Shown piece after piece: positions 1 through 64,000 of a stretch of DNA of 64,000 nucleotides. The notes under the pieces were generated by a model that was given only the letters and a program-made list of their open reading frames with translations, did no database searches and had not been told where the DNA came from. This stretch comes from Candidatus Saccharimonadia bacterium (lineage in GTDB: Bacteria; Patescibacteriota; Saccharimonadia; UBA4664), in assembly GCA_038244585.1 (NCBI GenBank), contig JBBRTI010000002.1, forward strand, positions 258 to 64,257. The letters are read 5' to 3'. How positions within the stretch are numbered: position 1 is the stretch's first letter; each line of letters opens with the position of its first letter. The translations under genes and the position numbers were made by a program.

Positions 1-1
1 G

Positions 2-367
2 GCTCGTTCCTACGAGCCCGGTATCCACCTGGTCAACATCGACCTCGTGGCTCACTGGGAGCCGGAGGACGGTCGAACCCTCGTGGAAGTCCGTGAGCAG
101 GCCAAGAGCCAGGGCGAGATTCTCGCCCAGCTCGAGGTCATCTCCATCTACGGTGTTCTCACCCAGCTCTTCATGGAGCAGGACGGTGAGAACCTCCCGT
201 ACTCGGACATGCCCGGCACCGTCGTGACGTTTCCCGGCGACTCCGAGCCGTGCGCTCTGTACGTGGACTGGCACCGCATCGGCCGCGGGGCCGGGTTCGA
301 CGCCGACTGGGTCGGCTACCGCAGCTACGGGTGGGCGGCGCCGGTGCTCAGGGAGTTGCAGAGCTAG
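2..367 (+). CDS. hypothetical protein, 5'-truncated by the window edge
   Basis: Open frame runs from the window start to a stop at 367. The track ORF 47..367 starts at a GTG, but the frame is open upstream. A hairpin follows the stop. No recognisable motifs. Confidence 0.45.
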   Translation, partial: ARSYEPGIHLVNIDLVAHWEPEDGRTLVEVREQAKSQGEILAQLEVISIYGVLTQLFMEQDGENLPYSDMPGTVVTFPGDSEPCALYVDWHRIGRGAGFDADWVGYRSYGWAAPVLRELQS

Positions 368-425
368 GACTTCGGTCCCTAGGGGCTTGGAGGGCCTTGG
401 ATTTCGATCCTTGGCCCTCCGCCCC
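363..425 (+). terminator. hairpin cluster after the first CDS (ggagggcc...ggccctcc stem, no clear U-tract)
   Basis: Inverted repeats ctaggac/gtccctag and ggagggcc/ggccctcc lie directly after the stop at 367. Confidence 0.3.
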
Positions 426-520
426 GCAGGGGCGCAAATTCAATTTTTCACGCACGTGGATATTGGAGGAGCGTCCCTTCTTCATGTTCAAAAATTTGCG
501 ATAATCTAGGAGGCAGAAAG

Positions 521-580
521 TTGTCGAATCCGTGTCGTTGTGAATGTGACTCGTCGAAACGCGCCACAACTCGTACTTAA
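521..580 (+). CDS. candidate 19-aa Cys-rich small ORF (MSNPCRCECDSSKRATTRT)
   Basis: TTG start lies 7 nt after a perfect AGGAGG Shine-Dalgarno (508-513). The product carries a CxCxC motif. It sits in an AT-rich region upstream of the rSAM locus. It is below the ORF-track size cut-off. Confidence 0.2.
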   Translation: MSNPCRCECDSSKRATTRT

Positions 581-741
581 TTACTCCTCTCGTGAAAGTA
601 ATCCTCGTTTAAGTTACTCAGAAGGTTTAAACGGGGTCATCCATCACGTATCAAATTTAAGGGTGAAGTTCTATCATCGGACTGAGCGACCTGCCATGAA
701 ATTATTTCGACAACAGCGATATTTGGGTCGCTTTTTGTCTA

Positions 742-770
742 TTGACATTCATTACTTGTTATACTATAAT
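742..770 (+). promoter_or_regulatory. sigma70-type promoter with perfect consensus TTGACA-N17-TATAAT
   Basis: TTGACA at 742-747, a 17-nt spacer, TATAAT at 765-770. It lies about 90 nt upstream of the ATG at 861. Confidence 0.6.
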
Positions 771-860
771 GTAATAATCTTTGAAATGTCACAACTTCAC
801 AGAAGAACCAGACCAATTGAGCTATCCAGCTTTTGGTTGGACTCACAACTAGGAGATGTT

Positions 861-1139
861 ATGTCAAACGCAAGACCCACAGCTTCTCAAACCGCACGGA
901 CCGTGGCGAAGGTGAACGCGGACATTGAGGCTGCCCGCTCCTTCTGTGTCTTCTCCGCAGGTTTCGCTGTATTCGGTTTCGCGAGCAACGCAGTGTCGGT
1001 GGCATATGATACGTTTCGCACTCAGGGCGGATGGCTCATATTCATGGCTGTGCTTTCATCGGTTTTTGGCGGCGCTTCCCTATATTTCTTTTTGAAACAC
1101 AAGGAGCTCCTCGCCGAAAGGCACTCCATCTCCAATTAG
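861..1139 (+). CDS. small membrane protein (92 aa, two predicted TM helices)
   Basis: ATG at 861 is preceded by AGGAG (851-855). The longer track ORF from 540 is AT-rich and crosses the promoter. There are two hydrophobic stretches (FCVFSAGFAVFGFA and WLIFMAVLSSVFGGASLYFF). Confidence 0.55.
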   Translation: MSNARPTASQTARTVAKVNADIEAARSFCVFSAGFAVFGFASNAVSVAYDTFRTQGGWLIFMAVLSSVFGGASLYFFLKHKELLAERHSISN

Positions 1140-1147
1140 TAACAACG

Positions 1148-1176
1148 CCGCCCGAGAGCGTATAATCTCGGGCAAC
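1148..1176 (+). terminator. weak hairpin (cccgaga/tctcggg) after the small membrane protein gene
   Basis: A 7-bp inverted repeat lies directly after the stop at 1139. No strong U-tract. Confidence 0.25.
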
Positions 1177-1439
1177 TAACAAAGTTATTTATATATTAAA
1201 TGGTTTTGATCGTTGCATTTGTATTGTTCTAAGTTCGTCCCACAGACCCTGCCAGTTATAATTCCAAAAAAGTGGCATAAACGAGCCGCTTTTTTTGTAT
1301 TTTGTATGGAGAAGAATTAAAAATTGCTCGTATTAAAGCACAAAGGTTACATAGACTTCTTGGCAATAGAATGCTAAAGTAGGGCCTCGTTAGCTGACTC
1401 TGTTTCCGCAGTTGGCCTGTACCTTTCCAGGGAGAAATT

Positions 1440-2554
1440 ATGTATCAACCACTTGTTTTGGTACCGACCGTTCGCGATCTCCGCTTGTTATTCAGGGCAT
1501 CCGATGATTACGCACTGCTGGCACCTGGTGCATTGGAAGTTCTCAAACGCGCGGTTCAAAAGAGGCAGTCTTTACCGAAATCAATTCTACGGCAGGCTCA
1601 GAGAATGTGGGGGATTGATCTTTCGTCAAATGACGCAGCCCAAGCCTTGCTGATCCGCGAACCCGCTTGCTCCAGCTACGACAACGCCTCTTGGGAACTT
1701 AATATGAGGTGCAATTATAGTTGTGAGCATTGCTATTTAGGGCCTAAATCAATTGAGTCGATACCCATGCGAGAGAGGATAGTTATCCTTGAAACCATGC
1801 GAGATTTAGGTGTCTACCGCCTCCAAATCACTGGTGGCGAGCCGCTCATTGATCGGCATTTCGCAGAAAGCTACATGGCCGCCTATCGAATGGCATGCTA
1901 ATTCGGCTCAGCACCAATGCCAGTCGGCTACATCAGGAAGAAACTTTGAGGCTATTGACCGACTTTCCACCGCTGCATGTAGCTATCAGCCTATACGGTG
2001 CCACAGCCGCGGCATATGAGTCGCTGACTCGGACGCCTGCTGGGACCTTTAAGCGCTTCTTGCGCGGTTTAACGGCAGCCAACGAGGCCGGAATTAATTT
2101 GCGCCTGAACATTATCGTTACCAAGCACAACGATCATCAGGTAGCAGATATGGAGGCACTAGCCGATAGTTTAGGTATAGAACACTTTGTCTATGGGAGA
2201 ATTACTTCAACCTACCAAGGCACCGGAGAAGTTCTGTCCGCTCAAAGTCCGAAGGTGGACTTGCGCAAGCGACGAGACCCCTTTACGGGCTGTAACGCGG
2301 GAAAGACATTCTTTCACGTGGATCCGTTAGGGCGAGCCAGTATCTGTAAATTTGGTCGGGTTCCCTGGATCCAATTACAGCAAGATAGCATTGCTGGTAT
2401 GGGCCAACTGGCGGCTATCTCCGATAAGTTGCTTACCCGAAGCGGTACTTGCGACGGCTGTACGATCCAGTCTAGCTGCAGCACTTGCCCACCGATGGTC
2501 GCTGATTATCGCAGCGCGGGTGCTCTAGAAGACTTTTTCTGCCAACACTCCTGA
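1440..2554 (+). CDS. radical SAM/SPASM-domain peptide-modifying enzyme with an N-terminal RRE-like extension; the frame is interrupted near 1850-1900 (two ORFs, 1440..1901 and 1895..2554)
   Basis: CNYSCEHC is a CxxxCxxC radical SAM cluster motif lying about 85 aa from the N-terminus. The GGEPL glycine-rich SAM motif is present. The STNASRL (TNG-like) motif continues in the second frame. The C-terminus has a SPASM-like Cys cluster (CNAGK...C...CDGC...C..C). GGGAG RBS precedes the ATG at 1440. Confidence 0.7.
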
Positions 2555-2569
2555 GAGGAGGTGATACTT

Positions 2570-2668
2570 GTGGACGACAACGATAGCCTAGTCATTGGTG
2601 AGGGCAATCTCGCGCTCGATTTCAAGCGAGACTGCAGTTGCTCAGGCAGCGACGACAACCCACACTAA
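2570..2668 (+). CDS. candidate RiPP precursor peptide, 32 aa (MDDNDSLVIGEGNLALDFKRDCSCSGSDDNPH)
   Basis: GTG at 2570 lies 5 nt after GAGGAGGTGA and 15 nt after the rSAM stop. It has an acidic leader-like N-terminus and a Cys-containing C-terminus. The stop at 2668 is followed 18 nt later by a strong intrinsic terminator. Confidence 0.4.
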   Translation: MDDNDSLVIGEGNLALDFKRDCSCSGSDDNPH

Positions 2669-2685
2669 CTTTCAAGTTGGTGCTA

Positions 2686-2714
2686 CCGCCCCGGGGATTC
2701 CCGGGGCGGTTTTC
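2686..2714 (+). terminator. rho-independent terminator (ccgccccgggg-attc-ccccggggcgg-tttt)
   Basis: Perfect GC-rich 11-bp stem, 4-nt loop, then TTTT. Confidence 0.85.
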
Positions 2715-2730
2715 CGTTATAATAAATATT

Positions 2731-3579
2731 ATGACAAACGCAAAACTTCTTCAGAAGCTCATCACTACTCCTTACGTGCCGTTACTCGGTCCGGTACACC
2801 CAGATCTCATCGATGAGCAGCTGCTGGCCAATGTATTTCTTGCTGGAGATGCCGACGAGCTCCTGCCCTTCGACAAGGATCGACGCTGGTATATAAGCAA
2901 GCCGGCAATCATTCTATCAGACCACATTTACCGAAGCGTCACAGGCATGATTGTCCCGGTACTATCAAAGGGTTTGGAGCGCGTTAAGCTGTTGTGTTAC
3001 GGAGAAGCGGATCAGGACGATTTTAACAGCTGCGTTGAAGGAGTCAGGAGCTTGCATCCAATGTGCCAGATAACTATCGTCAGCTTTGCTCCCGTTGCAA
3101 CCCCCGTAGACAACGCTTCAATACTATTTCTCAAGCGTTTTTCAGAAATCGATAGTCGATCTGGCAATGCGACCGTTGAGCAAATAAGCGTAACAGAGGC
3201 CGGCAGTCTTGCAAGTTTGGCCGACGACGCCGAAAACTCTGGCTTCGGTTTTCTGGCGCGACAGTATGGCGAGAGGGAGCTCGGACCAACCTTTGTTATC
3301 CGTGACAACGGATTAGTTGTTGCTGCTGTCGGGCCAATAGATACGATGCCGGACTCAGCAGGACAATTATTATGTCTCCCACCATACGTCGGTGTAGCAA
3401 GTAATTATCGTGGCAGGGGACTCGGTAGCCTTGTTTGGCGAGCTGCCATGTCTTACGCTTCCGTCAAGGGGGCAACCTATCTATTACTTCAATCGGAGGC
3501 CGGCCAGGCTTCAGAGTATTTCTATGAGTCTCAAGGTTTAGTAGGGCTCGGAGCAGTAATTTCTAGACCAATAATATGA
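2731..3579 (+). CDS. GNAT-family N-acetyltransferase-like protein (C-terminal GNAT fold)
   Basis: ATG at 2731 lies after the terminator and an AT-rich stretch. RGRGLG matches the acetyl-CoA-binding motif A (R/Q-x-x-G-x-G/A). The ...YLLLQSEAG...YFYESQGL region is GNAT-like. The N-terminal half is unassigned. Confidence 0.55.
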   Translation: MTNAKLLQKLITTPYVPLLGPVHPDLIDEQLLANVFLAGDADELLPFDKDRRWYISKPAIILSDHIYRSVTGMIVPVLSKGLERVKLLCYGEADQDDFNSCVEGVRSLHPMCQITIVSFAPVATPVDNASILFLKRFSEIDSRSGNATVEQISVTEAGSLASLADDAENSGFGFLARQYGERELGPTFVIRDNGLVVAAVGPIDTMPDSAGQLLCLPPYVGVASNYRGRGLGSLVWRAAMSYASVKGATYLLLQSEAGQASEYFYESQGLVGLGAVISRPII

Positions 3580-3852
3580 TTTAAACCCGAAATCATAGTC
3601 GAAACCTCATCAATATTTCGGCGGTGAAGGGTATTCGGGTATCGATGTCAAAAGTTTGGTTCCAGAACATCGTCCCCTGCCATGGATTTTAGGATGAAAC
3701 GGGCTTCGATTACGGAGTCTATTTTTGATTTATGTCTATTAAATGATCGGGCATTTAATTAAATTGACAAAATGCAATATCTATAGCATAGTTTTTGACA
3801 TGTGATTTACGCTTGTATTTCCATGCACCTACAACAAGCAGGGAGTAGTGAG

Positions 3853-4272
3853 ATGCTTTTAAAATTCCTAGGCATTGGCCACCGCCAGCCGGTCGGTGCG
3901 GTTAGTGAGGCACCTCTGTCACGAGACCAAGCGCGCCTGCTGAAAGCCGCAAGGCGGGAGGCGAAGCGACTCGGTGATGAGATGTACGTACACGAAACTC
4001 TGATTCCGATTATCGACCGCCTTTTTGACTCACGCGGAGACCAGGTTGACGTCGGCCTACTGAAAATTACCCGAACCCAAACGGGCGTGACCATCCAACC
4101 CGTTATGTTTGACCCTTACGCACACTACGGAGAGGTCAAAGTGCACCCGTCAGACGTCCTACCGGCCCTCAAGGAGTACTACACGGGTCGCGGGTATACT
4201 ATAACGGCGAAGATGCACCCCGACATTCCTGAAGGTTTTTTTTCGGTTCTACGTATCGTCATCGCTCCGTAG
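3853..4272 (+). CDS. hypothetical protein (139 aa)
   Basis: ATG at 3853 is preceded by GGGAG. It lies downstream of an AT-rich promoter-like region. No recognisable motifs. Confidence 0.45.
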   Translation: MLLKFLGIGHRQPVGAVSEAPLSRDQARLLKAARREAKRLGDEMYVHETLIPIIDRLFDSRGDQVDVGLLKITRTQTGVTIQPVMFDPYAHYGEVKVHPSDVLPALKEYYTGRGYTITAKMHPDIPEGFFSVLRIVIAP

Positions 4273-4284
4273 ATCACAACAACC

Positions 4285-4345
4285 GACCCCGTACCGAAGT
4301 AGAGCCTCGCTCCTTTGGAACGGGGTTTTACTTTTAGTCAATTGG
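4285..4345 (+). terminator. hairpin followed by a T-rich tract (aaccccgt...acggggtttt)
   Basis: Inverted repeat ccccgt/acgggg then ttttacttttag, after the stop at 4272. Confidence 0.35.
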
Positions 4346-4439
4346 CCGTACGTTAGGTGTTGCACCGAACGTGCCCATAAATGCGGAGACAAGGCTAACC
4401 TGGTGAAACGGTTATGCTTACTGCTATAATCGCTACAAC

Positions 4440-5141
4440 ATGAAGAAAACTGGCACAACCCTGTACTGTTTCTCTCCCCCGGTGATGATAGCCACTTTTA
4501 TCATTGAGCTAGCGACGCTGCTCTATACGGTGATTAGATATCGCTTTACACCCCTGACTCGCGTGATTGCTGTGATTCTACTCCTGTTGGCAGTGTTTCA
4601 GCTCGCTGAATATAATGTCTGCGGCAACCTTGGGCTTTCGGCTGACGCTTGGTCAAGAATCGGCTATGTTGCCATCACTTTGCTGCCCGCCCTGTCGATT
4701 CATTTGATAATGATTGTGTCACGGCGGCATTGGCAGTGGCTCGTTTGGTTAAGCTACCTAACCGCCGCCGGCTTCGCCTTACTTTTCGGATTGAGCCAGT
4801 CGGCCTTTGCCAACCACGTCTGCTCAGGCAATTACGTCATCTTTCATTTAGTAGGCTCGGTTGGGAGAATCTACTTTGTTTATTATTATGCCTGGTTGAT
4901 TATCGGCATCTTTCTCGGCCTCTACCTCAGCGTGAATGCATCGAAAAAGATCCGTACGGCCCTGATACTGCAGGTCGTTGGCTACTTAAGCTTTCTACTA
5001 CCGACGGCGGTCGTAAATACGGTGAACCCGCGAACTATCTCCGGAATTCCGAGCATTATGTGTGGATTCGCCATAATCTATGCCCTAATCCTGGTCTTTG
5101 GCGTGGCGCCGCTAATGCTGCCGAAGCGAGCCAGACGCTAA
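4440..5141 (+). CDS. polytopic integral membrane protein (about 6-7 TM helices), function unknown
   Basis: Hydrophobic helices run throughout and the protein ends in a basic tail (PKRARR). No catalytic motifs. Confidence 0.55.
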   Translation: MKKTGTTLYCFSPPVMIATFIIELATLLYTVIRYRFTPLTRVIAVILLLLAVFQLAEYNVCGNLGLSADAWSRIGYVAITLLPALSIHLIMIVSRRHWQWLVWLSYLTAAGFALLFGLSQSAFANHVCSGNYVIFHLVGSVGRIYFVYYYAWLIIGIFLGLYLSVNASKKIRTALILQVVGYLSFLLPTAVVNTVNPRTISGIPSIMCGFAIIYALILVFGVAPLMLPKRARR

Positions 5142-5219
5142 CGTACCGATTCTTTACATCCCCAGCGCGCAGGCAGACACTAAAGCCATAGTTATATCAA
5201 ATTGAATAAGGATCATCCT

Positions 5220-6011
5220 ATGGAACCGAATCCGCCCTCAGTAAGCTCAGCCGGCAAATCCAAATTGACTCTTAGTCTAGACCTGCGCTGGGTAGCTCTG
5301 GCGCTCGTGGCGGTTATCGTCGCCATGCTGCTGGTGTGGCAGCCGTGGAGCCAGGTCGACAGTGTAAATGCACGGACCGTTACCGTCACGGGTGACACCA
5401 CTGTCAAAGCTGTGCCCGACGAATACGTCTTTAGTCTGTCATATCAGAACACGAACGCCGACAAAGCAGTGGCTATTCAGAAGGCTGGTGCTACGAGCGC
5501 GGAGATCATAGCCAAGCTCAAAGCTCTCGGGGTCACCGATAAGCAGATCAAGACTAGAGTAGACGGCTACGGCAACGCCCAACCAGATTATATGGGCATC
5601 GGCCGTCCCGTGCCTGTGCCTTCAGACGGCGGGTATGTCTATACCCTGCAGCTCACCGTGACCTTGACCGATCGGGCGAAGACCCAGCAAGTCCAGGATT
5701 ACCTGGTTACAACCAACCCGACCGGAACGGTCACCCCGATGCCGACCTTTAGCGACGGACTCCGCAAACAGCTTGAATCCAAAGCCCGTGACGCGGCCAC
5801 CCGCGAAGCCCGTACTAAGGCCGACCAATCCGCCCGCAATCTCGGCTTCAAAGTCGGCAGCGTCAAAAGTGTCGATGACGGCGGCGGAATCCGGCCGATG
5901 ATGGGTGGTGTCAGCAGTTCCGAGGCGAAAGACAGCGCCCCCAGCTTCAGCGTCCAGCCCGGTGAGAACGATCTCAATTACTCCGTAACCGTCACTTACT
6001 ACATAAAGTAG
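5220..6011 (+). CDS. SIMPL-domain (DUF541 / BP26-like) protein with an N-terminal signal anchor
   Basis: ATG at 5220 follows AAGGA. A TM anchor is followed by TVTVTGDTTVKAVPDEYVFSLSY... and a C-terminal ...QPGENDLNYSVTVTYYIK, a pattern typical of SIMPL proteins. Confidence 0.55.
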   Translation: MEPNPPSVSSAGKSKLTLSLDLRWVALALVAVIVAMLLVWQPWSQVDSVNARTVTVTGDTTVKAVPDEYVFSLSYQNTNADKAVAIQKAGATSAEIIAKLKALGVTDKQIKTRVDGYGNAQPDYMGIGRPVPVPSDGGYVYTLQLTVTLTDRAKTQQVQDYLVTTNPTGTVTPMPTFSDGLRKQLESKARDAATREARTKADQSARNLGFKVGSVKSVDDGGGIRPMMGGVSSSEAKDSAPSFSVQPGENDLNYSVTVTYYIK

Positions 6012-6137
6012 CCAATGCGCGTTTGAAGCCCCTATATTTATCGTGACGCATGCCATAGACAAGTGTTCCCCTGACAAAGCAAAATGTTAGTACAATGAGA
6101 ATGCATATGATTAACAAACTTATCGGAGGACTAGTCA

Positions 6138-6329
6138 ATGGCTAACAGAGGACAGAATGTGCGCAGCGCAGGTTCCTCAGGTGCCGTTTACGGGTTTGGC
6201 TTTATCGGCGTAGTGATTTATTATATCGCGCACGCATCAACTTTCACGATCGGATTCATTGGATTCCTGAAGGCTATAGTGTGGCCGGCGTTCCTGGTTT
6301 ACGCTATGCTCGATTTCTTAAAGCTGTAG
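6138..6329 (+). CDS. small hydrophobic membrane protein (63 aa)
   Basis: GGAGG RBS precedes the ATG. There are two hydrophobic helices. Confidence 0.4.
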   Translation: MANRGQNVRSAGSSGAVYGFGFIGVVIYYIAHASTFTIGFIGFLKAIVWPAFLVYAMLDFLKL

Positions 6330-6339
6330 TAGGCGAGAC

Positions 6340-8235
6340 CTACAATTTGCTATAGCGAAGCATCAGCGAACTCGTCACCACCGAGACTGAGCTAAACGCC
6401 ATGGCTAGACCGGCAATGGCTGGGTTGAGAGTGAGGCCGAGCGGTACGAGCATGCCGGCTGCCACCGGTATGCCGGCCAGGTTGTAGACGAAGGCCCAAA
6501 ATAGGTTGAGGCGGATCCGGCCGAACGTCTTGTGGCTGAGCGTTAGGGCCCGGGAGACGTCGCGCAGGTCGTTTTTAACGAGGACGATGCCGCCCGCTTC
6601 CATGGCGATGTCCGTACCGGATCCCATGGCGATGCCCAGATCGGCTTGGGCCAGGGCCGGCGCATCGTTGATGCCGTCGCCGACGAAGGCGACCTTGCCG
6701 CGCTGCTGCAGCGTTTTAACGTGGTCGGCCTTGTCGCCGGGCAGCACTTCGGCAATGACGTTGGTGATACCTACCGCGCGAGCGATTGCCGCCGCTGTGG
6801 CTTTGTTGTCACCGGTGAGCATCACCGGTTCAAAGCCGCGCGCAGTCAGGTCTGCGACCGCTTCCGCCGCCATGGGCTTGGGTTCGTCCTGGACGGCAAT
6901 TAGCCCGATGAGCGAGCCGGCTTCTACTATCATCATGACGGTCTTACCTTGGCTTTCCAGTCTGGCCATCTCTTCGCCGAAAGCCGTAGCCGATAGCTGG
7001 AGGCCTTCCATCAAGGCGCGATTACCGACGGCCACGGGCTTTCCGGCCAGCTTGCCGGTTACGCCTTTGCCCTCGACAGCCTGGAAGTCTGAGGTTTTAG
7101 CGACCTCGATGCCTTCGGCTTTGGCTCGGTCAAGAATAGCCGACGCCAACGGATGTTCCGAGACGGCTTCGAGGGCAGCGGCCGTGCGTAATACCTCGGC
7201 TTCGTCGCCGACTATATCCGTCACCACCGGCCGTCCGACCGTCAGCGTTCCCGTCTTGTCGAAGACGATGTATTTGATATTATTAGCCGCTTCCAAGACT
7301 TCGCCGCTCTTGATGAGGATACCCAGACTGGCTCCTCGGCCGGTCCCGACCATCAGCGCCGTAGGCGTTGCCAGCCCCAAGGCGCACGGGCAGGCAATTA
7401 CTACCACTGCCACCGCGAACAACATCGACGCTACGAAACTGGATCCCAGCAGCACGAACCAGACGTTGAATACCAAAATCGCGAGTATTAGCACCACGGG
7501 CACGAACACGCCCGAGACCTTATCGGCTAGCTTTTGGATTGGTGCGCGGCTGTTTTGGGCCCGCCTTACCAGTTCCACGATTTGAGCGAGCAACGTTTCG
7601 GAGCCCACCTTGGTGGCCTCGAACGTAAACGATCCGGTTTTGTTAATTGTCGAGCCGATGACGATATCGCCGACGCCCTTAACCACCGGTAAACTTTCGC
7701 CCGTCACCATAGCTTCGTCGATGGTTGAACTGCCTTGCGTTATCTTGCCGTCGACAGCAATCTTCTCTCCTGGCCTTACTAGGACCAGGTCACCGACACG
7801 CACCTCGTCAAGCGGGACCGAGACTTCTTTGCCGTCGCGCAAGATCGTCGCTTGCTTGGCCTGCAGCCCTACCAGTTTCTCAATGGCGTTGGACGCCCGG
7901 TTGCGAGTGAGATCCTCGAATAGCTTGCCGAGCAGGATGAAGGTAATCAGCAGCGCAGCGATCTCAAAATAGACCTCCGTGCCCGCGCTCAAAGCGTACA
8001 GACTGTAGAAGTACGCCACACCGGTACCCAGGGCAACCAGCGTATCCATGCTAGCCTGACGGTGCTTGAAGGCCGACCACGCGCCTACGAAAAACGGGTA
8101 GCCGCCGAATACCATCACCGGCGTCGCCAAAGCCCACATGGTGAGCTTGTCACCGGGCAGCATCAGCCCCACCATAGTGAGGGCCAGTGGCAGAGAGAAA
8201 ACCAAGCTGATTATAAAACGAGTTTTCGTACTCAT
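6340..8235 (-). CDS. copA: copper-translocating P1B-type ATPase (CPC motif) that lacks an N-terminal metal-binding domain
   Basis: Motifs [15 protein letters not shown] (CPC), DKTGTLT, SEHPLA (HP) and [10 protein letters not shown] are all present. The protein starts directly with TM helices. Confidence 0.9.
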
Positions 8236-8603
8236 TTTACGACCACCTGGCCACTGAACATCTGCATTCCGCAGGTGTATTTATACTCGCCGGCCGTTTG
8301 CGGCCCGATCTCAATCATGGTTTTTTCGCCCAGCGGTAACGCCCTGGACACGCCGAAATCCGGGAGGAGGACTTCTTCGAGGCAGCCCGACGGGTCCTTT
8401 CGGTTAAAGATAAGCCTGGCCGGCACGCCGGCCGCCAGTTGGACGACCCTAGGCTGGTACCCGCCGTCAACCAATATCTCAACGGTTTGTACGCCCTCGG
8501 CCATTTCGGCCACCTGGGCCTCATCCTGGTGCTTACCGAAAAACCACCACACTATAAACCCGATAGCTAACGCTGATGTGACTAGCGAAACAATTTTGTC
8601 CAT
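8232..8603 (-). CDS. membrane-anchored cupredoxin-like domain protein
   Basis: An N-terminal TM helix is followed by a beta-rich domain ending in ...[18 protein letters not shown], which resembles the Cupredoxin_1 family that often neighbours Cu-ATPases. AAGGAG RBS is present. It overlaps the copA start and the HMA gene end. Confidence 0.45.
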
Positions 8604-8848
8604 TTGGAGTGCTCCTTTTTATTATTATCCGCGCTTGCGACAGGTATGGCTACATACCCCATAGCGGCAACGGCTGCCACTATACCGTCAGGGGATTGGT
8701 CGGTTTCCTCATATTCAACCCGCATCGTGTGCCGCTTATAGTCGGCCTCCACCTTTTTGACGCCGGCAAGATCATCTTCCATGGCTTCGAGGTGCATGAT
8801 GCACGACGGGCAGCTGAGGTTTTCCAGTCTAAACGATTGGCTTGTCAT
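8582..8848 (-). CDS. copZ: CopZ-like heavy-metal-associated (HMA) domain protein with a CxxC motif
   Basis: LSCPSCIMHLEA...GVKKVEADY...GYVA follows the HMA ferredoxin-like fold pattern. CPSC is the metal-binding pair. Confidence 0.6.
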   Translation of the reverse strand: MTSQSFRLENLSCPSCIMHLEAMEDDLAGVKKVEADYKRHTMRVEYEETDQSPDGIVAAVAAMGYVAIPVASADNNKKEHSKWTKLFR

Positions 8849-8859
8849 CTTAGAACTCC

Positions 8860-9882
8860 TTATTTTACGACGATTAGCGCTGAATACATGCCCATGACAC
8901 AGGTCAGGCGGATAGTGCCCGCAACCTGAGGTGGCAGCAGAATGATTTGCGAGTCAGTCTCGCCCAGCAGTTTTTGAATATTTAGCGACGGAATGACAAG
9001 TGACCGGCCGCACCCTTGGGTATTATTGGTTGTCACTGTGAGCTTAATCGGGACGCCCGCCTTGGCTTCCATGACGGCCGGAGCGTAGGCTTGGTCGGTA
9101 ATCGTCATACTCAGTGCATTGTCGGTCGTTGCTACGACCGCAGGAACATCCGGTTGGATTTGCTTTAATGACTGGGTCACAGCGGCGTAGGATATTGGTG
9201 AACCGGCTAGCGTCAGCCCGCTGTCAACCGCTATCACTCCCAGGACTAAGACTGCCACCCCGGCCGTCTTCCAGAACCGTGACTGCCAGCGATTACCCAG
9301 TTTGGTTGTTAGGTAGGCTAGCGAAAAGAACAGAGGCGTAGTTCCCAGAACAAAGGCAAACAAAATTGCAGCACCCGTTACCGGGCTGCCACTGCCTACT
9401 GCCAGTGCCATCATGGCCTGGGTCACGCCGCACGGTATGAGCACGGTTAACGCGCCCAGGAAGGTGGGTGCTAGCCAATTGGCGTCGGCTTGTTTTGATT
9501 TACGCCGGATGTAACGCGTCGCAAACTTGGGCGGCGTTATGGCAAAGTGACGGAATATGGGATGGACGTTTAACAGACGGAATGCCGTGCCCACCATGAA
9601 CAGCCCGATTGCAATCTGGAGAATCGCCCGCATCAGTGGGGTCAGCTGTAGAAGCTGACCAAGCCATCCTAGAGCGGCCCCCAGTAAGGTATAGGACACC
9701 AGTTTGGCGCCCAAAAACAGTAGTATCGGCTGCGCGGACTGCCGGCGGGAGCGGACCGCTGCACCAGCGTCAGTTTCGGCAGGATCAGCCAATGCACTGG
9801 CCAGCATGCCGCCCTGAACCGCTAAACAGCTGAGACCGCCTGCCGTCAGCCCGGTCACGAATACGATTAATAAATTCGACAC
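8860..9882 (-). CDS. polytopic membrane protein (CcdA/DsbD-like TM domain with conserved Cys) fused to a C-terminal cupredoxin-like domain
   Basis: TM1 carries GLTAGGLSCLAVQGG and a later helix carries IPCGVTQ. The C-terminus ...GCGRSLVIPSLNIQ...AGTIRLTCVMGMYSALIVVK looks like Cupredoxin_1. Confidence 0.5.
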   Translation of the reverse strand: MSNLLIVFVTGLTAGGLSCLAVQGGMLASALADPAETDAGAAVRSRRQSAQPILLFLGAKLVSYTLLGAALGWLGQLLQLTPLMRAILQIAIGLFMVGTAFRLLNVHPIFRHFAITPPKFATRYIRRKSKQADANWLAPTFLGALTVLIPCGVTQAMMALAVGSGSPVTGAAILFAFVLGTTPLFFSLAYLTTKLGNRWQSRFWKTAGVAVLVLGVIAVDSGLTLAGSPISYAAVTQSLKQIQPDVPAVVATTDNALSMTITDQAYAPAVMEAKAGVPIKLTVTTNNTQGCGRSLVIPSLNIQKLLGETDSQIILLPPQVAGTIRLTCVMGMYSALIVVK

Positions 9883-9924
9883 GTAAATCTCCTCGTTATA
9901 GTACGTTTAGGTACGAACGAGTGG

Positions 9925-10263
9925 TCAATCGAGACGGTGAGAGTACAAGTCGATATAATTTGGCGACGGCCTGGCGTGGGCCGGTAAATAAAGTAGCAAA
10001 AATTGCCCACGCATCGGCAGGGCAATGGCGACAACGGCCATCACTCCCAATAACAAAGATAAGGCAGTAGTCGGCGTAAACGGTGCCGAATAGGGCAAAC
10101 GGCTGGCACCCAAACATAGGGTCAGACAGCTGGCACCGCCTTGATCCATCGTCACGGCGTGGTCTTGGTGTGCGGCCGACATGAGGGGTGCCGCACCAAA
10201 ACCGACGATACTCAACGCAACTGCCATGATTGCCGCTAGAATATATCTCGCTCGGGTATTCAT
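9925..10263 (-). CDS. small membrane protein, first gene of the copper operon
   Basis: Hydrophobic helices plus a His/Met-containing segment (SAAHQDHAVTMDQ). It is the first ORF downstream of the divergent promoter region. Confidence 0.35.
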   Translation of the reverse strand: MNTRARYILAAIMAVALSIVGFGAAPLMSAAHQDHAVTMDQGGASCLTLCLGASRLPYSAPFTPTTALSLLLGVMAVVAIALPMRGQFLLLYLPAHARPSPNYIDLYSHRLD

Positions 10264-10391
10264 GGTTTTATTGTACTGTACTCGTCAATATGAGGGCAAT
10301 TATCGCCGAAATGCAGACGAGCTCTCGGATTCGCCTCATATATATAAATTCAATAATTTGTAATCAAAAGCACTTCCAAACTCAAGTGTTA

Positions 10392-10400
10392 TGTTATAAT
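10392..10400 (+). promoter_or_regulatory. extended -10 element TGtTATAAT upstream of the FNR-like gene
   Basis: TGTTATAAT at 10392-10400 lies 15 nt before the ATG at 10415, inside the 150-nt AT-rich divergent intergenic region. Confidence 0.4.
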
Positions 10401-10414
10401 GTAGGTAAGTTCCC

Positions 10415-11617
10415 ATGTATAAATATATCGTTGAGAATGTAGAGCATATTACCGCCTCTACCTTGCTCCTGAGCTTAAGAAAGCGTGAGGGGGAGGGTCT
10501 CTTTTCGTTTCAAGCGGGGCAGTATGCCGCGATTAGTTTTGCTAATCATCACCGACCGACACCGGCCCGCTGTTTTTCAATAGTCAGCTCCCCGACAGAT
10601 CGGGACATATTGCAGTTCAGCATGCGGGTGAGAGGTCACTTCACTCGGGCGCTATCTGGCATTCAGATTGGTGACACCGTCAATGTTCGAGGGCCGTACG
10701 GTGGGTTTGTCGCCGACTTTGGTTTGGATACGGATGTCGTGATGCTAGCAGGCGGCATTGGCATAACCCCGTTCATAAGTATGGCTCGATATGCCGGCGC
10801 TGTTCAGTCAACCAGCAAGCTTACGCTGATATACAGCTGTGCAAACCAAGATGACATCCCGTTCCTAGAGGAGCTTAAACAGCTTGAGGTACAAAACCCA
10901 AATTTCAGGGTGATATTCGTGATTGGACAGGGACCCATGAACAAGCTGGCCGGTCAAGTGGCTGGTACGGGAAGAATCACCCCTGAAATTCTGGATTATT
11001 TATTCGCCACCAGGTATGCTGCCGCGACCTTTTTTGTCTGCGGCCCGCCACCCTTTATGAACGGCATGGTCAAGACCTTGCACTCAAAAGGCGTTGATAT
11101 GGTGCAGATTGTGACGGAAGCCTTTGCTCAGGGGTCACTTCGACAGTCCAGCTCCTTCCGTAGTTGGCCCCGGAGCGTGTACGTTCTTGGCTCGGCCGGT
11201 TTTGCACTTGGCAGCCTCGCGGTTATGGCCAGTGATCTTATCAAAACATTGCCGCCGTCGACAGATCTCGGTTCATCCAATGTTTCTACTAGAACTACGC
11301 TGACGAACTCGCGTCAAACCGATCTCGATTCACTGGTAAACAAGTTACAGCCGACCGCTAACGGGTCCCCGTCATCGGGCGCAGTCATCGCAGCTCAGCT
11401 CGCAGCCACTCCACCTACTGCCATCGCTGCGGCATCGGCCTCTAACCCGACCGCCAGGGTTGCGGCTGCGACTAATACCAGGACGGCAACCAACGCCGTT
11501 TCAAACACTGCGGCCGCTGGTACTAGTGTGGCCAAGCCCCCGGCTGCCACACCGATACCGGCTCCTCCACCAAAAAAATGTACGACAACCCAGAGCGGGG
11601 TTACGACTTGCATCTGA
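10415..11617 (+). CDS. FNR-like FAD/NAD(P)H oxidoreductase domain protein with a C-terminal TM segment and Ala/Thr/Pro-rich tail
   Basis: RCFS (RxYS-type FAD motif), GGIGITPF (NAD-binding GxGxxP) and a C-terminal FFVCGPPPFM are present. A hydrophobic helix and a low-complexity tail follow. Confidence 0.65.
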   Translation: MYKYIVENVEHITASTLLLSLRKREGEGLFSFQAGQYAAISFANHHRPTPARCFSIVSSPTDRDILQFSMRVRGHFTRALSGIQIGDTVNVRGPYGGFVADFGLDTDVVMLAGGIGITPFISMARYAGAVQSTSKLTLIYSCANQDDIPFLEELKQLEVQNPNFRVIFVIGQGPMNKLAGQVAGTGRITPEILDYLFATRYAAATFFVCGPPPFMNGMVKTLHSKGVDMVQIVTEAFAQGSLRQSSSFRSWPRSVYVLGSAGFALGSLAVMASDLIKTLPPSTDLGSSNVSTRTTLTNSRQTDLDSLVNKLQPTANGSPSSGAVIAAQLAATPPTAIAAASASNPTARVAAATNTRTATNAVSNTAAAGTSVAKPPAATPIPAPPPKKCTTTQSGVTTCI

Positions 11618-11637
11618 CGCAGCACGCCCAGACCAAG

Positions 11638-12570
11638 ATGGCCCTTGGCAGCGAGGTTACATTTAGATTGGTGGCAGCCTCATCTCAAGACCTAGACGAC
11701 GTATTCATTTCACTCTGGCAGCTGGTTTATAGCTTCGAACGAAAGTTCAGCCGCTTTCTGCCGGCTAGCGAGTTGTCGGCGTTTAACCGCGGAGCCGGTC
11801 AAAAAAATCCCGTTTCAGCTGAATTTCATACCTTGCTGGCGGTGGCCAAAGCCTTGGGCGAAACAACCGCCGGTTTATATAATCCGTTCATTTTACCCGC
11901 CCTGCAGCGTGCCGGCTATATGAACTCGGCAGCGCCCGGCTACGAAGGCGACGCAGCGATCGACTACTCGCAGCGGGCCGTCGCCCATGTCGATCAGCTT
12001 GTCATCGGCGACACTTGGGCTTCTATTCCGTTCAATACGGCTCTTGATATGGGCGGATGCGGGAAAGGCTATTTGGCCGACCAGCTGCGGGATGAGTTGG
12101 CTTTTCAAGGTCTGACTGGCTACCAGCTGTCATTCGGAGGCGACATCACGACCTACGGCCACGATGAACATGATGAGCCCTGGACCATTTATATCCAGGA
12201 TGCCGACAACCTTTCAGGCCGTCATGCTTTGGCGGTAGTCTGCCCCGTGGAGCCGTTCGCAGTGGCGACCTCTGGTACCTTCAGACGCAGTAACCAACCA
12301 GCAACTAAGGGCTGGCATCACATCATCGACCCCACTACGCTCGAGCCGGCGGTGACCGACGTCCGCCTGGCGACCGTTTGCGCCCCCATGACTTTGAATG
12401 CGGATGTGCTGGCGTCGTGTGCGGCTATCTTGGGTTCGCGGCGGGCGCCTGAGTTCTTGACGGATCGCAGCGCAATGGCTATGTTGCTTCAGTGCCAGGA
12501 CCAGTCCCGGAAGTACGATGCTAAAATTGATCGTTCAACCGATCATATATTATTGAAAACAATTAGCTAG
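11638..12570 (+). CDS. apbE: FAD:protein FMN transferase (ApbE family)
   Basis: FSRFLPASELSAFN, DMGGCGKGYLAD, VATSGTFRR and HHIIDP are all present. The start is uncertain (11578 or 11638) and there is no signal peptide. Confidence 0.75.
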   Translation: MALGSEVTFRLVAASSQDLDDVFISLWQLVYSFERKFSRFLPASELSAFNRGAGQKNPVSAEFHTLLAVAKALGETTAGLYNPFILPALQRAGYMNSAAPGYEGDAAIDYSQRAVAHVDQLVIGDTWASIPFNTALDMGGCGKGYLADQLRDELAFQGLTGYQLSFGGDITTYGHDEHDEPWTIYIQDADNLSGRHALAVVCPVEPFAVATSGTFRRSNQPATKGWHHIIDPTTLEPAVTDVRLATVCAPMTLNADVLASCAAILGSRRAPEFLTDRSAMAMLLQCQDQSRKYDAKIDRSTDHILLKTIS

Positions 12571-12574
12571 GCGG

Positions 12575-13294
12575 TTGTTCATGGGTAAGAATTTTTTGAC
12601 GGCGCTAGTGGTTTATATCGGCCTGTCTCTGGCGGCCCCGTTTGCAACCCAGGTCTATGCGCAGGGCGGATCAGGCGACATTATTGTTCAGACGATACCC
12701 GGACCCACGGTGGCAAGCCAACTGACTCACCGGACGGCATCCTCTTGGTCGTGGTATATTACGCGAGCCTCAGGACTGGTCGCTGCGGTTGCTCTAGTCA
12801 TACTTATGCTCTCGGGCATCGGTCAAGTCACAGGCTATACTTTTAGCTTCCTCGAGCCCTTAACTGCCTGGGCATCACACCGCGCACTGGGGCTGACGTT
12901 CGGCGTGGCCGTTCTGGTGCATATGTTTACGCTCCTCTTTGATCATTTTGTACCGTTTAGTCTTCTGAATATTCTCGTGCCGTGGCTGTCGGATTACAAA
13001 CCTGTAACAATCGCGGGCATCCACCTGGGCTCGCTCTTTGTGGCCCTTGGTGTCCTATCGTTCTATGCGTCCATCATGGTTGTGCTGTCATCGATCTTTT
13101 GGATTGATAAGAAGCCCTACATTTGGAAGATTACCCATTTGTTGTCGTACTTGATTATAATTGCCGTCTTTATCCATGCTTTGTACCTGGGTACGGACCT
13201 GCTGCACGGTTGGGCGCGCTGGCTCTGGGTTGCTTCCGGCAGCGCAGTCGCCGCTGCAACTCTACACCGTATGTGGAGGGCAAAAACGATATGA
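12575..13294 (+). CDS. ferric-reductase-like transmembrane (FRD) domain protein, putative bis-haem b-type cytochrome, with signal peptide
   Basis: The N-terminus has a signal peptide. TM helices carry paired His residues (HRALGLTFGVAVLVH, a H-x13-H pair, and FIHALYLGTDLLHG). Confidence 0.5.
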   Translation: MFMGKNFLTALVVYIGLSLAAPFATQVYAQGGSGDIIVQTIPGPTVASQLTHRTASSWSWYITRASGLVAAVALVILMLSGIGQVTGYTFSFLEPLTAWASHRALGLTFGVAVLVHMFTLLFDHFVPFSLLNILVPWLSDYKPVTIAGIHLGSLFVALGVLSFYASIMVVLSSIFWIDKKPYIWKITHLLSYLIIIAVFIHALYLGTDLLHGWARWLWVASGSAVAAATLHRMWRAKTI

Positions 13295-14208
13295 CTAGGG
13301 TATTGTTGCGAGCACGTCAACGGAGCCATTTTCGGTTGGTGTGGAGTATTACCATTGGTGTGATTCTGGTCCTTGTCACAGCCTGGGTATATAAAGCCGC
13401 GTCCAACGTCAGGACCCATACCTTGCCGGTCGGTGGTATTAAACTGAGCGTCCCATACTCCAAATATCTGGTAAATGAACCGATTACTTTCACGATTACA
13501 AATCTTTACAATAGCCCTATCTACATAGCCAACGCCTGCCCCTCGGAACCGCTGAGCGTCTACCGTCAGGTAAACGGCGTTTGGGTGAGGCTCCATGATA
13601 CCGCCACGGCCAAAGGTTGCAGCAAAGAGGACCGGAGAATTGTTGTGCCTGCAAATGGCTTCGTGAATGGCAATTTTTCCGCGTGGCCTCATTTGTTCAA
13701 CCAGCCCGGGCATTACCGGGTGGTGGCCTACGTTGAATATTATTCGGCTCTGGAATTCCAGGAATTCGATGTCATCGCCGTACCTCCGCCGTTCATTGCG
13801 GCCCTGTCGCCAGCCGCGACAACCGCCGCCGGCCAGACTTCAAATAACCCTGGTGCTTCGTCAGCGACGACGGCAAATCGAAGCACTACCGCAACCGGCA
13901 GTCGCCCGGCTCCAACTTACGCACCTCAGCATTATCAAATTACGGTAGACCGGTACGGCAATTACAATACGACAAACCTTAATTTGCACGTTGGTGATAT
14001 TCTTACTATCGTCTACACGCAACAAGGCCCCGACGAGATTCAGACTAACTTTACGCCTCTTTCCCCCTCAACACCGGGTATAGACAGCGTTACCGTCGAC
14101 CACGAAAATACGTCGAGGTCAATTATTTTGAGGTCAAAGGGCACATGGAGATACTCTGCGGCCCCTGACATCACTACCGGTAATTCGGGAACTCTGAACG
14201 TAAATTAA
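13291..14208 (+). CDS. membrane-anchored Ser/Thr-rich extracytoplasmic protein, function unknown
   Basis: ATG at 13291 overlaps the upstream stop (ATGA). It has an N-terminal TM, a Thr/Ala-rich linker and a beta-rich C-terminal domain. Confidence 0.45.
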   Translation: MTRVLLRARQRSHFRLVWSITIGVILVLVTAWVYKAASNVRTHTLPVGGIKLSVPYSKYLVNEPITFTITNLYNSPIYIANACPSEPLSVYRQVNGVWVRLHDTATAKGCSKEDRRIVVPANGFVNGNFSAWPHLFNQPGHYRVVAYVEYYSALEFQEFDVIAVPPPFIAALSPAATTAAGQTSNNPGASSATTANRSTTATGSRPAPTYAPQHYQITVDRYGNYNTTNLNLHVGDILTIVYTQQGPDEIQTNFTPLSPSTPGIDSVTVDHENTSRSIILRSKGTWRYSAAPDITTGNSGTLNVN

Positions 14209-14487
14209 AGCAGGCAAAATTAGGCATCATGGCTGCCGCTGCGGGGTAATAACTGCGTCCCAAGACGCGCCGACAACAGACTTCCGATTGAAAAACGTAC
14301 GGGTTGATGATATAGTAATCGTATCTTGATTGGACAGTCGTTACGCTGCCATAGGCTAGGTCACAGTCCTCACACGGACAAAGATTTTACCGAAACCAAG
14401 ACTCATACAATCGTCTTACACGCATACCTAGGTAGCTACGTAGTTGAGAAGTATAGAATACAATTTACGTAGCACAGAGGTTTATAC

Positions 14488-14787
14488 ATGCAGAACAAAT
14501 TATTCGTAGCCGGTCTCGACTTTAACGTCACCGACGAAACCCTTGGCGAGCTTTTTGCCGGCCAGGGAACAGTACAGAGCGCCAAGGTAGTCATGGACCG
14601 CGACACCGGCCGCTCACGCGGTTTCGGCTTCGTCGAGATGGCAACTGAAGCAGAGGCCAACGCCGCTGTCACAGCCCTTAACGGCAAAGACATCAACGGT
14701 CGCAGCCTGGTAGTAAACGTTGCTAAGCCTCAGGCTGGCGGCGGTGGTGGTGGCGGACGTTCGTCCGACCGCGGATCTCGCTACTAA
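14488..14787 (+). CDS. RRM-type RNA-binding protein with a Gly-rich C-terminus
   Basis: RNP-2-like LFVAGL and RNP-1 RGFGFVEM are present. The tail is GGGGGGGRSS. Confidence 0.85.
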   Translation: MQNKLFVAGLDFNVTDETLGELFAGQGTVQSAKVVMDRDTGRSRGFGFVEMATEAEANAAVTALNGKDINGRSLVVNVAKPQAGGGGGGGRSSDRGSRY

Positions 14788-14848
14788 CCCAGTGCGATTT
14801 TTTATTCCTCACGCCAAACCCTCAGAGTATGAGACTCAATACGCCAGC

Positions 14849-15121
14849 ATGATTGCTGCCGTGAAGGATCAAATGCGCTGGGTTATCGGCGAGAGGCGTA
14901 TTTACCGCATTGAATATACGCACGACAAAAAACGCCATTCCTTACAGGTTGGCGAGGTCGAGGCCATGGGCCGCGACTATGAAGTCTGCGCTATCCTCGA
15001 ATCGAACTCCTACGTTGCCATTACCAAAGACTTGCAGGGCAAGCACGGTGTGACGATCATGGTCGATAAAGATGAGGTTACCGCCTCAGAGGATTTTCAA
15101 GCGGTCAAAGTCGCCTCGTAA
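14849..15121 (+). CDS. hypothetical protein (90 aa)
   Basis: First in-frame ATG is at 14849. A strong terminator follows. No motifs. Confidence 0.35.
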   Translation: MIAAVKDQMRWVIGERRIYRIEYTHDKKRHSLQVGEVEAMGRDYEVCAILESNSYVAITKDLQGKHGVTIMVDKDEVTASEDFQAVKVAS

Positions 15122-15140
15122 CGAGCAATAAAGAGCAGCA

Positions 15141-15182
15141 AAAGAGACCCTCCCGGTATTAACTGGGAGGGTCTCTTTGTGT
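15141..15182. terminator. bidirectional intrinsic terminator (agagaccctccc / gggagggtctct, 12-bp stem)
   Basis: Perfect 12-bp stem, a 10-nt loop, T-run on the plus strand and A-run upstream. It lies between convergent genes. Confidence 0.8.
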
Positions 15183-15263
15183 ACTAAGACACATGTCTTG
15201 GCCACGAACAAAAGAAGAAGCCTCACTCGGGTAAAGTAAGGCTTAAGCGGACGGGGGATTCGG

Positions 15264-15497
15264 CTATTTCGGGACACGGATCATGCGCTTTTTGTTGTTC
15301 TCGATCAGCAGCACGGGCGTTCCGAGGTTGCGAGGCGGGTGCTGCGCCTCATTGCTGCGGATGATGAACCGGCCCCGTTTGCTGAGACCACCGTGTTTGC
15401 CGGTAGGCGGTTGGCTGGCTTTGACGGGCTTTAGACCTGAGGCAGCCTTTTTCGCTGACTTCGGCTCGGCACCGCGGGCACTCTTGCCTTTGGCCAT
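15264..15497 (-). CDS. small basic Lys-rich hypothetical protein (77 aa)
   Basis: ATG at 15497 has an AGGGGTG RBS. MAKGKSARGAEPKSAKKAAS... is a very basic N-terminus. Confidence 0.4.
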   Translation of the reverse strand: MAKGKSARGAEPKSAKKAASGLKPVKASQPPTGKHGGLSKRGRFIIRSNEAQHPPRNLGTPVLLIENNKKRMIRVPK

Positions 15498-15707
15498 ATC
15501 GTTCACCCCTTCCGAGGCGGGGAGCGGTTCAGTCAAGCCTAGATGGCTCAATTAATAGCTTAACACCTAATTAGGCGTAATAATTGATTGTCTATTGGTG
15601 TGTTTTAATTGCAGGATACATCCAAATATGTTATGGTACAGGCACTTATACGGATAATATCCCGCCAAGAGTACTTTTCCCCCATCGGTTCTTCGAAAGT
15701 TGAAACC

Positions 15708-16055
15708 ATGTCACGAAACCGAGGTTTAGAAGCTCGCCTTCGTCGCAAAACGACGGCCAGTAATGCGCAGCTGAAGATCAATTTTGCCGTACCGACGGAC
15801 CCACGGTTGCTGCAACCGCCCACCGATGAAGATTGTGTCTACAGCAATGGGATTTGCAAGACCCATTCTGTCGCGCTGCCGTCGGTGGATCGAACTTGGA
15901 CTATTACGGGTGTTCGGCTGGACGAAACAGGCCAGACAGCCACAGAAGAGGTTCTCGCCTATGCCTACGATTGCCGCGAGGCCCAAGAACATCTGGCCAA
16001 GATGTGGCCATGTCCCTCCATGCCAAGGGATAAGCTACGCATTGTTGCCCCCTGA
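15708..16055 (+). CDS. hypothetical protein (115 aa)
   Basis: ATG at 15708. No motifs recognised. Confidence 0.35.
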   Translation: MSRNRGLEARLRRKTTASNAQLKINFAVPTDPRLLQPPTDEDCVYSNGICKTHSVALPSVDRTWTITGVRLDETGQTATEEVLAYAYDCREAQEHLAKMWPCPSMPRDKLRIVAP

Positions 16056-16205
16056 ACCCACAACACTCCCGCCCACGAAAAGGCCCGCGCCTTTGCGTGG
16101 GCCTTTTCATTTATCAAACCAACCTCAAGTTCCTCTCCCATCCGACGACATAAATGGTATCCTTAAGGAGCAACCGGATACGGTTCCAATAAGAGGTATT
16201 ATTTC

Positions 16206-16475
16206 GTGAATAACAAATTATTTGTAGCTGGACTTGATTTTGGCATCGATGACGACGCCCTTTTAGATTTGTTTCAAGCCTGCGGTGACGTTTTAACGGC
16301 CCGGGTTGCCGTCGACCGGGATACCTCGCAATCCCGCGGGTTCGGGTTCGTGGAAATGGCCAGCGATGAGGAGGCTGAAGAGGCTATACGTGCGTTAGAC
16401 GGACAGACTCTGGCCGGACGCACCTTAGTGGTGAGTGTCGCAAAATCGTCCGGCGGCCGATCCGGCGGGCGATAA
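16206..16475 (+). CDS. RRM-type RNA-binding protein, paralog of 14488..14787
   Basis: GTG start with an AAGAGGT RBS. LFVAGL and RGFGFVEM are present. It shares about 60% identity with the first RRM protein. Confidence 0.8.
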   Translation: MNNKLFVAGLDFGIDDDALLDLFQACGDVLTARVAVDRDTSQSRGFGFVEMASDEEAEEAIRALDGQTLAGRTLVVSVAKSSGGRSGGR

Positions 16476-16742
16476 AACACAGTTCCACGGCCAAAATATC
16501 GTCATTATCTTGTGACATAACCTGCAAATATACATCGTTAACGTGTCAAAACGGTTAAGCTACGAATGACATTTTGAATTGACTTTAATCATAATTCATT
16601 GTAGCGTTTTATCCATGTAACAGACTCGATTGCCACAAGTGCTATCGGTCTGCGTGTTGTTTGACACATAAATTCCATTGTCCAAGTCGACAGCGGACGG
16701 CTAAGTGCTGTTCATGTCACAGCCTCAGAAAGAGGTGTCTCT

Positions 16743-18185
16743 ATGTTCAGTCCCTTTCAACGGCGTGATGTTGTCGACACAAGACGACAGAACCCGCAGC
16801 AGTATACCCAGCAGCGCCCCACACTAAATGTTTGGACGGTACTCAAACTGGCCGTGTATTCTCTGTGGTGGGTCGTCGGACTTTTCGTGGTTATGTCGGT
16901 GTTGATCAACCACGCTGCAGCACCCCTACAGACCTGGCTGTCGTCTCCAAGCGCGTCAACGCTGAGCGCCCTCAATAATGACGGCGACAGCACTACCTCT
17001 GCCCCGAGCAGTAACGCTGCGGCGGCTACGGCCGCCAAGCTCAGTTCATCGCCGACTGCTGTCGTCAACGATCAATTCCTGATGCAGCAATCCATGGATA
17101 TCAACGAAACGACGATCGCCCTACGGGCGAACCTCAATTCACCGACACCCAACCGGTTGTCTATCCTTGGCTACCCGGCGCTGAACCAAGCGCTCGACGG
17201 GTACCAAAAATCGATAGTGTCATTCAGGGACAACCAACCGTGGCTCTTCTGGCCATTGGCCTTGGTTGTGCTGGCGTTGGTGTTTCTCATTTTACCGGTA
17301 TCGCTGTCAATCCATCGTCAGCATGCCAAGGTCAACGGGCTGCCACCAAAGCATGTCCATCCCGCTACCGCGTTGGCGCTTTTGGCGGTGATTACCCTGA
17401 TGGTGATTACGCCGCTGCAGGCCATGTCGCTTACGCACACCCTGAGCGTTGCAACAGTCAGAAGCGCGTTCTTGGGTAGTTCGTTCAACGACCTCCAGCA
17501 GCGGTCACAGCGTGAGCTGATCGATGCTCCGGCGGCAGAAAGTATTCTCGGTCCTGCCGGGCGTACTGACACAGGTATCACCTATGTCACTGCCGTTCGC
17601 AACGGCGACCCCGTCACAGCCCAACAGGTGAAGGCTTTTGCCCACGAGAAGGCGACGAACCAGACCGCTATCGCGGTACCGGCTTCCTCGCTTATTCACA
17701 CCGAAGTTGTCAATATCCTGGAGCGTGTCACCTTGCTCGCGGCTCAGTTGGTCCAAGCCGTCCTCACTTTGCTGATGAGCCCCCTAGTGGCGCTCATGAT
17801 CATGCTGTTGGCGTTTTGGAGGAAAAACCGTAAATATGCTCTAGGGTATGTGGGGTCGGTCATTGTCCTGTTTATCGCGCTGGGGGTCTTTACTCTCGTC
17901 GGCAGCGGTATCGGTTGGTTTGACCTCTGGTTCAACTCAACCATGGCAGGTAGCGATCTAGGCTTCACGGCCGCCGTATTGACGATGCTCGCGTGGTTTG
18001 CGGCTTTCCACCTCTTGAGATGGATGGCGCTGCAGGCGCACGTGCGTGCCCGTACGGCCGTTCTCGAACGTCGGCAAGCTAAATCTATGGTTGACCATGA
18101 TGCCTCCTCACAGAGGCAGGTATTGGGTAAGTCACAGGTCAAGCGGCTGGCCGGGAGAGCGTCAGCCCGGAAGGGGCCCTCATGA
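16743..18185 (+). CDS. polytopic membrane protein, first gene of the T4SS-like cluster (function unknown)
   Basis: Multiple TM helices and a Ser/Ala-rich extracytoplasmic loop. Its stop overlaps the next gene start. Confidence 0.5.
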   Translation: MFSPFQRRDVVDTRRQNPQQYTQQRPTLNVWTVLKLAVYSLWWVVGLFVVMSVLINHAAAPLQTWLSSPSASTLSALNNDGDSTTSAPSSNAAAATAAKLSSSPTAVVNDQFLMQQSMDINETTIALRANLNSPTPNRLSILGYPALNQALDGYQKSIVSFRDNQPWLFWPLALVVLALVFLILPVSLSIHRQHAKVNGLPPKHVHPATALALLAVITLMVITPLQAMSLTHTLSVATVRSAFLGSSFNDLQQRSQRELIDAPAAESILGPAGRTDTGITYVTAVRNGDPVTAQQVKAFAHEKATNQTAIAVPASSLIHTEVVNILERVTLLAAQLVQAVLTLLMSPLVALMIMLLAFWRKNRKYALGYVGSVIVLFIALGVFTLVGSGIGWFDLWFNSTMAGSDLGFTAAVLTMLAWFAAFHLLRWMALQAHVRARTAVLERRQAKSMVDHDASSQRQVLGKSQVKRLAGRASARKGPS

Positions 18186-18937
18186 CGACACTTACGGATC
18201 AACGTAGTGCAGTCCAGGAGGCATCGGTTGCTCCCGGCGGGTCGTCATTCGTGACGGTCCTGCTGGGAGTGATCGTCATGATCCCAGTCCTGTTCGGATC
18301 GGGTTTCGTCTCGGTCGGAAACATCCAGATAGCCTCCGCTACCGCGGCGGCCAAGGACTTTCTTGCCTTTGCCATCCAGGCCCATGAAGTTGTTCCCGGC
18401 ATCACGACGATTCCGGGTATTGCCAAGGACGGTGCAGCCAAGCCGAAACCGGCAACGGCTGTACCGACCTCCGGCAACTACGGGTGGACTGATGCCGGCT
18501 CAAGCTGGCATTCCAAGCTTCCGTCCGCCGCTGGTCCCTTCATTGGGATTATCGAAGACGCGGCTAAAAGCAAAAACGTCGACCCGCGGCTGGTGGCGGC
18601 CTTGTTTTGGTATGAATCCGGATTTCAACCCAGGATATGCTCAGGCAAGGGTGCGTGCGGCCTCGGCCAGCTGATGCCAGGAACCGCCACTGGGCTAGGC
18701 GTGACTGATCGGAGTGATCCGTATCAGAACGCACAAGCCTCGGCTAGGTACATCAGGATTCAGTTGAACCGTTTCGGCCGCCTAGACTATGCTCTGGCCG
18801 CCTATAACGCGGGTCCCGGAGCCGTGACAAGATACGGTGGTATACCTCCGTATCCAGATACTATCAGGTATGTTCCTGATGTAACGAGAATATTTGTCAA
18901 GCTCGGCGGCAAAGTGTCTAGCGGAGCTAAGCGATGA
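18182..18937 (+). CDS. membrane-anchored lytic transglycosylase (SLT domain), VirB1-like
   Basis: FWYESGF carries the catalytic Glu. GLGQLMPGTATGLGV and ALAAYNAGPGAV are also present. Confidence 0.75.
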   Translation: MTTLTDQRSAVQEASVAPGGSSFVTVLLGVIVMIPVLFGSGFVSVGNIQIASATAAAKDFLAFAIQAHEVVPGITTIPGIAKDGAAKPKPATAVPTSGNYGWTDAGSSWHSKLPSAAGPFIGIIEDAAKSKNVDPRLVAALFWYESGFQPRICSGKGACGLGQLMPGTATGLGVTDRSDPYQNAQASARYIRIQLNRFGRLDYALAAYNAGPGAVTRYGGIPPYPDTIRYVPDVTRIFVKLGGKVSSGAKR

Positions 18938-19740
18938 CTACGGCCACCGAGGTCAAAGCTCCGCCAGAGCCGCTCGTGGGCCAATCGTCGCATCTTGTGA
19001 CCGTTATACTGTGCGGCGTGGTCATGATTCCTTTTGTCCTTGGGCAATCAAGCATATTGCCTCTCGGCTCTATCCAGAACCTGACGCTGAGCTCGCTGGC
19101 GGAAGGACCGCTGGCGGCCCTAATTAAGGCGCAAGCGGAAATTCCGGGAATCGCTCCTAAAAACCCCGTCGCACCCAAAGCTAATGGCCAAGGCGTCAAA
19201 GCCCAGGGTGTGACAGGGGCTAGCCTGATTGCTAATGGCACGGTCAAGACGACGACCGGTGTAGGGTGTAACCCAGCTCCGGATCTGGCATCTAACCAGC
19301 TATATAGCCAGGCAATCGATTGGCTGGTTGAGATGAATCAGGCAGGGTTTACTGTTCGTGTGAGCTGTGTCCGATCGGGGCACAGCCGAAACGTCCATAA
19401 CTCTGACAATATCTCACTCCATACCGTCTGGCGGGCGTTCGACGTTGACCAAGTCAATGGTCAGCCCGTTTGCGCCCGCTACGACAGAAACAGTTGGTGT
19501 TTGGAGGTTCCTACTCCAACGCGTCAGCTGATGACCTGGATCAAAGACAGGCCAAATTCTCAACTGCCGTTCGAAATCGGCGGACCGCACTTCTTTCCGC
19601 CAGGGTCGCGTGGCAAGTCCGCCGGCCCCGGTCGAATTCGCGGTGGTCCCTTCTTTACTAACCATGACCATGAGGATCATCTACATTTCGGCTTTAAGCC
19701 ACGCGATAACCAAGCGCCGGCTGGCGGCTGGATGAGCTGA
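18934..19740 (+). CDS. membrane-anchored peptidase M15-like (LAS metallopeptidase) cell-wall hydrolase
   Basis: SGHSRNVHNSDNISLHTVWRAFDVD contains the SxHxxGxAxD pattern. DHEDHLHF supplies the H-x-H. The N-terminal approximately 60 aa are paralogous to the preceding gene. Confidence 0.55.
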   Translation: MTTATEVKAPPEPLVGQSSHLVTVILCGVVMIPFVLGQSSILPLGSIQNLTLSSLAEGPLAALIKAQAEIPGIAPKNPVAPKANGQGVKAQGVTGASLIANGTVKTTTGVGCNPAPDLASNQLYSQAIDWLVEMNQAGFTVRVSCVRSGHSRNVHNSDNISLHTVWRAFDVDQVNGQPVCARYDRNSWCLEVPTPTRQLMTWIKDRPNSQLPFEIGGPHFFPPGSRGKSAGPGRIRGGPFFTNHDHEDHLHFGFKPRDNQAPAGGWMS

Positions 19741-19756
19741 GTCTCGGTTCTGCTCT

Positions 19757-19792
19757 TGACCCGCCCGGTATATCCGGGCGGGTCATTTTTCT
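19757..19792 (+). terminator. rho-independent terminator (gacccgcccgg-tatat-ccgggcgggtc-attttt)
   Basis: Perfect 11-bp GC stem plus a T-run. Confidence 0.85.
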
Positions 19793-19902
19793 TATATTGC
19801 CTACTTTGCGGAATAATGATGAAGCTATAGCGTACGTTTGTGTTGGTGCACAAATATGGGTTTATACAAATGGCCAAAAGTTATTACTTGAAACGCAAAA
19901 AA

Positions 19903-19931
19903 AATGTGATTCTTGACATACAAGAACAATG
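19903..19931 (+). promoter_or_regulatory. sigma70-type promoter TTGACA-N17-TAAAAT
   Basis: TTGACA at 19903-19908, a 17-nt spacer, TAAAAT at 19926-19931. It lies in an AT-rich intergenic region upstream of the 20108 gene. Confidence 0.5.
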
Positions 19932-20107
19932 ACCCTAAAATAGACAAAACAAACAGAGGTGGAACTTGTAGAAAACTGCCTCTCGGAAATCTGTTTCCGG
20001 AAGACAGGTTTCAGCAAGTTCGTTTCAGTATAGTTGTTGAGGCCATGTACCTTGAATCGTAATACTCATCAATCCCTCTATGACTGAACCCGCGAAAGGG
20101 GACACTC

Positions 20108-22324
20108 ATGTCAGGCAACGACGTTGCGCATCGCAGTGGCAACACAGGAGGTTCCGTGTCCCGCGCGAGCGGATCCGACCCGGCCCATACACCCCGCCAG
20201 GATCTGGCGGATTTTTCGAGTCTCAGGAAGGGCGGCTTCGGTTCGGCACTCATGCGCCTGTTCAAATCTGAGCCGGTACCAACGACCGACACGTCCGCTG
20301 CAAGGCTGGCGCTCAATTTGAACGAACCGCTGAAGGTACTGGTCTTTGGGCTCAACCCCACAGACTGTACCAACACCCTGAGGATCCTCTCTCTGATCAT
20401 GGCGGCCAGACGCCGCACTTTGGTCGTGGCGGCCGACATGAAGGCCAACCGTGGATCACTCGTCTCTTTCTTCCCACAGATGAAAGCTCACAGTTTGAAT
20501 GTTGCGCACCTTGCCGACGGCATCCGCAACAGTCTCGACGGTCCCATAAATCGGGCACTGTCGCTGAGCGAGCTGAGCAGCTACGGAACTGTCCTTCCGA
20601 ATCTTCTGCTTTTGGCAGGAATCGAAAGTGACGACTTTGGCGTTGCTCTGTCTCCTCAGCAGATTGACGACATCATGATGAACTCCGGCCTCATTGCCGA
20701 CCACATCATCGGTGACGGCGGCTCCATCGTGGACTCAACGTTTTTCCAGCTCACTCAGCGTTTCGATCACCTGGTGCTCGCGACAGATCTGTCGGCGCCC
20801 TCCGGCAATGCAACGATTGACACGTTCAAGCGTCTTCACGACGGCTTGAATAACAGGTTGTATGGGCCTCAAGCGTCGACAGTGACTAGGGAAGACGCAG
20901 CGAAAATCGAGCACACCAAGCGGCTCATCCAAGAGGCTCGCCTTGTGACCTACTTCAAGAACAGCGATACGGCTCATCGGCCTGATGATGTCACCAAACT
21001 CCTCGCGACTACCTGGGCAAAGGCCTTCGGCGTGAGTGGTACGGAGGTATACGGAGTCAACGACGACAAGCACTTGGCTGACATACCGCTCGACTTGAGC
21101 AAGGCGCCCGGCGCCATGAATGTTTTTCAAGGTTTGGCAGCCGACCTGGTCTATAGTGCCTTCCTCGAGCAGAACAATGGACTCAGCCCGTTCACCGAGG
21201 CAGTTCCGACATTGTCGGAGCAACCTCATTTTTCGCAGGTTCGCTCGTTGAGAGCTTACACTGTGCAGCCGGACGCGCCTGAGGTCCATGAACCTCTCGA
21301 ACCAAGGCGTTACAACGGCAACCGAATTACCGTCGTAAGGCGGGCGGTGACAGCTACTATCGCCGTTACGGCAACAGGTCTGAGTATAGGTTTGCCTGCT
21401 ACAAACGCCTACGCCGATGGAAACTCTTCATCGACCCCGTCAGTGTCGGAAGGCTCAGACGGAAATGATTCCGCCGGTATGGTCTCCGTCCCTCCGTCGG
21501 AAGCGCCTCAAGCGAAACAGGCAAAAGCGCATGTTCCGTCAAATGACGCCGGTAGTCCATCGCTGTCGGCGTCCGATCAATCGGGCACGGACAGTTCCCA
21601 AGGCAGCGTCCAGCTGCCCGCGGGCGACGCGCCAGGCGCCGCTCCGGCGACGCCGGCTGAGGCAACACGGCACATCGAGTCAAAGGTCAACACGTTGCCA
21701 CCGCAGGATTCCAAACCTGCGGCCGACGTACCTAAGGTCGAAGTGCCCGCATCGTTGCCCCAAGATGTGACGCCTTCGCAAGCTCAAGCCGTCGAGCCGC
21801 CAGCAGTGGCAGCCGCGCCGGTGCCACAGGCCGAATCACATGCTCCCCGGGCGTATGTGCAGACTGTACAGCCTCCGGCCAGCGTCGATCGGCACGCCAA
21901 CATGGTTCGAGAGGTTGAGACGCAGGCGTCCCCCAGAGCGGCAGCTCAAGCTCCGCAACAGGTCACGAATGCAGCAAAGCCGGCTGTTATGCCCGCCGCA
22001 CCGCACGTCAGTACGACGTCGGTGCCAAGCACCAGCACCAGCCACTCGGCTTCCGTTGCCACGACACCTTCGGTTTCCGCTGCTCCTGACTTGTCAGTCA
22101 ACGGCCCGATCGTCGGTACGGTGTTCGTCACCACGGGTGACAGTCTCTGGCTGATTGCCACCAAGGCTTTGCGTACCCATCTGGGCCGCGAGCCGTTGAA
22201 CGGCGAAATTGCTGAGTATTGGCGCATGATTTACGCGGTTGTCGCTAACCATAAGGTTATCGGCAGCGACCCCGACCTGATTCGACCAGGTCAGGAGCTC
22301 GTTCTCCCGCAATTCGGTCGTTAA
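20108..22324 (+). CDS. bitopic protein with a cytoplasmic degenerate ParA/MinD-like domain (no Walker A lysine), TM, Pro/Ala/Ser-rich linker and C-terminal LysM domain
   Basis: LKVLVFGLNPTDCTN...TLVVAADM...DHLVLATDL resembles a deviant SIMIBI fold lacking a GKT P-loop. The hydrophobic helix is VTATIAVTATGLSIGL. The C-terminal GDSLWLIATK...IRPGQELVLPQ is LysM-like. Confidence 0.5.
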   Translation: MSGNDVAHRSGNTGGSVSRASGSDPAHTPRQDLADFSSLRKGGFGSALMRLFKSEPVPTTDTSAARLALNLNEPLKVLVFGLNPTDCTNTLRILSLIMAARRRTLVVAADMKANRGSLVSFFPQMKAHSLNVAHLADGIRNSLDGPINRALSLSELSSYGTVLPNLLLLAGIESDDFGVALSPQQIDDIMMNSGLIADHIIGDGGSIVDSTFFQLTQRFDHLVLATDLSAPSGNATIDTFKRLHDGLNNRLYGPQASTVTREDAAKIEHTKRLIQEARLVTYFKNSDTAHRPDDVTKLLATTWAKAFGVSGTEVYGVNDDKHLADIPLDLSKAPGAMNVFQGLAADLVYSAFLEQNNGLSPFTEAVPTLSEQPHFSQVRSLRAYTVQPDAPEVHEPLEPRRYNGNRITVVRRAVTATIAVTATGLSIGLPATNAYADGNSSSTPSVSEGSDGNDSAGMVSVPPSEAPQAKQAKAHVPSNDAGSPSLSASDQSGTDSSQGSVQLPAGDAPGAAPATPAEATRHIESKVNTLPPQDSKPAADVPKVEVPASLPQDVTPSQAQAVEPPAVAAAPVPQAESHAPRAYVQTVQPPASVDRHANMVREVETQASPRAAAQAPQQVTNAAKPAVMPAAPHVSTTSVPSTSTSHSASVATTPSVSAAPDLSVNGPIVGTVFVTTGDSLWLIATKALRTHLGREPLNGEIAEYWRMIYAVVANHKVIGSDPDLIRPGQELVLPQFGR

Positions 22325-22327
22325 GAC

Positions 22328-22369
22328 CGTACGTATTCACCCCGGGGCCGTGACGGCCCTGGGGTGAAT
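22328..22369. repeat. long near-perfect hairpin (17-bp stem, gtattcaccccggggcc / ggccctggggtgaatac)
   Basis: The inverted repeat lies directly after the stop at 22324. There is one G-U position and no U-tract. Confidence 0.6.
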
Positions 22370-22500
22370 ACACCAACATTACCCGACTCAAGTATCGACT
22401 GATTTTTGAGCCGGGCCGTGTTACAGATAGCCGGCCGGCCCGCGGGAGGTTTCCCGCAAGTTCTTTGCCAATTGAATCGATACACAATTCGGAGGTTCTA

Positions 22501-23559
22501 ATGAGTTCGCTCATAGCTCGCGTGCTTCATGGGCCGCCTCAGGCGACTCAAGATGAACTGATTCACAAGGCCATAACGGCGGCCGCTCAGGCACCACTAG
22601 ACCAATACGAAGACGAAGCGAAAGGTCATTTCACCGCTCTCAGGTATAACAACCGCTTTATGAAGGGTCTGTTCTTCACTCTGGGACTCGTCGTTGCCAC
22701 CGCAGCATCCGCAGCCTACATGAACAGCGTAGGTAACAGTGTCACGGCATACCGCACGGACACTAGCCACGATATCAGCGGCTTGCGTACGGACTTTAAC
22801 CAGTTCAGCGCCAGCTGCGCGGGCACCGGATCATGCAAGACATTCCCATTTAACCGCGCCTCTCAACTAGCTAACCTTTATGCCTTTGAATGCTTTACCT
22901 ATTCCGCTCAAAGCGACTCAGGTGAGCAGTCAAAGCGGCTGAAAAATGTCGCAGGCAGTAATGGGTCATGCGGCTGGGTAGGCCAAGGCAATGCGACGCC
23001 GGCGCTGATTCAGGTTAACAGCCCGTATCAGCTCAACGTCCCAACGCCTGATGGTGCCAAAGAAGACCCAAGTTTGGGATTGGCCGGAGTGCAGATTGCG
23101 CTTAGCGGTCAGTCGGATGTGATGAACTTCGTGGTGCCGGTTTCGGCTACTTCAAAGGGGGTTAACATCGCGGCCCGGGGTGCCCTTTATACCTCGCCGC
23201 CAAACACGATAGTTCGCAGTTGTCAGCCCGATGCGCTATTTAGCTCAACGACTGATATCCAGACACGCCTTCAACGAATGGAGACGGGTCGGGCAAACTC
23301 ATCGGACACAGACCCTAGCGATTACCTTATGCCAGGGAAGAACATCGGCCGTTTCGGCCCTAGTATCACGCGTATTACGGTTCAGGATGTAACCGTGTGT
23401 CAGGGACAGTCGGACGTCATGCGCAACGTAGTTGCGCATGAGCGGTTCGCCGGCCCCACACCGGGAAGCAGCTTTGACTTCACCTACGCCTACGTGATGC
23501 AAAAGACCGACAAATGGTACGTCCAAAGCTGGGGCCCCGTCCTGGGGCAAGACCAGTGA
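22501..23559 (+). CDS. membrane-anchored extracytoplasmic protein, function unknown (T4SS-like cluster)
   Basis: ATG at 22501 follows GGAGG. It has an N-terminal signal anchor and a Cys-containing soluble domain. Confidence 0.45.
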   Translation: MSSLIARVLHGPPQATQDELIHKAITAAAQAPLDQYEDEAKGHFTALRYNNRFMKGLFFTLGLVVATAASAAYMNSVGNSVTAYRTDTSHDISGLRTDFNQFSASCAGTGSCKTFPFNRASQLANLYAFECFTYSAQSDSGEQSKRLKNVAGSNGSCGWVGQGNATPALIQVNSPYQLNVPTPDGAKEDPSLGLAGVQIALSGQSDVMNFVVPVSATSKGVNIAARGALYTSPPNTIVRSCQPDALFSSTTDIQTRLQRMETGRANSSDTDPSDYLMPGKNIGRFGPSITRITVQDVTVCQGQSDVMRNVVAHERFAGPTPGSSFDFTYAYVMQKTDKWYVQSWGPVLGQDQ

Positions 23560-23586
23560 CATCCCACATGAAGCGAGGTGAATACC

Positions 23587-24024
23587 ATGGCGCAAAACGG
23601 TGCCGGCAGTGAGACGGAGATAAATCCGCACACCGATGGCTACGTCTTTACTGATCACAGCTTTAAGGAGCCGCGTGATCTCGTATTTTGGGGCGGCGGC
23701 TTTACGAAGCTTCAACAGGCCGTCTTCGGCGGCACGGTGTTTTTCAGCGTCTTCGTGCCCTGTCTGCTTGGATTCCTAGTATGGAACTATTTCTATCTGG
23801 GGGTCGCGCTCACGATGCCATTGGGCATCTTCTTCGGGTACCAAGCACTAAAGGCCGTTGATCCGCCACTCCGGTTCATGAACACGCAATGGCAGCATCT
23901 TGTTGCCACCCTGCGCTACCGGCGTCAACCAGAAGCCATCGTTGATGGTCGCGCCTATACCCCTGGAGCAACTATCCGCACGGCCATCCTGTTCGTCCAA
24001 TCGAGTAAAGGAGTGAGGCAATAA
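23587..24024 (+). CDS. VirB3/PrgI-like small membrane protein (TM hairpin) immediately upstream of the VirB4-like ATPase
   Basis: ATG at 23587 follows GAGGTG. A hydrophobic hairpin (FFSVFVPCLLGFLVWNYFYLGVALTMPLGIFFGY) is present. Its stop overlaps the ATPase start. Confidence 0.4.
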   Translation: MAQNGAGSETEINPHTDGYVFTDHSFKEPRDLVFWGGGFTKLQQAVFGGTVFFSVFVPCLLGFLVWNYFYLGVALTMPLGIFFGYQALKAVDPPLRFMNTQWQHLVATLRYRRQPEAIVDGRAYTPGATIRTAILFVQSSKGVRQ

Positions 24025-26609
24025 TGTCTCTGTTCACACTGCGGCAACAGCCGCACACCTTCACGGATCAGTTTACCAAGCCGACACGGCGAATGCGTGC
24101 GCAGGCGAAGTACGCAGATCTGAACGCCGTATCTCCCGCCTCTGACATCGACGGCAGTTTTGTAAAATCGACTGAGGACAAGGTATGGGAGGTCTGGGTT
24201 CGTGTGAATCTCGTCCATGCCATTGACAACCTCAGCGACTCAGACCTCGACGACGTCTACGCCAACCATATCCGCATCCTTGATCCGCTTCGGGGCTGTG
24301 ACATCCACTTGGAAGTCCTGCCGGTTCCGGTTGGATTCGACGAACGCTACGCGCGTTTTCGCCGTTTTGAGCTGGATCCGACAAACCCGGTACGTGATGA
24401 CCCAGCATGGCAGTCCATGCGGCATGATCGCGTGGCGGACATGGCTGCCTGGCTTCAGGACGCCAACGGCGACTATGAATCCCGGGCTTATCTGGGCATC
24501 CGGCTTTACGGGGCAAAACCCGACCCGAGCCTGAGCGTTGATTCGTTCTGGCAGATGTCGCTGGAAAAGCGGTTCTATCTTGAGGATCCCGACAACCGTT
24601 GGCTCATCAAGCCGGCGGCCGAGGTTCTCAACCGCCTAGCGCCCGCTTGGGGCGAAGGAGTACAGCCCGTCTCTAGGGACGAGTTGGACCTGATCCTGTC
24701 ACTCACCAACTGGCCTGGCCAGGTTGACGTCCAGCGGCCAAAGCGGCTCGCCGGCATCCACGAAGGCGAGCGCAAAGAACTGGCGTTCTATGGGCGTAGC
24801 GTCTACACGGACGTAGCCCCCGGCACCCTACGGTTCGACCGGTACGGCCAGAAGTCGTACGCGTCATTCCTGCCGATTGCCCGTATCCCTCACATCGCTC
24901 GATTTGTTGCCAAGCAAAGCAAGGATTACTCCTTTCTCACGACAAGTTCCGGCCGCCGGATCAGAATCAGCTGGCGCTTTACCTACACCTCGAACAAGGC
25001 CCTCATCGAGAGGGCCCGGCTCAGCATGGTAAAGGCTCAGCATGACGCCGAGTACCTGGATACGCATGAGGGCCAGGCCAGCGACAGGAAGAACAATATC
25101 GAAATCGCATCGACCTTTTACGAGTATTTGCGTGACGGAGGCTACGTCCTCGTCGGCATACCGCTGGTAGTAATTACCGGCGACACGTTAGAGGAGGTTG
25201 AGATTGAGCGCAACAGCCAAATGGCCATGTTGGGCAGGGACGCTGAGCTTTTCATCGACCCTCGGTATCAGATGATCTTCTACGAGCTTAGCAGGCCCGG
25301 CGCGCGTTTAAACTGTGCGGCGTACGTTCAGTACGTCTCGCCTCAGACGTTTGCTCGCGGCATGCCGTTCGTGACGTCGGCGCTCAGCATCCAAGGTCCG
25401 GATCTGTTGGGCTGGGTCAAAGGCCGGGAGCTCGTGCCCTATACGGGCGCTCTCGACCTATCGACTCTGCTCCCCGGACTTAACACTGCACCGGTCGCAA
25501 TTTATAGCGGCAACTCGGGCGGTGGCAAAACCACCACTATCATCAACGATTTGGTGGCTGCCATCGAACGAGGCGGGTACGTCGGGTTCCTCTACGAGTT
25601 GCTCAAGCAGGACTCACGCAACCTCCTGGGCCCCGATTTCAACGGCATCAAAGTGAGATACTGGGAGCTGGACAGCCAGCCCGGTTTGCTCAACCCGGCG
25701 GGACTAGCCCCGACACCAGCACAACGCGTAGACCTTGTATCAAGGTTCCTGCGTAACTGCTGCGGTAACCAGTGGAACGCAGAATGGCTGCCCGACCTTC
25801 GGGACGCCGTTAAAGACGCCCTGGTCGAAGCTGACAAGAGTGGAAAGCCGAAGCCCGATCTGTTCCGGGTGTTGGATTTCCTGATTGATCCCGAGAAGAA
25901 ATACAGCAACGGCAGGGCCATCGAATCCATTCTGGCGGAGCTGCGCGGAGATACCGTCGTCGCCCCGATCTTCTTCTCGGACCATCATGATTCGGATCTG
26001 ATTGCGTCAATGAGCCAACCTGGCTTGAACGTGATCATGCAGAAGAACTTTGATATCCCGAAGAACATGACCGAAGATAAGTACACCGTCGACAATTGGC
26101 TGGCGCTGGCCGGTTTGGACCTCTCGACAATGCTCGCTCACAAGGTGGCATTCGACAAGAACGTTCGCACCATAATCGGCACCGTGGAATTCCACCAGTC
26201 GTCCAGCCTACCGACCACCCAGTCGATGGTCGATGGCCTCGCCCGCACCGGGCGAAGCGAGAAGACGGTCACGGCTTACGACAGCCAACTCTGGGGCGAT
26301 ATGCCTGACTCGTTGAGGGAACAGGCAACGACGAAACTCGGCTTCCAGCCGGAAGGCGAGGGAGAAGCCAAGCTACTGCTCAAAGAGATGGGCCTGGATG
26401 CTGATGACCTACGAAACCTTCGTGACGTCATGAACATGGCAAACGCCAAGAACGCTCAGAGCGATGAACTCAAGGGCACCGCCATGGTACGACTGCCCAA
26501 CCGGGAAGTCGCCAGGGTACAGGGCCTTCGCTGGTACGTCGGAACCACTCGGACCACCGACGGCCCAGTTCCAAACAACCCGCAGCACGTCTCGGAAGGA
26601 GACAGATAA
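24024..26609 (+). CDS. VirB4/TrbE-family type IV secretion ATPase (861 aa)
   Basis: Walker A is GNSGGGKTT. Size and position are typical of VirB4/TcpF-like ATPases. It sits in an operon with VirB3-, VirB6- and VirB8-like genes. Walker B was not confidently located. Confidence 0.65.
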   Translation: MSLFTLRQQPHTFTDQFTKPTRRMRAQAKYADLNAVSPASDIDGSFVKSTEDKVWEVWVRVNLVHAIDNLSDSDLDDVYANHIRILDPLRGCDIHLEVLPVPVGFDERYARFRRFELDPTNPVRDDPAWQSMRHDRVADMAAWLQDANGDYESRAYLGIRLYGAKPDPSLSVDSFWQMSLEKRFYLEDPDNRWLIKPAAEVLNRLAPAWGEGVQPVSRDELDLILSLTNWPGQVDVQRPKRLAGIHEGERKELAFYGRSVYTDVAPGTLRFDRYGQKSYASFLPIARIPHIARFVAKQSKDYSFLTTSSGRRIRISWRFTYTSNKALIERARLSMVKAQHDAEYLDTHEGQASDRKNNIEIASTFYEYLRDGGYVLVGIPLVVITGDTLEEVEIERNSQMAMLGRDAELFIDPRYQMIFYELSRPGARLNCAAYVQYVSPQTFARGMPFVTSALSIQGPDLLGWVKGRELVPYTGALDLSTLLPGLNTAPVAIYSGNSGGGKTTTIINDLVAAIERGGYVGFLYELLKQDSRNLLGPDFNGIKVRYWELDSQPGLLNPAGLAPTPAQRVDLVSRFLRNCCGNQWNAEWLPDLRDAVKDALVEADKSGKPKPDLFRVLDFLIDPEKKYSNGRAIESILAELRGDTVVAPIFFSDHHDSDLIASMSQPGLNVIMQKNFDIPKNMTEDKYTVDNWLALAGLDLSTMLAHKVAFDKNVRTIIGTVEFHQSSSLPTTQSMVDGLARTGRSEKTVTAYDSQLWGDMPDSLREQATTKLGFQPEGEGEAKLLLKEMGLDADDLRNLRDVMNMANAKNAQSDELKGTAMVRLPNREVARVQGLRWYVGTTRTTDGPVPNNPQHVSEGDR

Positions 26610-26611
26610 TC

Positions 26612-26839
26612 ATGGACATCAAAACTAGCATGCTCGCTGGTGCCGTCCTCTTGCTTATCGCAGGGACACTCATTATCGCCATCAGCGCATACTCGCGTGC
26701 TGCAAAAGGTGACTCGCGCGCAGTGACCGCAATGTTGAAGGACGGAGTTATGATTACCGCTTTCGTCCTCCTCGGCGTCGGATCCGGCCTCACAATAGCA
26801 ATCTTTGCGGTGTTTGACGCCACAAAGATCACGCACTAG
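26612..26839 (+). CDS. small two-TM membrane protein (75 aa), pilin/TcpE-like candidate
   Basis: Its start lies 3 nt after the ATPase stop. There are two hydrophobic helices. Confidence 0.45.
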   Translation: MDIKTSMLAGAVLLLIAGTLIIAISAYSRAAKGDSRAVTAMLKDGVMITAFVLLGVGSGLTIAIFAVFDATKITH

Positions 26840-27010
26840 CCGTATCGATTCATCTGCTCCACCCTCGGTCACAACTGACTGAGGGTGGAGCCCCAACCAT
26901 AGTCTTCATCGGACGATGACACCTGCGGTTGGGGACATTATCGTTCTCAAAGTACATCGACAATCTACGTTTCATTTTCATCCTACGAGCTCGGTTAGGA
27001 GCTGATCAGC

Positions 27011-29095
27011 ATGAAGTTTATCTTTCTCCGTCGGGCCGTAATGGGTCTGATCACGTGCGCAATTGCCCTTTTGTCAGTTATCGGACCGGCGATGCCGGCA
27101 TCAGCCGCCGTCGACAGTCCGAGCGATTTGACAGTAAAGTCACAGGTCAGCAACCTGTCCCAGGCAACAGTCAGCTGGAAAGCCCCATTAACGGTTAGGC
27201 AGATTACGGCCTACCGCTTGCGGCTCGATGGAACTGCGGTTGCAGAATTCAAGCTAACGAACGGTGAGATCAAGACGTCCTATACTATGGACGCAACACC
27301 TTTGCGTGCGGGCGGCCAGTTGACAGTGTCTGCTGTCTTCGATCTCCTTCAGGAGGGCACTGCCTCTCAGGCAATCACGTTACCGCCAATGCCCACAGGT
27401 GCATTGGTGACAGCTGATCCGGCCGGATCCAAGGATACCTATCAGCCCAACGGATTCGGCGGCAGCATCACAACGCCGCCTTACAAGGATAGTAATCAGC
27501 CGGCTGCCAACGAAGTCTACGGCAACAAGTCGGGTATTCTTCAGCTAATCACTACAGCCGATCCGAAGACAGACTTTGCAGCCTACCACATCAACATGGT
27601 CATATCATGGGTCTGGATGGCAGGCGTTATGCTGTCGCTCTTTGCCATCAGTGCTCTGAGCTGGTCGTTGATAACAAGTGTATATTCCGGTTTGGCTGGA
27701 GCCATCACGATGGTTATTACCAGTTTCGGCGGCAGTTACATGAGGGTGCTTCTCGGGCTTGGAGTAGTCATCTTGACGGCCGGTTACGCCTACTGGATGG
27801 CCCGCAAAGGCACACGGTCAATTTCCAACATGATGAATATGTCCATAGTCGTTTTAGGAGCCTCATTACTGCTGTTTGGCAACTCGACGGCCATAGTACC
27901 TGCGGTAGTCAACTCCCCGCTGGTATTTACTCAGGGGACAATCACCGTCATAAACGGTTGGGTACCCCCGGGCGTAAAAACCGCTGATTACAACCTGAGC
28001 GTCAAACCGACGTTCAATGGCAGTATCCTGGAACAAGGCGTGCGCCGTTACGCCTACGAGAATTGGCTGGAAACGACCTATCCCGGATACTGTGTGATGA
28101 ATTTCGGTGATCTCGCCTGGGCAACAACCACGCGCGTTGTCGATCCCAGTGTGCCAAAGGGCTACAACAATCTCACATTTTGTGAGTACCTGCTCAAGGC
28201 TCAGACTAGTAACAATACGGCTGCCCTCGACAAGCTCCGCAGCTACGACACCCAAGCGGGCTTAGGTGCTCATACGAGTGGCCTCGTTGAGAAGAGCTCC
28301 CAGGAAGCATGGGCCTTCTATCAAGGCACAAGTCCCTCGTCTATGGGTCTGCGGGCTGGCTATTCGGTCGCTCTGCTGGCATCAAGCTTTTTAAATGCGG
28401 TTCTGATCGTTGTAATCGCGCTGCTTGTAGCCTTCTCCGTCATGATGATGGGGTATGGCATGTTGTTGCTTGCCGGCATACTCATTGTGTCGCAGGCGCC
28501 ACCTCTACTGGACTATCTTAAGGACCAGCTCCGCTCGATGTTTGGTCATACCTGGCGGCCAGCGCTTGGTATGGGCTCAATCATGGTTGTCGACCGCATT
28601 ACACGAGTAGTGTTTACTACGACCGGTCCGACGGGCTGGCTTGTAGCAGAAATACTACGAGGTCTGGCCTGCATAATTTTGGTGGCATATGCCTTTCACC
28701 GCTTCCGTGGACATGGACATCGACGGGCTGGTGCTATCTCTGAGCCGGCAACACGGCCTCAGTCAGAGTACCGCGAACCAGTGGTGAATGTGCCAAGGTC
28801 GCCTTCGAACGGTAGTTCTGTCCGACCGGCATTTTCGGCCCCCGCCACGGTTACCCCGCGCCCTGCTATTAGGGCCGGCGCCCTGTCGGGAACGATTGTT
28901 CCAGTCTCTCCAAGCATGATGCGGCCGAGACCGGTTTCACAGCCTCAGGTTATCCGAGGCGAGGTTCTCACCTATGAGGTGGTGCGACCGGAGGTGGTCC
29001 GAAAGGCCCCTCAGGTAACCGGTTCATCAGTTGCAGCGCGAAAGGCCATTACCGGCTCATCGCGCGCCCTGCCTTCGGCACCATCCAGGCGCTGA
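27011..29095 (+). CDS. VirB6/TcpH-like polytopic membrane protein with signal peptide and Pro/Ser-rich C-terminal tail
   Basis: Signal peptide, a soluble N-terminal domain, then 6 or more TM helices. The low-complexity tail is Arg/Pro-rich. Confidence 0.45.
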   Translation: MKFIFLRRAVMGLITCAIALLSVIGPAMPASAAVDSPSDLTVKSQVSNLSQATVSWKAPLTVRQITAYRLRLDGTAVAEFKLTNGEIKTSYTMDATPLRAGGQLTVSAVFDLLQEGTASQAITLPPMPTGALVTADPAGSKDTYQPNGFGGSITTPPYKDSNQPAANEVYGNKSGILQLITTADPKTDFAAYHINMVISWVWMAGVMLSLFAISALSWSLITSVYSGLAGAITMVITSFGGSYMRVLLGLGVVILTAGYAYWMARKGTRSISNMMNMSIVVLGASLLLFGNSTAIVPAVVNSPLVFTQGTITVINGWVPPGVKTADYNLSVKPTFNGSILEQGVRRYAYENWLETTYPGYCVMNFGDLAWATTTRVVDPSVPKGYNNLTFCEYLLKAQTSNNTAALDKLRSYDTQAGLGAHTSGLVEKSSQEAWAFYQGTSPSSMGLRAGYSVALLASSFLNAVLIVVIALLVAFSVMMMGYGMLLLAGILIVSQAPPLLDYLKDQLRSMFGHTWRPALGMGSIMVVDRITRVVFTTTGPTGWLVAEILRGLACIILVAYAFHRFRGHGHRRAGAISEPATRPQSEYREPVVNVPRSPSNGSSVRPAFSAPATVTPRPAIRAGALSGTIVPVSPSMMRPRPVSQPQVIRGEVLTYEVVRPEVVRKAPQVTGSSVAARKAITGSSRALPSAPSRR

Positions 29096-29230
29096 ACGTT
29101 GCTTGAAAATCCAACGTATGCCCCAGCTTGCCATTATGGCAGGCTGGGGCCCCAACCTAAGTACTGAACGATCGGTTCAGTCATTAGGCTGGGACCTTCC
29201 CAGGCAGTTCATTCACATCCAGGAGTCAAA

Positions 29231-29854
29231 ATGGCCCGTAAGATAAGGCGCATAGTTTTTGTGCTGTTTATCTTTGTGGGCCTGTTCATCGCGGCTCACA
29301 AAGGTTCTGAATATGGAACTAGCAAGGCGAAGTCACTGATACTGCCGCAGTCCGCCCCCAGCGGCATAGATCAGCTCCCCCCCGGAGTTGAGCCGCCTCT
29401 GCCGCTACCCACCCAGCTCTATCAGAGTGAGGGAAAGCCGTCCTGCGACAAGGTTATTGCCTCGGGACCGCTTTCAGTTATCGGGCATGTCCTTTCGGTC
29501 TATGCCGGGTTCCCGAATGCGTCGTCTAATCGCGACAATGTGGCAATTCTGGCGCAACTCCGCCGCGACGATAGTATCTCGGAAGGCTTGTTTAATCGTA
29601 CCAGCCAATCTTGGCTGAATACGACGTACAAAGCGACGTTGGCAGTGTCGGCGACAGTCAGCAGCTGCGAAGTCGGGGAGCGCTCCACGCTAGCCCAGCA
29701 GCTTCTCATCAACGTGAAGCTGAAGACGACGGACGGTAATCGGCCGGACCAACTGCTTCCGTACTCTGTTGATGTTGTCCGTTTACACGATTCCTACATG
29801 GTCACGAATATCGGTCCGCAGCAAATAAGTGTGAGCGGCGGTGGCTCGTCATGA
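29231..29854 (+). CDS. bitopic membrane protein, possible VirB8/TcpC-like component
   Basis: A single N-terminal TM precedes an approximately 170-aa extracytoplasmic domain. Assignment rests on size, topology and position only. Confidence 0.35.
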   Translation: MARKIRRIVFVLFIFVGLFIAAHKGSEYGTSKAKSLILPQSAPSGIDQLPPGVEPPLPLPTQLYQSEGKPSCDKVIASGPLSVIGHVLSVYAGFPNASSNRDNVAILAQLRRDDSISEGLFNRTSQSWLNTTYKATLAVSATVSSCEVGERSTLAQQLLINVKLKTTDGNRPDQLLPYSVDVVRLHDSYMVTNIGPQQISVSGGGSS

Positions 29855-31638
29855 AGCGCCAGCTAGTAATCGCAGTCGTTAAGGCGGCGAATGGCAATGC
29901 TAAGCCGCTTCTGAACCTGGCACTGCCGACCATAGTAAAAACAATTGGCGTAACGGCCTCCGTCGGCATGCTGTTTAGCGGCACTGCGCTCGGTGCGGCC
30001 GTTGTGGCCGGCGGGTTGTTCGGTCAGCAGGCCGTTAAGATCAACGGCACTCAGAGCTGCACGACCCAAACCGTAGTCACGGGAGTCATAACTCAAGACG
30101 TCCCCGCCCTATATCGTCCGATTTTTACTCAAGCTGCCGCAGCCCGCGGCACCGACGTGAATTTGCTGGCGGCGATATTCTACGTTGAACATGGACGTAG
30201 CTATCCTGAGCCGCCGCCGCCCTACGGGAAAGGCAAGGCTTGGGCCGTATCTTCGGCCGCCGCTATGGGACCATTCCAGTTCATACCTTCGACGTGGCAA
30301 AGTTTCGGCGTCGACGGGAATAATGATGGTCAAATTGACCCCAACGACCTAACCGATGCAGCCTATTCGGCCGCAGGCTTTCTGACATCGCTCGGCGGAA
30401 AAGCCGGCGTCCCGCCAGGGGATCCTGCTAAACCGTACGACAAGCCGAGCATTGTCAACGTTATGGCCTCGTATAATGCTGGGCCGTCAGGCAACTTTGG
30501 CAACGGCGAAACGCAAGCCTACATCAAAAACGGGTTTGCGTACTACACCAAGCTTACTAACGGACCCTTGGCCAATCCACTGGCTGACACGACGATATCG
30601 GAATGCACGACGACATTTGAAGCGTCAGACACTACGCAATCGCCGAAAGTCTTTGCCTACGGCAGTACGATGCTCGCTGGCATATCCGCCGGCGGGCTCG
30701 GCACAAATCTGTCGGCTCAATCAGTTCAATTGAACGTGTCGGCTTCACCTGGTATGACGCTTGATGAGGCGGCCTTAGGTTTGTCGAATCTTGCGCCTAA
30801 GCTAGTTGAGGCTAAAGCGATCATACTGTCCTTTGGGGACGCGGCGATAGACGGGACCGGAGCTGCCTACGTGGCGAAGGTGAAGTCAATTGTCGCTAAG
30901 GTGCGGGTTATAAATCCAACTGCCAATATTTGGTGGGTCGATGCCAACACGCGGACGCCCGATTCCATACTTGACCCGCTACTGACGACAGCGGCCGAGG
31001 CCGGCGGTTTCAAATTGGTGTATTGGAAACGCCTAGCCAGACTAAGTGCCACTTCCGGTGGACCCAGCTGGACTGCAGAGGGTAGTAGCACGCAGCTGTC
31101 CGGCACAGGAGACCTAAAGGTCGCGGCATTAGTTGGTCAGTCCGTAATGGAAGACCTGACGCTAGCCGATAAGGTCTACGTCTTGCGCGGCAACGCCAAG
31201 TATTTGGCCATGCAGGTATTGGTGACTACGAATATCAGACTTAGCGGCCGCTTGGTACGCCAAGACTTAACTCTTGCCAGTCAAGGAAAGCCAGGATCAT
31301 CAGGCGTTCCGTTGTCGGCTAATATGTTGGCAATCTTATTGGAGCTTGCCAAGACGCGTCAAGTAACAGTTACGGCCATCGAGAGTGGTGGAACTGGTCA
31401 TGCTGGCGGCAGTAATCACTATGATGGAACGGCCTTGGATATTGATATCGGGCCGGCCGGAAATGCGGCGATAGTCACGCAGCTTTACAATCATCGCGCT
31501 GATTTAGGCATCGGCGACCTGATCTACAGCCCGATGCCGGCCGGTACCACAACTCTCAAGCACGGCATCGCGCTTACTTACAATTCTGCGACAATGAGCG
31601 AACACACGAACCACGTGCATTTCAGCTCGAACAAATAG
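29851..31638 (+). CDS. bifunctional cell-wall hydrolase: MltB-like lytic transglycosylase (SLT_2) plus C-terminal M15-like peptidase motif
   Basis: FYVEHG carries the catalytic Glu. GPFQFIPSTW...DGNNDGQIDPNDLTDAAYSAAGFL is family-3 LT-like. The C-terminal SNHYDGTALDIDIG (SxHxxGxAxD) and HTNHVHF complete the M15-like signature. Confidence 0.65.
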   Translation: MKRQLVIAVVKAANGNAKPLLNLALPTIVKTIGVTASVGMLFSGTALGAAVVAGGLFGQQAVKINGTQSCTTQTVVTGVITQDVPALYRPIFTQAAAARGTDVNLLAAIFYVEHGRSYPEPPPPYGKGKAWAVSSAAAMGPFQFIPSTWQSFGVDGNNDGQIDPNDLTDAAYSAAGFLTSLGGKAGVPPGDPAKPYDKPSIVNVMASYNAGPSGNFGNGETQAYIKNGFAYYTKLTNGPLANPLADTTISECTTTFEASDTTQSPKVFAYGSTMLAGISAGGLGTNLSAQSVQLNVSASPGMTLDEAALGLSNLAPKLVEAKAIILSFGDAAIDGTGAAYVAKVKSIVAKVRVINPTANIWWVDANTRTPDSILDPLLTTAAEAGGFKLVYWKRLARLSATSGGPSWTAEGSSTQLSGTGDLKVAALVGQSVMEDLTLADKVYVLRGNAKYLAMQVLVTTNIRLSGRLVRQDLTLASQGKPGSSGVPLSANMLAILLELAKTRQVTVTAIESGGTGHAGGSNHYDGTALDIDIGPAGNAAIVTQLYNHRADLGIGDLIYSPMPAGTTTLKHGIALTYNSATMSEHTNHVHFSSNK

Positions 31639-31639
31639 C

Positions 31640-31675
31640 TCCAACGGCCCGCACGAATCATTCGTGCGGGCCTTT
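31640..31675 (+). terminator. rho-independent terminator (ggcccgcacgaa-tcat-tcgtgcgggcc-tttt)
   Basis: Perfect 12-bp stem plus a T-run, directly after the stop at 31638. Confidence 0.85.
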
Positions 31676-31683
31676 TACTTGCA

Positions 31684-31712
31684 AGAAAAACCCCGCCTAA
31701 GCGGGGTAACAG
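31684..31712 (-). terminator. minus-strand terminator (ccccgc-ttag-gcgggg-ttttt) for the convergent gene
   Basis: The reverse complement gives ccccgcttaggcggggttttt, downstream of the minus-strand gene end at 31720. Confidence 0.7.
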
Positions 31713-31719
31713 GGCCAAG

Positions 31720-32220
31720 CTAGCGAAAACTAACTTGAAGGTAGGTGCCGGACGTATCACTGATAGTTGTGGCTGAACCGCCTCGTGACGCAACCCAGGC
31801 TATGAAAGATTGAATCTCGGCACTGCCGCTGGTTACAGCTACGCTATTTATGGAGTTCAAATCAATGGTGTCGGGCCTAGGAAAATTCCGGATATTCAGC
31901 GAAAATTGCGCCGATGCTGCCTGCAAGAGAAAGGCCGTTGCCGGCTGCCCCATACAGACTCCAGCGGATGAATTACTCGCCGAATCAGAGACGAGGTGGC
32001 GCGATTGGGTCAGCGCGGCCACGTTTGGGTGAACGCAGGCTGCCTGCGCCTGAATCGGCGTGACGCCTTTAGCGGAATGCAGGCTCGTTATCACCAGTAC
32101 CAAAACCAAGGAGGTAATAGCAAAGGTGATTGATACGAGCAATAAGCGTTTGTGTTGGGACAGCAGAGCGTACGGCTTTCCTGTTTTTAGCCACGGTTGC
32201 GCGATCGTTGGGTGAGACAT
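31720..32220 (-). CDS. membrane-anchored hypothetical protein
   Basis: N-terminal TM and a Ser/Ala-rich extracytoplasmic region. Confidence 0.4.
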   Translation of the reverse strand: MSHPTIAQPWLKTGKPYALLSQHKRLLLVSITFAITSLVLVLVITSLHSAKGVTPIQAQAACVHPNVAALTQSRHLVSDSASNSSAGVCMGQPATAFLLQAASAQFSLNIRNFPRPDTIDLNSINSVAVTSGSAEIQSFIAWVASRGGSATTISDTSGTYLQVSFR

Positions 32221-32354
32221 TAAGGTCTCCTCTCTCGGGTCCGGATAGCTCAGGTTATTATACCATAATATTGCTTGTTCTTGCGTTTTGACACTTTTAG
32301 CATAAGATTACAGGGTGCTCCATTTTCCGGAGAGCTCTTTGAGAGGAAAAAGCA

Positions 32355-32948
32355 ATGCTTACTTTATCGGGTACGGCCATCGGGGTAGCAATCCTCGTTG
32401 TGGTGTTCTTGGCGATAGTTGCCAGGGTCATTATTCGTTGGCTTGAAGATCGGAAGGCCAACCGTTGGGAAGAGCTGCGCCAGGCAATCGATAACACCGC
32501 AATTCTGACGGATATCGGGGACGTGCGGCGGAAACACGGCGTTTTTCAGATACCAGTAGACAACGGGGTATTCTCCGGCGTCTGCAAGTTCGACCCCCGC
32601 ACTCAGGTTCTTAACTATTCAAAAGCCGGATTTGGAGCAACTGCCAATCTCAAAGGTCGTTCGGTAGAGACATACGTCGCCATCATCGACACTTTTTTAC
32701 GCAGTCTGAACGTCCAGCAGGAATCATCGGTGCAACAGGTATTTGTTGCTCCGGAGGCTCAAGAAGCAGATGCGTCCGAGACGGAGATTAGCCCTCAGGG
32801 CGGACAGGCAAGTAATTACGGCGGCGACCAACCTAGCGGTGAGTACACCGTCGGTGAGGGTAGTGACGAAACGCACCGCCGTGCCGAGGAGTCAGATCAG
32901 ACCGGCTGGCCACCTGAGGCCACGGTTGGTCAGACGCGCAGCTACTAG
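32355..32948 (+). CDS. membrane-anchored hypothetical protein with an acidic C-terminus
   Basis: N-terminal TM. No motifs. Confidence 0.45.
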   Translation: MLTLSGTAIGVAILVVVFLAIVARVIIRWLEDRKANRWEELRQAIDNTAILTDIGDVRRKHGVFQIPVDNGVFSGVCKFDPRTQVLNYSKAGFGATANLKGRSVETYVAIIDTFLRSLNVQQESSVQQVFVAPEAQEADASETEISPQGGQASNYGGDQPSGEYTVGEGSDETHRRAEESDQTGWPPEATVGQTRSY

Positions 32949-32967
32949 GACTCGCCAATTTCTCGAC

Positions 32968-33002
32968 CTCACGGTCCGCCCGCAAAATGCGGGCTTTTTT
33001 AT
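32968..33002 (+). terminator. rho-independent terminator (gcccgcaaaatgcgggc-ttttttattt)
   Basis: Stem gcccgca/tgcgggc followed by T6. Confidence 0.75.
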
Positions 33003-33484
33003 TTGGTGCGGAGGTTGATAGTAGCGCCGTCTTCGGCACGAGGCGCGGCCAGCTCGAGTCTGCCTTGGACGTCTTGCATAATCGTATAGCCGCTGGCGGT
33101 CATGCCCTGACCGCCGACCGGATCAGACGGGAGAGATTGCAGCCCGACGTCTGGATTAACCAGGAAGTTCAAGTCCACCGTCTTGGCTTTTCGGCAATCG
33201 ACGCTCGACGCGGTACAAATTTGTGTCGGTGTTTTAGGAATGGCAACCGGCAGGGACTGATGGTCCTTCAAATAGGTGGAAACGGCCTGAGACAAGCTAG
33301 CCAGGGCCGCGGTGCGCTCGGCGTTACGGGTGGCCGGCGTGCTGCTTACCGGCTTAGTGACGGGTGGCTTTGCCGGGTTGCTCAACAGTAATATCAGGCC
33401 GATCGTAACCGCGATGGTGCCTATACTATAGCCAATGAGCCGCCGGCGGAGCCGCCGCCGCTTTACGTCTTCCCAAGGTTTCAT
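32999..33484 (-). CDS. membrane-anchored secreted hypothetical protein
   Basis: Arg-rich N-terminus followed by a TM anchor. Confidence 0.4.
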   Translation of the reverse strand: MKPWEDVKRRRLRRRLIGYSIGTIAVTIGLILLLSNPAKPPVTKPVSSTPATRNAERTAALASLSQAVSTYLKDHQSLPVAIPKTPTQICTASSVDCRKAKTVDLNFLVNPDVGLQSLPSDPVGGQGMTASGYTIMQDVQGRLELAAPRAEDGATINLRTK

Positions 33485-33557
33485 ACCTTATTTGTACCAT
33501 AAGCGTCTTGCGATAGCGATGATTCATAAGCGGTATTAACAATGATATAATAGTGCA

Positions 33558-34541
33558 ATGAATACCACACCCGACACCATATATGACCTCATTATTATCG
33601 GCGCCGGCCCCACGGGGCTGGCTGCAGCCATTTATGCCTCCCGAGAAGGCATGTCGACGCTGGTAATTGAAAAAGGCATAATCGGCGGCATGGCGGCTAT
33701 TACCGATGTCATCGACAATTATCCGGGCTTTGAAGACGGCGTCAGCGGGCTGGAGTTGGCTGACCACCTGACAGCCCAAGCCAAGCGCTTCGGAGCTGAG
33801 ATCGTAACCGGTGTTGAGGCTGTAGATCTATCGAGCGACGGGGCTGGGATAACGATTTTGACTAAGAAACAGCCGTTGAAAGCGCTGGCGGTCCTGATTG
33901 CGACCGGTTCGACCTATCGCGAGCTGGGGATCCCAGGTGAGTCCGAGCTGATCGGCCGTGGCGTGCACTTCTGTGCTACCTGCGACGGCCCGGTTTATCG
34001 TGGCAAAGACCTGGTGGTGGTGGGCGGCGGCAACTCGGCTCTGCAGGAAACGCTGTTTCTGGCCAGGTTCGCCAAACATATCACCATGGTGGTGCGCGGC
34101 CGCGACCTCGGCGGCAGCGAAATCCTGCGTGAGCAGGTCAGGCGCCTGAACAACCTTGATATACGTTTTCAGACCGTGCCTAATCGCATTGTCGCGGCCG
34201 AGGGCGGTATCGGCGTCAAGCACGTCGAAGTAACCAAAGCCAGCAAAGCCGGCAAGGCCGACATAGTTCCCGCCGACGGCGTCTTTGTCTTTGTCGGGCT
34301 GCTCCCTAATACCGACGCCTTCTGCGGCAAGCTCGACACCGACGAGCACCGTTTCCTCAAAACCAGTGCCAAATTTGAATCCAGCCTGCCTGGCGTTTAC
34401 GTTGCCGGAGATGTTCGTAGCGGCTCAACCTGGCAGATTGCCAGCGCCGTAGGGGAAGGCGTGAGTGCAACGCTGGCAATTCGCAGCTACCTCGACGAGC
34501 TCAAGTTCGCTCCAGCCGAGACAAAAGCCGAAATTAACTAA
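33558..34541 (+). CDS. trxB: thioredoxin-disulfide reductase
   Basis: IIIGAGPTGLAAAIYA is the FAD GxGxxG. CATCDG is the redox-active CxxC. VVVGGGNSA is the NADPH GxGxxA. Confidence 0.9.
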   Translation: MNTTPDTIYDLIIIGAGPTGLAAAIYASREGMSTLVIEKGIIGGMAAITDVIDNYPGFEDGVSGLELADHLTAQAKRFGAEIVTGVEAVDLSSDGAGITILTKKQPLKALAVLIATGSTYRELGIPGESELIGRGVHFCATCDGPVYRGKDLVVVGGGNSALQETLFLARFAKHITMVVRGRDLGGSEILREQVRRLNNLDIRFQTVPNRIVAAEGGIGVKHVEVTKASKAGKADIVPADGVFVFVGLLPNTDAFCGKLDTDEHRFLKTSAKFESSLPGVYVAGDVRSGSTWQIASAVGEGVSATLAIRSYLDELKFAPAETKAEIN

Positions 34542-34945
34542 GCTGCGTGTTCGGCGGCTTCGGCCGCGTCGGCGTCCGCCTTGGTCTGATGGACCGTTCC
34601 TTCGGGATGTTGGGCCGGCGAATATACAGAATAAAGGCGCAAATCCTTCTCGCCGATGTTGATGATATTGTGCCACGTACCAGCCGGCACGATGATGGCC
34701 CAGTCGTCACTGGCGTCATAAGTTTCCTCAACTTCAGCCTCATTGGTGCTGAGTTCCACTAATGCCTTGCCCTGCTCTATGCGCAGGAACTGGTCGTGGT
34801 CGGGATGGACTTCGTTGCCGATTTCCTCACCTGGCTCGAGGTTCATGACGGTCAGCTGCGAATGCTTACCAGTGTAGAGCACGGTGCGGAACGTTTTGTT
34901 CTCGACAGTTAGTTTTTCGATGTCGTTTATCCATCCAAGGGCCAT
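34538..34945 (-). CDS. cupin-domain protein
   Basis: ATG at 34945 has a GGAGG RBS. The G(x)5HxH-like core is EIGNEVHPDHDQF... and the second motif is GTWHNIIN. Confidence 0.55.
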   Translation of the reverse strand: MALGWINDIEKLTVENKTFRTVLYTGKHSQLTVMNLEPGEEIGNEVHPDHDQFLRIEQGKALVELSTNEAEVEETYDASDDWAIIVPAGTWHNIINIGEKDLRLYSVYSPAQHPEGTVHQTKADADAAEAAEHAA

Positions 34946-35031
34946 GACAACCTCCATATTTACGTTCGGGGAAGCTGAAATCGCTTGTTTCCCGCTGCTT
35001 TCATTCTAACATGTGGTAAGGGATGCCGTAA

Positions 35032-36447
35032 TTGGGTATCATGACAAACATGACATCCCTTACCGTACTCGACACAACCAATCATATCGGCACTACCGTA
35101 ACAGTCCGCGGCTGGATTCATAGCATCCGTGATATGGGCAAGATTACCTTTATCGACCTGCGTGACCACACAGGGCTATTACAGGTCGTAATTGCCGATT
35201 CCGTCACGATGCCGCGCCTGGGCATTGAGTACGTCATCGAGGTAACCGGTGAGGTTAAGGAACGCGGCGAACGATTTCGCAACCCTAAATTGGCCACGGG
35301 TACAGTTGAGCTGGGGGCGGCTAGCGTCGTCGTCTTGAACGAAGCCGTCGAACTGCCGTTCGAAGTCAAAAAGGATACTCTGAACATCAACGAGGAACTG
35401 CGGCTGAAATACCGCTATCTTGACATGCGCAGCGAGCGAATGACGACCAATCTTCGCCTGCGTCACCGCATTATCAAGTTCCTGCGCGACTTCATGGACG
35501 GGCAGGGGTTCATCGAAGTAGAGACGCCGATGCTTACTAAAGGCACGCCGGAAGGTTCACGCGAGTTTTTGGTACCCTCCCGCCTGCATCCCGAAGAATT
35601 CTACGTCCTGCCGCAAAGCCCGCAACAGTTCAAGCAGCTGCTAATGGTCGGCGGAATTGGCCGGTACTTCCAGATTGCCCGTTGTATGCGCGATGAGGAC
35701 CAGCGCGGCGACCGTCAGCCCGAGTTTACCCAGCTCGATATTGAAGCCTCGTTCGTCAACCAGGAAGACATCATTGCGCTCAATGAAGCTATGATGACGG
35801 AACTTATTAAAACGCAATTTCCCGACAAGAAAATCTCCGAACTGCCGTTCCCGCGCCTGACTTATGCCGAAAGCATGAAAAAATACAGCACCGATAAGCC
35901 CGACTTGCGCCGCGACAAGGATGACCCGAACGAGCTGGCCTTTGTCTGGATCATCGATTTTCCTATGTTTGAAATCAACACCGGCAGCAGTAAGGTGGAT
36001 GCCGTCCACCATCCGTTTACCGCCCCGCTGGCGGCCGATGCCGGACTTCTGGAGTCTAAACCCATGGATGTCAGGGCCGACGCCTACGACATCGTCCTTA
36101 ACGGCTACGAAATCGGCGGCGGCTCTATCCGTATCCACGATGCTGCTCTGCAGAACCGGGTCTTTGAACTGCTGGGTATCGGTAAGAAAGATATCCAGGA
36201 GCGTTTCGGCCACATGCTAGAGGCCTTCACCTTTGGAGCTCCGCCCCACGGCGGCATTGCCTACGGTCTGGACCGGCTGGTGATGATTTTGGCAAACGAG
36301 CCGAATATCCGCGAAGTCATGGCTTTTCCCAAGACCGGTGATGCTCGTGACCCGCTGACCGGCGCTCCAGGAGCCGTCACTGAGCTTGCCCTGACGGAAG
36401 CCCATATCAAAACCGTTCCGGATCTCAAGAAACCGACCCGCTCCTAA
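35032..36447 (+). CDS. aspS: aspartate--tRNA ligase, short form lacking the bacterial GAD insertion domain
   Basis: The anticodon-binding N-terminus is GWIHSIRD...FIDLRD. Class II motifs are FRNP, QSPQQFKQLLM, RDEDQRGDRQPEFTQLD and GAPPHGGIAYGLDRLVM. It is 471 aa. Confidence 0.75.
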   Translation: MGIMTNMTSLTVLDTTNHIGTTVTVRGWIHSIRDMGKITFIDLRDHTGLLQVVIADSVTMPRLGIEYVIEVTGEVKERGERFRNPKLATGTVELGAASVVVLNEAVELPFEVKKDTLNINEELRLKYRYLDMRSERMTTNLRLRHRIIKFLRDFMDGQGFIEVETPMLTKGTPEGSREFLVPSRLHPEEFYVLPQSPQQFKQLLMVGGIGRYFQIARCMRDEDQRGDRQPEFTQLDIEASFVNQEDIIALNEAMMTELIKTQFPDKKISELPFPRLTYAESMKKYSTDKPDLRRDKDDPNELAFVWIIDFPMFEINTGSSKVDAVHHPFTAPLAADAGLLESKPMDVRADAYDIVLNGYEIGGGSIRIHDAALQNRVFELLGIGKKDIQERFGHMLEAFTFGAPPHGGIAYGLDRLVMILANEPNIREVMAFPKTGDARDPLTGAPGAVTELALTEAHIKTVPDLKKPTRS

Positions 36448-36460
36448 CTGAAGCAAGGTC

Positions 36461-36489
36461 GTGACAAAAACGTCACAAGCTGGTACAAT
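36461..36489 (+). promoter_or_regulatory. promoter GTGACA-N17-TACAAT upstream of typA
   Basis: GTGACA at 36461-36466, a 17-nt spacer, TACAAT at 36484-36489. Confidence 0.45.
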
Positions 36490-36554
36490 ATAACAAACAT
36501 CAACCGCGCCCCGGCGTATTTCCTTGCCGCGGCGCTTTCATTTGGATTAATCGC

Positions 36555-38399
36555 ATGACTCAAGCTACTAATAACATCCGTAACGTTGCCATTATCGCCC
36601 ACGTCGACCATGGCAAGACCACGCTCGTCGACGGTCTGCTTAAGCAGTCCAAAACCTTCCGTGAAAATCAGGCCGAAATGAAACAGACGGCTATCCTCGA
36701 CACCGGGGACTTGGAGCGAGAGCGCGGCATTACTATTTCCGCCAAGACTATCGCGGTCAACCATGACGGGTTCAAGATCAACATCATCGACACCCCCGGT
36801 CACGCCGACTTCAGCGGTGAAGTCGAGCGAACGCTAAACCTGGCCGACGGCTGCCTGCTGATCATCGACGCGCAGGAAGGCCCGATGCCGCAGACTAAGT
36901 TCGTGCTTACACGCGCCCTGGCTCTGGGCCTGAAGCCGATCGTCGTGGTCAACAAGATTGATAAGCGCGACCGTCGCATCGACGAAGTCATCGACGAGGT
37001 TGGCAGCTTGTTCTTGGACCTGGCCATCAACGACGATCAGCTCGAATTTCCGATATATTATGCTATTGGCCGCGACGGCAAGTCATGGGACCATGTGCCG
37101 ACCGACGCCGAAATTGAGGCTCCGGCTGATCTTGAGCCGATCTTCAATGCCATCATTACTGAGATCCCCGAACCACGCGTCGACGCGGCTGGCCCGTTCC
37201 AGATGCTCGTGACCTCGCTGACCTGGGACTCGTTCCTCGGTAAGTACGCCATCGGCCGTATCCAGCGCGGTAGTCTCAAAGCCGGTCAGGCGTTGGCTCT
37301 AATTGACCGCGACGGCAAAGTTTCAAGTACCCGCGCCGACAAATTGTTCGTTGCTCTGGGGCTTGAGCGTGTCGAAGTAACCGAGGCTGTAGCCGGTGAT
37401 ATCGTTTGGATTACGGGTATTGGCGGCGCCTCCATTGGCGCAACTGTCACGGCAGCCGAAGCTCCGGAAGCTCTGCCGGTAATGGAGATTGAGGCACCGA
37501 CGCTCCAGATTCGCATCGGCCCAAACACCTCACCATACGCCGGGCGTGAAGGCAAATACACTACTAGCCGCCAAATCGGGGCGCGGCTTGAGCGTGAGCT
37601 TGAAACCAACGTCGGTTTGCGCGTCGTCGACCGTGGCAGCGATTTCCTAGTTTCCGGACGCGGCGAACTCCATCTGTCGGTCCTCATAGAGACCCTCCGC
37701 CGTGAAGGCTTCGAGTTGGAAGTCGGCCGGCCGCAGGTCGTTACCAAACAGGAAGAGGGCAAGATTCTGGAGCCCGTAGAAGAACTGATTATCGAAGTGC
37801 CGGAAGAGTACGTTGGCGCGGTGACCGGTGAATTGGGCCGCCGCCGGGGCGAAATGGTAACGATGGAGCCGACCACTAAGGCAACCATCCGTCTCATCTT
37901 CCGTCTGCCAACCCGTGCCCTGCTCGGTCTGCGCAATATCCTGTTAACGGGCACCAAGGGAACCGCCATCGTCAACAGCCTCCTTATTGGCTACGAGCCG
38001 CTGGGCGCACCGTTGCAGCAGCTTCGTAACGGCGTCCTGATTTCAGCTGAGACCGGCAGCGCCACTATTTACAGCCTCAAGACCGTCGAAGAGCGGGGGA
38101 CTGCCTACATCGGACCATCAACCAAGGTTTACGAAGGTATGATTATCGGCCTCAACCGCCGTGGCGACGACATGGAAATCAACGTTACCAAGGAAAAGAA
38201 ACTGACCAACGTCCGTGCCTCGAGCACCGACATGACCACTCAGCTGACGCCCTACACTGAGCTTACACTTGAAGAGGCTTTGGATTTCATCGAAAACGAT
38301 GAGCTATTGGAAGTGACGCCTGAGAACATCCGGATGCGCAAGCGCTATCTGCTCCCTCACGAGCGAAAGCATCACCGCAACCAGGCTTTGGCCGCCTAA
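36555..38399 (+). CDS. typA: translational GTPase TypA/BipA
   Basis: [13 protein letters not shown] is G1 and DTPGHADF is G3. The 614-aa length and EF-G-like architecture fit. Confidence 0.9.
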
Positions 38400-38404
38400 T
38401 TACA

Positions 38405-38433
38405 GCTACCGCCTTCGGGCGGTAGTTTGCGTT
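38405..38433 (+). terminator. rho-independent terminator (gctaccgcc-ttcg-ggcggtag-tttgcgttt)
   Basis: GC-rich stem with a UUCG loop and a T-rich tail, directly after the typA stop. Confidence 0.8.
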
Positions 38434-38708
38434 TATCAGCACACCGAGCTGAGCATAAAGATGCGGGTGTCTCATTTAGCTATAGTAAGAAAATGTATCA
38501 CCCGGTGACACAAAATCGACCTATGCCCAAAAATACCCCGGCCCCAGTAGTTTACGCGCCCAAGGTGAACAGTACCCACTCGCTTGTATTGACGTAGCGT
38601 AAGAAGTGTGTTATGATATTCCCTGATCATCGTGATCATTACTTCGCACCCTGAAATGAGTTGATTATTGTGGCTTCCAACAGCCAATACAGCTTCAAGA
38701 CCTACCAC

Positions 38709-39053
38709 ATGGCCAACCGTCTGTTTGTCGTAGGACTACTCGTGTTCTGCGTGGCAGTCGTCAGCTTTTTCTTCGTGGACGTTAACAGCACGCGGACTCT
38801 CTGGCCATTTATTCCAGCATTTGGAGTCACTGGGTTGTGCGTCGGGCACATCGTTTACCCAACGGCCAAGCGTAAGGAAATCGTGTGGGACGTGCTGCTG
38901 GCCATGGTTGCACTCTCGGGGATGACCGCCGTAATCTACGCTAGGGCAGCGACGAATGGTGTGACCATTATCAACTTGGCGTTGTGCCTCACTCTCGCGC
39001 TCACCCACAACATGAGCGTAAGACCAATCCCGACCGTCAAATCGCACGGTTAA
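38709..39053 (+). CDS. small polytopic membrane protein, function unknown
   Basis: ATG at 38709. Three or four hydrophobic helices. Confidence 0.4.
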   Translation: MANRLFVVGLLVFCVAVVSFFFVDVNSTRTLWPFIPAFGVTGLCVGHIVYPTAKRKEIVWDVLLAMVALSGMTAVIYARAATNGVTIINLALCLTLALTHNMSVRPIPTVKSHG

Positions 39054-39207
39054 TCAACACTTCACTCTCCGGGTGCGAAACCGGCAGCCGACTCCCAGCC
39101 TTTATGGCGAACGAGTCGGCTGTCGGCCCCCCAATGACAGTTGCCCTCCCGGGCTTTTTTTGTGCCCAAAACTTGGCCGCGGCAGTGACAACGTTTACAA
39201 TAAGCTA

Positions 39208-39666
39208 ATGATTAAACGACTTCTTGCCACCCTCCTACTAGGGCTTGTACCAATGGGTGCCTTGGCTGATGACGCCGCGTCGACTCCGGTTTCGGAACAA
39301 GCGCAGGTTTCACCCGCGACGCAGCAGGGCGGGGGATCGGCCGCGTACCTTGGACCGCCTAGTAGTGTCTCGTCTGCGGCCGACGGCGGCGTTCTGCAGC
39401 CATACAGCAATAATCCTCTGCAGGCCGGTGGCAACGCGGCTTCAAACGGGTTGGTGTCGCCGGATAACAGTCAGCTTCAGGGCTCCGCGCCGTCCGGGGA
39501 CCTCAAAGTGGTGCTGGGCAACGAAGCCGACGGGGGAATCCACGCGCCAAACACAGCGCCAGTCGATAATTCGCCCCTCGACACTCTGGCTCTGTTAGCG
39601 GTAATCGGGTTCATTGGACTTATTTGGGTCCTTCGCCGCCGGGTGGCTCAGCGCTTTTCCTCCTAA
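39208..39666 (+). CDS. secreted Ser/Gly/Ala-rich protein with signal peptide and a C-terminal TM anchor plus RRR motif
   Basis: Signal peptide is MIKRLLATLLLGLVPMGALA. The low-complexity body ends in ...PLDTLALLAVIGFIGLIWVLRRRVAQRFSS. Confidence 0.5.
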   Translation: MIKRLLATLLLGLVPMGALADDAASTPVSEQAQVSPATQQGGGSAAYLGPPSSVSSAADGGVLQPYSNNPLQAGGNAASNGLVSPDNSQLQGSAPSGDLKVVLGNEADGGIHAPNTAPVDNSPLDTLALLAVIGFIGLIWVLRRRVAQRFSS

Positions 39667-39702
39667 CTGGTATCGGGTCTATAAAACGGTTATGCTGTTG
39701 GC

Positions 39703-41379
39703 ATGAAAGCCCGGCTAAAATCGCCTTATCCCAGACCGCCTCAGTTTAACCGTGGGCGAAATTTTGAGTCGTCAACCCGCGTGTTGCGATGGATCTCACT
39801 GGGACTTGTAATCCTGACCTATCCGTTCGATCAGCAGTATAGCCTGGTTGTCTTCACCCTTCTCGTTTTGATGGCGGGTTTTAACTTGCTGACATATCTG
39901 CCGGCTTTCAATCGCAAGCGTGAGCAGGGCGTTTCAGGCCTCAACTCACTCGCAGTCGACCATATCTTTGTCTTAGCCCTGGCGATGCTCAGCGGCGGAC
40001 TTGCCAGCCCCTATTACCCGCTCTTCTTCATTCTTATTATTGGCGTCATTATTCTTTACGGTGTAGCCGGTCTGGCTTTCGCATTGGCATCACAGGTAAT
40101 TGTCAGTGTAATCCTGTTGGTGGTGCCAATCGAACCGCTCGCCCAGCCGGCTGCGGCCGACATCCAATTTATTATCAAGCTTATTTTTGTGGTGGTGTTT
40201 AGTATCATGGCGGCCCAATCAGTTCGTAGCCGCGACGAGGAGACTTTACTTGAAAGCCGCTTTACCAGCCGCCTTGATGAACAGCGTCAGCGGCTGCTCG
40301 CCCTTATCAACTCGCTGTCCAGCGCTGTTCTGGCGATTGACCGTAACGGCAAGATATACCAATATAATGCCGCGGCGCTCGAGCTGCTTAATACTAACCG
40401 CGACATTAACGGGATGGAAGTGTCGGGCCTGCTCAAACTTCACGATGAGAAATTTACCACTCTTGATTTGGACAAACTTATTAAAGACAGCAAAGGCGTA
40501 GTCAGCCGACAGGATTTGATATACGTGGCCGACGACGGATCCGAGATAAGCCTCGACCTGACTATCTCGCCAGTCCATTTGTCGGGTTTTATTGCCGATC
40601 ATGACGATGCAGGCGGCTCGATGATCGTCTTCAGCGACATTACCAAGCAGAAGTCTCTGGACGAGGAGCGCAATGAATTCATTTCGGTGACCTCACACGA
40701 GCTGCGCACGCCGCTGGCCATTGCCGAGGCCAACCTGTCGACGGCCATGCTGCCCGGTTACGCCAAAATCGAACCTAAAGCCATGAAGCTGCTGGAGCAA
40801 TCGCATCAGAATATAATGTTTCTCAGCCAGCTGATTCAGGATCTCTCAAGCTTGTCGCGGGCCGAACGGAACGATATTAAGGTTGAGCGGACTCTGGTCA
40901 ACGTATCCGAGATGGTCAATCAGCTGGCCACAGATTACAAGTCCTCGGCGGCCGAGAAAGGGCTCAAGCTTAAAGTGACGCTTGATCCTCAGGTCAAGAC
41001 TATCCACACCAGCGAGCACGAGGTGCACGAGGTCCTGCAGAACTTCCTAACTAATGCCATTAAATATACGCAGCACGGTTCGGTTACCTTAAGTCTGGAG
41101 CACCGCCCCGGAGCGGCTGTAGTCAGCGTCAAGGATACAGGGATCGGTATTTCGGCCTCGGATAAAACTAAGGTTTTCCAGAAATTTTACCGTTCCGAAG
41201 ATTACCGCACCCGCGAGACCGGCGGCACGGGTTTGGGACTGTATATTACCAAGAAATTGGTCGAGCGAGCCGGTTTAGGTATGGATTTTACCTCTCGGCT
41301 GAACTATGGTTCAACCTTCCGTCTGATCATCCCGTATCATCCGCAGGACGATGCGACCCGGGTAATTTCGGCCGTTTGA
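39703..41379 (+). CDS. sensor histidine kinase (membrane domain, PAS, HisKA, HATPase_c)
   Basis: The H-box is SHELRTPLA. N, G1 and G2 boxes include GGTGLGLYI. The N-terminus is polytopic. Confidence 0.8.
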   Translation: MKARLKSPYPRPPQFNRGRNFESSTRVLRWISLGLVILTYPFDQQYSLVVFTLLVLMAGFNLLTYLPAFNRKREQGVSGLNSLAVDHIFVLALAMLSGGLASPYYPLFFILIIGVIILYGVAGLAFALASQVIVSVILLVVPIEPLAQPAAADIQFIIKLIFVVVFSIMAAQSVRSRDEETLLESRFTSRLDEQRQRLLALINSLSSAVLAIDRNGKIYQYNAAALELLNTNRDINGMEVSGLLKLHDEKFTTLDLDKLIKDSKGVVSRQDLIYVADDGSEISLDLTISPVHLSGFIADHDDAGGSMIVFSDITKQKSLDEERNEFISVTSHELRTPLAIAEANLSTAMLPGYAKIEPKAMKLLEQSHQNIMFLSQLIQDLSSLSRAERNDIKVERTLVNVSEMVNQLATDYKSSAAEKGLKLKVTLDPQVKTIHTSEHEVHEVLQNFLTNAIKYTQHGSVTLSLEHRPGAAVVSVKDTGIGISASDKTKVFQKFYRSEDYRTRETGGTGLGLYITKKLVERAGLGMDFTSRLNYGSTFRLIIPYHPQDDATRVISAV

Positions 41380-41428
41380 CTATAAAATAACCGTAAGCAC
41401 ATTGGAATTTAGACCGAACAATGCTTAA

Positions 41429-42904
41429 ATGAAGCTAATGGTTTGCCAAAATTGCCACTCACATGATGTCATCAAGGTTCAGGATCAGTTCTTCTGTGTG
41501 AACTGCGGCAACCTTGTTGCGCTGCCACAGCCCAAAGCTAAGGAGCCTATCCCGGTCGTAGTCCCCGAAGTCGAGGGTCTGCCTGAGGGCGTGACAATTC
41601 TGCCGATGGGGGATATGGTCGCTGCCGTCGTGGCCGGAAAGCCGGTTAAACGCAAGCGCCCAGGTCGTCCTAAAGCTACACGACTGGACCAGCCGGTGGC
41701 CTCGGGCGGTATGCGCGACATATCCGCCGGATTAGAGCCGTTATTATCACCAGACAGCCCCGAAGCGGAGCCGACGTCTGAAATGGCTAAGGTTGGTGCT
41801 GTTTCCGTGCCGCAAGCCGTAGCCCCAACACCGTCGGTTTCGGGGCCGCACGGTTCACGCCGCCTTAACGACATTGCGCCGACCCGACACAAAGCACCCG
41901 CACCGAAGATTGAACAGCCTGCAAATAAAGAACATCAGCCCCAAGGCATGGTCTTTGGAGACCTGATTTCGTCCAGCCTGCGCGGCAGGTTTAACCCTAC
42001 CCATTTTTGTCTGGCGCTGCTGCCGGCTATCCTGTTGGCGTTTGTCGGCGGTTTCGTCGTGCTGGCTTTGGCCGGCGACTACGCCAACGTGGGTCGCTTG
42101 GTGCCGCAGCGGTTGTTTCTGCCGGTGGGAGGAGAATTACTGATTATTTCGGCCCTGTACTACGTCAGCCGCAGCTTCATGCATGGGGCCATCGTCTACG
42201 GAGCCGCTCGTCGAGCCGATCATCGCCCGGCATCCGTCGCTCGGTGGATAGACATGTCGGCCCGTAGCTTCGGCTCACGCCTGCGTCTTGACGTTTTGAA
42301 TGGGCTGGCTCAGATGGCAGTTTTGGCGCTAGTCGGTTCGCTCGTGGTAACCGGCGGTATTCTCTGGCCCGTCCCGGCCTGGCTTCAATTGGGGCTCCTG
42401 TTCGTGGCCTTTTTCGCCCTGATGTATTTGCTGGCCGGGCTCATGCTGGCCCAAGGTCTCGGTCATGTCGCAGTAACCCTGAGTACTATGAGCGCCCGTC
42501 AGGCGTTTGGCTTGGGTTGGCTGTTTTTCCGTCATCATTTCGAACTTATCGGTCTTAAACTGCTGACTTTCGCCGTTGAGTTAATACTACTGGTCCCGGT
42601 CGCGGCAGCCGTAGCCGCCCTGATTGTTTTGGTGCCCGGCAATCAAACCTGGCTGGTGGTAACAGGTTTGATTATTGGCGTCACCATTGCCGGCGCCTCC
42701 ACTGGTGCGGCCTCGGCTTTGTGGTGGCAGGAGACCTATCGCAGGCTAGTTCACACCGACAGGCTAACCGAGGCCGTTACGCTGCTCACGGGGCGCAAGC
42801 TCACGTCCTCCACAGGGCGAACCGCCAATTGGATTGCAATTATAATGTTGAGCCTTGCCGCTCTGGCCGCGGTTTGGCCGTGGTTGCCTCTGCCGACGCT
42901 GTAA
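41429..42904 (+). CDS. membrane protein with an N-terminal zinc-ribbon (CxxC..CxxC)
   Basis: CQNCHSH...CVNCG forms the zinc ribbon. A Pro/Ala-rich linker and 8 or more TM helices follow. Confidence 0.5.
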   Translation: MKLMVCQNCHSHDVIKVQDQFFCVNCGNLVALPQPKAKEPIPVVVPEVEGLPEGVTILPMGDMVAAVVAGKPVKRKRPGRPKATRLDQPVASGGMRDISAGLEPLLSPDSPEAEPTSEMAKVGAVSVPQAVAPTPSVSGPHGSRRLNDIAPTRHKAPAPKIEQPANKEHQPQGMVFGDLISSSLRGRFNPTHFCLALLPAILLAFVGGFVVLALAGDYANVGRLVPQRLFLPVGGELLIISALYYVSRSFMHGAIVYGAARRADHRPASVARWIDMSARSFGSRLRLDVLNGLAQMAVLALVGSLVVTGGILWPVPAWLQLGLLFVAFFALMYLLAGLMLAQGLGHVAVTLSTMSARQAFGLGWLFFRHHFELIGLKLLTFAVELILLVPVAAAVAALIVLVPGNQTWLVVTGLIIGVTIAGASTGAASALWWQETYRRLVHTDRLTEAVTLLTGRKLTSSTGRTANWIAIIMLSLAALAAVWPWLPLPTL

Positions 42905-43016
42905 CTCGCACGTCTATTTGACTTTTTCAGTAAAATGAGCGATATTTAATGGCAAAGCCCCGGGGCTTTATTAATTTTACGCGCCGGCTTTTGTCTCAAG
43001 AGGAACCACTACCAGA

Positions 43017-43205
43017 ATGAAACCGTTAATAAACTATCTGCAGGCTTCACAATCGGAACTCGCCAAGGTGTCATGGCCCAATCGGTCTCAGACCATCCGT
43101 CTGACCGGACTTGTCATTCTCTTCTCACTGGCGTTCGCGGCTGTGCTTGGTGGTATCGACTTCATTTTTGCGACGATACTCCAAAAAGTAATTTTAAAAG
43201 GGTAA
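43017..43205 (+). CDS. secE: preprotein translocase subunit SecE
   Basis: A 62-aa protein with a single C-terminal TM, located immediately upstream of nusG. Confidence 0.8.
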   Translation: MKPLINYLQASQSELAKVSWPNRSQTIRLTGLVILFSLAFAAVLGGIDFIFATILQKVILKG

Positions 43206-43208
43206 ATT

Positions 43209-43748
43209 ATGGCCGATCAGACCAAGACCAACCACTGGTACGTAATCCACACCTATTCCGGGTATGAAGACCGCGTTGCCGAGAATCTGCGCCAGCGCAT
43301 CGAGACCATGAATATGGCCGATAAGATTTTTGATGTCATCGTTCCGAAAGAGAACCAGATTGAAATCAAGAACGGCCGCCGCCGCATCGTCGAGCGCCGT
43401 ATCTTCCCGGGCTACGTCCTGGTTCAAATGGATGTCACTGAGGATTCCTGGTACGTCGTCCGTAACACCCCTAACGTCACTGGTTTCGTCGGGTCCGGTA
43501 CCACTCCGACTCCGATCAGACAAGATGAGGTTCGCCACATCCAGAAGCGCATGGGCGTTGAGGAGCCAAAGTTCAAAATCGACTTCCAGACCGGCGAGAG
43601 CATCAATATCATCGACGGACCGTTCAAAGGTTTTGACGGTATGGTCCATGAGATCGACGAGAATAAAGGCAAGATCAAGGTCCTGGTCAATATGTTCGGC
43701 CGCGAAACACCGGTCGAGCTGGACAGCCTACAAGTCAAGAAAATCTAA
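43209..43748 (+). CDS. nusG: transcription termination/antitermination factor NusG
   Basis: NGN domain (WYVIHTYSGYE) plus KOW motif (FKGFDGMV). Confidence 0.9.
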   Translation: MADQTKTNHWYVIHTYSGYEDRVAENLRQRIETMNMADKIFDVIVPKENQIEIKNGRRRIVERRIFPGYVLVQMDVTEDSWYVVRNTPNVTGFVGSGTTPTPIRQDEVRHIQKRMGVEEPKFKIDFQTGESINIIDGPFKGFDGMVHEIDENKGKIKVLVNMFGRETPVELDSLQVKKI

Positions 43749-43805
43749 CGAATTAATAACATGTGTGGGAGGCCGAAAGGCCGCTGGCACCACAAGGAGT
43801 AAATT

Positions 43806-44237
43806 ATGGCACAAGTAAAACCAGTCAAGGGTGTAATCAAGTTCCGCGTTGCCGCGGGCAAGGCTACCCCGGCACCGCCAGTGGGTTCGACCCTGGGTGC
43901 GAACGGCGTCAATATGATGGATTTCATCAACACCTTCAACGATGCTACCCGTGAGTTGGGCGACCAGCTGCTAAGCGTCAAAGTAACTATTTTCGAAGAC
44001 CGCACTTTTACCTTTACCTACAAGGGCGAAACCGGTGCCAGCCTTATCCGTAAGGCCGCCGGTATCGATAAAGGCTCCGGTGTCCCGAACAAGACCAAAG
44101 TCGGCACGCTGACTAAGGTTCAGGTTCGTGAACTTGCCGAGCTCAAGATGAAGGACATGAACGCCAACACCATTGAAGCCGCTGAGAAGATCATTGCCGG
44201 ACAGGCCCGTTCAATGGGCATCGAAGTCGCCGAGTAA
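43806..44237 (+). CDS. rplK: 50S ribosomal protein L11
   Basis: MAQVKPVKGVIKFRVAAGKATPAPPVGSTLG... is highly conserved L11. Confidence 0.92.
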   Translation: MAQVKPVKGVIKFRVAAGKATPAPPVGSTLGANGVNMMDFINTFNDATRELGDQLLSVKVTIFEDRTFTFTYKGETGASLIRKAAGIDKGSGVPNKTKVGTLTKVQVRELAELKMKDMNANTIEAAEKIIAGQARSMGIEVAE

Positions 44238-44305
44238 CTTACTCGTCCGCATCTGCATAAATAACCGTGGGAGCCGTAAGGCGCTAGCACCACAAGGAGA
44301 ATGAA

Positions 44306-45325
44306 ATGGCCCAAGCTAAGAAATCCAAAAAAGAAGTAGCCGCCGTCGATGAGACCCAGGCTGAAGTAGAAGAGGTCCGCGAGGATTCTTCGGAAGTAAC
44401 TCTGCCGGACGAGTCCGCGCGTGATGAGCGCGAGCCGGATATCGAGCCGATCGACGCTGACGACGCCGACTTAAAAACCACTAAGTCCGGAAAGCGCAGC
44501 GCCAAGGCTTTGCGTGAAGCTGCCGAGGAAGAGGCCCGCCTAGCCGCCAAGGAAGAGCGTACCGAGGCTCCTGAAGAGCCCAAGGCACCAAAGCGCCAGA
44601 CGGCCAATCCGCTGCACATGCACGGCAAGAAGTATCGCGCTGCTCTCGAGCAGGTCGATCGCACCAAGCTTTACGGCTTCGAAGAGGCCCTAGCTCTGGC
44701 CGTTAAAACTGCCACGACCAAGTTTGACAGTTCGGTTGAACTGCACATCAACTTAGGTGTCGACCCGCGCCAAGCCGACCAGATGGTTCGTGGAACCGTC
44801 GTCCTGCCACACGGCACCGGTAAGACCATCCGTATAGCCGTCTTCGCCGAAGGGGCGCAGGCTGAAGCCGCTACTGCCGCCGGCGCCGACCTCGTCGGCA
44901 CCGACAAACTGTTGGCCGACATTGAGAAGGGCAAACTGGAATTCGACATGCTAATCGCCACCCCCGACAAGATGGCCACGCTCGGACGTGTTGCTAAGGT
45001 CCTGGGACCGCGCGGCCTCATGCCGAACCCCAAGAGCGGTACCGTCACGCCGGACGTCGCCAAGGCCGTCACCGACGCCAAGCGCGGTAAGGTTGAGTTC
45101 CGTATCGACAAGCAGGCCATCATCCACCAGGCCGTCGGTAAGGTCTCGTTCAGCCAGGCCAACCTAGAGGAAAACGCCAAGACTCTTCTCTCGGCAGTCC
45201 TCAAGGCCAAGCCCAGCTCCACCAAGGGAACCTACATCAAGGCCATTGCTGTAACTACGTCCATGGGCCCTGGAATCAAGGTGGACGCTCCGGCTACCAC
45301 CGCCGCTATCTCCGGCAAGAAATAG
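44306..45325 (+). CDS. rplA: 50S ribosomal protein L1 with an approximately 100-aa acidic/Lys-rich N-terminal extension
   Basis: The L1 core begins at [12 protein letters not shown] (internal ATG about 44614). The upstream 100 codons are in-frame. A strong AAGGAG RBS sits at 44292-44297. Confidence 0.8.
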
Positions 45326-45337
45326 ACCATAGTCTAA

Positions 45338-45372
45338 AAAGACCGGCCGCTGTCAGCGGCCGGTCTTTGCGT
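45338..45372 (+). terminator. rho-independent terminator after rplA (gaccggccgc-tgtca-gcggccggtc-tttgcgt)
   Basis: Perfect 10-bp stem plus a T-tract. Confidence 0.8.
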
Positions 45373-45845
45373 ATTACCAGATATCATGATACTAATGGTA
45401 TACGATTTTTCCTGCGTTCTAAGGGGCTACCTTGGCCACACTCAAGGGCTATATCGCCTGTCAAATACAAATTCCGGCCGGCCCACCAGAATCATCGGGT
45501 ATAGATCAACAAATCATTTCCGTGAAGTTGGACTGTGGCGACCCTGTCGATCCATTCAGGGTGCACGCGTTCAGCCTCACGTTCGACAAAGCTCGGTTAA
45601 GGTCGAGCAGATCGTGGGACCGCCCAGGTGATCTCAGCCCACGACGCACAGGTATAGGATATGTGGCGGTGACGATTAGGCAGCGCCTGAGTGGCGGCAG
45701 GTATATTGTTGAGCTGCCGACAACCCATCGACCGACCCGGATTGTCGTTCCGGCCCCGTGTATCATCCGGGACGCAGCTACGCGCGATGCCCGTCTGGCT
45801 CATGCTTACGCCAACCAGCGCCTTGGCAGCTCAATCTAGCCCGCA

Positions 45846-45870
45846 GCCGGATCATCTGATCCGGCTTTTT
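45846..45870 (+). terminator. rho-independent terminator (gccggatca-tc-tgatccggc-ttttt) closing an unannotated approximately 500-bp region
   Basis: Perfect 9-bp stem plus T5. No confident CDS lies upstream. Confidence 0.7.
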
Positions 45871-45927
45871 CCTTGGCCGTGGTATCATCGGACGCAAGGT
45901 GAGTGTTCTTCGACAGATTGGAAAGTC

Positions 45928-46530
45928 ATGACCGTCAACCAAGGTATCTTCGGAGATAAATCAAATTTTGATGATCGTTTCGTTCCCGATTACGGCCGCC
46001 TGGCCGAAATGAGTATGGCACTCAAAGGCCTCGGCGCCAGTGTGGTCCTAACTTCAGGCTCGTTCGACCTGGTTCATGAGGGTCATGCATTGTACTTGGA
46101 AGCAGCCAAAAGTTTTGGCAGTCTGCTGATAGTCGGTGTTGATAGTGACATCAAGATTCGGGAGCGTAAGGGACCTGACCGACCGATTGTACCCGAAATG
46201 GAGCGGCTGAGAATGCTGACCCATTTCCGGCCAGTCGATATCGTGACGCTAAAGCCACCGGGCGATACAAAATGGGAGCTCATCAAAGTAATTAGGCCTG
46301 ACGTACTGATTGCGACCGTCGAGACCTACAGCGATGACGACATCGCCGAGCTTGAGGGCAACTATTGCGGCAGAGTTCAAGTAATGGAGCGGATGGCAAC
46401 GACCACCACTTCTGCCCGTCTTCGTGAGCTCAATATGTCGCTGGCCGAGCGTTTCACTTTGGCTGTCAACCAGGCTCTGCCAGGTATCGTGTCAAACGTA
46501 CTCGAGCCAAAGGGGCAAACAAATGTCTAA
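45928..46530 (+). CDS. HxGH-motif nucleotidyltransferase, RfaE domain II / cytidylyltransferase-like
   Basis: SGSFDLVHEGHALYLEAAK is the (T/H)xGH motif. LIVGVDSD...RERKGPDRPIVPEMERLRML matches the adenylyl/cytidylyltransferase fold. Confidence 0.6.
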   Translation: MTVNQGIFGDKSNFDDRFVPDYGRLAEMSMALKGLGASVVLTSGSFDLVHEGHALYLEAAKSFGSLLIVGVDSDIKIRERKGPDRPIVPEMERLRMLTHFRPVDIVTLKPPGDTKWELIKVIRPDVLIATVETYSDDDIAELEGNYCGRVQVMERMATTTTSARLRELNMSLAERFTLAVNQALPGIVSNVLEPKGQTNV

Positions 46531-47362
46531 ACAGCTGTTGCTTTATGCACCTGTAGTGCATCGAGGCATCGAGGAATTCGTTGGCCGTCATCGTGATGCG
46601 GTGGAGGTTGAAATCATAGGCCTCAGTTTTCAGGCAGATTACCCGTGGATGAAGAAGGACGTACGTGCCGTCGATCCCCACGCGATCCTGGTAGATTTGG
46701 CCTCACGATTCAGGACGGTCAATTTCCGCATCGTCGAAACGAGCGTGCTGACGGCTCGAATCTTTGCCGATGTCTTGGTATTGCCCGACGATGACTTGAG
46801 TCGCAGTCTCGTGGAGAACTACAGGCTTGACCTGCCCGGACGGCGGGTTATATTTGAATCGGCCTGGCTGCGGTGGGACCGGACAGCTGCCTTGGCAGCT
46901 GAAACCGTCTCGCCAGACGAGGTGGTTTCATCCGACCAGTTTGATCAAGAAACTATGCATGCGGCCATTGAACTCAGCACCCGGAGCTCCGATTGGTGGC
47001 GCCAGGTGGGGGCGATTGTCGTTCGCGGTCAAACCGTACTCTCCACGGCCAACAACCGGCATATCCCTACTGAATACACACCCTACATCGATGGTGATCC
47101 CCGTGGAATGTTTCATAGGGGGGAGCATCTGGAGCTGACAACGGCAATCCATGCGGAGGCGGCGTGTATCGCCTGGTGCGCCCGACATGGCCTGGCGACC
47201 CTGGAAGCGGCAATATATGTCACTACTTTCCCGTGCCCGGTGTGTGCTAGGTTGATTGCCGCCAGCGGAATCAGTAGCTGTTATTACCGGTCAGGCTACG
47301 CAGTGCTTGACGGAGTGAAAGTGCTCCGCGACGCTGGCGTATCCTTAATTCGAGTCCAATGA
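46523..47362 (+). CDS. dCMP/cytidine deaminase zinc-binding domain protein with an approximately 150-aa N-terminal extension
   Basis: HAEAACIAW (H-A-E) and PCPVCARLI (PCxxC) are zinc-ligand motifs. AAAGGGG RBS is present. Confidence 0.6.
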   Translation: MSKQLLLYAPVVHRGIEEFVGRHRDAVEVEIIGLSFQADYPWMKKDVRAVDPHAILVDLASRFRTVNFRIVETSVLTARIFADVLVLPDDDLSRSLVENYRLDLPGRRVIFESAWLRWDRTAALAAETVSPDEVVSSDQFDQETMHAAIELSTRSSDWWRQVGAIVVRGQTVLSTANNRHIPTEYTPYIDGDPRGMFHRGEHLELTTAIHAEAACIAWCARHGLATLEAAIYVTTFPCPVCARLIAASGISSCYYRSGYAVLDGVKVLRDAGVSLIRVQ

Positions 47363-47378
47363 AATACCCCCCGACTGC

Positions 47379-47837
47379 TCAGGCTGTCGGGGGGCTTATA
47401 ATTGGCTTCGAGCTCAGTCGCATTCGAATCGGTGTGGTATCGGCGACGTCTGGATCGCCTTCGGCCAGATGGAAATGTAGATGGCGGATGGTGCCGCCCG
47501 TGAGTGCCGGATCGCCGTTGCGTGCGGCAAAACCATACCCGCTGGGGTGGTAGGTGGAGCGATGCCAGGCCAGAACCGCAGCCAAATCGGCGAGTTCCGA
47601 CCCTGTGAGCGATGCCATGTCGTCGACGTGACGCTTAGGAGAGGCTACAACATGACTCTTGGTACCCCGATAGGGGTAATCGTTGGTGGCCACGATCCAA
47701 TCCTTGGTTTCCAACAGAACGGAACGCCCCGCAAGGCCTTCGGCGCAGAAAAAACATATCTCACTAGCCTCAAGCTCCCGCATTCGCTCGCGCTGAGAAT
47801 CATGTCGGGCGTTACCTAGGTAATACAGATTTGTCAT
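47379..47837 (-). CDS. HIT-family (histidine triad) nucleotide hydrolase/transferase
   Basis: RHLHFHL is the HxHxHxx triad. Confidence 0.7.
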   Translation of the reverse strand: MTNLYYLGNARHDSQRERMRELEASEICFFCAEGLAGRSVLLETKDWIVATNDYPYRGTKSHVVASPKRHVDDMASLTGSELADLAAVLAWHRSTYHPSGYGFAARNGDPALTGGTIRHLHFHLAEGDPDVADTTPIRMRLSSKPIISPPTA

Positions 47838-47852
47838 TACCAGTCCTTCTTG

Positions 47853-48749
47853 TCATGGGGCAACCGGAATGCGGCCGATGGCAGGATGCGGGTGATAGTC
47901 ACTCAGCTCAAAGTGCTCGGCGCGGAACTCGTGGATATCCGTCACCCTCAGGCCCGCTTCATTGAGATGGACCGTCGGCAGGCGGAATGACTCACGCGCC
48001 AGCAAAATCTCAACTGCGCGAAGCTGGTCTTCGTAGAGATGGGCGTTGTTGATGGTGTGGTAGTACACAGCGGCCGGAAAGCCAGTCAGGTGCTCCAGCA
48101 TGAGCATGAGCGCTGCATACTGGATCATGTTGGATGGAACGCCCACCGGCACGTCGCCGGAACGCTGTGTCATGACCAGGTGCAGCTCATTGTCGATTAT
48201 CTGTACCTGGACCCAGCCGTGACAGGGAGAGATGGTGGTTTTAGGAGTTTTCCCCGTGCCGCGTGCGTTCTCATCCGGAATCCAAGGACTGACGAAGTGG
48301 GTCCGGTCATTCGGAAACTCGCGGATTTGTTCAACGAGATGCTTGAACTGGTCAAAGGTGCCACCGTCGCGGGTAGGGAAGTCATGGAAGGCGCCGCCGT
48401 ACGAACCCGGCCCAATAGTTCCGGGAGCCAGGCCGCGTTTGGCGGTTTTTGCCAGTGTCGCCCAAGGGCCCCACCAGTTCACGCCGAATTCCTCGAACTC
48501 ATCGAGTGTCGTTGCGCCATTGATGAAGGCGCAGAGCTCGCCGATGCCTTTGCTCCAAAAGCTGGCAATGTTCCGGTCGGGTATAACAGGAAAGCCGTTG
48601 TGTAAGTTAAAGCTCATCGTCTGTTGCATCAAGGTCAGGGCACGAGGCCCTTGGCGGGTCGGGACGTACTCTCCGTCGTCGACAATTCGCTGCAGTAGGT
48701 CTCGGTACTGGCTGTCAGGCGCGCGTTGATCAAAATCTTTGTAGTGCAT
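47853..48749 (-). CDS. thyA: thymidylate synthase (ThyA) family enzyme
   Basis: SPCHGWVQ carries the nucleophilic Cys. RSGDVPVGVPSNMIQYAAL and NNAHLY are present. Start chosen at 48749 (MHYKDF) on the basis of a GAGGT RBS. Confidence 0.7.
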   Translation of the reverse strand: MHYKDFDQRAPDSQYRDLLQRIVDDGEYVPTRQGPRALTLMQQTMSFNLHNGFPVIPDRNIASFWSKGIGELCAFINGATTLDEFEEFGVNWWGPWATLAKTAKRGLAPGTIGPGSYGGAFHDFPTRDGGTFDQFKHLVEQIREFPNDRTHFVSPWIPDENARGTGKTPKTTISPCHGWVQVQIIDNELHLVMTQRSGDVPVGVPSNMIQYAALMLMLEHLTGFPAAVYYHTINNAHLYEDQLRAVEILLARESFRLPTVHLNEAGLRVTDIHEFRAEHFELSDYHPHPAIGRIPVAP

Positions 48750-48903
48750 TTTTACCTCGCACATTGGAAAGGTTCGAGCAGATGCTAGAGCGCCCACTTT
48801 ACCATCTCATTGACGCCAGAGTCAAAATATCGTATATTACCTAAGTTCACCTAAGACCGTAGCTGCCCCGGGCTTAATCCGCTACGCATGGCGTAAATCT
48901 CAT

Positions 48904-48981
48904 TGTCAAGGTCGTCAAGTATTGACACCCTTGACACGCGGTTATGCTGTTGTCTCTGGCTTGAACACCAGAGTTTTTTAA
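48904..48981 (+). promoter_or_regulatory. rplJ leader region: nested palindromes, TTGACA boxes and a hairpin with U-run (tctctgg...ccagag-tttttt) 24 nt before the rplJ ATG
   Basis: TGTCAAGG (48904-11) is an inverted repeat of CCTTGACA (48929-36). Palindrome GTCAAGTATTGAC lies at 48914-26. The hairpin at 48954-48980 ends in T6. Confidence 0.4.
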
Positions 48982-49004
48982 TGTTTAGAGAAAGGTAATG
49001 ACAC

Positions 49005-49535
49005 ATGGCCATTTCTCGTGAGTCCAAAGAAAAGGCGGTAGCACAGCTATCGACCGATCTTGGCCGCATCAAACTGGCTGTCATGACCGACTACCGCGGC
49101 CTCTCCGTGCCGGAGATTGAAGAGCTGCGCGGCATCTTGCGAGCGGAAGGAATTTCCTACCGCGTCACCAAGAACACCCTGCTGCGCCTGGCGACCCAGT
49201 CTAACCCGGCACTCAAGGACATCGACCAGACGGCCTTCAACGGCCCTATGGCTCTGGCTCTTGGATTCGATGACGAAGTGGCTCCGGCCCGCGTCATCTT
49301 CCAATACGCCAGGAAGCACGATGCTCTTGAAATCGTCGGAGCGATCACCGCTGATGGCACCCTGCTGAGTGCTGCTGAGGTCAAGGCTCTGGCGACGCTG
49401 CCAACCCGCGAGCAATTGCTCGGTCAGGTTGTTGGTACGATCGCCGCTCCGCTTACCGGTTTTGTCGGTGTAATGTCAGGCAACGTCCGTTCCATCATTA
49501 ACGTACTAAACGCGCTTAGCGAAGCTAAGGCGTAA
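49005..49535 (+). CDS. rplJ: 50S ribosomal protein L10
   Basis: [15 protein letters not shown]...YRVTKNTLL is conserved L10. Confidence 0.9.
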
Positions 49536-49545
49536 GGAGACCATC

Positions 49546-49962
49546 ATGGCAGAACAAACTACTGCAACAGAAGAGTTCCAGGTTCCGGAAAAATTCGCTA
49601 AGCTCGTTGAGACTATCGACAAGTTGAGCGTACTCGAGCTGAGCGAGCTCGTTAAGACCCTGGAGAAGCACTACGGTGTCAGTGCAGCCGCCCCGGCAGC
49701 CGCAGCCGCCCCGGCAGCTGATGGCGACGGCGCAGCCGCCGCCCCTGAGAAGACCACCTTCACGGTCGTCCTGGCCAACGCCGGCGCCTCGAAGATCAGC
49801 GTCATCAAGGCCGTTCGTGAAATCACCGGCCTCGGCCTGGCTGAGAGCAAGGCCCTCGTTGACGGTGCCCCTAAGCCCATTAAGGAAGATGTTGCCAAAG
49901 CTGACGCCGAAGACGCTAAGGCCAAGCTGGAAGCAGCCGGCGCCACTGTTGAAATGCAGTAA
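49546..49962 (+). CDS. rplL: 50S ribosomal protein L7/L12
   Basis: Ala-rich hinge. The C-terminal domain is [28 protein letters not shown]. Confidence 0.92.
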
Positions 49963-49982
49963 TCGTTCCCAAACGATGTAAA

Positions 49983-50012
49983 ATAAGGACCTTCGGGTCC
50001 TTATTTTGTTTG
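49983..50012 (+). terminator. rho-independent terminator after rplL (ataaggacc-ttcg-ggtccttat-tttgttt)
   Basis: Perfect stem with a UUCG loop and a T-tract. Confidence 0.85.
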
Positions 50013-50173
50013 GCTAGAGCCCAAAGCTGGCCAAAAGGCCCGTTTTGCGCTAAGATAGTTCAGTATTGTTACGGTAAAAAACCCTCACCCATGTCAATTG
50101 TTTTGACAAGGATAGCTTGGCGTAGTATGAATAAAGCCAGCAAGCGGTTATACCAAAACCAAAGGATGTTGTT

Positions 50174-50692
50174 GTGGCAGAGATTACCGATAAGCAGCTC
50201 AAGACGCTCAAAAAACTCATAGAGACAGCCGAGACCAACCTGTCCGGCGCCAAAGAACTCCTGACGAGCCTCGTGGGGAGTGAAGAGACGGTCTCACAAA
50301 CCGCCGCCGCCGCTCAGGCACAGGCTACCGGTAAAGTTGTTGAAGGCTCCTTTGACGGGCAGCACATGATTGGTCCTGACGGCAAGAGCTACCCCGTACC
50401 AGCTAACTACGCCTCAAAGAGCAAGCTCGTCCAGGGCGACCAGCTCAAACTCATCATTGGATATGACGGTGCTTTCATGTACAAGCAGATTGGTCCCATC
50501 GAGCGCAAGAAGCTGATCGGCACCCTGAATCTTAAGGACGGCGCCTACTTCGTTGAAGCCCGCGGTCAGGAGTACCACGTTCTGTTTGCCAGCGTAACCT
50601 ACTTCAAGGCTCAGCCCGGAGATCAGGTGACAATGGTCATCCCTGAGGCTGGCGACGCCGAGTGGGCCGCCATCGAAGCCGTTATCGGCTAA
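50174..50692 (+). CDS. hypothetical protein (172 aa)
   Basis: GTG start after AAAGGATG. No motifs. Confidence 0.45.
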   Translation: MAEITDKQLKTLKKLIETAETNLSGAKELLTSLVGSEETVSQTAAAAQAQATGKVVEGSFDGQHMIGPDGKSYPVPANYASKSKLVQGDQLKLIIGYDGAFMYKQIGPIERKKLIGTLNLKDGAYFVEARGQEYHVLFASVTYFKAQPGDQVTMVIPEAGDAEWAAIEAVIG

Positions 50693-50759
50693 AGCTTATC
50701 CACTATCAGATACCAGCCGTATCAGATATACTAGTTTAAGAACTAAGAGGCAGCTGCGG

Positions 50760-52256
50760 GTGGATAACCAGGCCTTATATCGTAAATATCGAAGTGTTGA
50801 TTTTGATCACGTCATCGGCCAGGCTCACGTGACGAAGACGCTTGTAAGCGCGCTCTCAAGCGGGCATGTCAGTCATGCCTACTTGTTTACCGGACCGCGA
50901 GGCGTGGGTAAGACCAGTGTGGCCAGACTACTGGCGCGGGCGCTAAACTGCACCGGGGGAGCGGAGGGAGCTGGCAAGCCGTGCAATAATTGTGATAGCT
51001 GTTTGGCTGCCATCAATTCGTCGCTGGATATTATTGAAATCGACGCGGCCAGCAACAACGGCGTCGACGATGTGCGCGAGCTGCGCGATAAGGTCAGTAT
51101 TGCACCGTCGGGCGGCGGCTATAAGGTCTATATCATCGACGAGGTCCACATGCTGTCGGCGGGGGCCTTCAACGCGCTGCTTAAGACCTTGGAAGAGCCA
51201 CCGGCCCATGCCGTCTTTATTCTGGCCACGACCGAGTCCCATAAGATACCGGCTACCATAATGTCCCGCACCCAGAGCTTCGCTTTCAAGCCGATTGGGG
51301 AGACGGATATAATCAATCATCTGCAAGCGATTGCCACTTCGGAGCAGATTGCCCTCGACGATGCGGCCGCGCGCCTAATTGCACGTACGGCCCGTGGCAG
51401 TTTCCGCGACGCCATCGGCATGCTGGATCAGATGAGGCCTGTCGGCAATGCGGCCGTGACCGCTGAGGCGGTCCGCAACCTTTTGGGCTTTAGCGATGAA
51501 GGCGGCATTGCGGCAATAAGTCAAGCCTTGGTTGAATCGGACCCGCGCGCGGCCATCCTGGCTATCGACGAGCTGGTGACTGGCGGTGCCCAACCGGCGC
51601 AGATTGCCGTTCAGCTGACTGAGCAGTGGCGGGACGTGCTGCACGCGTGTCTGAAGGCCACCGAGTCCGTATCGTCAGACACTGCCCAGCTCGCGGCTCA
51701 GGTGACGCCCGCCCGCTGCGCCGCCATAATTGATGCCCTGATGAGCGTAGTCAAGTCGCCTTGGTCACTGATGAGCCTTGAGACGGCCGTAGTGCGACTC
51801 ACAGCTACCGCTGAGACCGTTCAGACTCAACCCGTTGCCCAGTTGGTCCCGGCGCCGGCCAAAACTCCGCGGGCCGCCCAACGGGCAGTCGCCGAGGATC
51901 CGGACCATATAACCGCCACCCCCGGCAATATCGAGCCAGGCCGCTGGCCTAAGGTCCTGGTGCTGCTCAAGCAGGAACACAGCTCCCTCTGTGGCCTGCT
52001 CCAGATGTACCCGACCGATTTCTCCGCTGATAAAGTCACCGTTCGTGCTCGCTTCAACTTCCACCGCGACCTCTTTAACCGGCCTCAGAACCGCCAGGCC
52101 ATCGAAACTGCCGCCGCCAAGGTTTTCGGCCGGCCTATTACTGTCATGGCGGTCACTGACTTGTCGGCACTGCCGCCCAAGACGGGCCTGCAGAACGCGT
52201 CCGACGATCTGACGGCCGCGGCGTTGGAAATCCTTGGCGGAGAGGTAATAGACTGA
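50760..52256 (+). CDS. dnaX: DNA polymerase III subunit gamma/tau
   Basis: LYRKYRSVDFDHVIGQ, the P-loop GPRGVGKTS, the zinc module CNNCDSC and the DEVH box YIIDEVHML are present. Confidence 0.88.
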   Translation: MDNQALYRKYRSVDFDHVIGQAHVTKTLVSALSSGHVSHAYLFTGPRGVGKTSVARLLARALNCTGGAEGAGKPCNNCDSCLAAINSSLDIIEIDAASNNGVDDVRELRDKVSIAPSGGGYKVYIIDEVHMLSAGAFNALLKTLEEPPAHAVFILATTESHKIPATIMSRTQSFAFKPIGETDIINHLQAIATSEQIALDDAAARLIARTARGSFRDAIGMLDQMRPVGNAAVTAEAVRNLLGFSDEGGIAAISQALVESDPRAAILAIDELVTGGAQPAQIAVQLTEQWRDVLHACLKATESVSSDTAQLAAQVTPARCAAIIDALMSVVKSPWSLMSLETAVVRLTATAETVQTQPVAQLVPAPAKTPRAAQRAVAEDPDHITATPGNIEPGRWPKVLVLLKQEHSSLCGLLQMYPTDFSADKVTVRARFNFHRDLFNRPQNRQAIETAAAKVFGRPITVMAVTDLSALPPKTGLQNASDDLTAAALEILGGEVID

Positions 52257-53668
52257 TGCCAAGCGAACGGGGAACCAGAAATAAGCCGCGCACGGCCCCG
52301 CGCCGTGAGGACTACGCGCGCACCGAGGATATGGAGCATATTGCGGGCAAAATGCCGCCGCAGAACCTGGATGCCGAAGCCAGCTTGATCGGCTCGATTC
52401 TCATCGAAAAAGAGGCCATCATCCAAGTGGCTGACATTGTTACGCCCGAAGACTTCTATGCCGAGCGCAACGCCATTATTTTTAGCGCCATCTTGGACCT
52501 TTACGAGCAGCGGCAGCCGCTTGACCTGTTGACTCTGGCCAACCGCCTGCGCGAGGTCGAAGAACTCGACAACGTCGGCGGCTCGTCGTATCTGGCTGAG
52601 CTGACCTCGGCGGTCCCGACGGCGGCCCACGTGGCACATTACGCAGCCATCGTCGCCCATAAGGCCACCCTGCGCCGCCTGATCCTGGCTGCCAGTGCCA
52701 TAACCAACATCGGCTATGACGAGGACACGCCTCTGGAAGACCTGTTGGACAAGGCCGAACAGACTATCTTTGAGGTCAGCCAGAAGAACCTCAAGCAAAA
52801 CTTCATACCCATTAGCTCCGTCCTGGCGGAATCTTTCGACCGTATCAATGACCTCAACTCTAATACCGGCAAGCTGCGGGGTGTTTCGAGCGGCTTCCGT
52901 GACATAGATAACATGCTGGCGGGATTCCAAAATTCTGACCTTATTATCATTGCCGCCCGTCCCTCCATGGGTAAGACTACGTTGGTCATGAACATTGCCC
53001 ATCACGTGGCAGCCCGCGAGGGTATTCCGGTCGGCTTCTTCTCGCTTGAGGTCTCCAAGGAGCAGCTCATCGACCAGCTACTCGCTATCGAGAGCGGCGT
53101 GGACGCCTGGAAACTGCGCACCGGCGACCTGGACGACGAGGACTTCGTCAAAATCAATCAGGCCATGGCGGAGCTCAGTGAAGCCCCCATCTACATCGAT
53201 GACTCAGCGACCACCAACGTTATGGAAATGCGTACCAAAGCCCGCCGTCTCCAGGCTGAGCATGGCTTGGGACTGGTCATCATCGACTACCTTCAACTCA
53301 TCTCCGGGGGCGCGCGTACGACTGATGGCCGTCAACAGGAGGTCAGTGAGATTTCTCGTAACCTCAAAGGTCTGGCACGTGAGCTCAATGTCCCTGTCAT
53401 CGCTCTGTCGCAGCTGTCCCGCGCCGTGGAGTCCCGGACGCCACCGACGCCGCAGCTCTCCGACCTGCGAGACTCCGGTTCCATCGAGCAGGACGCCGAC
53501 GTCGTCGCCTTCATTTACCGCCCGTGGTACTACGATAAGGAAGCCGACGAGAATGTTACTCAAATTCTGGTGAAGAAGCACCGTAACGGTGCAATCGGCG
53601 ACGTTGAACTCTACTTCAGCGCCGAGCAGCGCAAGTTCACCAATCTTGACCGGCTCCACGCTCAGTAG
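52256..53668 (+). CDS. dnaB: replicative DNA helicase DnaB
   Basis: N-terminal QNLDAEASLIGSIL. Walker A is ARPSMGKTT. The C-terminal motifs are RecA-like. Confidence 0.9.
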   Translation: MPSERGTRNKPRTAPRREDYARTEDMEHIAGKMPPQNLDAEASLIGSILIEKEAIIQVADIVTPEDFYAERNAIIFSAILDLYEQRQPLDLLTLANRLREVEELDNVGGSSYLAELTSAVPTAAHVAHYAAIVAHKATLRRLILAASAITNIGYDEDTPLEDLLDKAEQTIFEVSQKNLKQNFIPISSVLAESFDRINDLNSNTGKLRGVSSGFRDIDNMLAGFQNSDLIIIAARPSMGKTTLVMNIAHHVAAREGIPVGFFSLEVSKEQLIDQLLAIESGVDAWKLRTGDLDDEDFVKINQAMAELSEAPIYIDDSATTNVMEMRTKARRLQAEHGLGLVIIDYLQLISGGARTTDGRQQEVSEISRNLKGLARELNVPVIALSQLSRAVESRTPPTPQLSDLRDSGSIEQDADVVAFIYRPWYYDKEADENVTQILVKKHRNGAIGDVELYFSAEQRKFTNLDRLHAQ

Positions 53669-53754
53669 CGCCTGAGCGACAAGCAAGCTGAATTTTAGTA
53701 TAATAGCAGTTAATATAAAACGGTTATGGTTGATAATTAACATCAGGAATACAT

Positions 53755-54222
53755 ATGCCCGTGTCCGAGAACAACAGTCGTCGAATTAGGCAAGTAGGGA
53801 AGTTCGGCGTCGTGGGCGTCGTCAACACCCTCCTGGACTTCTTTATCTTCAACCTCTGCAGTAAATTCCTGAAGCTTGCGCTGATACCCTCGAATACCAT
53901 TTCGACGACCATTGCCATGATCTTCAGCTTCGTCGTCAACCGCAAGGTGGTCTTTAAGAAAGACGGCGGATCGACCGCCCGCCAAGCCGTCCAATTCTAT
54001 GTTGTCACGGCCTTCGGGCTGTACGTGCTGCAAAACAGCATCATCCATCTGCTGGCTGTTACCTGGCCCGGCCCCTTGTTAGGGGTGGTTCACGTAATTC
54101 GAAGCATGGGACTACATATGTTCAGCGACGCATTTTATGTTAATAATGGGGCTAAGGCGATCGGCACGGTCGTCAGCCTGGCTTGGAATTTCATAATGTA
54201 TAAAAAGGTGGTATTTCGCTAA
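53755..54222 (+). CDS. GtrA-family membrane protein (polyprenyl-phosphate-sugar flippase-like)
   Basis: KFGVVGVVNTLLDFFIFNL plus four TM helices. It is adjacent to GT2 and GT39 genes. Confidence 0.65.
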   Translation: MPVSENNSRRIRQVGKFGVVGVVNTLLDFFIFNLCSKFLKLALIPSNTISTTIAMIFSFVVNRKVVFKKDGGSTARQAVQFYVVTAFGLYVLQNSIIHLLAVTWPGPLLGVVHVIRSMGLHMFSDAFYVNNGAKAIGTVVSLAWNFIMYKKVVFR

Positions 54223-55760
54223 TGGGACACTCGTCAATATTTATGGAGCGCGCCTCGCGTCATGCAACGGTTTTCGGTTTGGCCGGACTGACCCTGGTGG
54301 CCACCTTCATGCGTTTCTGGAAGATTGATCTTCTGCCGCCGGGTTTGACGACGACCGAAGCCCGTCTTGGCGAATCCGTCGCGTCGCTGGTGACCCAAGG
54401 GCACCTGCCCGCTTTTGCCTCTCAAAACGGCTACTCACCACTCCTGGTGGCGCTCGAGGCGCTGCCATATAAGTTGCTCGGGGCTACGACGTGGTCGTTA
54501 CGGCTGGTACCGGCTCTGATAGGAGTACTCAGCGTCATCGCCCTCTGGTATTGGGCGCGTGCCTGGTTCGGTTCCCGGGTTGCCTGGATCGCCGCTTTCC
54601 TGCTTGCGGTTTCCCCCTGGGCAATTACTATCTCCCGCAACGCCAGCGCCTCATCATTGGCTCCGCTGTTGGTGCCGCTAACTCTATGGTTGGTCACTAT
54701 TGGGTATCGGCGCAACCGGTCCAGTGCCTGGGTCCTGGCCGGAGCGGTCGTCGGGCTGGATTTGCTCGCTGGTCCCTTGGGCTGGATTACCGCTGGTCTC
54801 GTGATCTTGGCCGGCATGTATTGGCTCGTCTCGCGCCGTCGTCTACCTCAGTGGTCAAAGGGCCGGCTGGCAGCCTTTGTGGTGACGGCTATTCTTGCCG
54901 GCCTATCGGGTTACCTGGCAGGGCGGCTGCCGTCCGGGGTGACCACGCTGCCGTCGCAGCTAGGCCTGCCAGCCGGCACGGACGCCGTTGGAACTACCGT
55001 GGTTTCCGCCCTGCTTATGTTCAATGTCCGAGGAGACATGAGTTTTCAACACAATCTGGGCGGTGAGCCGCTGCTTAATGTTTTCGTCGGTCTGATGTTC
55101 GTGACCGGTCTGCTGGTAGCCTTTACCCGCCTTACTGCAAACCGATACCGCCGCCTGCTGCTTATTTTTGTCGCCTTCCTTTTACCGGTAGGAATCAGTG
55201 TGGCCGGTGCGCCCGACGCCGCCCGGGCAGCTGGAGTTCTGCCTATAACCATGGTCCTGGCCGCGCTAGGAGCCACTTACTTGCTTCAGGTGTGGTATTC
55301 GACCTTCCCAATCAACTCCGCTGCCCGCGTGTCCGGCAGGTCGGCAGTCGGTTTGCTGTTGATCCTGACAGCGTTCCAGGGATACACCCAGTACTTCCAC
55401 GCCTGGGCCGGTTCGGCCGAGACTTACGCGGCTTTCCATGAGGAGGCTGTCAAAGCCAGTGACTTCACCGACCAGGCCGCGGCCAAAACAAGTGATACCA
55501 AGCGCTTCCTAATTACTGGCGCCGATGAAGCCTTCGTTGTAGCTTATCTGACCAAGCCCGCGTCAGCGCGCCAGCTGTCCGTTCCGGAACTGGTTGCCCT
55601 GCCGATTACGCCGGGAGTCTACCAATTTGTCCTGACGGCTGCCGTCCGCGACAAGGTTGCCAAGGCTTTGGCGGACAAATTCCCCGGCGGCAAGCTGAAG
55701 CCGTACTACTCGGCCTTCAATGATTCTGATATTTTCTACGACTACCAGGTAACTAAGTGA
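54222..55760 (+). CDS. GT39/ArnT-PMT-like polytopic glycosyltransferase
   Basis: The N-terminal TM loop carries a DE-like acidic motif region. More than 10 TM helices. Undecaprenyl/dolichyl-phosphate-sugar dependent family architecture. Confidence 0.6.
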   Translation: MGHSSIFMERASRHATVFGLAGLTLVATFMRFWKIDLLPPGLTTTEARLGESVASLVTQGHLPAFASQNGYSPLLVALEALPYKLLGATTWSLRLVPALIGVLSVIALWYWARAWFGSRVAWIAAFLLAVSPWAITISRNASASSLAPLLVPLTLWLVTIGYRRNRSSAWVLAGAVVGLDLLAGPLGWITAGLVILAGMYWLVSRRRLPQWSKGRLAAFVVTAILAGLSGYLAGRLPSGVTTLPSQLGLPAGTDAVGTTVVSALLMFNVRGDMSFQHNLGGEPLLNVFVGLMFVTGLLVAFTRLTANRYRRLLLIFVAFLLPVGISVAGAPDAARAAGVLPITMVLAALGATYLLQVWYSTFPINSAARVSGRSAVGLLLILTAFQGYTQYFHAWAGSAETYAAFHEEAVKASDFTDQAAAKTSDTKRFLITGADEAFVVAYLTKPASARQLSVPELVALPITPGVYQFVLTAAVRDKVAKALADKFPGGKLKPYYSAFNDSDIFYDYQVTK

Positions 55761-56524
55761 AACCGATTGCTCTGAGCATCATCATACCCGCCTACATGGA
55801 GGCCGTTCGCATCGGCGATACGCTGGAGCGGCTGGCGGAATTCCTGAGTACCCGTGATTACGGTAGGGTCGAGGTGCTGGTGGTGGTCGCGGATAGTCCG
55901 GACGGCACAAAAAAACTCGCGGAGGCCAAAGCCGGACTGTTCAAGACCTTCAGGGTGATCGAACCCGGACCTAGGCTGGGGAAGGGGCGTGACGTGCGCC
56001 TGGGCATTTTTGAAGCCGCCGGCGCTTGCCGGGTTTTCATGGATGCCGATCTCGCGACCCCGCTGATTCATCTTGACGAAGTGGTACGCCTGGCCGGAGA
56101 AGGCGTTGCGGTAGGTATAGCTGTGCGCAATTTGAGCTCAATTCATGCCAAACTGACTCGTCTGCTCATCTCGGTCGTAGGCAATGTTTTAGCTCAGATA
56201 ATATTGCTCCCCGGCATTAAGGACACCCAATGTGGGTTTAAATTTTTTGATGCTAAGGCAGCCGAGGAGATTTTTGGTCGCATGACAATCCTTGGTTGGG
56301 GTTTTGACCTTGAGATCCTCGCCATTGCCCGCAAGAAGGGATATAAAATCGCAATTATCAAAGCTCCCGATTGGAGCGACCCCAAATCCGACGATGAGGG
56401 ATTTGTCGGAGACTCGGCTACAGGCGCTTCACTTAAAGTTTTTCGAGACATGCTTAAGGTACGTTGGAATCTAATTCGCGGCCGTTACAACCGCCGCACT
56501 TATATTCACCGCGCCGTCAGCTAA
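55757..56524 (+). CDS. GT2 family glycosyltransferase (polyprenyl-phosphate sugar synthase, GtrB/DPM1-like)
   Basis: LSIIIPAYME is the GT-A start. DAD supplies the DxD motif. The conserved QCGFK is present. Confidence 0.7.
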   Translation: MKPIALSIIIPAYMEAVRIGDTLERLAEFLSTRDYGRVEVLVVVADSPDGTKKLAEAKAGLFKTFRVIEPGPRLGKGRDVRLGIFEAAGACRVFMDADLATPLIHLDEVVRLAGEGVAVGIAVRNLSSIHAKLTRLLISVVGNVLAQIILLPGIKDTQCGFKFFDAKAAEEIFGRMTILGWGFDLEILAIARKKGYKIAIIKAPDWSDPKSDDEGFVGDSATGASLKVFRDMLKVRWNLIRGRYNRRTYIHRAVS

Positions 56525-58386
56525 TAGAGTTTGTAGACGTAAATCGAATTGCCAACCTTGGCAATAGGCTCCATGGCCCGCAGATTGGCATACCCCAGCG
56601 TCCCGGTAAGGCCGGAATAATAACGATCGTTCTGGAGGTAGGTTTCGGACACGGCGATGTACTGGCCGGTATAGGTTCCATAGGTCGAGTGCCACTCCTC
56701 ATAAACGCTCCGCGAGCAATCGTAGCCCGAGCCGTTGCGAATGAGTAGCCCTTTGGCATCATAGGTCCGGTCGCAGAAATAGTATTGAGGAATGGCACCT
56801 CCGAAGTAATCGACGGCGATGTGACGGATTTCCGGGTGCTCCTCGACGTAAGTTTTGAGACGGAGCAGATCCTGGCCCCAGTCCACGCTTGAGTCGCTGA
56901 AATAGCGTCCCGCACCACTGCCGCCACCAGCCAGTTCGTTGAAGTAGGACGTGAACGACGGGTACGCCAGGATCGTGCTTAAGCCGTACCACGGTAGCAG
57001 GAGGGCCAAGGCCACCGCCGTCGGAACCTGCCACCGTACGCGGCGTGATAGCCGTCTGGCAAGCTTCACCGTTCCTATGGCCACGAGGATGAAAAGCGGT
57101 ATGTAGATAGGCAGTATATGCCTTATTCCAAGATTGAGATTGCCGGCAATTGAAGCGGCGAAGTAGAAGATTGCAAAAGACCCGAGCGTCCATTCCATAC
57201 TATGGTGCCGCAGCGAGCTGGCCAGGGCTGCTACGAATGCTCGCGGTCGGGCCCGCTTGAGAGCCAGATATCCGCCCGCTAGGCTCAGGATTCCGAGTAT
57301 TAGGAAAGCGATCTGGGTTTTCATTACAAAGAGCTCAGGGAAGTAAAAGCGGTAGCTTTGGTTGCTTATTTGGCCATTGAAGTATGTGGTATTACCGCCA
57401 GCAACCCGCCCAAAGACCATGCGAATACCCAAAATGTACTGGACGAGCGGTTTGAAGGCAGGAATATCGTTTATGCTAGTCAGAGCATTAACTAGGCCTG
57501 TGTCGATCGGCTCCACCATAGTTCCGCGAATCAGGCGATCCTGCACCTGTTGGGGCATGCCGGCAGTTTGGGGTGTATAGGCCACCCAGACCATAGCGAC
57601 GCTTAGAAATGATGCCAGGATGAGACCGCCGGTCAAGACTTTGAGGCTGCTGGCATGTTCACGCTCCCGCCACCGTAGCGCCACCATACCCAAGCTAACG
57701 GCGCCCAAGAACGGGAATAACAGTACGGCCGAGAACTTAGCCAGCTGTGCTACGGCTAGTGCTAGTGCCAGAAGAAACAAATTGGAGCGGCCCGGGTGCT
57801 CGGCGTACCGGACATAGGCGACGAGAGCTAGGAAGATAAAGACGCTGGCACCCAGGTCGGTAGTCACATAATGGGAATGGGCAAGCAGGTTCGGCGACAA
57901 GGTGTAGAAAAACAGCGATAGCAGCGCCACTGCCCTGCCCCAGCGGCGATAACAGAAGCGGTACAGCACAATGCCAAAAGCGGTGGCCAATAGAAGGATG
58001 GGCAGCCGGGCCCAGAAGAGGACCTGATCGGCGTCGTTGCCCATGTGGTAGAGGAACGTCCAGCCGGTTTCCCACTGGCCGTTGACGTCGGTAGTCCAAG
58101 CGGCGTTCTCGATTGGGAATTTTAGATCCATGAACTGGAGTGGGAGTCCGGCCAGGTCCTTGATCAGGGGAGGGTGTTCCGGGTTCAGCCGGTAATCGCC
58201 GTAGTGCAGGTAGGAGTAGGCAGCCGCAACGTGAGGGACCTCGTCCACAATGGCCGAATCGCCGACCATGGCCCCTAAGCTCAAGCCGAACATCGCGGCC
58301 AGTAAGGCCCCGGCAAGCAGTATATGCCACTCTCTGGCAAAATCACGGGCGGGCATTATGATACGATGGTATAAAGACTTCGTCAT
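56521..58386 (-). CDS. GT39/PMT-like polytopic glycosyltransferase (second paralog)
   Basis: Loop 1 carries DEVPH plus a YSYLHYG-like motif. It has many TM helices and a C-terminal soluble domain. Confidence 0.65.
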   Translation of the reverse strand: MTKSLYHRIIMPARDFAREWHILLAGALLAAMFGLSLGAMVGDSAIVDEVPHVAAAYSYLHYGDYRLNPEHPPLIKDLAGLPLQFMDLKFPIENAAWTTDVNGQWETGWTFLYHMGNDADQVLFWARLPILLLATAFGIVLYRFCYRRWGRAVALLSLFFYTLSPNLLAHSHYVTTDLGASVFIFLALVAYVRYAEHPGRSNLFLLALALAVAQLAKFSAVLLFPFLGAVSLGMVALRWREREHASSLKVLTGGLILASFLSVAMVWVAYTPQTAGMPQQVQDRLIRGTMVEPIDTGLVNALTSINDIPAFKPLVQYILGIRMVFGRVAGGNTTYFNGQISNQSYRFYFPELFVMKTQIAFLILGILSLAGGYLALKRARPRAFVAALASSLRHHSMEWTLGSFAIFYFAASIAGNLNLGIRHILPIYIPLFILVAIGTVKLARRLSRRVRWQVPTAVALALLLPWYGLSTILAYPSFTSYFNELAGGGSGAGRYFSDSSVDWGQDLLRLKTYVEEHPEIRHIAVDYFGGAIPQYYFCDRTYDAKGLLIRNGSGYDCSRSVYEEWHSTYGTYTGQYIAVSETYLQNDRYYSGLTGTLGYANLRAMEPIAKVGNSIYVYKLY

Positions 58387-58472
58387 GAGGCTCCTTAGGC
58401 TTACCTATTATACTAGCATAAGCGTTATTTTGTGCCTGGCCGGAGTTTTAGACTTTAATAAGGAGATTTAAT

Positions 58473-58766
58473 ATGAGTATGCTTGATAAAGGTAAAGCTC
58501 TGCTAGAGCTTAAGAAGATCCAGTCGGTCCTAGCCAAGGAAATCATCGAAGTCGAGGCTGGCAACGGCGCAGTCAAGGTCAAGATCAACGGCGAGCAGAA
58601 GATTCAGAAAATAACCTTGGACCCCGAGCTGACCGAGGAGGTCGAGCTGGCCAAACTCGAAAAGTGGATCGAAAGCGCCGTAACCCAGGCCATCACCCGC
58701 AGCCAGCAGCTGGCAGCCGAGAAGATGCGCAGCATGGCGGGCGGCCTTGGCATCCCCGGCCTATAA
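58473..58766 (+). CDS. ybaB: nucleoid-associated protein YbaB/EbfC
   Basis: 97 aa containing LLELKKIQ...VKVKINGEQKIQKITLDPEL. It sits upstream of recR. Confidence 0.85.
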   Translation: MSMLDKGKALLELKKIQSVLAKEIIEVEAGNGAVKVKINGEQKIQKITLDPELTEEVELAKLEKWIESAVTQAITRSQQLAAEKMRSMAGGLGIPGL

Positions 58767-58790
58767 TACTGTCATTAATCTGAGGCCGGA

Positions 58791-59390
58791 ATGAGAATCG
58801 TTCCCAAAGCAGTCGAAGATACCATTGATGCTCTGAGCAAGCTGCCTGGTGTCGGTCCGCGCACGGCGGAACGGTTGACCTTTCACCTGCTTAAATCCGA
58901 CCCGTCTAAGGCCGACGCCATCAGCTCGGCGCTGTCGGCGCTGCATGCCAACGTGCGCTCGTGCGTGCAGTGTTATAACTTTTCCGAGGGTGAGATGTGC
59001 GGCATTTGCCAATCAGGCGACCGCCAGTCGGGCATAATCGCCGTGGTCGAAGAGCCGTTTGATGTGGTGGCGGTTGAGAAAACAGGGCAGTACCAGGGGT
59101 TGTATCATGTACTCGGCGGCGTTATTTCGCCGATGGACGGCGTGGGTCCCGACAGCCTGCAGATAGCCAGCCTCCTGCGGCGAATAGAGGCCGGCGGCAT
59201 CGACGAAGTGATCCTGGCTACCAACCCGTCGCTGGAAGGCGAATCCACCGCCATGTACATCCGGCAGCGCCTGGCCTCGACCGGGGTCAACCTGACGCGT
59301 CTGGCCCGCGGCCTGCCGGTCGGCGGCGATCTTGAGTATGCCGACCAGGTCACGCTGGGCCGTGCCTTGCAAGGCCGACAGCCGTTTTAA
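58791..59390 (+). CDS. recR: recombination protein RecR
   Basis: HhH motif is LPGVGPRTAERL. C4 zinc finger is CVQCYNFSEGEMCGIC. A Toprim domain follows. Confidence 0.9.
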   Translation: MRIVPKAVEDTIDALSKLPGVGPRTAERLTFHLLKSDPSKADAISSALSALHANVRSCVQCYNFSEGEMCGICQSGDRQSGIIAVVEEPFDVVAVEKTGQYQGLYHVLGGVISPMDGVGPDSLQIASLLRRIEAGGIDEVILATNPSLEGESTAMYIRQRLASTGVNLTRLARGLPVGGDLEYADQVTLGRALQGRQPF

Positions 59391-59445
59391 GTCGTTTAGC
59401 TCCAAACCTACCAATAACTTGTGCCCACAGGTACAATAAGGCACA

Positions 59446-60462
59446 ATGACTACCAATTTATCAGATGTAACAATCCAGATAGACCGCCTGAAAGAGCTCG
59501 TTGACGGTAGCACTACTATTTTGGTGCTTCAGCCCGACAGCCCTGACGGCGACAGTATGTGGACCGCCCTAGGGCTGGAAGAGATTTTATCCGACCTGGG
59601 TAAGCAGGTGGTGATGTACAGCTACAAGGAAGCCGAGCCTTATTTGCGCGTCTACGAAGGCTGGGACCGGGTAGGCCAGGATTTCCCACGCGCCTTTGAT
59701 TTTACAATCCTGGTTGATACGGGCTCACCCTCGCTGATTAAATCGACGCTCGAGCACCACCAGGCCAAATTACTGACTAAGCCTGTTGTTATAATTGACC
59801 ATCATGCATCACGCCAGCCATTCGGCTTTGATACTATCGACATCGTCTTTGAAGCGGTTGCCACGGCAGAACAGGTGACAGCCATCGCTCTGGAGGCAGG
59901 CTGGGACATAAATGAGCCGGCCGCCTACAAATTGACGGCGGCCATCCTGAGTGACTCGCTTAACTTGACGACCAGCGGTACCACCTCGCAAACGGTGCAG
60001 ATGGTGGCCGAACTCACCAAACGCGGAGCCAATTTGGGCGAAATCAACCGTATCCGCCGCGAGTCCTCGGCGCTGACGTCGGAGCAGGTCCATCTCAAGG
60101 GGCAATTGCTGAGTTCCGTTGAATACCTTTGCAACGGCCGTCTGGCGGTTGCGCAGATTCCTCCACTTGTCGTCGCCGGTAATACCGAGAAGTTCGAGCC
60201 GTACAATATGATCATCAGCGAGATGCAGTGGACCCAGGACGTGGAGCTGGTGGCCGTTTTCAAGGACTATGGTACCAAAATCAACGTGCCCATGCGCTCG
60301 GTCTACGGACTCGCCGGCCCGATGGCCGAAAAGATGGGCGGCGGCGGCCACCCGAACGCCGGTGCTTACCGCTGCGACACTGTCGACTACGAGGCCGAAA
60401 AGCTCAAGCTGGTCGAGGCCTTCCTGGCTTATAAACAAGAGACGACAAATGCGATTTCATAA
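59446..60462 (+). CDS. DHH/DHHA1 phosphoesterase (NrnA-like oligoribonuclease/pAp phosphatase)
   Basis: VIIDHHAS is the DHH motif. GGGGHPNAGA is the DHHA1 GGGH motif. Confidence 0.75.
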   Translation: MTTNLSDVTIQIDRLKELVDGSTTILVLQPDSPDGDSMWTALGLEEILSDLGKQVVMYSYKEAEPYLRVYEGWDRVGQDFPRAFDFTILVDTGSPSLIKSTLEHHQAKLLTKPVVIIDHHASRQPFGFDTIDIVFEAVATAEQVTAIALEAGWDINEPAAYKLTAAILSDSLNLTTSGTTSQTVQMVAELTKRGANLGEINRIRRESSALTSEQVHLKGQLLSSVEYLCNGRLAVAQIPPLVVAGNTEKFEPYNMIISEMQWTQDVELVAVFKDYGTKINVPMRSVYGLAGPMAEKMGGGGHPNAGAYRCDTVDYEAEKLKLVEAFLAYKQETTNAIS

Positions 60463-61891
60463 CACTCTGACTAGAACCACAACGGACTTCACTCCGCAAA
60501 CGCCCGGCAGTGTCAGCTTGTATACCTGCGGCCCGACGGTGTACGACTTCGCCCACATCGGCAACCTACGGGCATTCATCTTTGATGATATGCTGCGCCG
60601 AACGCTGGCGAGCGAATTCAAAGTCAAACACGTCATGAATATCACCGACGTTGGCCATCTGGTCGGTGACGATGACGATTCCGGCGAAGATAAGTTTGAA
60701 AAAGGCGCCGCTCGTGAGGGTTTGTCCGTCTGGGACGTCGCCGCTCGCTATACGGAAGCCTTCAAACGCGACGCCGCCTCGATGAATATCCTGCCGCCCA
60801 ACGGCTACCAGGATACTGAGGCCGGTGACACCTATGCCCGGGCGACCAAGTTTATTGACACCCAAATTGAGATAGTCCAGCTTTTACTCGATCGCGGCCA
60901 CGCCTACCGGACCGAGCAGGCCATATACTTCGATGTCACGAGCCTGCCGTCCTACGGCGAGCTAAGCGGCCAGAAACTGGCTGATAAGGCTGTAGCGGTT
61001 CGTACGGAGGTTATAACGGACCCTGACAAGCGTCATCCCTTCGATTTCTCCGTCTGGTTCTTTACGGTCGGCCATTACGCCGACCACACCATGCACTGGC
61101 CAAGCCCCTGGGGCGAGGGTTTTCCGGGCTGGCACCTAGAGTGCTCGGCCATCATCCACGCGACTCTCGGCGACCCGATCGACATTCACACCGGCGGCGT
61201 CGACCACATCGGCACCCACCACGCCAACGAAATGGCGCAGACGGAAGCCGCCTTTGGCCACGCTTTGTCGCAGCGTTGGATGCACAACGAGTTTATCCTG
61301 GTCGACGGCACCAAGATGAGCAAATCAAAAGGTAATTATTACACCCTGGCCGACCTGACCGCCAAAGGCTTCCACCCCTTAAGCTACCGCTTGTTGTGCC
61401 TGCAGGCCCACTACCGTTCCGAGCTTAACTTCACTCTGGAGTCGTTGGAGTCGGCGCAAAAGACGCTCATCAACCTCTACGGTTGGGCCGATCTGCGGCA
61501 TCAGACCAACCTGAGCGAGTTCCAATTGCAACCAGGTGACACCGAGGCCTTCCTTGGCCGGGTCAAAGCCGCTTTGGGCGACGATCTGGCGACGCCGGTT
61601 GCCTTGGCCGAGGTCTTCAAGCAGACCTTGGTGCTGACGCCCGGCATGCGCTACGACGACGAAGACGCCGAGCAGATTCTGACCGGCCTGGACGATCTGC
61701 TGGGCCTCCAGCTAAACGGCCGGCCCGACATCGATGAGGCCGCCAAGGCTATCATCGCCGAACGCCAAACGGCCCGGCAGGCCCGCGACTGGGCCCGCGC
61801 CGACGTGCTGCGCACCAAACTGCAGAAGCAGGGCCTGGACGTCGACGATACCCCCAACGGCCCCCGCTGGCGCCGCATTACTTTAATTTAG
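60449..61891 (+). CDS. cysS: cysteine--tRNA ligase
   Basis: CGPTVYDFAHIGN carries HIGH. KMSKSKGN carries KMSKS. Start taken at MRFHNT (60449), overlapping the upstream gene end. Confidence 0.88.
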   Translation: MRFHNTLTRTTTDFTPQTPGSVSLYTCGPTVYDFAHIGNLRAFIFDDMLRRTLASEFKVKHVMNITDVGHLVGDDDDSGEDKFEKGAAREGLSVWDVAARYTEAFKRDAASMNILPPNGYQDTEAGDTYARATKFIDTQIEIVQLLLDRGHAYRTEQAIYFDVTSLPSYGELSGQKLADKAVAVRTEVITDPDKRHPFDFSVWFFTVGHYADHTMHWPSPWGEGFPGWHLECSAIIHATLGDPIDIHTGGVDHIGTHHANEMAQTEAAFGHALSQRWMHNEFILVDGTKMSKSKGNYYTLADLTAKGFHPLSYRLLCLQAHYRSELNFTLESLESAQKTLINLYGWADLRHQTNLSEFQLQPGDTEAFLGRVKAALGDDLATPVALAEVFKQTLVLTPGMRYDDEDAEQILTGLDDLLGLQLNGRPDIDEAAKAIIAERQTARQARDWARADVLRTKLQKQGLDVDDTPNGPRWRRITLI

Positions 61892-61900
61892 GACTATTTT

Positions 61901-63679
61901 GTGAAAGATTTTACCAAAGTCATCAGTTATAGCTGGTCGCTCAAGCGTTATTACCTGAGTATCGCAGCTTTTGTTGTGGTCTTGTCGTTGTTGACGCAGG
62001 CAAATCCGTTTCTAATCAAGTTCATCGTCGATGGGTTGCAAAGAGTAAATACGCCCTCAGCACCAGGGACGGGCTATTTTGTCGGCCTGATTGCCGCCAT
62101 TTTGGTAATCGGACTTATAATGGCCGTGTTATCGAACATCCAAGGCTATATCGGGGACCGGCTGGGCGCCCGTCTTAGCACTTTCCTCTCGCAGCGATAT
62201 TACGACCATATTCTTTCGTTGCCGCTGGAATACTATGACAATGAAGTAGCCGGTCGCATAACTAGCCGGCTTGAGCGTAGTATTGTGACTGTCAGCCAGC
62301 TGATGAACAATTTCGCCAACAATTTTATCGGTATGATTTTGAGCGTGCTGATTTCACTGGCTATTATCGCGTATTACGCTTGGCCGGTGGCTCTGCTTAT
62401 TATCGTTCTGATTCCGCTATATCTGTGGCTGACGTCGTTATCCAGCAAACAGTGGCAGCAGCACCAGGATGTCATCAACAAGGATACCGACACGAACAAC
62501 GGCCGCTTCATTGAAGCCATCGGTCAGATCCGCGTCGTCAAAAGTTTCGTGCAGGAACTGGCTGAAAGTCGATTTTTTGCCGACAGGCGCCAGGCAATAG
62601 AACGTGAAACCCGTGTCCAGTCGTTCGGTTGGCACATTTACGATATCATCAGGCAGGCCAGCTTGGCGGTAATCATGATGGGTGTCTACGGCTACATCAC
62701 CTGGCAGGCTGCGATTGGTCGCCTGAGCATCGGCGAGTTCGTCTTACTACTTCAACTGATAGTGGCGGCGCAGTGGCCATTGTATAGCGCCTCGTTCGTT
62801 ATTGGGGCGCTCCAACGGGCTCAGGCCGGCTCCAAGGACTTCTTTGACGTTATGGAGACCAAGCCCAGTATCATCGACGTTCCGGAGGCCACCGATCTAA
62901 GGGTTACAGAAGGCCGCGTGAGCTTCGACGGCATCAAATTTAATTACACCGACGGCAACACGGTGATGGACGGGGTCAGCTTTGACATCGAACCCGGGAC
63001 CAAAGTCGCCCTAGTGGGTGAGAGCGGGGAAGGCAAAACCACCATAACCAACCTTTTGCTGCGGTTTTACGCTCTGTCTGGCGGCCGTATCGCCATTGAC
63101 GGTCAGGATATAGCCCACGTCACCCAAGCCTCGTTACGCCGCCAGATTGGTGTCGTCTTTCAAGAGCCGAACCTATTCTCGGGTACTATTCGCGACAACA
63201 TCGCCTACGGTACGGCAGAGGCCAGCGATGATGCGGTCCGCATCGCCGCCCGGGCAGCCAACGCGGACGGCTTTATAGTCAAACTTCCCAAAGGCTATGA
63301 CAGCGAAATAGGCGAGCGTGGAGTAAAGTTATCCGGCGGCCAGAAACAGCGTATCGCCATTGCCCGCGCCATTCTAAAAGACCCGCCCATATTGATCTTG
63401 GACGAGGCCACCAGTTCGCTCGATTCGCGCAGCGAACATGAAGTCCAGCTGGCTTTGGCGAGCCTGATGAAAGGCCGCACTACGCTCATTATTGCTCACC
63501 GCCTGTCGACCATCGCCTCGGTCGACAAGATCGTCGGTATCAGCGGGGGCAAAATCGCCGAAGAGGGCTCACCGCACGAGCTGGCTCTGGGTGAGGGCAT
63601 TTACGCCGAGCTTCTGGCTCTCCAGCAGCCCACGGCGGCCAACAAGGCTAAACTTAAACGCTACGAACTAGCTCGATAA
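61901..63679 (+). CDS. ABC transporter, fused permease/ATPase (exporter, MsbA-like)
   Basis: Six TM helices are followed by the Walker A GESGEGKTT and the signature LSGGQKQRIAIARA. Walker B is ILILDEATS. Confidence 0.85.
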   Translation: MKDFTKVISYSWSLKRYYLSIAAFVVVLSLLTQANPFLIKFIVDGLQRVNTPSAPGTGYFVGLIAAILVIGLIMAVLSNIQGYIGDRLGARLSTFLSQRYYDHILSLPLEYYDNEVAGRITSRLERSIVTVSQLMNNFANNFIGMILSVLISLAIIAYYAWPVALLIIVLIPLYLWLTSLSSKQWQQHQDVINKDTDTNNGRFIEAIGQIRVVKSFVQELAESRFFADRRQAIERETRVQSFGWHIYDIIRQASLAVIMMGVYGYITWQAAIGRLSIGEFVLLLQLIVAAQWPLYSASFVIGALQRAQAGSKDFFDVMETKPSIIDVPEATDLRVTEGRVSFDGIKFNYTDGNTVMDGVSFDIEPGTKVALVGESGEGKTTITNLLLRFYALSGGRIAIDGQDIAHVTQASLRRQIGVVFQEPNLFSGTIRDNIAYGTAEASDDAVRIAARAANADGFIVKLPKGYDSEIGERGVKLSGGQKQRIAIARAILKDPPILILDEATSSLDSRSEHEVQLALASLMKGRTTLIIAHRLSTIASVDKIVGISGGKIAEEGSPHELALGEGIYAELLALQQPTAANKAKLKRYELAR

Positions 63680-63706
63680 TAACGAAATTAGACTGTGTGG
63701 ACGGTC

Positions 63707-64000
63707 TTAGGCTTTATTGCTGATGGGGCTATGGGCGGGTAGCTTACCAATCCGGTGCAAATAGATATCCTTGACCAGAATTTGCAAACTGGCCGTAACT
63801 GGTATGGCAATAAGAGCGCCTAGGATACCCCCGATAGCCGTGCCAAGTAATACTGATATGAAGACGAGCAGTGGTGAGATGGAGACGGTCTTGTTAAAGA
63901 TAACCGGCTGGATGACATTGTTCTCAATCTGCTGATAGATAGTGAAGAAGACAGCCATGATAATGGCGTCGCTGACTGAGGTGAAGAGGGTCACAAGTAC
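63707..64000 (-). CDS. AI-2E (PerM) family transporter, C-terminal part only; the gene continues beyond the window
   Basis: Hydrophobic helices carrying YQQIENNVIQPVIF. The ORF is open to the window edge. Confidence 0.5.
   Translation of the reverse strand, partial: VLVTLFTSVSDAIIMAVFFTIYQQIENNVIQPVIFNKTVSISPLLVFISVLLGTAIGGILGALIAIPVTASLQILVKDIYLHRIGKLPAHSPISNKA

Follow-up and report, generated by a model that had tools for sequence, protein, structure and literature searches.

Does the T4SS-like gene cluster at positions 16743-31638 of the window (the whole 64-kb stretch of DNA analyzed here) encode a conjugation apparatus, or does it encode a chromosomal machine with another role? An earlier note, made from the sequence alone, leaned toward the second answer and suggested a possible part in host or cell-cell interaction, should the organism be an epibiont. 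We favor, with a probability of about 65%, a domesticated, vertically inherited chromosomal T4SS that follows the monoderm Tcp/ICEBs1 design, belongs to a small-genome Patescibacterium, does not conjugate, and more likely serves translocation at the contact with a host.

Gene organization and transcription signals

ORF analysis reveals 11 ORFs in the cluster, all on the plus strand as first described, with stops and starts that overlap or nearly abut. They form two operons with strong terminators at their ends (19757 and 31646). The three genes at 16743-19740 constitute an accessory operon, and the main operon extends from 20108 onward. The terminator of the first operon (19757-19785, plus strand) has a 12-bp stem with 10 GC pairs followed by TTTTTCTT, and that of the main operon (31646-31672, plus strand) has a 12-bp stem with 9 GC pairs followed by TTTTACTT. 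Terminator-like sites in total are not above chance (20 observed, 18.5 expected); only these two hairpins stand out as strong (12 pairs, 9-10 GC, T-run), in agreement with the proposal of terminators at two sites. The minus-strand neighbor has its own convergent terminator (31707-31690).

A promoter-like site and a conserved leader precede the main operon (19913-20107, plus strand). The site, TTGACA-17-TAAAAT at 19913-19941, matches the consensus at 11 of 12 positions, with TTGACA invariant, and the leader is ~78% identical to those of the related loci L009 and L001, where the surrounding coding DNA is unalignable. Similarly, a structured intergenic element at 22333-22484 (plus strand) shows 77% DNA identity to L009 next to unalignable coding DNA. 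It consists of a hairpin (22333-22371; 19-nt arms, 95% complementarity) and a conserved box. RNAalifold identifies compensatory changes on both sides in six pairs of this hairpin, in an alignment of three sequences. The G+C content is even throughout the cluster and its flanks. Proteins of 738 aa (20108-22324), 364 aa (22465-23559), and 480 aa (16743-18185) were missing from the earlier list of parts.

Components of the machine

Residues 496-504 of the 861-aa ATPase (24024-26609, plus strand) form the Walker A motif GNSGGGKTT, and the protein matches Pfam AAA_10 (1.6e-9) and NCBIfam TcpF (7e-5). Its AlphaFold2 model (pLDDT 84, pTM 0.82) has R388 TrwK/VirB4 as its top Foldseek matches (E 6.9e-24 over ~860 columns), with HerA at just ~1e-9. 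The structural match is to the full-length VirB4 fold, which rules out an FtsK/SpoIIIE or ABC identity, the alternative that had been named for checking. The model thus identifies the protein as a genuine full-length VirB4, the family to which it had first been assigned. Among 25 wider relatives, 19 match AAA_10 and 16 match TcpF. These come from Peribacillus, Nocardiopsis, Nocardia, and Solirubrobacteraceae, and the wider sequence neighborhood is that of TcpF/AAA_10 conjugation ATPases from Actinobacteria and Firmicutes.

The Walker B motif of this VirB4 is non-canonical: the Asp is replaced by Val721, with Glu722 and Walker A retained. Across the VirB4 clade, the Asp is replaced by Val or Ile, and the conserved GRS arginine is gone in two members. 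Since the change is common to five sequences that are 28-43% identical to the window protein, it is old and has been maintained. Together with the loss of the ParA-like P-loop described below, these sequence changes suggest that the motor may be impaired or may work differently.

The first gene of the conserved core (20108-22324, plus strand) encodes a 738-aa protein with a ParA/MinD-like domain whose P-loop is degenerate. Behind this domain come a weak hydrophobic segment (residues ~413-431), a linker rich in Ala, Ser, and Pro, and a C-terminal part that is LysM-like. A profile of the N-terminal domains of its orthologs matches the ParA-family structure 3ea0 (E 1.2e-7) and MinD 1ion (2.8e-6), and precomputed CbiA/AAA_31 matches are found on the orthologs. 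The Walker A motif of the family reads xKGGxGKT in L005, L007, L008, and L009, and GLN--PTDCTNT in the window. The LysM-like matches are weak (E 0.008-0.04).

A 694-aa polytopic protein occupies the VirB6 position (27011-29095, plus strand; ConG/TcpH-like) and comprises a signal-like N-terminus, an FN3-like ectodomain (weak fn3 match, E 0.0055), a membrane domain, and a Pro-rich tail. Its orthologs are 27-39% identical. Alignment by hhalign of the family (seven orthologs) with the post-VirB4 polytopic proteins of three canonical Tcp-type clusters gives a probability of 94.5% (E 7.7e-8, 161 columns) and, in global mode, E 3.1e-7 over 542 columns. This comparison of sequence profiles bears out the VirB6-like assignment and indicates that the protein is homologous to its counterpart at the VirB6 position in canonical actinobacterial Tcp-type conjugative clusters. 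The first gene of the accessory operon encodes another polytopic protein (16743-18185, plus strand; 480 aa, ~6 hydrophobic helices), for which searches of Pfam and NCBIfam give no match. Of the relatives, only the two closest, L001 and L009, have a same-size ortholog at this position (22-23% identity); none precedes the core in L005, L007, L008, L011, and L013. Comparison by hhalign finds no relationship between the 480-aa and 694-aa proteins.

Two bitopic proteins are encoded in the main operon. The first (22465-23559, plus strand; 364 aa from TTG 22465) lies at the TcpC/ConB (VirB8-like) position and has a single transmembrane helix and a Cys-rich ectodomain; ATG 22501 (352 aa), with GGAGG 6 nt before it, is the likelier start. 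The protein is found in all relatives (23-49% identity) with invariant cysteines, its similarity to TcpC by hhalign is not significant (local E 0.36, global P 0.0018), and its single-sequence AlphaFold model has a pLDDT of 31. The second (29231-29854, plus strand; 207 aa) is a candidate VirB8/NTF2-like subunit by topology and position, with an N-terminal anchor, a Pro-rich linker, and a domain of ~135 aa. All relatives keep such a protein at the same position (14-28% identity). The matches of the 207-aa protein are sub-threshold (TcpC, hhalign local E 0.003; PrgL 7aed over the whole domain, E 2.3).

At the VirB3/TcpE/ConD position, hydropathy indicates a two-helix membrane hairpin of 148 aa (23578-24024, plus strand), whose stop codon shares one base with the start of VirB4, establishing translational coupling. 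A FERRF...GG.T motif is conserved in nine orthologs. Comparison with TcpE-position proteins by hhalign is negative, and the sole family hint is a faint TcpE match of the L001 ortholog (E 0.056). The predicted topologies of the hairpin and the 207-aa protein stand as first described, but family and fold searches returned no match in support of their VirB3 and VirB8 identities. Directly after VirB4, a 75-aa protein (26612-26839, plus strand) is the small two-helix protein noted earlier. A counterpart of 73-109 aa follows VirB4 in all eight related loci, and the 75-aa protein matches neither the pilin families PF18895 and PF04956 nor any other family.

Three genes had been read as peptidoglycan hydrolases. 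The 251-aa product of the first (18182-18937, plus strand) is a membrane-anchored lytic transglycosylase of VirB1-like function, with an N-terminal hydrophobic anchor and an SLT domain (PF01464, 2.9e-23) at residues 124-219; the gene overlaps its upstream neighbor by 4 nt and has orthologs in L001 and L009 (40-49%). The second encodes a membrane-anchored 268-aa protein (18934-19740, plus strand) with LAS/M15-like zinc-peptidase motifs (SLHTVWRAFD...HLH), a weak assignment. In three orthologs, S-x-H-x-x-[GW]-x-A-F-D and H-x-H are conserved, and the L009 ortholog has a faint Peptidase_M15_3 match (E 0.055). The third encodes a 595-aa multidomain hydrolase (29851-31638, plus strand; VirB1/CwlT/TcpG-like) with an anchor, an SLT_2 lytic transglycosylase domain, a middle domain, and a C-terminal LAS/M15-like motif seen in the sequence (SNHYDGTALD...HVH). 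Its N-terminal part matches SLT_2 (1.4e-10) and SLT (2.3e-4) and is homologous to the hydrolases of the canonical clusters L003 and L015 (E ~1e-11). Both lytic transglycosylase domains are thus confirmed, but the M15 family is not: neither the 268-aa protein nor the 595-aa C-terminus matches a Pfam or PDB sequence, and the two proteins have no detectable match to each other. The VirB3-like, VirB8-like, and M15 labels are unproven, being drawn from position, topology, and motifs only. Orthologs at the 595-aa position carry SLT_2, NLPC_P60, Lipase_GDSL_2, Glyco_hydro_3, or Phage_lysozyme2.

Chromosomal setting and alternative readings

An eight-gene core is common to L001, L002, L005, L007, L008, L009, L011, and L013, with gene order and protein lengths kept down to ~25% VirB4 identity in the aligned loci. 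In all eight, the core is located amid housekeeping genes, and neither a T4CP nor a relaxase is found within 10 kb of it. The hydrolase set differs freely among these relatives; the membrane core is constant. The related loci belong to Saccharimonadia/Patescibacteria MAGs, among them Patescibacteria group bacterium UBA5147 and Candidatus Saccharimonadia bacterium. The contigs that carry two of these loci measure 1.09 and 0.84 Mb. Both points fit the earlier guess of an epibiont. Judged from these relatives, the host is most likely a small-genome Patescibacterium of the class Saccharimonadia; rRNA and tRNA genes were not found in the 64-kb window. The version is rare, with 11 representatives at E ≤ 1e-30 among 1.84 billion. 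Flank synteny extends to L009 and L005. The VirB4 has 44% identity to the nearest relative, in L009, against 76-94% for flanking genes (AsxRS 84%, BipA 94%, TrxB 80%). The whole island diverges far faster than its flanks, which fits a role at a host interface.

Within the window, ORFs of at least 100 aa show no match to relaxase, VirD4/FtsK-type, integrase, or transposase families, and no direct repeats of 16 nt or longer flank the cluster beyond chance-like short matches, with no att-like repeats. This agrees with the earlier note, which saw no coupling ATPase, relaxase, integrase, or direct repeat. In contrast, in L003, a true actinobacterial ICE whose VirB4 is related, TrwB-like and Replic_Relax genes follow 5-8 kb downstream. 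The same core amid housekeeping genes in relatives argues for a domesticated machine and not an ICE. Since no coupling protein, relaxase, oriT-type context, or integrase goes with the cluster, in the window or in the relatives, the machine probably does not conjugate DNA.

The missing export-specific coupling protein and relaxase would also suit an import conduit, comparable to Helicobacter ComB or Sulfolobales Ced, that brings in DNA, nucleotides, or other host-derived molecules and so feeds an auxotrophic epibiont. To our knowledge, import by a T4SS has no experimental precedent in monoderm bacteria. The CedB DNA-import model is matched by 4 distant members among the 25 wider ATPase relatives (best 3.2e-11), but the window ATPase matches only TcpF and AAA_10, and neither the cluster nor the window contains ComEC, ComB, or Ced partners. 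Import, an idea already raised for Saccharibacteria (PMC11665869), is possible but unlikely here.

A working DNA-export apparatus whose coupling protein, relaxase, and oriT lie at other sites of the genome is decidedly unlikely. The closest non-Patescibacterial ATPase relatives are all conjugation ATPases, the architecture is the same as in conjugative clusters, and VirD4-like genes are reported to lie at a distance from virB4 in most genomes of Patescibacteria (PMC12102498). With 64 kb of the genome in view, a coupling protein or relaxase may lie outside it. However, the locus is syntenic and chromosomal over deep divergence, relaxases are uncommon in Patescibacteria (109 in 3,035 genomes), and in Southlakia epibionticum the remote T4CP is dispensable while the T4SS is essential.

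The eroded catalytic motifs, the very fast divergence, and the missing mobility genes could also mark a decaying, non-functional remnant of an integrated conjugative element from an actinobacterial host. This is highly improbable, as none of the 11 tightly coupled ORFs is broken, core order and lengths persist in eight loci, the Walker B change is maintained, promoter and leader are conserved, and G+C equals that of the flanks. Finally, a wall-remodeling or division-site complex reusing a VirB4-like ATPase, suggested by the three hydrolase genes, the ParA/MinD-like protein with its LysM-like end, and MreB and wall-related genes near the cluster in one relative, L013, has very little to recommend it, as VirB4, the VirB6-position protein, and the hydrolase have homologs, in the corresponding order, in conjugative T4SS clusters and variable hydrolases around a constant membrane core are expected of an accessory wall-opening role.

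In a domesticated, non-conjugative T4SS, the hydrolases would open the wall locally through the two lytic transglycosylase domains and two probable LAS-type peptidase domains. The VirB6-position protein and the two bitopic proteins, as candidate VirB8-like scaffolds, would form the membrane channel, and the VirB3-like hairpin, coupled in translation to VirB4, would dock its hexamer. VirB4 would power assembly, substrate passage, or both. The lineage-specific ParA-like protein, apparently membrane-tethered here and with a LysM-like wall-binding end, probably positions or scaffolds the machine. Proteins or other molecules would more likely be moved across the envelope at host-bacterium contact; this host-interaction role is only an analogy, drawn from S. 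epibionticum and its essential T4SS.

Comparison with known T4SS

The canonical clusters L003 and L016 share with the window cluster the order TcpC, small protein, TcpE, VirB4, polytopic protein, and hydrolase, which corroborates the Tcp/Prg-type order first proposed for the window. The T4SS of S. epibionticum is essential for epibiotic growth and has no recognizable coupling protein or relaxase with it (PMC10633639), and most Patescibacterial T4SS clusters are without a relaxase (PMC12102498). In contrast to the S. epibionticum system, the window VirB4 is unsplit and has TcpF-type relatives, the gene order is ICEBs1-like, neither a PrgI-family protein nor a VirB2 pilin array is present, and the operon is headed by a ParA-like protein. 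Chromosomal Patescibacterial T4SS as a kind are already published (Wang 2023; Quiñonero-Coronel 2025; PMC10633639, PMC12102498). The version in the window is rare, is built unlike the one studied so far, and evolves much faster than its neighboring genes.

Organization of the cluster and composition of its core

Eleven plus-strand ORFs, with overlapping or almost abutting boundaries, make up the cluster at 16743-31638. Two terminator-like hairpins on the plus strand, at 19757-19785 and 31646-31672, each with a 12-bp stem of 9-10 GC pairs and a T-run, are the strongest two and divide the cluster into a three-gene and an eight-gene operon. The earlier note had placed consensus terminators only at 19757 and 31640. 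These two hairpins do stand out, but terminator-like sites number 20 in all, against 18.5 in shuffled sequences; since this total is no higher than expected, only the hairpins at 19757-19785 and 31646-31672 are counted here.

The eight-gene operon is preceded by a near-consensus plus-strand promoter (TTGACA-17-TAAAAT, a sequence match) at 19913-19941. The promoter and the first 70-80 nt of a ~165-nt leader (conserved patch 19913-20012, leader to 20107) are conserved at the DNA level in L001 and L009, the two closest of eight related loci, and alignment of the adjoining coding DNA with both is lost. The leader contains a possible hairpin (GAGGTGG...CTGCCTC), and the region 19913-20107 has no match in Rfam. 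A second conserved element lies in the intergenic region 22333-22484, between the gene for a ParA-like protein and the next gene, where a long hairpin, whose pairing is kept through two-sided changes at 6 pairs (in three sequences only), is followed by an almost invariant box. This element may serve as a site of processing, as an attenuator or as an internal promoter. The TTG start at 22465 of the 364-aa ORF is probably wrong, because GGAGG lies 6 nt before an ATG at 22501 and the preceding stretch belongs to the conserved non-coding box; the product would then have 352 residues. Another hairpin, with 16-nt arms and no T-run, is observed at 26856-26891, between the 75-aa and 694-aa genes.

The contigs of the relatives share one eight-gene core throughout. 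From first to last, its genes encode a protein of 377-782 aa resembling ParA/CbiA, a bitopic one of 300-412 aa, a two-helix one of 139-176 aa, VirB4 with 835-964 aa, another two-helix protein of 73-109 aa, a polytopic one of 636-790 aa, another bitopic one of 201-252 aa and a wall hydrolase with variable domains. The three-gene operon upstream (480-aa protein, SLT and LAS-like) is found only in the two closest relatives. Topologies from hydropathy agree with those described in the earlier note, whose component list holds for VirB4, the polytopic protein and the two lytic transglycosylase domains and had missed the 738-aa ParA-like, 364-aa Cys-rich bitopic and 480-aa polytopic genes. The identification of the cluster as a type IV secretion system (T4SS)-type machine is well supported.

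In the 861-aa protein, AAA_10 is the sole Pfam match (1.6e-9) and TcpF the sole NCBIfam match (E 7e-5, 20.8 bits against a curated cut-off of 1100). In an alignment of this VirB4 clade with its wider relatives, AAA_10 is found in 19 of 25 sequences (best 4.9e-105) and TcpF in 16 of 25 (best 1.5e-193). An AlphaFold2 model of the ATPase, built on the alignment of the relatives (pLDDT 84, pTM 0.82), was compared with the PDB by Foldseek. Full-length TrwK/VirB4 of R388 ranks on top (E 6.9e-24, ~860 aligned columns), HerA-type helicases reach only ~1e-9, and no FtsK or VirD4 chain is present in the top 50 structural matches. The Pfam and structural matches rule out FtsK/SpoIIIE, ABC and HerA as the identity of the ATPase. 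As modeled, the protein is a full-length member of the VirB4 family, with a predicted N-terminal domain and a RecA-like C-domain, and the VirB4 assignment of the earlier note thus survives the comparison with FtsK/SpoIIIE and ABC proteins.

The lineage of this ATPase appears from database searches to be very rare. A word-index search of 5.8 billion clusters returned the ATPase itself and one relative (43% identity), and a HMMER pass over 1.84 billion representatives gave 117 matches at E <= 1e-3, just 11 of them at E <= 1e-30; a profile built from 13 ATPase relatives found six proteins. Relatives in GTDB species genomes are those of Patescibacteria group bacterium UBA5147 (L009; 44% identity) and a Candidatus Saccharimonadia bacterium (31%), and one more relative carries the NCBI name Candidatus Saccharimonadia bacterium. 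No matches came from a scan of GTDB species genomes with the initial two-sequence alignment or from a scan of metagenome contigs, and none when six cluster proteins were searched as one concatenated profile, a search probably swamped by long or low-complexity candidates. Where members of the wider set have names, they are conjugation ATPases from Peribacillus, Sporosarcina, Nocardiopsis, Nocardia and Solirubrobacteraceae, and the nearest named matches beyond the close family are TcpF-type proteins of Firmicutes and Actinobacteria.

The Walker A motif of the ATPase, including its Lys, and the catalytic Glu722 are kept. The Walker B Asp is replaced by Val721 (IIGTV-E722; 26182-26189, residues 720-722), so that the motif departs from the canonical hhhhDE. 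The same position is Val or Ile in the four clade members nearest to the VirB4 of the window, with which they share 28-43% identity; the more distant relatives have DE in 19 of 20 cases and EE in one. The conserved GRS arginine of VirB4 is missing from two clade members.

The 694-aa family matches the polytopic proteins that follow VirB4 in three canonical Tcp-type clusters, both locally (hhalign Prob 94.5%, E 7.7e-8) and in a global comparison (E 3.1e-7 over 542 columns). As the protein has no direct match to the TrbL/VirB6 Pfam family, the homology is to the protein in the ConG/TcpH position; in this form, the VirB6-like polytopic protein proposed earlier beside VirB4 is borne out. The 148-aa protein occupies the VirB3 position, with two helices and a one-base overlap with virB4, and the lone family hint is to TcpE (E 0.056, in one ortholog). 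The two bitopic candidates for VirB8, of 364 and 207 aa, gave local hhalign E-values of 0.36 and 0.003 against TcpC, respectively. A comparison of the 207-aa family with PrgL (7aed) is sub-threshold, at E 2.3 across the whole domain, and a single-sequence AlphaFold model of the 364-aa ectodomain has a pLDDT of 31. Overall, hhalign comparisons of both bitopic and both two-helix families with TcpC, TcpE and the small proteins of the canonical clusters were negative or marginal, with nothing significant, and profile searches of Pfam, NCBIfam and the PDB with the 148-, 75-, 364-, 207-, 268- and 480-aa families likewise returned nothing significant. A VirB2-like pilin was considered as the identity of the 75-aa protein and was unsupported by the family search.

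The hydrolases are identified by SLT in the 251-aa protein (2.9e-23) and SLT_2 in the 595-aa protein (1.4e-10), which characterize a VirB1-like hydrolase and confirm both the lytic transglycosylase gene and the transglycosylase domain of the fusion described earlier. The N-domain of the 595-aa protein is homologous to the hydrolases of the canonical clusters (E about 1e-11). For the 268-aa protein and the 595-aa C-terminus, labeled M15 in the earlier note, LAS-type motifs (H-x(3-6)-D and H-x-H) are present and conserved in orthologs, but no significant Pfam or PDB match is found for either; Peptidase_M15_3 matches one ortholog faintly (E 0.055), and the two regions do not match each other. The last-gene hydrolase of the core varies among six of the relatives (L005, L007, L008, L009, L011 and L013), the domain sets being SLT_2 alone, SLT_2 with Glyco_hydro_3 and Phage_lysozyme2, NLPC_P60, and NLPC_P60 with Lipase_GDSL_2, while the membrane core is constant. 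Homology establishes VirB4, the protein in the VirB6 position and the VirB1-like hydrolase; the VirB3-like and VirB8-like labels are assigned by position.

A profile of the N-terminal domain of the head gene matches ParA-family and MinD structures (E 1.2e-7 to 4e-5). Four orthologs (L005, L007, L008 and L009) carry a deviant Walker A motif, xKGGxGKT. In the sequences of the window and L001, two residues are deleted and GK[ST] is lacking (GLN--PTDCTNT and GIE--PKQTTIA, respectively; 20330-20400 in the window, residues about 75-98), suggesting that the ParA-like protein of this sublineage may be a pseudo-ATPase. In the window and UBA5147, a weak hydrophobic segment comes after the ParA-like domain, and the protein continues through an Ala/Ser/Pro-rich linker of 235 residues to a LysM-like end; in the remaining relatives the tether is N-terminal or missing. 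We infer that the protein is a positioning or scaffold subunit.

Chromosomal setting and divergence of the locus

The neighbors of the related loci are housekeeping genes, including those for tRNA ligases, MreB, trigger factor, ClpP, RecG, glycolysis enzymes and cytochrome oxidase, and neither a coupling protein nor a relaxase is found within 10 kb in any of the eight. Two of these loci sit on contigs of 1.09 Mb (L007) and 0.84 Mb (L011). On the 840-kb contig of L011, genes of a haem-copper oxidase (COX1, COX3, COX4 and UbiA; 18592-22895) directly adjoin the T4SS core, which is unusual at such a genome size.

The rest of the window is ordinary chromosome, with genes for a P-type ATPase, DsbD/cupredoxin, ApbE, TrxB, Asx-tRNA ligase, BipA, NusG-L11-L1, L10-L7/L12, DnaX, DnaB, RecR, CysS and glycosyltransferases. 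Synteny with UBA5147 extends on both sides of the cluster, with flanking proteins 76-94% identical, and the P-type ATPase and DsbD genes are common to the window and the Saccharimonadia MAG. Judged by these relatives, the window would come from a Patescibacterium, probably one of the Saccharimonadia. In the 64 kb of the window, none of the ORFs with 100 aa or more matches a relaxase, coupling ATPase, integrase or transposase, the G+C content is flat along it (0.50-0.59), no att-like repeats flank the cluster, and neither tRNA genes nor Rfam families were found in the window. The absence of a relaxase, a VirD4/FtsK-like coupling ATPase, an integrase and a direct repeat, as read originally from the sequence, therefore holds for ORFs of at least 100 aa and for repeats. 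An integrated mobile element is rejected by the uniform G+C, the absent repeats and the conserved chromosomal synteny with L009 and L005. Within the visible sequence, the status of the cluster as a chromosomal machine rather than an integrative and conjugative element (ICE), as the earlier note had suggested, is well supported by the housekeeping flanks, the synteny and the lack of an integrase and att repeats.

Several other features of the window deserve mention. Upstream of the cluster are genes for two paralogous RRM-type RNA-binding proteins (14488-14787 and 16206-16475; RRM_1, 1.7e-21), whose 5' ends are 73% identical in DNA and which have homologs upstream in L009 and L011. Two adjacent ORFs at 1440-2554 each hold part of a radical SAM domain (residues 90-145 of the first correspond to profile positions 6-66; in the second, residues 3-87 correspond to positions 80-163), which may reflect a frameshift, a pseudogene or an assembly error. 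Ribosomal protein L1 (44306-45325; 339 aa) has an N-terminal extension of about 130 residues, and the L11-L1 and L10-L7/L12 pairs are kept apart by cytidylyltransferase, deaminase and thymidylate synthase genes (45432-48797 region). A 491-aa protein at 41429-42904, with no Pfam match, has a zinc-ribbon-like CxxC...CxxC at its N-terminus, together with a linker rich in Pro and Ala and a polytopic membrane domain.

Against UBA5147, flanking proteins are highly similar (Asx-tRNA ligase 84%, BipA 94%, TrxB 80%), whereas the identities within the cluster are 44% for VirB4, 39% for the 694-aa protein and 27% for the 207-aa protein. The diverged region spans ~16500-33460, comprising the T4SS island and three adjacent genes for small membrane proteins, and has 27-55% protein identity to L009. 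At the DNA level, the flanks are 76% identical; within 16.5-33.5 kb only short patches align, two of them non-coding. This pattern, on sequence comparison, would indicate either strongly accelerated evolution or replacement by a distant allele at a fixed locus.

Proposed role and its alternatives

We consider that the cluster probably encodes a domesticated, non-conjugative conduit through the envelope, derived from a T4SS and used at host contact, and give this reading a probability of about 0.65. Its parts would work as in monoderm T4SSs, with the addition of a ParA-like scaffold. The observation in the earlier note is real and its interpretation is essentially right.

Among the alternatives, the same T4SS-type core could serve the import of DNA or nutrients, which we regard as unlikely. 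Less likely still is conjugation by an apparatus whose mobility genes are remote in the genome; the Tcp-type gene order, that of a conjugative system, speaks for it, and the synteny of the flanking housekeeping genes with those of UBA5147 against it. A decaying remnant, favored by the altered motifs of both NTPases and opposed by the eight-gene core shared by all the relatives, is very improbable, and so is a wall-remodelling complex, favored by the hydrolases and opposed by the homology of VirB4 and the VirB6-position protein to conjugative T4SSs.

As to the origin of the envelope conduit, a more specific scenario is offered only tentatively and is rather improbable. A rare Saccharimonadia lineage might have independently domesticated a TcpF/ICEBs1-type apparatus, plausibly from Actinobacteria hosts, instead of inheriting the standard Patescibacterial T4SS. 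The ParA-like protein would have been added, the pilins dropped and the catalytic sites of both NTPases altered, giving a fast-evolving organelle for host contact with perhaps little or no ATP hydrolysis by VirB4.

With flanks that are nearly identical and T4SS genes that are strongly diverged, the locus is a candidate for a part in determining host range or in an arms race. Furthermore, the conserved change of Asp to Val or Ile in VirB4 poses a biochemical question, namely whether hydrolysis is needed at all. The cluster is distinguished by the rarity of its TcpF-like architecture, by the changes in its NTPase motifs and by the hyper-divergence of the island.

Comparison with known systems

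The gene order of the window agrees position by position with that of the Tcp (pCW3), ICEBs1 and Tn916 type of conjugation apparatus in Firmicutes and Actinobacteria (MPF_FA), represented here by L003, a true ICE of Solirubrobacteraceae, and L016, from Nocardia, in accordance with the resemblance to Tcp/Prg-type loci noted from the sequence. The transfer genes of L003 encode, in turn, TcpC, a small protein, TcpE, VirB4, a polytopic protein of 769 aa and a hydrolase with SLT/M23/CHAP, and L016 has the same core. The shared order is that of a bitopic TcpC/ConB, a two-helix TcpE/ConD, VirB4 (TcpF/ConE), a polytopic TcpH/ConG and a multidomain hydrolase (TcpG/CwlT), which we also take to be that of conB-conC-conD-conE-yddF-conG-cwlT in ICEBs1. 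The ATPase and the polytopic protein are also homologous in sequence, as is the N-domain of the hydrolase; similarity to TcpC and TcpE is undetectable in the proteins of the window. Downstream of these genes in L003 come a coupling protein resembling TrwB and a Replic_Relax relaxase; ParB, ArdC, SSB and a primase lie upstream. In contrast, the window cluster lacks a TcpA/VirD4-type coupling protein, a relaxase, the ParB/ArdC/SSB/primase cargo and a mobile-element setting, while it has an extra ParA-like gene and extra 75-aa and 207-aa membrane proteins and has lost the Walker B Asp.

With TrwK/VirB4 of R388 (PDB 8rtd, 7o42), the modeled VirB4 of the window shares the full-length two-domain fold (TM about 0.53-0.56), and its C-domain gives a TM of 0.66 to VirB4 of Thermoanaerobacter pseudethanolicus (4ag5). 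Sequence identity to these proteins is 10-15%, and VirB7, VirB9, VirB10, VirB2 and VirB5 of the diderm R388 system are absent from the window cluster.

ParA-like proteins are associated with T4SSs in the form of VirC1 of Agrobacterium and ParA of the gonococcal genetic island, and with Tad pili as TadZ/CpaE. The window resembles these systems in encoding a ParA/MinD-family domain with a secretion apparatus. It differs in that the protein heads the core operon, has a LysM-like end and has lost its P-loop, and in that its relatives vary in tethering; furthermore, it has no relaxosome to recruit.

The closest precedent in biology is the T4SS of Southlakia epibionticum (SEML1_0006-0019), which is Gram-positive-conjugative-like, has no recognizable coupling protein or relaxase, includes essential pilins and was found by Tn-seq to be essential for growth on the host (Wang et al. 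2023, PMC10633639). A survey found VirB4 in 2,417 of 3,035 Patescibacteria genomes, mostly in one clade nested in MPF_FATA, as a rule on the chromosome and lacking a relaxase, and VirB2-like pilins close to virB4 in 1,135 assemblies; it also describes a VirB4-associated TrsD homologue in S. epibionticum (Quiñonero-Coronel et al. 2025, PMC12102498). These findings make the idea put forward in the earlier note published biology: the concept of a chromosomal, relaxase-less Patescibacterial T4SS is not new. The window cluster, with its housekeeping flanks, is such a system, and a check of supplements to the 2025 survey did not bring up the accessions of its relatives.

With the systems of S. epibionticum and the survey, the cluster shares a chromosomal location in a small-genome Patescibacterium, the absence of an adjacent relaxase or coupling protein and a presumed non-conjugative nature. 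It also shares with them a monoderm-type make-up, with VirB4, proteins in the VirB3, VirB6 and VirB8 positions and wall hydrolases downstream. The S. epibionticum locus encodes a 612-aa VirB4 beside a separate 293-aa hypothetical protein (SEML1_0009), a PrgI-family (PF12666) VirB3, a 1088-aa VirB6, a protein of NTF2-like type, a lysozyme and six PF18895 pilins. These family signatures are undetected in the window cluster, and its relatives have none on record. In contrast, the VirB4 of the window is unsplit, at 861 aa, a ParA-like gene heads the operon and the order is like that of ICEBs1. PF12666, PF18895 and PF04956 have no match in the window cluster (E up to 5 for small proteins), and none is on record within 10 kb in the relatives.

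Few machines are known to be essential for Saccharibacteria to live as epibionts, and chromosomal, relaxase-less T4SSs are among these. A natural comparison is provided by this second version of different build, in which VirB4 is unsplit and has TcpF-type relatives, a pilin array is absent, a ParA-like gene stands at the head and Walker B is altered; the features common to both systems are likely to be those that matter for host exploitation.

Follow-up and report, generated by a model that had tools for sequence, protein, structure and literature searches.

The leaders of rplK and rplA in the 64-kb stretch of Saccharimonadia DNA analyzed here (the window) each carry a short structured element that, judging from its sequence and that of its relatives, is very probably an operator for autoregulation by ribosomal protein L1 (uL1) that mimics 23S rRNA. 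A sequence-only reading of the same DNA had proposed two L1-binding, rRNA-mimic operators at this locus, and that proposal is the most likely account of the data: covariation among relatives, identity to E. coli 23S rRNA and the layout of the E. coli leader all agree with it. The presence, conservation, covariation and position of the motif, as well as its sequence identity to the rRNA and its agreement in layout with the E. coli leader, are direct results of the comparisons described below.

The rplK–rplA locus and its two leader elements

The genes secE (43017-43205; Pfam SecE) and nusG (43209..43748, + strand; Pfam NusG) are followed by rplK (43806..44237, + strand), which encodes the 143-aa ribosomal protein L11 (Pfam Ribosomal_L11_N and Ribosomal_L11), and by rplA (44306..45325, + strand), which encodes the 339-aa ribosomal protein L1 (Pfam Ribosomal_L1, residues 133-322). 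The upstream neighbour of the rplK operator is nusG, whose stop codon lies 16 nt away, and the co-oriented rplK and rplA are separated by a spacer of 68 nt. Promoter and terminator scans yielded total counts no higher than those in shuffled sequence. The single promoter-like match on the + strand is upstream of secE (42918-42946); no convincing promoter was found in the nusG–rplK interval, and nothing promoter- or terminator-like between rplK and rplA. It may be that secE and nusG are on the same transcript as rplK and rplA. A GC-rich inverted repeat read from the sequence 3' of the rplA stop codon (AGACCGGCCGC-TGTCA-GCGGCCGGTCT, 45340..45369) is a possible end of the transcription unit, and was missed by the simple terminator scan because its T run is short. 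There is no 23S rRNA gene within the 64-kb window.

The predicted rplK-proximal operator core (43765..43793, + strand; GTGGGAGGCCGAAAGGCCGCTGGCACCAC) is composed of the outer strand GUGG, the dinucleotide GA, an inner hairpin GGCC-GAAA-GGCC, a 3' junction GCUGGCA and the closing outer strand CCAC. In the predicted rplA-proximal core (44267..44293, + strand; GTGGGAGCCGTAAGGCGCTAGCACCAC) the corresponding parts are GUGG, GA, GCC-GUAA-GGC, GCUAGCA and CCAC. The copies thus differ by one G-C pair, by which the inner stem is longer before rplK, by one loop base and by one junction base. Both leader sequences are present exactly as the sequence-only reading had quoted them, and the GUGG...CCAC stem around a GNRA-capped inner hairpin that it described is confirmed in each.

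Both cores stop 2 nt 5' of a GGAG Shine-Dalgarno sequence. The rplK ribosome-binding region (43794..43808, + strand) consists of AA, GGAG at 43796-43799, the 6-nt spacer TAAATT and the ATG at 43806, and that of rplA (44294..44308, + strand) of AA, GGAG at 44296-44299, the 6-nt spacer AATGAA and the ATG at 44306. When 43751-43815 is globally aligned with 44256-44315, 51 positions are identical over 65 and 60 nt, and a repeat search recovered a gap-free 34-nt pair with 79% identity (43782-43815 and 44282-44315).

A covariance model, R1, was built from 34 Saccharimonadia sites taken from related loci only, and was used, with filters off, to search the window in full on both strands. The sites before rplK and rplA scored 38.3 and 36.5 bits, and since the next best match reached 13 bits, the resemblance of the two sites is far beyond chance. 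That third match (58045-58075, minus strand) was rejected as a chance hit, as it has no inner hairpin and is inside a 621-aa ORF.

Conservation, structure and distribution among relatives

We scanned both strands of 538 kb of related loci from 81 sources with R1 at E<=1. All 92 matches are on the + strand, and all 92 are located either immediately 5' of rplK or in the interval from rplK to the L1 core. A site orthologous to the rplA-proximal one was found in 72 of the 81 sources and one orthologous to the rplK-proximal site in 31, with 27 sources having both. The rplA-only arrangement is seen in 45 of the 81 sources, the majority of them Saccharimonadia, and likewise in a Chloroflexota locus (L046). 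Six loci (L004, L006, L007, L008, L015 and L017) have no rplA site; in these the rplK stop and rplA start overlap or are at most 2 nt apart, and in four of the six the rplK site is the sole site. Saccharimonadia operons come in three layouts, rplA-only, dual, and rplK-only with overlap, which is a minor new point. The CCAC-to-Shine-Dalgarno spacer is 0-5 nt across the motif family, and the order operator, Shine-Dalgarno, ATG is kept directly 5' of the extended L1 ORF in relatives. One locus, L074, has an extra operator copy before an inserted ORF. Pfam searches of the ORFs inserted beside operators in L074 and L048 returned no family.

Several positions are nearly invariant. Of 96 unique cores, 93 have GUGG and 93 have GA, and the A that ends the junction is present in 79 of 79. 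The inner hairpin, on the other hand, is free in sequence and in length (10-24 nt) across the family, a pattern that points to constraint by a protein or by rRNA. Inner-stem variants specific to lineages include CCU/AGG and GUU/AAC (clades of L051, L070 and L066). Covariation among orthologs, a check that the sequence-only reading had called for, is strong in this inner helix. Over about 80 Saccharimonadia loci it is paired in 98.1% of cases versus 78.8% after shuffling, with 125 double-change cells where 32.6 are expected, a count that none of 500 shuffles reached. Each inner-helix pair shows changes on both sides that keep pairing (96-98%), and sliding the partner column by one position lowers pairing to 33-38%. 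An aligner-free, anchor-based count gave 97.4% versus 55.9%, and RNAalifold independently predicts the same two helices. The outer stem, being almost invariant, is not itself backed by covariation, and so neither supports nor contradicts the structure.

The stems comprise 4 + 3-4 bp in the window and 7-13 bp across the family. Folded as single sequences, the rplK core has z = -3.35, with a minimum-energy register that uses a window-specific upstream GUGU instead of the consensus strand, and the rplA core has z = -0.8, with a minimum-energy fold that is also in a register other than the consensus. We judged the structure on the comparative evidence and set thermodynamic folding aside as weak. 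Searches of Rfam 15, over the region at E<=10 and over the whole window at gathering thresholds, returned only noise. A control search with the E. coli rplK leader found no match either; the silence of Rfam is therefore uninformative, there being no usable Rfam model for the family.

Resemblance to 23S rRNA and to known L1 operators

At the L1 site, E. coli 23S rRNA reads ...GGUGGGAGGCUU...GGAGCCGACCUUGAAAUACCACC..., and comparison with the rplK copy, using E. coli as the only rRNA reference, shows that GUGGGAGGC is identical to positions 2121-2129 (9/9) and ACCAC to positions 2173-2177 (5/5). The match to the 23S rRNA site that the sequence-only reading had named as a check is thus found. In the established secondary structure of the rRNA, these two segments form H77 and the base of H78. 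The operator shares with rRNA helices 76-78 (the L1 stalk) the GA between helices, and the first pairs of its inner stem are G-C, G-C and C-G as in helix 78. It differs from the rRNA in that only a tetraloop-capped hairpin of 3-4 bp is left of helix 78, that 7 nt stand in place of the 12-nt 3' rRNA junction (GACCUUGAAAUA), and that helix 76 is missing. In analogy to published results (PMC2175363), this predicts that the operator would bind L1 more weakly than the rRNA does, as feedback regulation requires.

The same plan is seen in the E. coli rplK leader, where an outer stem, GA, an inner hairpin, a 7-nt 3' junction running from G to A and the returning outer stem are followed by a nearby Shine-Dalgarno sequence (GGG-GA-GCCUC(UCA)GAGGC-GUUAUUA-CCC in E. 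coli and GUGG-GA-GCC(GUAA)GGC-GCUAGCA-CCAC in the rplA copy of the window). We take this E. coli hairpin to be the mapped L1 operator. When R1 was run on the E. coli nusG-rplKA and 23S loci (5.5 kb), the leader hairpin ranked first (L081, 604-629), although its score of 14.4 bits (E=0.13) is not significant. Among L1 translational operators, that of the E. coli rplKA leader is the classical one (Baughman & Nomura 1983; Thomas & Nomura 1987, both as cited in PMC10931766). The nusG-rplK-rplA gene context is common to both operons. E. coli, however, has one site, before rplK, whereas the window has a second before rplA; its rplA is translationally coupled to rplK across a 3-nt gap, compared with the 68-nt spacer; its outer stem is GGG/CCC, while the GUGG/CCAC of the window is that of the rRNA; and its Shine-Dalgarno sequence begins 5 nt past the stem instead of 2 nt.

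L1 sites in other bacteria have been described 5' of rplK, 5' of rplA, or at both places, and in Geobacillus kaustophilus both sites bind L1 with a Kd of 25-50 nM (Fu et al. 2013, PMC3616713). Both T. thermophilus and T. maritima are likewise reported to have two sites (Mikhaylina et al. 2021, as cited in PMC10931766). Dual L1 operators are therefore a kind already known, published for Firmicutes, Thermus and Thermotoga. Compared by description, those systems resemble the window in having one site per gene in a co-oriented rplK-rplA pair and in the form of each site, which is a small, irregular stem-loop containing an internal bulge; they differ in phylum, the window being from Saccharimonadia (CPR), and in L1 itself, which in the window has an N-terminal extension of ~105 aa. 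The published L1-binding mRNA structure is an irregular stem-loop of 6-12 bp whose internal bulge offers a possible G-A pair with an unpaired A after it (PMC3616713); both copies have the 5' GA and the closing 3' A of such a bulge, the non-canonical G-A pair itself being invisible from sequence. Sites before rplA only are published for Actinobacteria, Cyanobacteria and Chloroflexi (Fu et al. 2013, PMC3616713), from which the clade of the window differs by its additional rplK site.

The L1 protein of the window, the predicted repressor, has a canonical core that can be aligned over its full length with L1 proteins of solved structure. PDB L1 chains match residues 105-335 with E-values as low as 1.6e-84, and among them is the L1 sequence of T. 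thermophilus (entries including 1zho and 2hw8). From these resemblances we infer L1 binding, repression and a steric mechanism as follows. The RNA would fold into a 4-bp GUGG/CCAC outer stem, an asymmetric internal loop (5' GA, 3' G-Y-U-N-G-N-A) and an inner hairpin of any sequence, copying the helix 77/helix 78 junction on which L1 normally docks in 23S rRNA. L1 in excess over free 23S rRNA would bind this mimic and, because the 3' strand of the outer stem is only 2 nt from GGAG, should obstruct or trap the 30S subunit, thereby turning off translation of the downstream gene. Regulation across species is documented for L1. Given the 68-nt spacer and the Shine-Dalgarno sequence that rplA has of its own, the two genes are probably uncoupled in translation, each having its own operator, and two operators would tie both L11 and L1 to the rRNA supply.

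Stable GC hairpins near ribosome-binding sites could also be generic elements unrelated to L1, such as mRNA stabilizers, RNase processing sites or transcription attenuators. We consider this highly improbable. No U-run follows the hairpins 3', so that they do not qualify as intrinsic terminators, and over the 538 kb of related loci the motif is confined to the region upstream of rplK or the rplK–rplA spacer. A generic role also leaves unexplained the invariant single-stranded positions and the 9-nt and 5-nt identity to the L1 site of 23S rRNA, and the layout equals that of the E. coli rplK leader hairpin. Two further candidates were rejected: a binding site for L11, whose rRNA target is a region different from the L1 site, and a REP/MITE-type repeat, since the copies number just two, each of them in a syntenic position from genome to genome.

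Origin of the two sites and significance in Saccharibacteria

Residues 1 to ~104 of L1 in the window form the CPR-type N-terminal extension and residues 105-332 the canonical core. The sequence-only reading had noticed that both proteins start with MAQ, and suggested that the start region of rplK had been duplicated to give the rplA extension. A recent segmental duplication of this kind, carrying leader and first codons from rplK to rplA and also creating the extension, would fit the 51 identical positions in about 60 nt, ATGGCNCAAG among them, and the fact that the variable hairpin of the rplK site is nearer to the rplA site of its own genome than to the sites of other genomes. The remaining evidence makes it extremely improbable. 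In the stretch that starts at CCAC and ends 9 nt beyond the start codon, similarity is no higher within genomes (0.705) than between them (0.709, p=0.72), with the window ranking 18th of 27, and the nusG start region (AAAGGGTAAATTATGGC) matches that of rplK (AAGGAGTAAATTATGGC) at 88%; the likeness from Shine-Dalgarno to first codons is generic. The rplK and rplA coding sequences are unrelated beyond codon 3. The MAQ start is common to the closest relative, L001, only, the next relative (L002) having MAD and MAA. An extension of 70-125 aa occurs in the Saccharimonadia loci examined, including 45 with an rplA site but without an rplK site, and N-terminal extension of L1 is a published trait of several CPR phyla (PMC9297842). 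Moreover, the rplK copy is closest to the rplK site of L003 (0.90) and the rplA copy to the rplA site of L001 (0.94), and the two match each other at 0.79. Since each is nearest its own ortholog, the split of the window copies is old. The near-universal rplA site (72/81) is also a likelier source than the patchy rplK site (31/81).

The rplA site, as the widespread one, is apparently ancestral, and if one site was copied from the other, the direction was probably from rplA to rplK. The two operators might instead be independent, alike through common rRNA mimicry and L1 binding, with their likeness within lineages reflecting co-evolution with L1 and 23S rRNA. The invariant positions are those shared with 23S rRNA; convergence is easy, there being no simpler stable hairpin than a short GC stem with a GNRA loop; and the pair in the window is no closer than several rplK/rplA pairs in its clade (0.79 ties). 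Against independent origin, the inner hairpin, which is free in sequence, is still more alike within than between genomes (0.672 versus 0.573, p<=0.0002), and rare stems occur paired in one genome: both sites have GUU/AAC in L066 and GCC/GGC in L036, and in L034 they share an identical 30-nt core. Between clades, rplK sites resemble one another (0.571) no more than they resemble rplA sites (0.560), and the additional copy in L074 also argues for copying. On balance we regard independent origin as rather unlikely.

These observations are signs of repeated operator duplication or conversion in Saccharimonadia, again a minor new point. Tentatively, and as something short of probable, the L1 operator with its Shine-Dalgarno sequence could be a copyable cassette that was transferred from rplA to rplK several times, in at least five clades, or whose copies are kept similar by gene conversion, that was lost again where rplK and rplA came to overlap and be coupled, and that was occasionally placed before inserted non-ribosomal ORFs (L074). 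If this is true, such copying before inserted ORFs would place foreign genes under the control of L1 and rRNA supply.

The mechanistic understanding of L1 autoregulation is unchanged by these results. For annotation, GUGGGA-hairpin-GYUNGNA-CCAC provides a compact and highly specific motif for Saccharibacteria genomes, in a family that has no Rfam model. In the 72 of 81 sources with an rplA site, operator and Shine-Dalgarno sequence are found immediately 5' of the long L1 ORF, which lends support to the disputed start codon of the N-terminal extension specific to CPR bacteria. The rplA-only, dual, and rplK-only-with-overlap layouts constitute a natural series on the trade-off between operators and translational coupling. 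To our knowledge, gene regulation is almost uncharted in the Saccharibacteria, which are largely uncultured CPR bacteria with reduced genomes. With these predicted operators, a classic ribosomal feedback circuit, in which L1 regulates its own synthesis through an mRNA mimic of rRNA, would be extended to this group.

Paired elements upstream of rplK and rplA

Pfam searches placed secE (43017-43205), nusG (43209-43748), rplK, encoding L11 (43806-44237), and rplA, encoding L1 (44306-45325), on the forward strand of the window. The L1 core of the window protein is canonical in end-to-end alignment to solved L1 chains. On the same strand, the core of the rplK copy (43765-43793) reads GUGG GA GGCC-GAAA-GGCC GCUGGCA CCAC, followed by AA GGAG UAAAUU AUG, and that of the rplA copy (44267-44293) reads GUGG GA GCC-GUAA-GGC GCUAGCA CCAC, followed by AA GGAG AAUGAA AUG. 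When the window was reread, the description of both elements in the sequence-only reading proved correct in all details. Alignment of the two copies including their flanks gives 51 identities across 60-65 nt, and a repeat search returned an ungapped 34-nt pair at 79%.

A perfect 11-bp GC-rich inverted repeat lies 3' of the rplA stop (45340-45369). The ORFs that follow (45691-46530 and 46424-47362) are by eye unlike rplJ or rplL, and the usual rplKAJL order, judged by eye, seems broken in the window.

Structure, specificity and distribution of the motif

For comparison, the L11 protein was used as query against species-representative genomes, which gave 80 loci, nearly all from Saccharimonadia (Saccharibacteria, TM7, CPR), with L11 identities from 93% down to ~51%. 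L11 and the L1 core were placed in each locus by tblastn, and the regions 5' of rplK and the rplK-rplA spacers were read for the motif GUGGGA(G)-(variable hairpin)-(G)YUNGNA-CCAC-N0-5-GGAG-N3-14-AUG. Counting the window as one of 81 sources, the motif occurs before rplA in 72, before rplK in 31 and before both genes in 27.

Six loci lacking the rplA site form a natural control for the arrangement of one operator per gene: in 6/6, the rplK stop and rplA start overlap or are separated by at most 2 nt (TAATG, TAGTG, TAAcATG, TAAtcATG). Four of them (L004, L006, L007, L008) retain the rplK operator only, which is the E. coli solution of a single operator with translational coupling. The other two (L015, L017) have neither site, and no L1 operator was found within +/-3 kb; in both, nusG abuts rplK.

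Of 96 unique cores, 93 have GUGG and 93 have GA; the A that closes the junction is present in 79 of 79. Inner-hairpin sequences vary freely, with lengths of 10-24 nt among the best-scoring cores; the first pair is GC in 69 unique cores, CG in 13, GU in 8 and UA in 6. Inner pairs 1-4 are nevertheless 97.4% canonical; shuffling partners across sequences lowers this to 55.9%. Aligned with MAFFT, 34 sites show 96.3% pairing for the named structure (81.7% shuffled) and a covariation score of 0.365 versus 0.080. The covariation proposed as a check on the two elements is strong in the inner helix of orthologous sites: in a 92-site model alignment, 98.1% of cells are paired versus 78.8% after shuffling, double-change cells number 125 against 32.6 expected (a count reached by 0 of 500 shuffles), and sliding partner columns by one reduces pairing to 33-38%. 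RNAalifold independently recovered the same two helices. The outer helix is invariant, so it has no covariation support of its own and is compatible with the structure; invariance of the outer helix and loop bases is the pattern expected for a protein-recognition surface.

A covariance model trained on the 34 sites (R1) found only two sites in the window, at 38.3 bits (rplK copy) and 36.5 bits (rplA copy). The next match, at 13 bits, lies within an ORF, lacks the inner hairpin and was rejected. Over 538 kb of related loci, R1 made 92 matches at E<=1; every one is on the coding strand, either just 5' of rplK or in the interval from rplK to the L1 core. An Rfam search of the whole window (1-64000) returned no family at gathering score, tRNA included. 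The E. coli rplK leader also has no Rfam match; Rfam has no model for the family, and the empty window result carries no weight.

Across the family, the 12-14 nt 5' of the outer stem (43751-43764 and 44253-44266 in the window) are A/U-rich and strongly depleted in G. TAA(C/U) occurs within 10 nt of the outer stem at 76 of 98 sites, a pattern that includes the AATAAC common to both window flanks. Possible roles of this stretch are a landing pad of single-stranded RNA, remnant stop codons or a promoter -10 element.

Origin of the copies and the L1 start region

The neighbour-joining tree built from L11 and the L1 core shows the rplA site throughout and the rplK site in at least five separate clades. 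Based on the unconstrained part only (inner hairpin and junction), mean identity between rplK and rplA sites is 0.672 within the same genome (27 genomes; 0.676 for 26 genomes) and 0.573 between genomes (permutation p<=0.0002). Mean identity between rplK sites is 0.632 within a clade and 0.571 between clades, and rplK and rplA sites of different clades average 0.560. The 30-nt cores at the two sites are identical in L034; both sites share the rare inner stem GUU/AAC in L066 and GCC/GGC in L036. Such within-genome likeness and shared stems favour repeated copying of the operator, or gene conversion, in Saccharimonadia, with copying probably directed from rplA to rplK. Alternatively, both sites may have co-evolved with each lineage's own L1 and rRNA. 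The two window copies are old, as each is closer to its own ortholog (rplK copy to that of L003, 0.90; rplA copy to that of L001, 0.94) than to the other copy (0.79).

Two loci carry operators before additional ORFs. In L074 (OZ246417.1), ~800 nt inserted between rplK and rplA include a 150-aa ORF without a Pfam match; one full L1 operator and Shine-Dalgarno (SD) serve this ORF and a second operator precedes rplA (3732-3761 and 4242-4269), and the operator appears to have been copied before a non-ribosomal gene. In L048 the sole L1 operator of the locus (3415-3448) precedes a 93-aa ORF (3461-3742), also without a Pfam match, and rplA (3754-4713) starts 11 nt past its stop, which suggests that the inserted ORF is under the L1 operator and coupled to rplA.

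The proposal that the rplA N-terminal extension arose by duplication of the rplK start region is rejected. From CCAC to the third codon past the start, identity is 0.705 within genomes and 0.709 between them (p=0.72), and similarity of the coding sequences ends at codon 3. The shared first codons (MAQ) hold in the window and L001 and not elsewhere among the loci. Similarity of start regions is generic in the window genome, given that the ribosome-binding regions of nusG (43197-43213) and rplK (43794-43810), AAAGGGTAAATTATGGC and AAGGAGTAAATTATGGC, are near-identical (15 of 17 nt).

The Saccharimonadia loci examined carry the extension itself, 70-125 aa long and marked by a conserved AKAGKRSAKA motif, with or without an rplK site. 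In the window it spans ~105 aa (44306-44620, L1 residues 1-~104). Across the window and the 80 loci, a variable acidic stretch is followed by AKAGKRSAKA, a charged helical-looking segment and a PKPK-rich linker; none of the solved L1 structures aligned to the window L1 spans it. In one clade (L040, L048, L057, L073) the extension has another opening motif, (E)I/ADIKKMKRGELN...L(G)LNPD(E/D)..ADDL..AIF, to which Pfam Rho_N gives a weak, below-threshold match (E=0.039); L053 and L079 have N-terminal helices of similar look. Such L1 extensions are a known CPR-specific feature, published for several CPR phyla with start codons that are only predicted (PMC9297842). A conserved operator-SD-AUG directly 5' of the long L1 ORF supports these predictions.

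Resemblance to 23S rRNA and predicted regulation

E. coli 23S rRNA reads GGUGGGAGGCUU...GGAGCCGACCUUGAAAUACCACC. With this rRNA as reference, the proposed comparison with the L1 site bore out the mimicry: the rplK copy contains exact matches to GUGGGAGGC (2121-2129) and ACCAC (2173-2177). In the standard 23S secondary structure these segments correspond to both helix 77 strands, the GA junction and the helix 78 base, where L1 docks. The E. coli rplK leader, GGG-GA-GCCUC(UCA)GAGGC-GUUAUUA-CCC, ends 5 nt before the SD and shares the layout of the window copies, down to the 2-nt and 7-nt junctions. Its hairpin, presumably the mapped L1 operator, was the top match in the E. coli loci of R1, a model trained without E. 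coli, at a low score (14.4 bits, E=0.13).

Covariation, specificity, 23S identity and the E. coli layout together support the reading of both elements as predicted L1-binding, rRNA-mimic translational operators, from which we infer L1 binding and repression. L1 in excess would bind each mimic and, because 2 nt separate the outer stem from the SD (0-5 nt across the family), would block or trap the 30S subunit at initiation. Given the 68 nt between rplK and rplA, and a separate SD for rplA, each gene would have its own operator.

To our knowledge, an L1 operator of this kind was previously undescribed in the phylum of Saccharimonadia. Elsewhere, L1 represses the L11 operon via an rRNA-like mRNA site (PMC10931766, PMC2175363). 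Fu et al. (2013; PMC3616713) found that the L1 site precedes rplK in Proteobacteria and some other phyla, rplA in Actinobacteria, Cyanobacteria and Chloroflexi, and both genes in >40% of Firmicutes, with both G. kaustophilus sites binding L1 at 25-50 nM; T. thermophilus and T. maritima are also reported to have dual sites (PMC10931766). The rplK-rplA spacer of L061 (Acetatifactor, Firmicutes) carries UUGGGAGACAAC...GUUGUCGCUAGAACCUAGGAGG before rplA, with a GGGAG core and GCUAGAA junction like those of Saccharimonadia and a shorter outer stem, consistent with the rplA site that Fu et al. describe in Firmicutes. Since L1 sites are published before rplK, rplA or both, the window elements, as predicted operators, extend an ordinary and well-understood kind of regulator to a new phylum.
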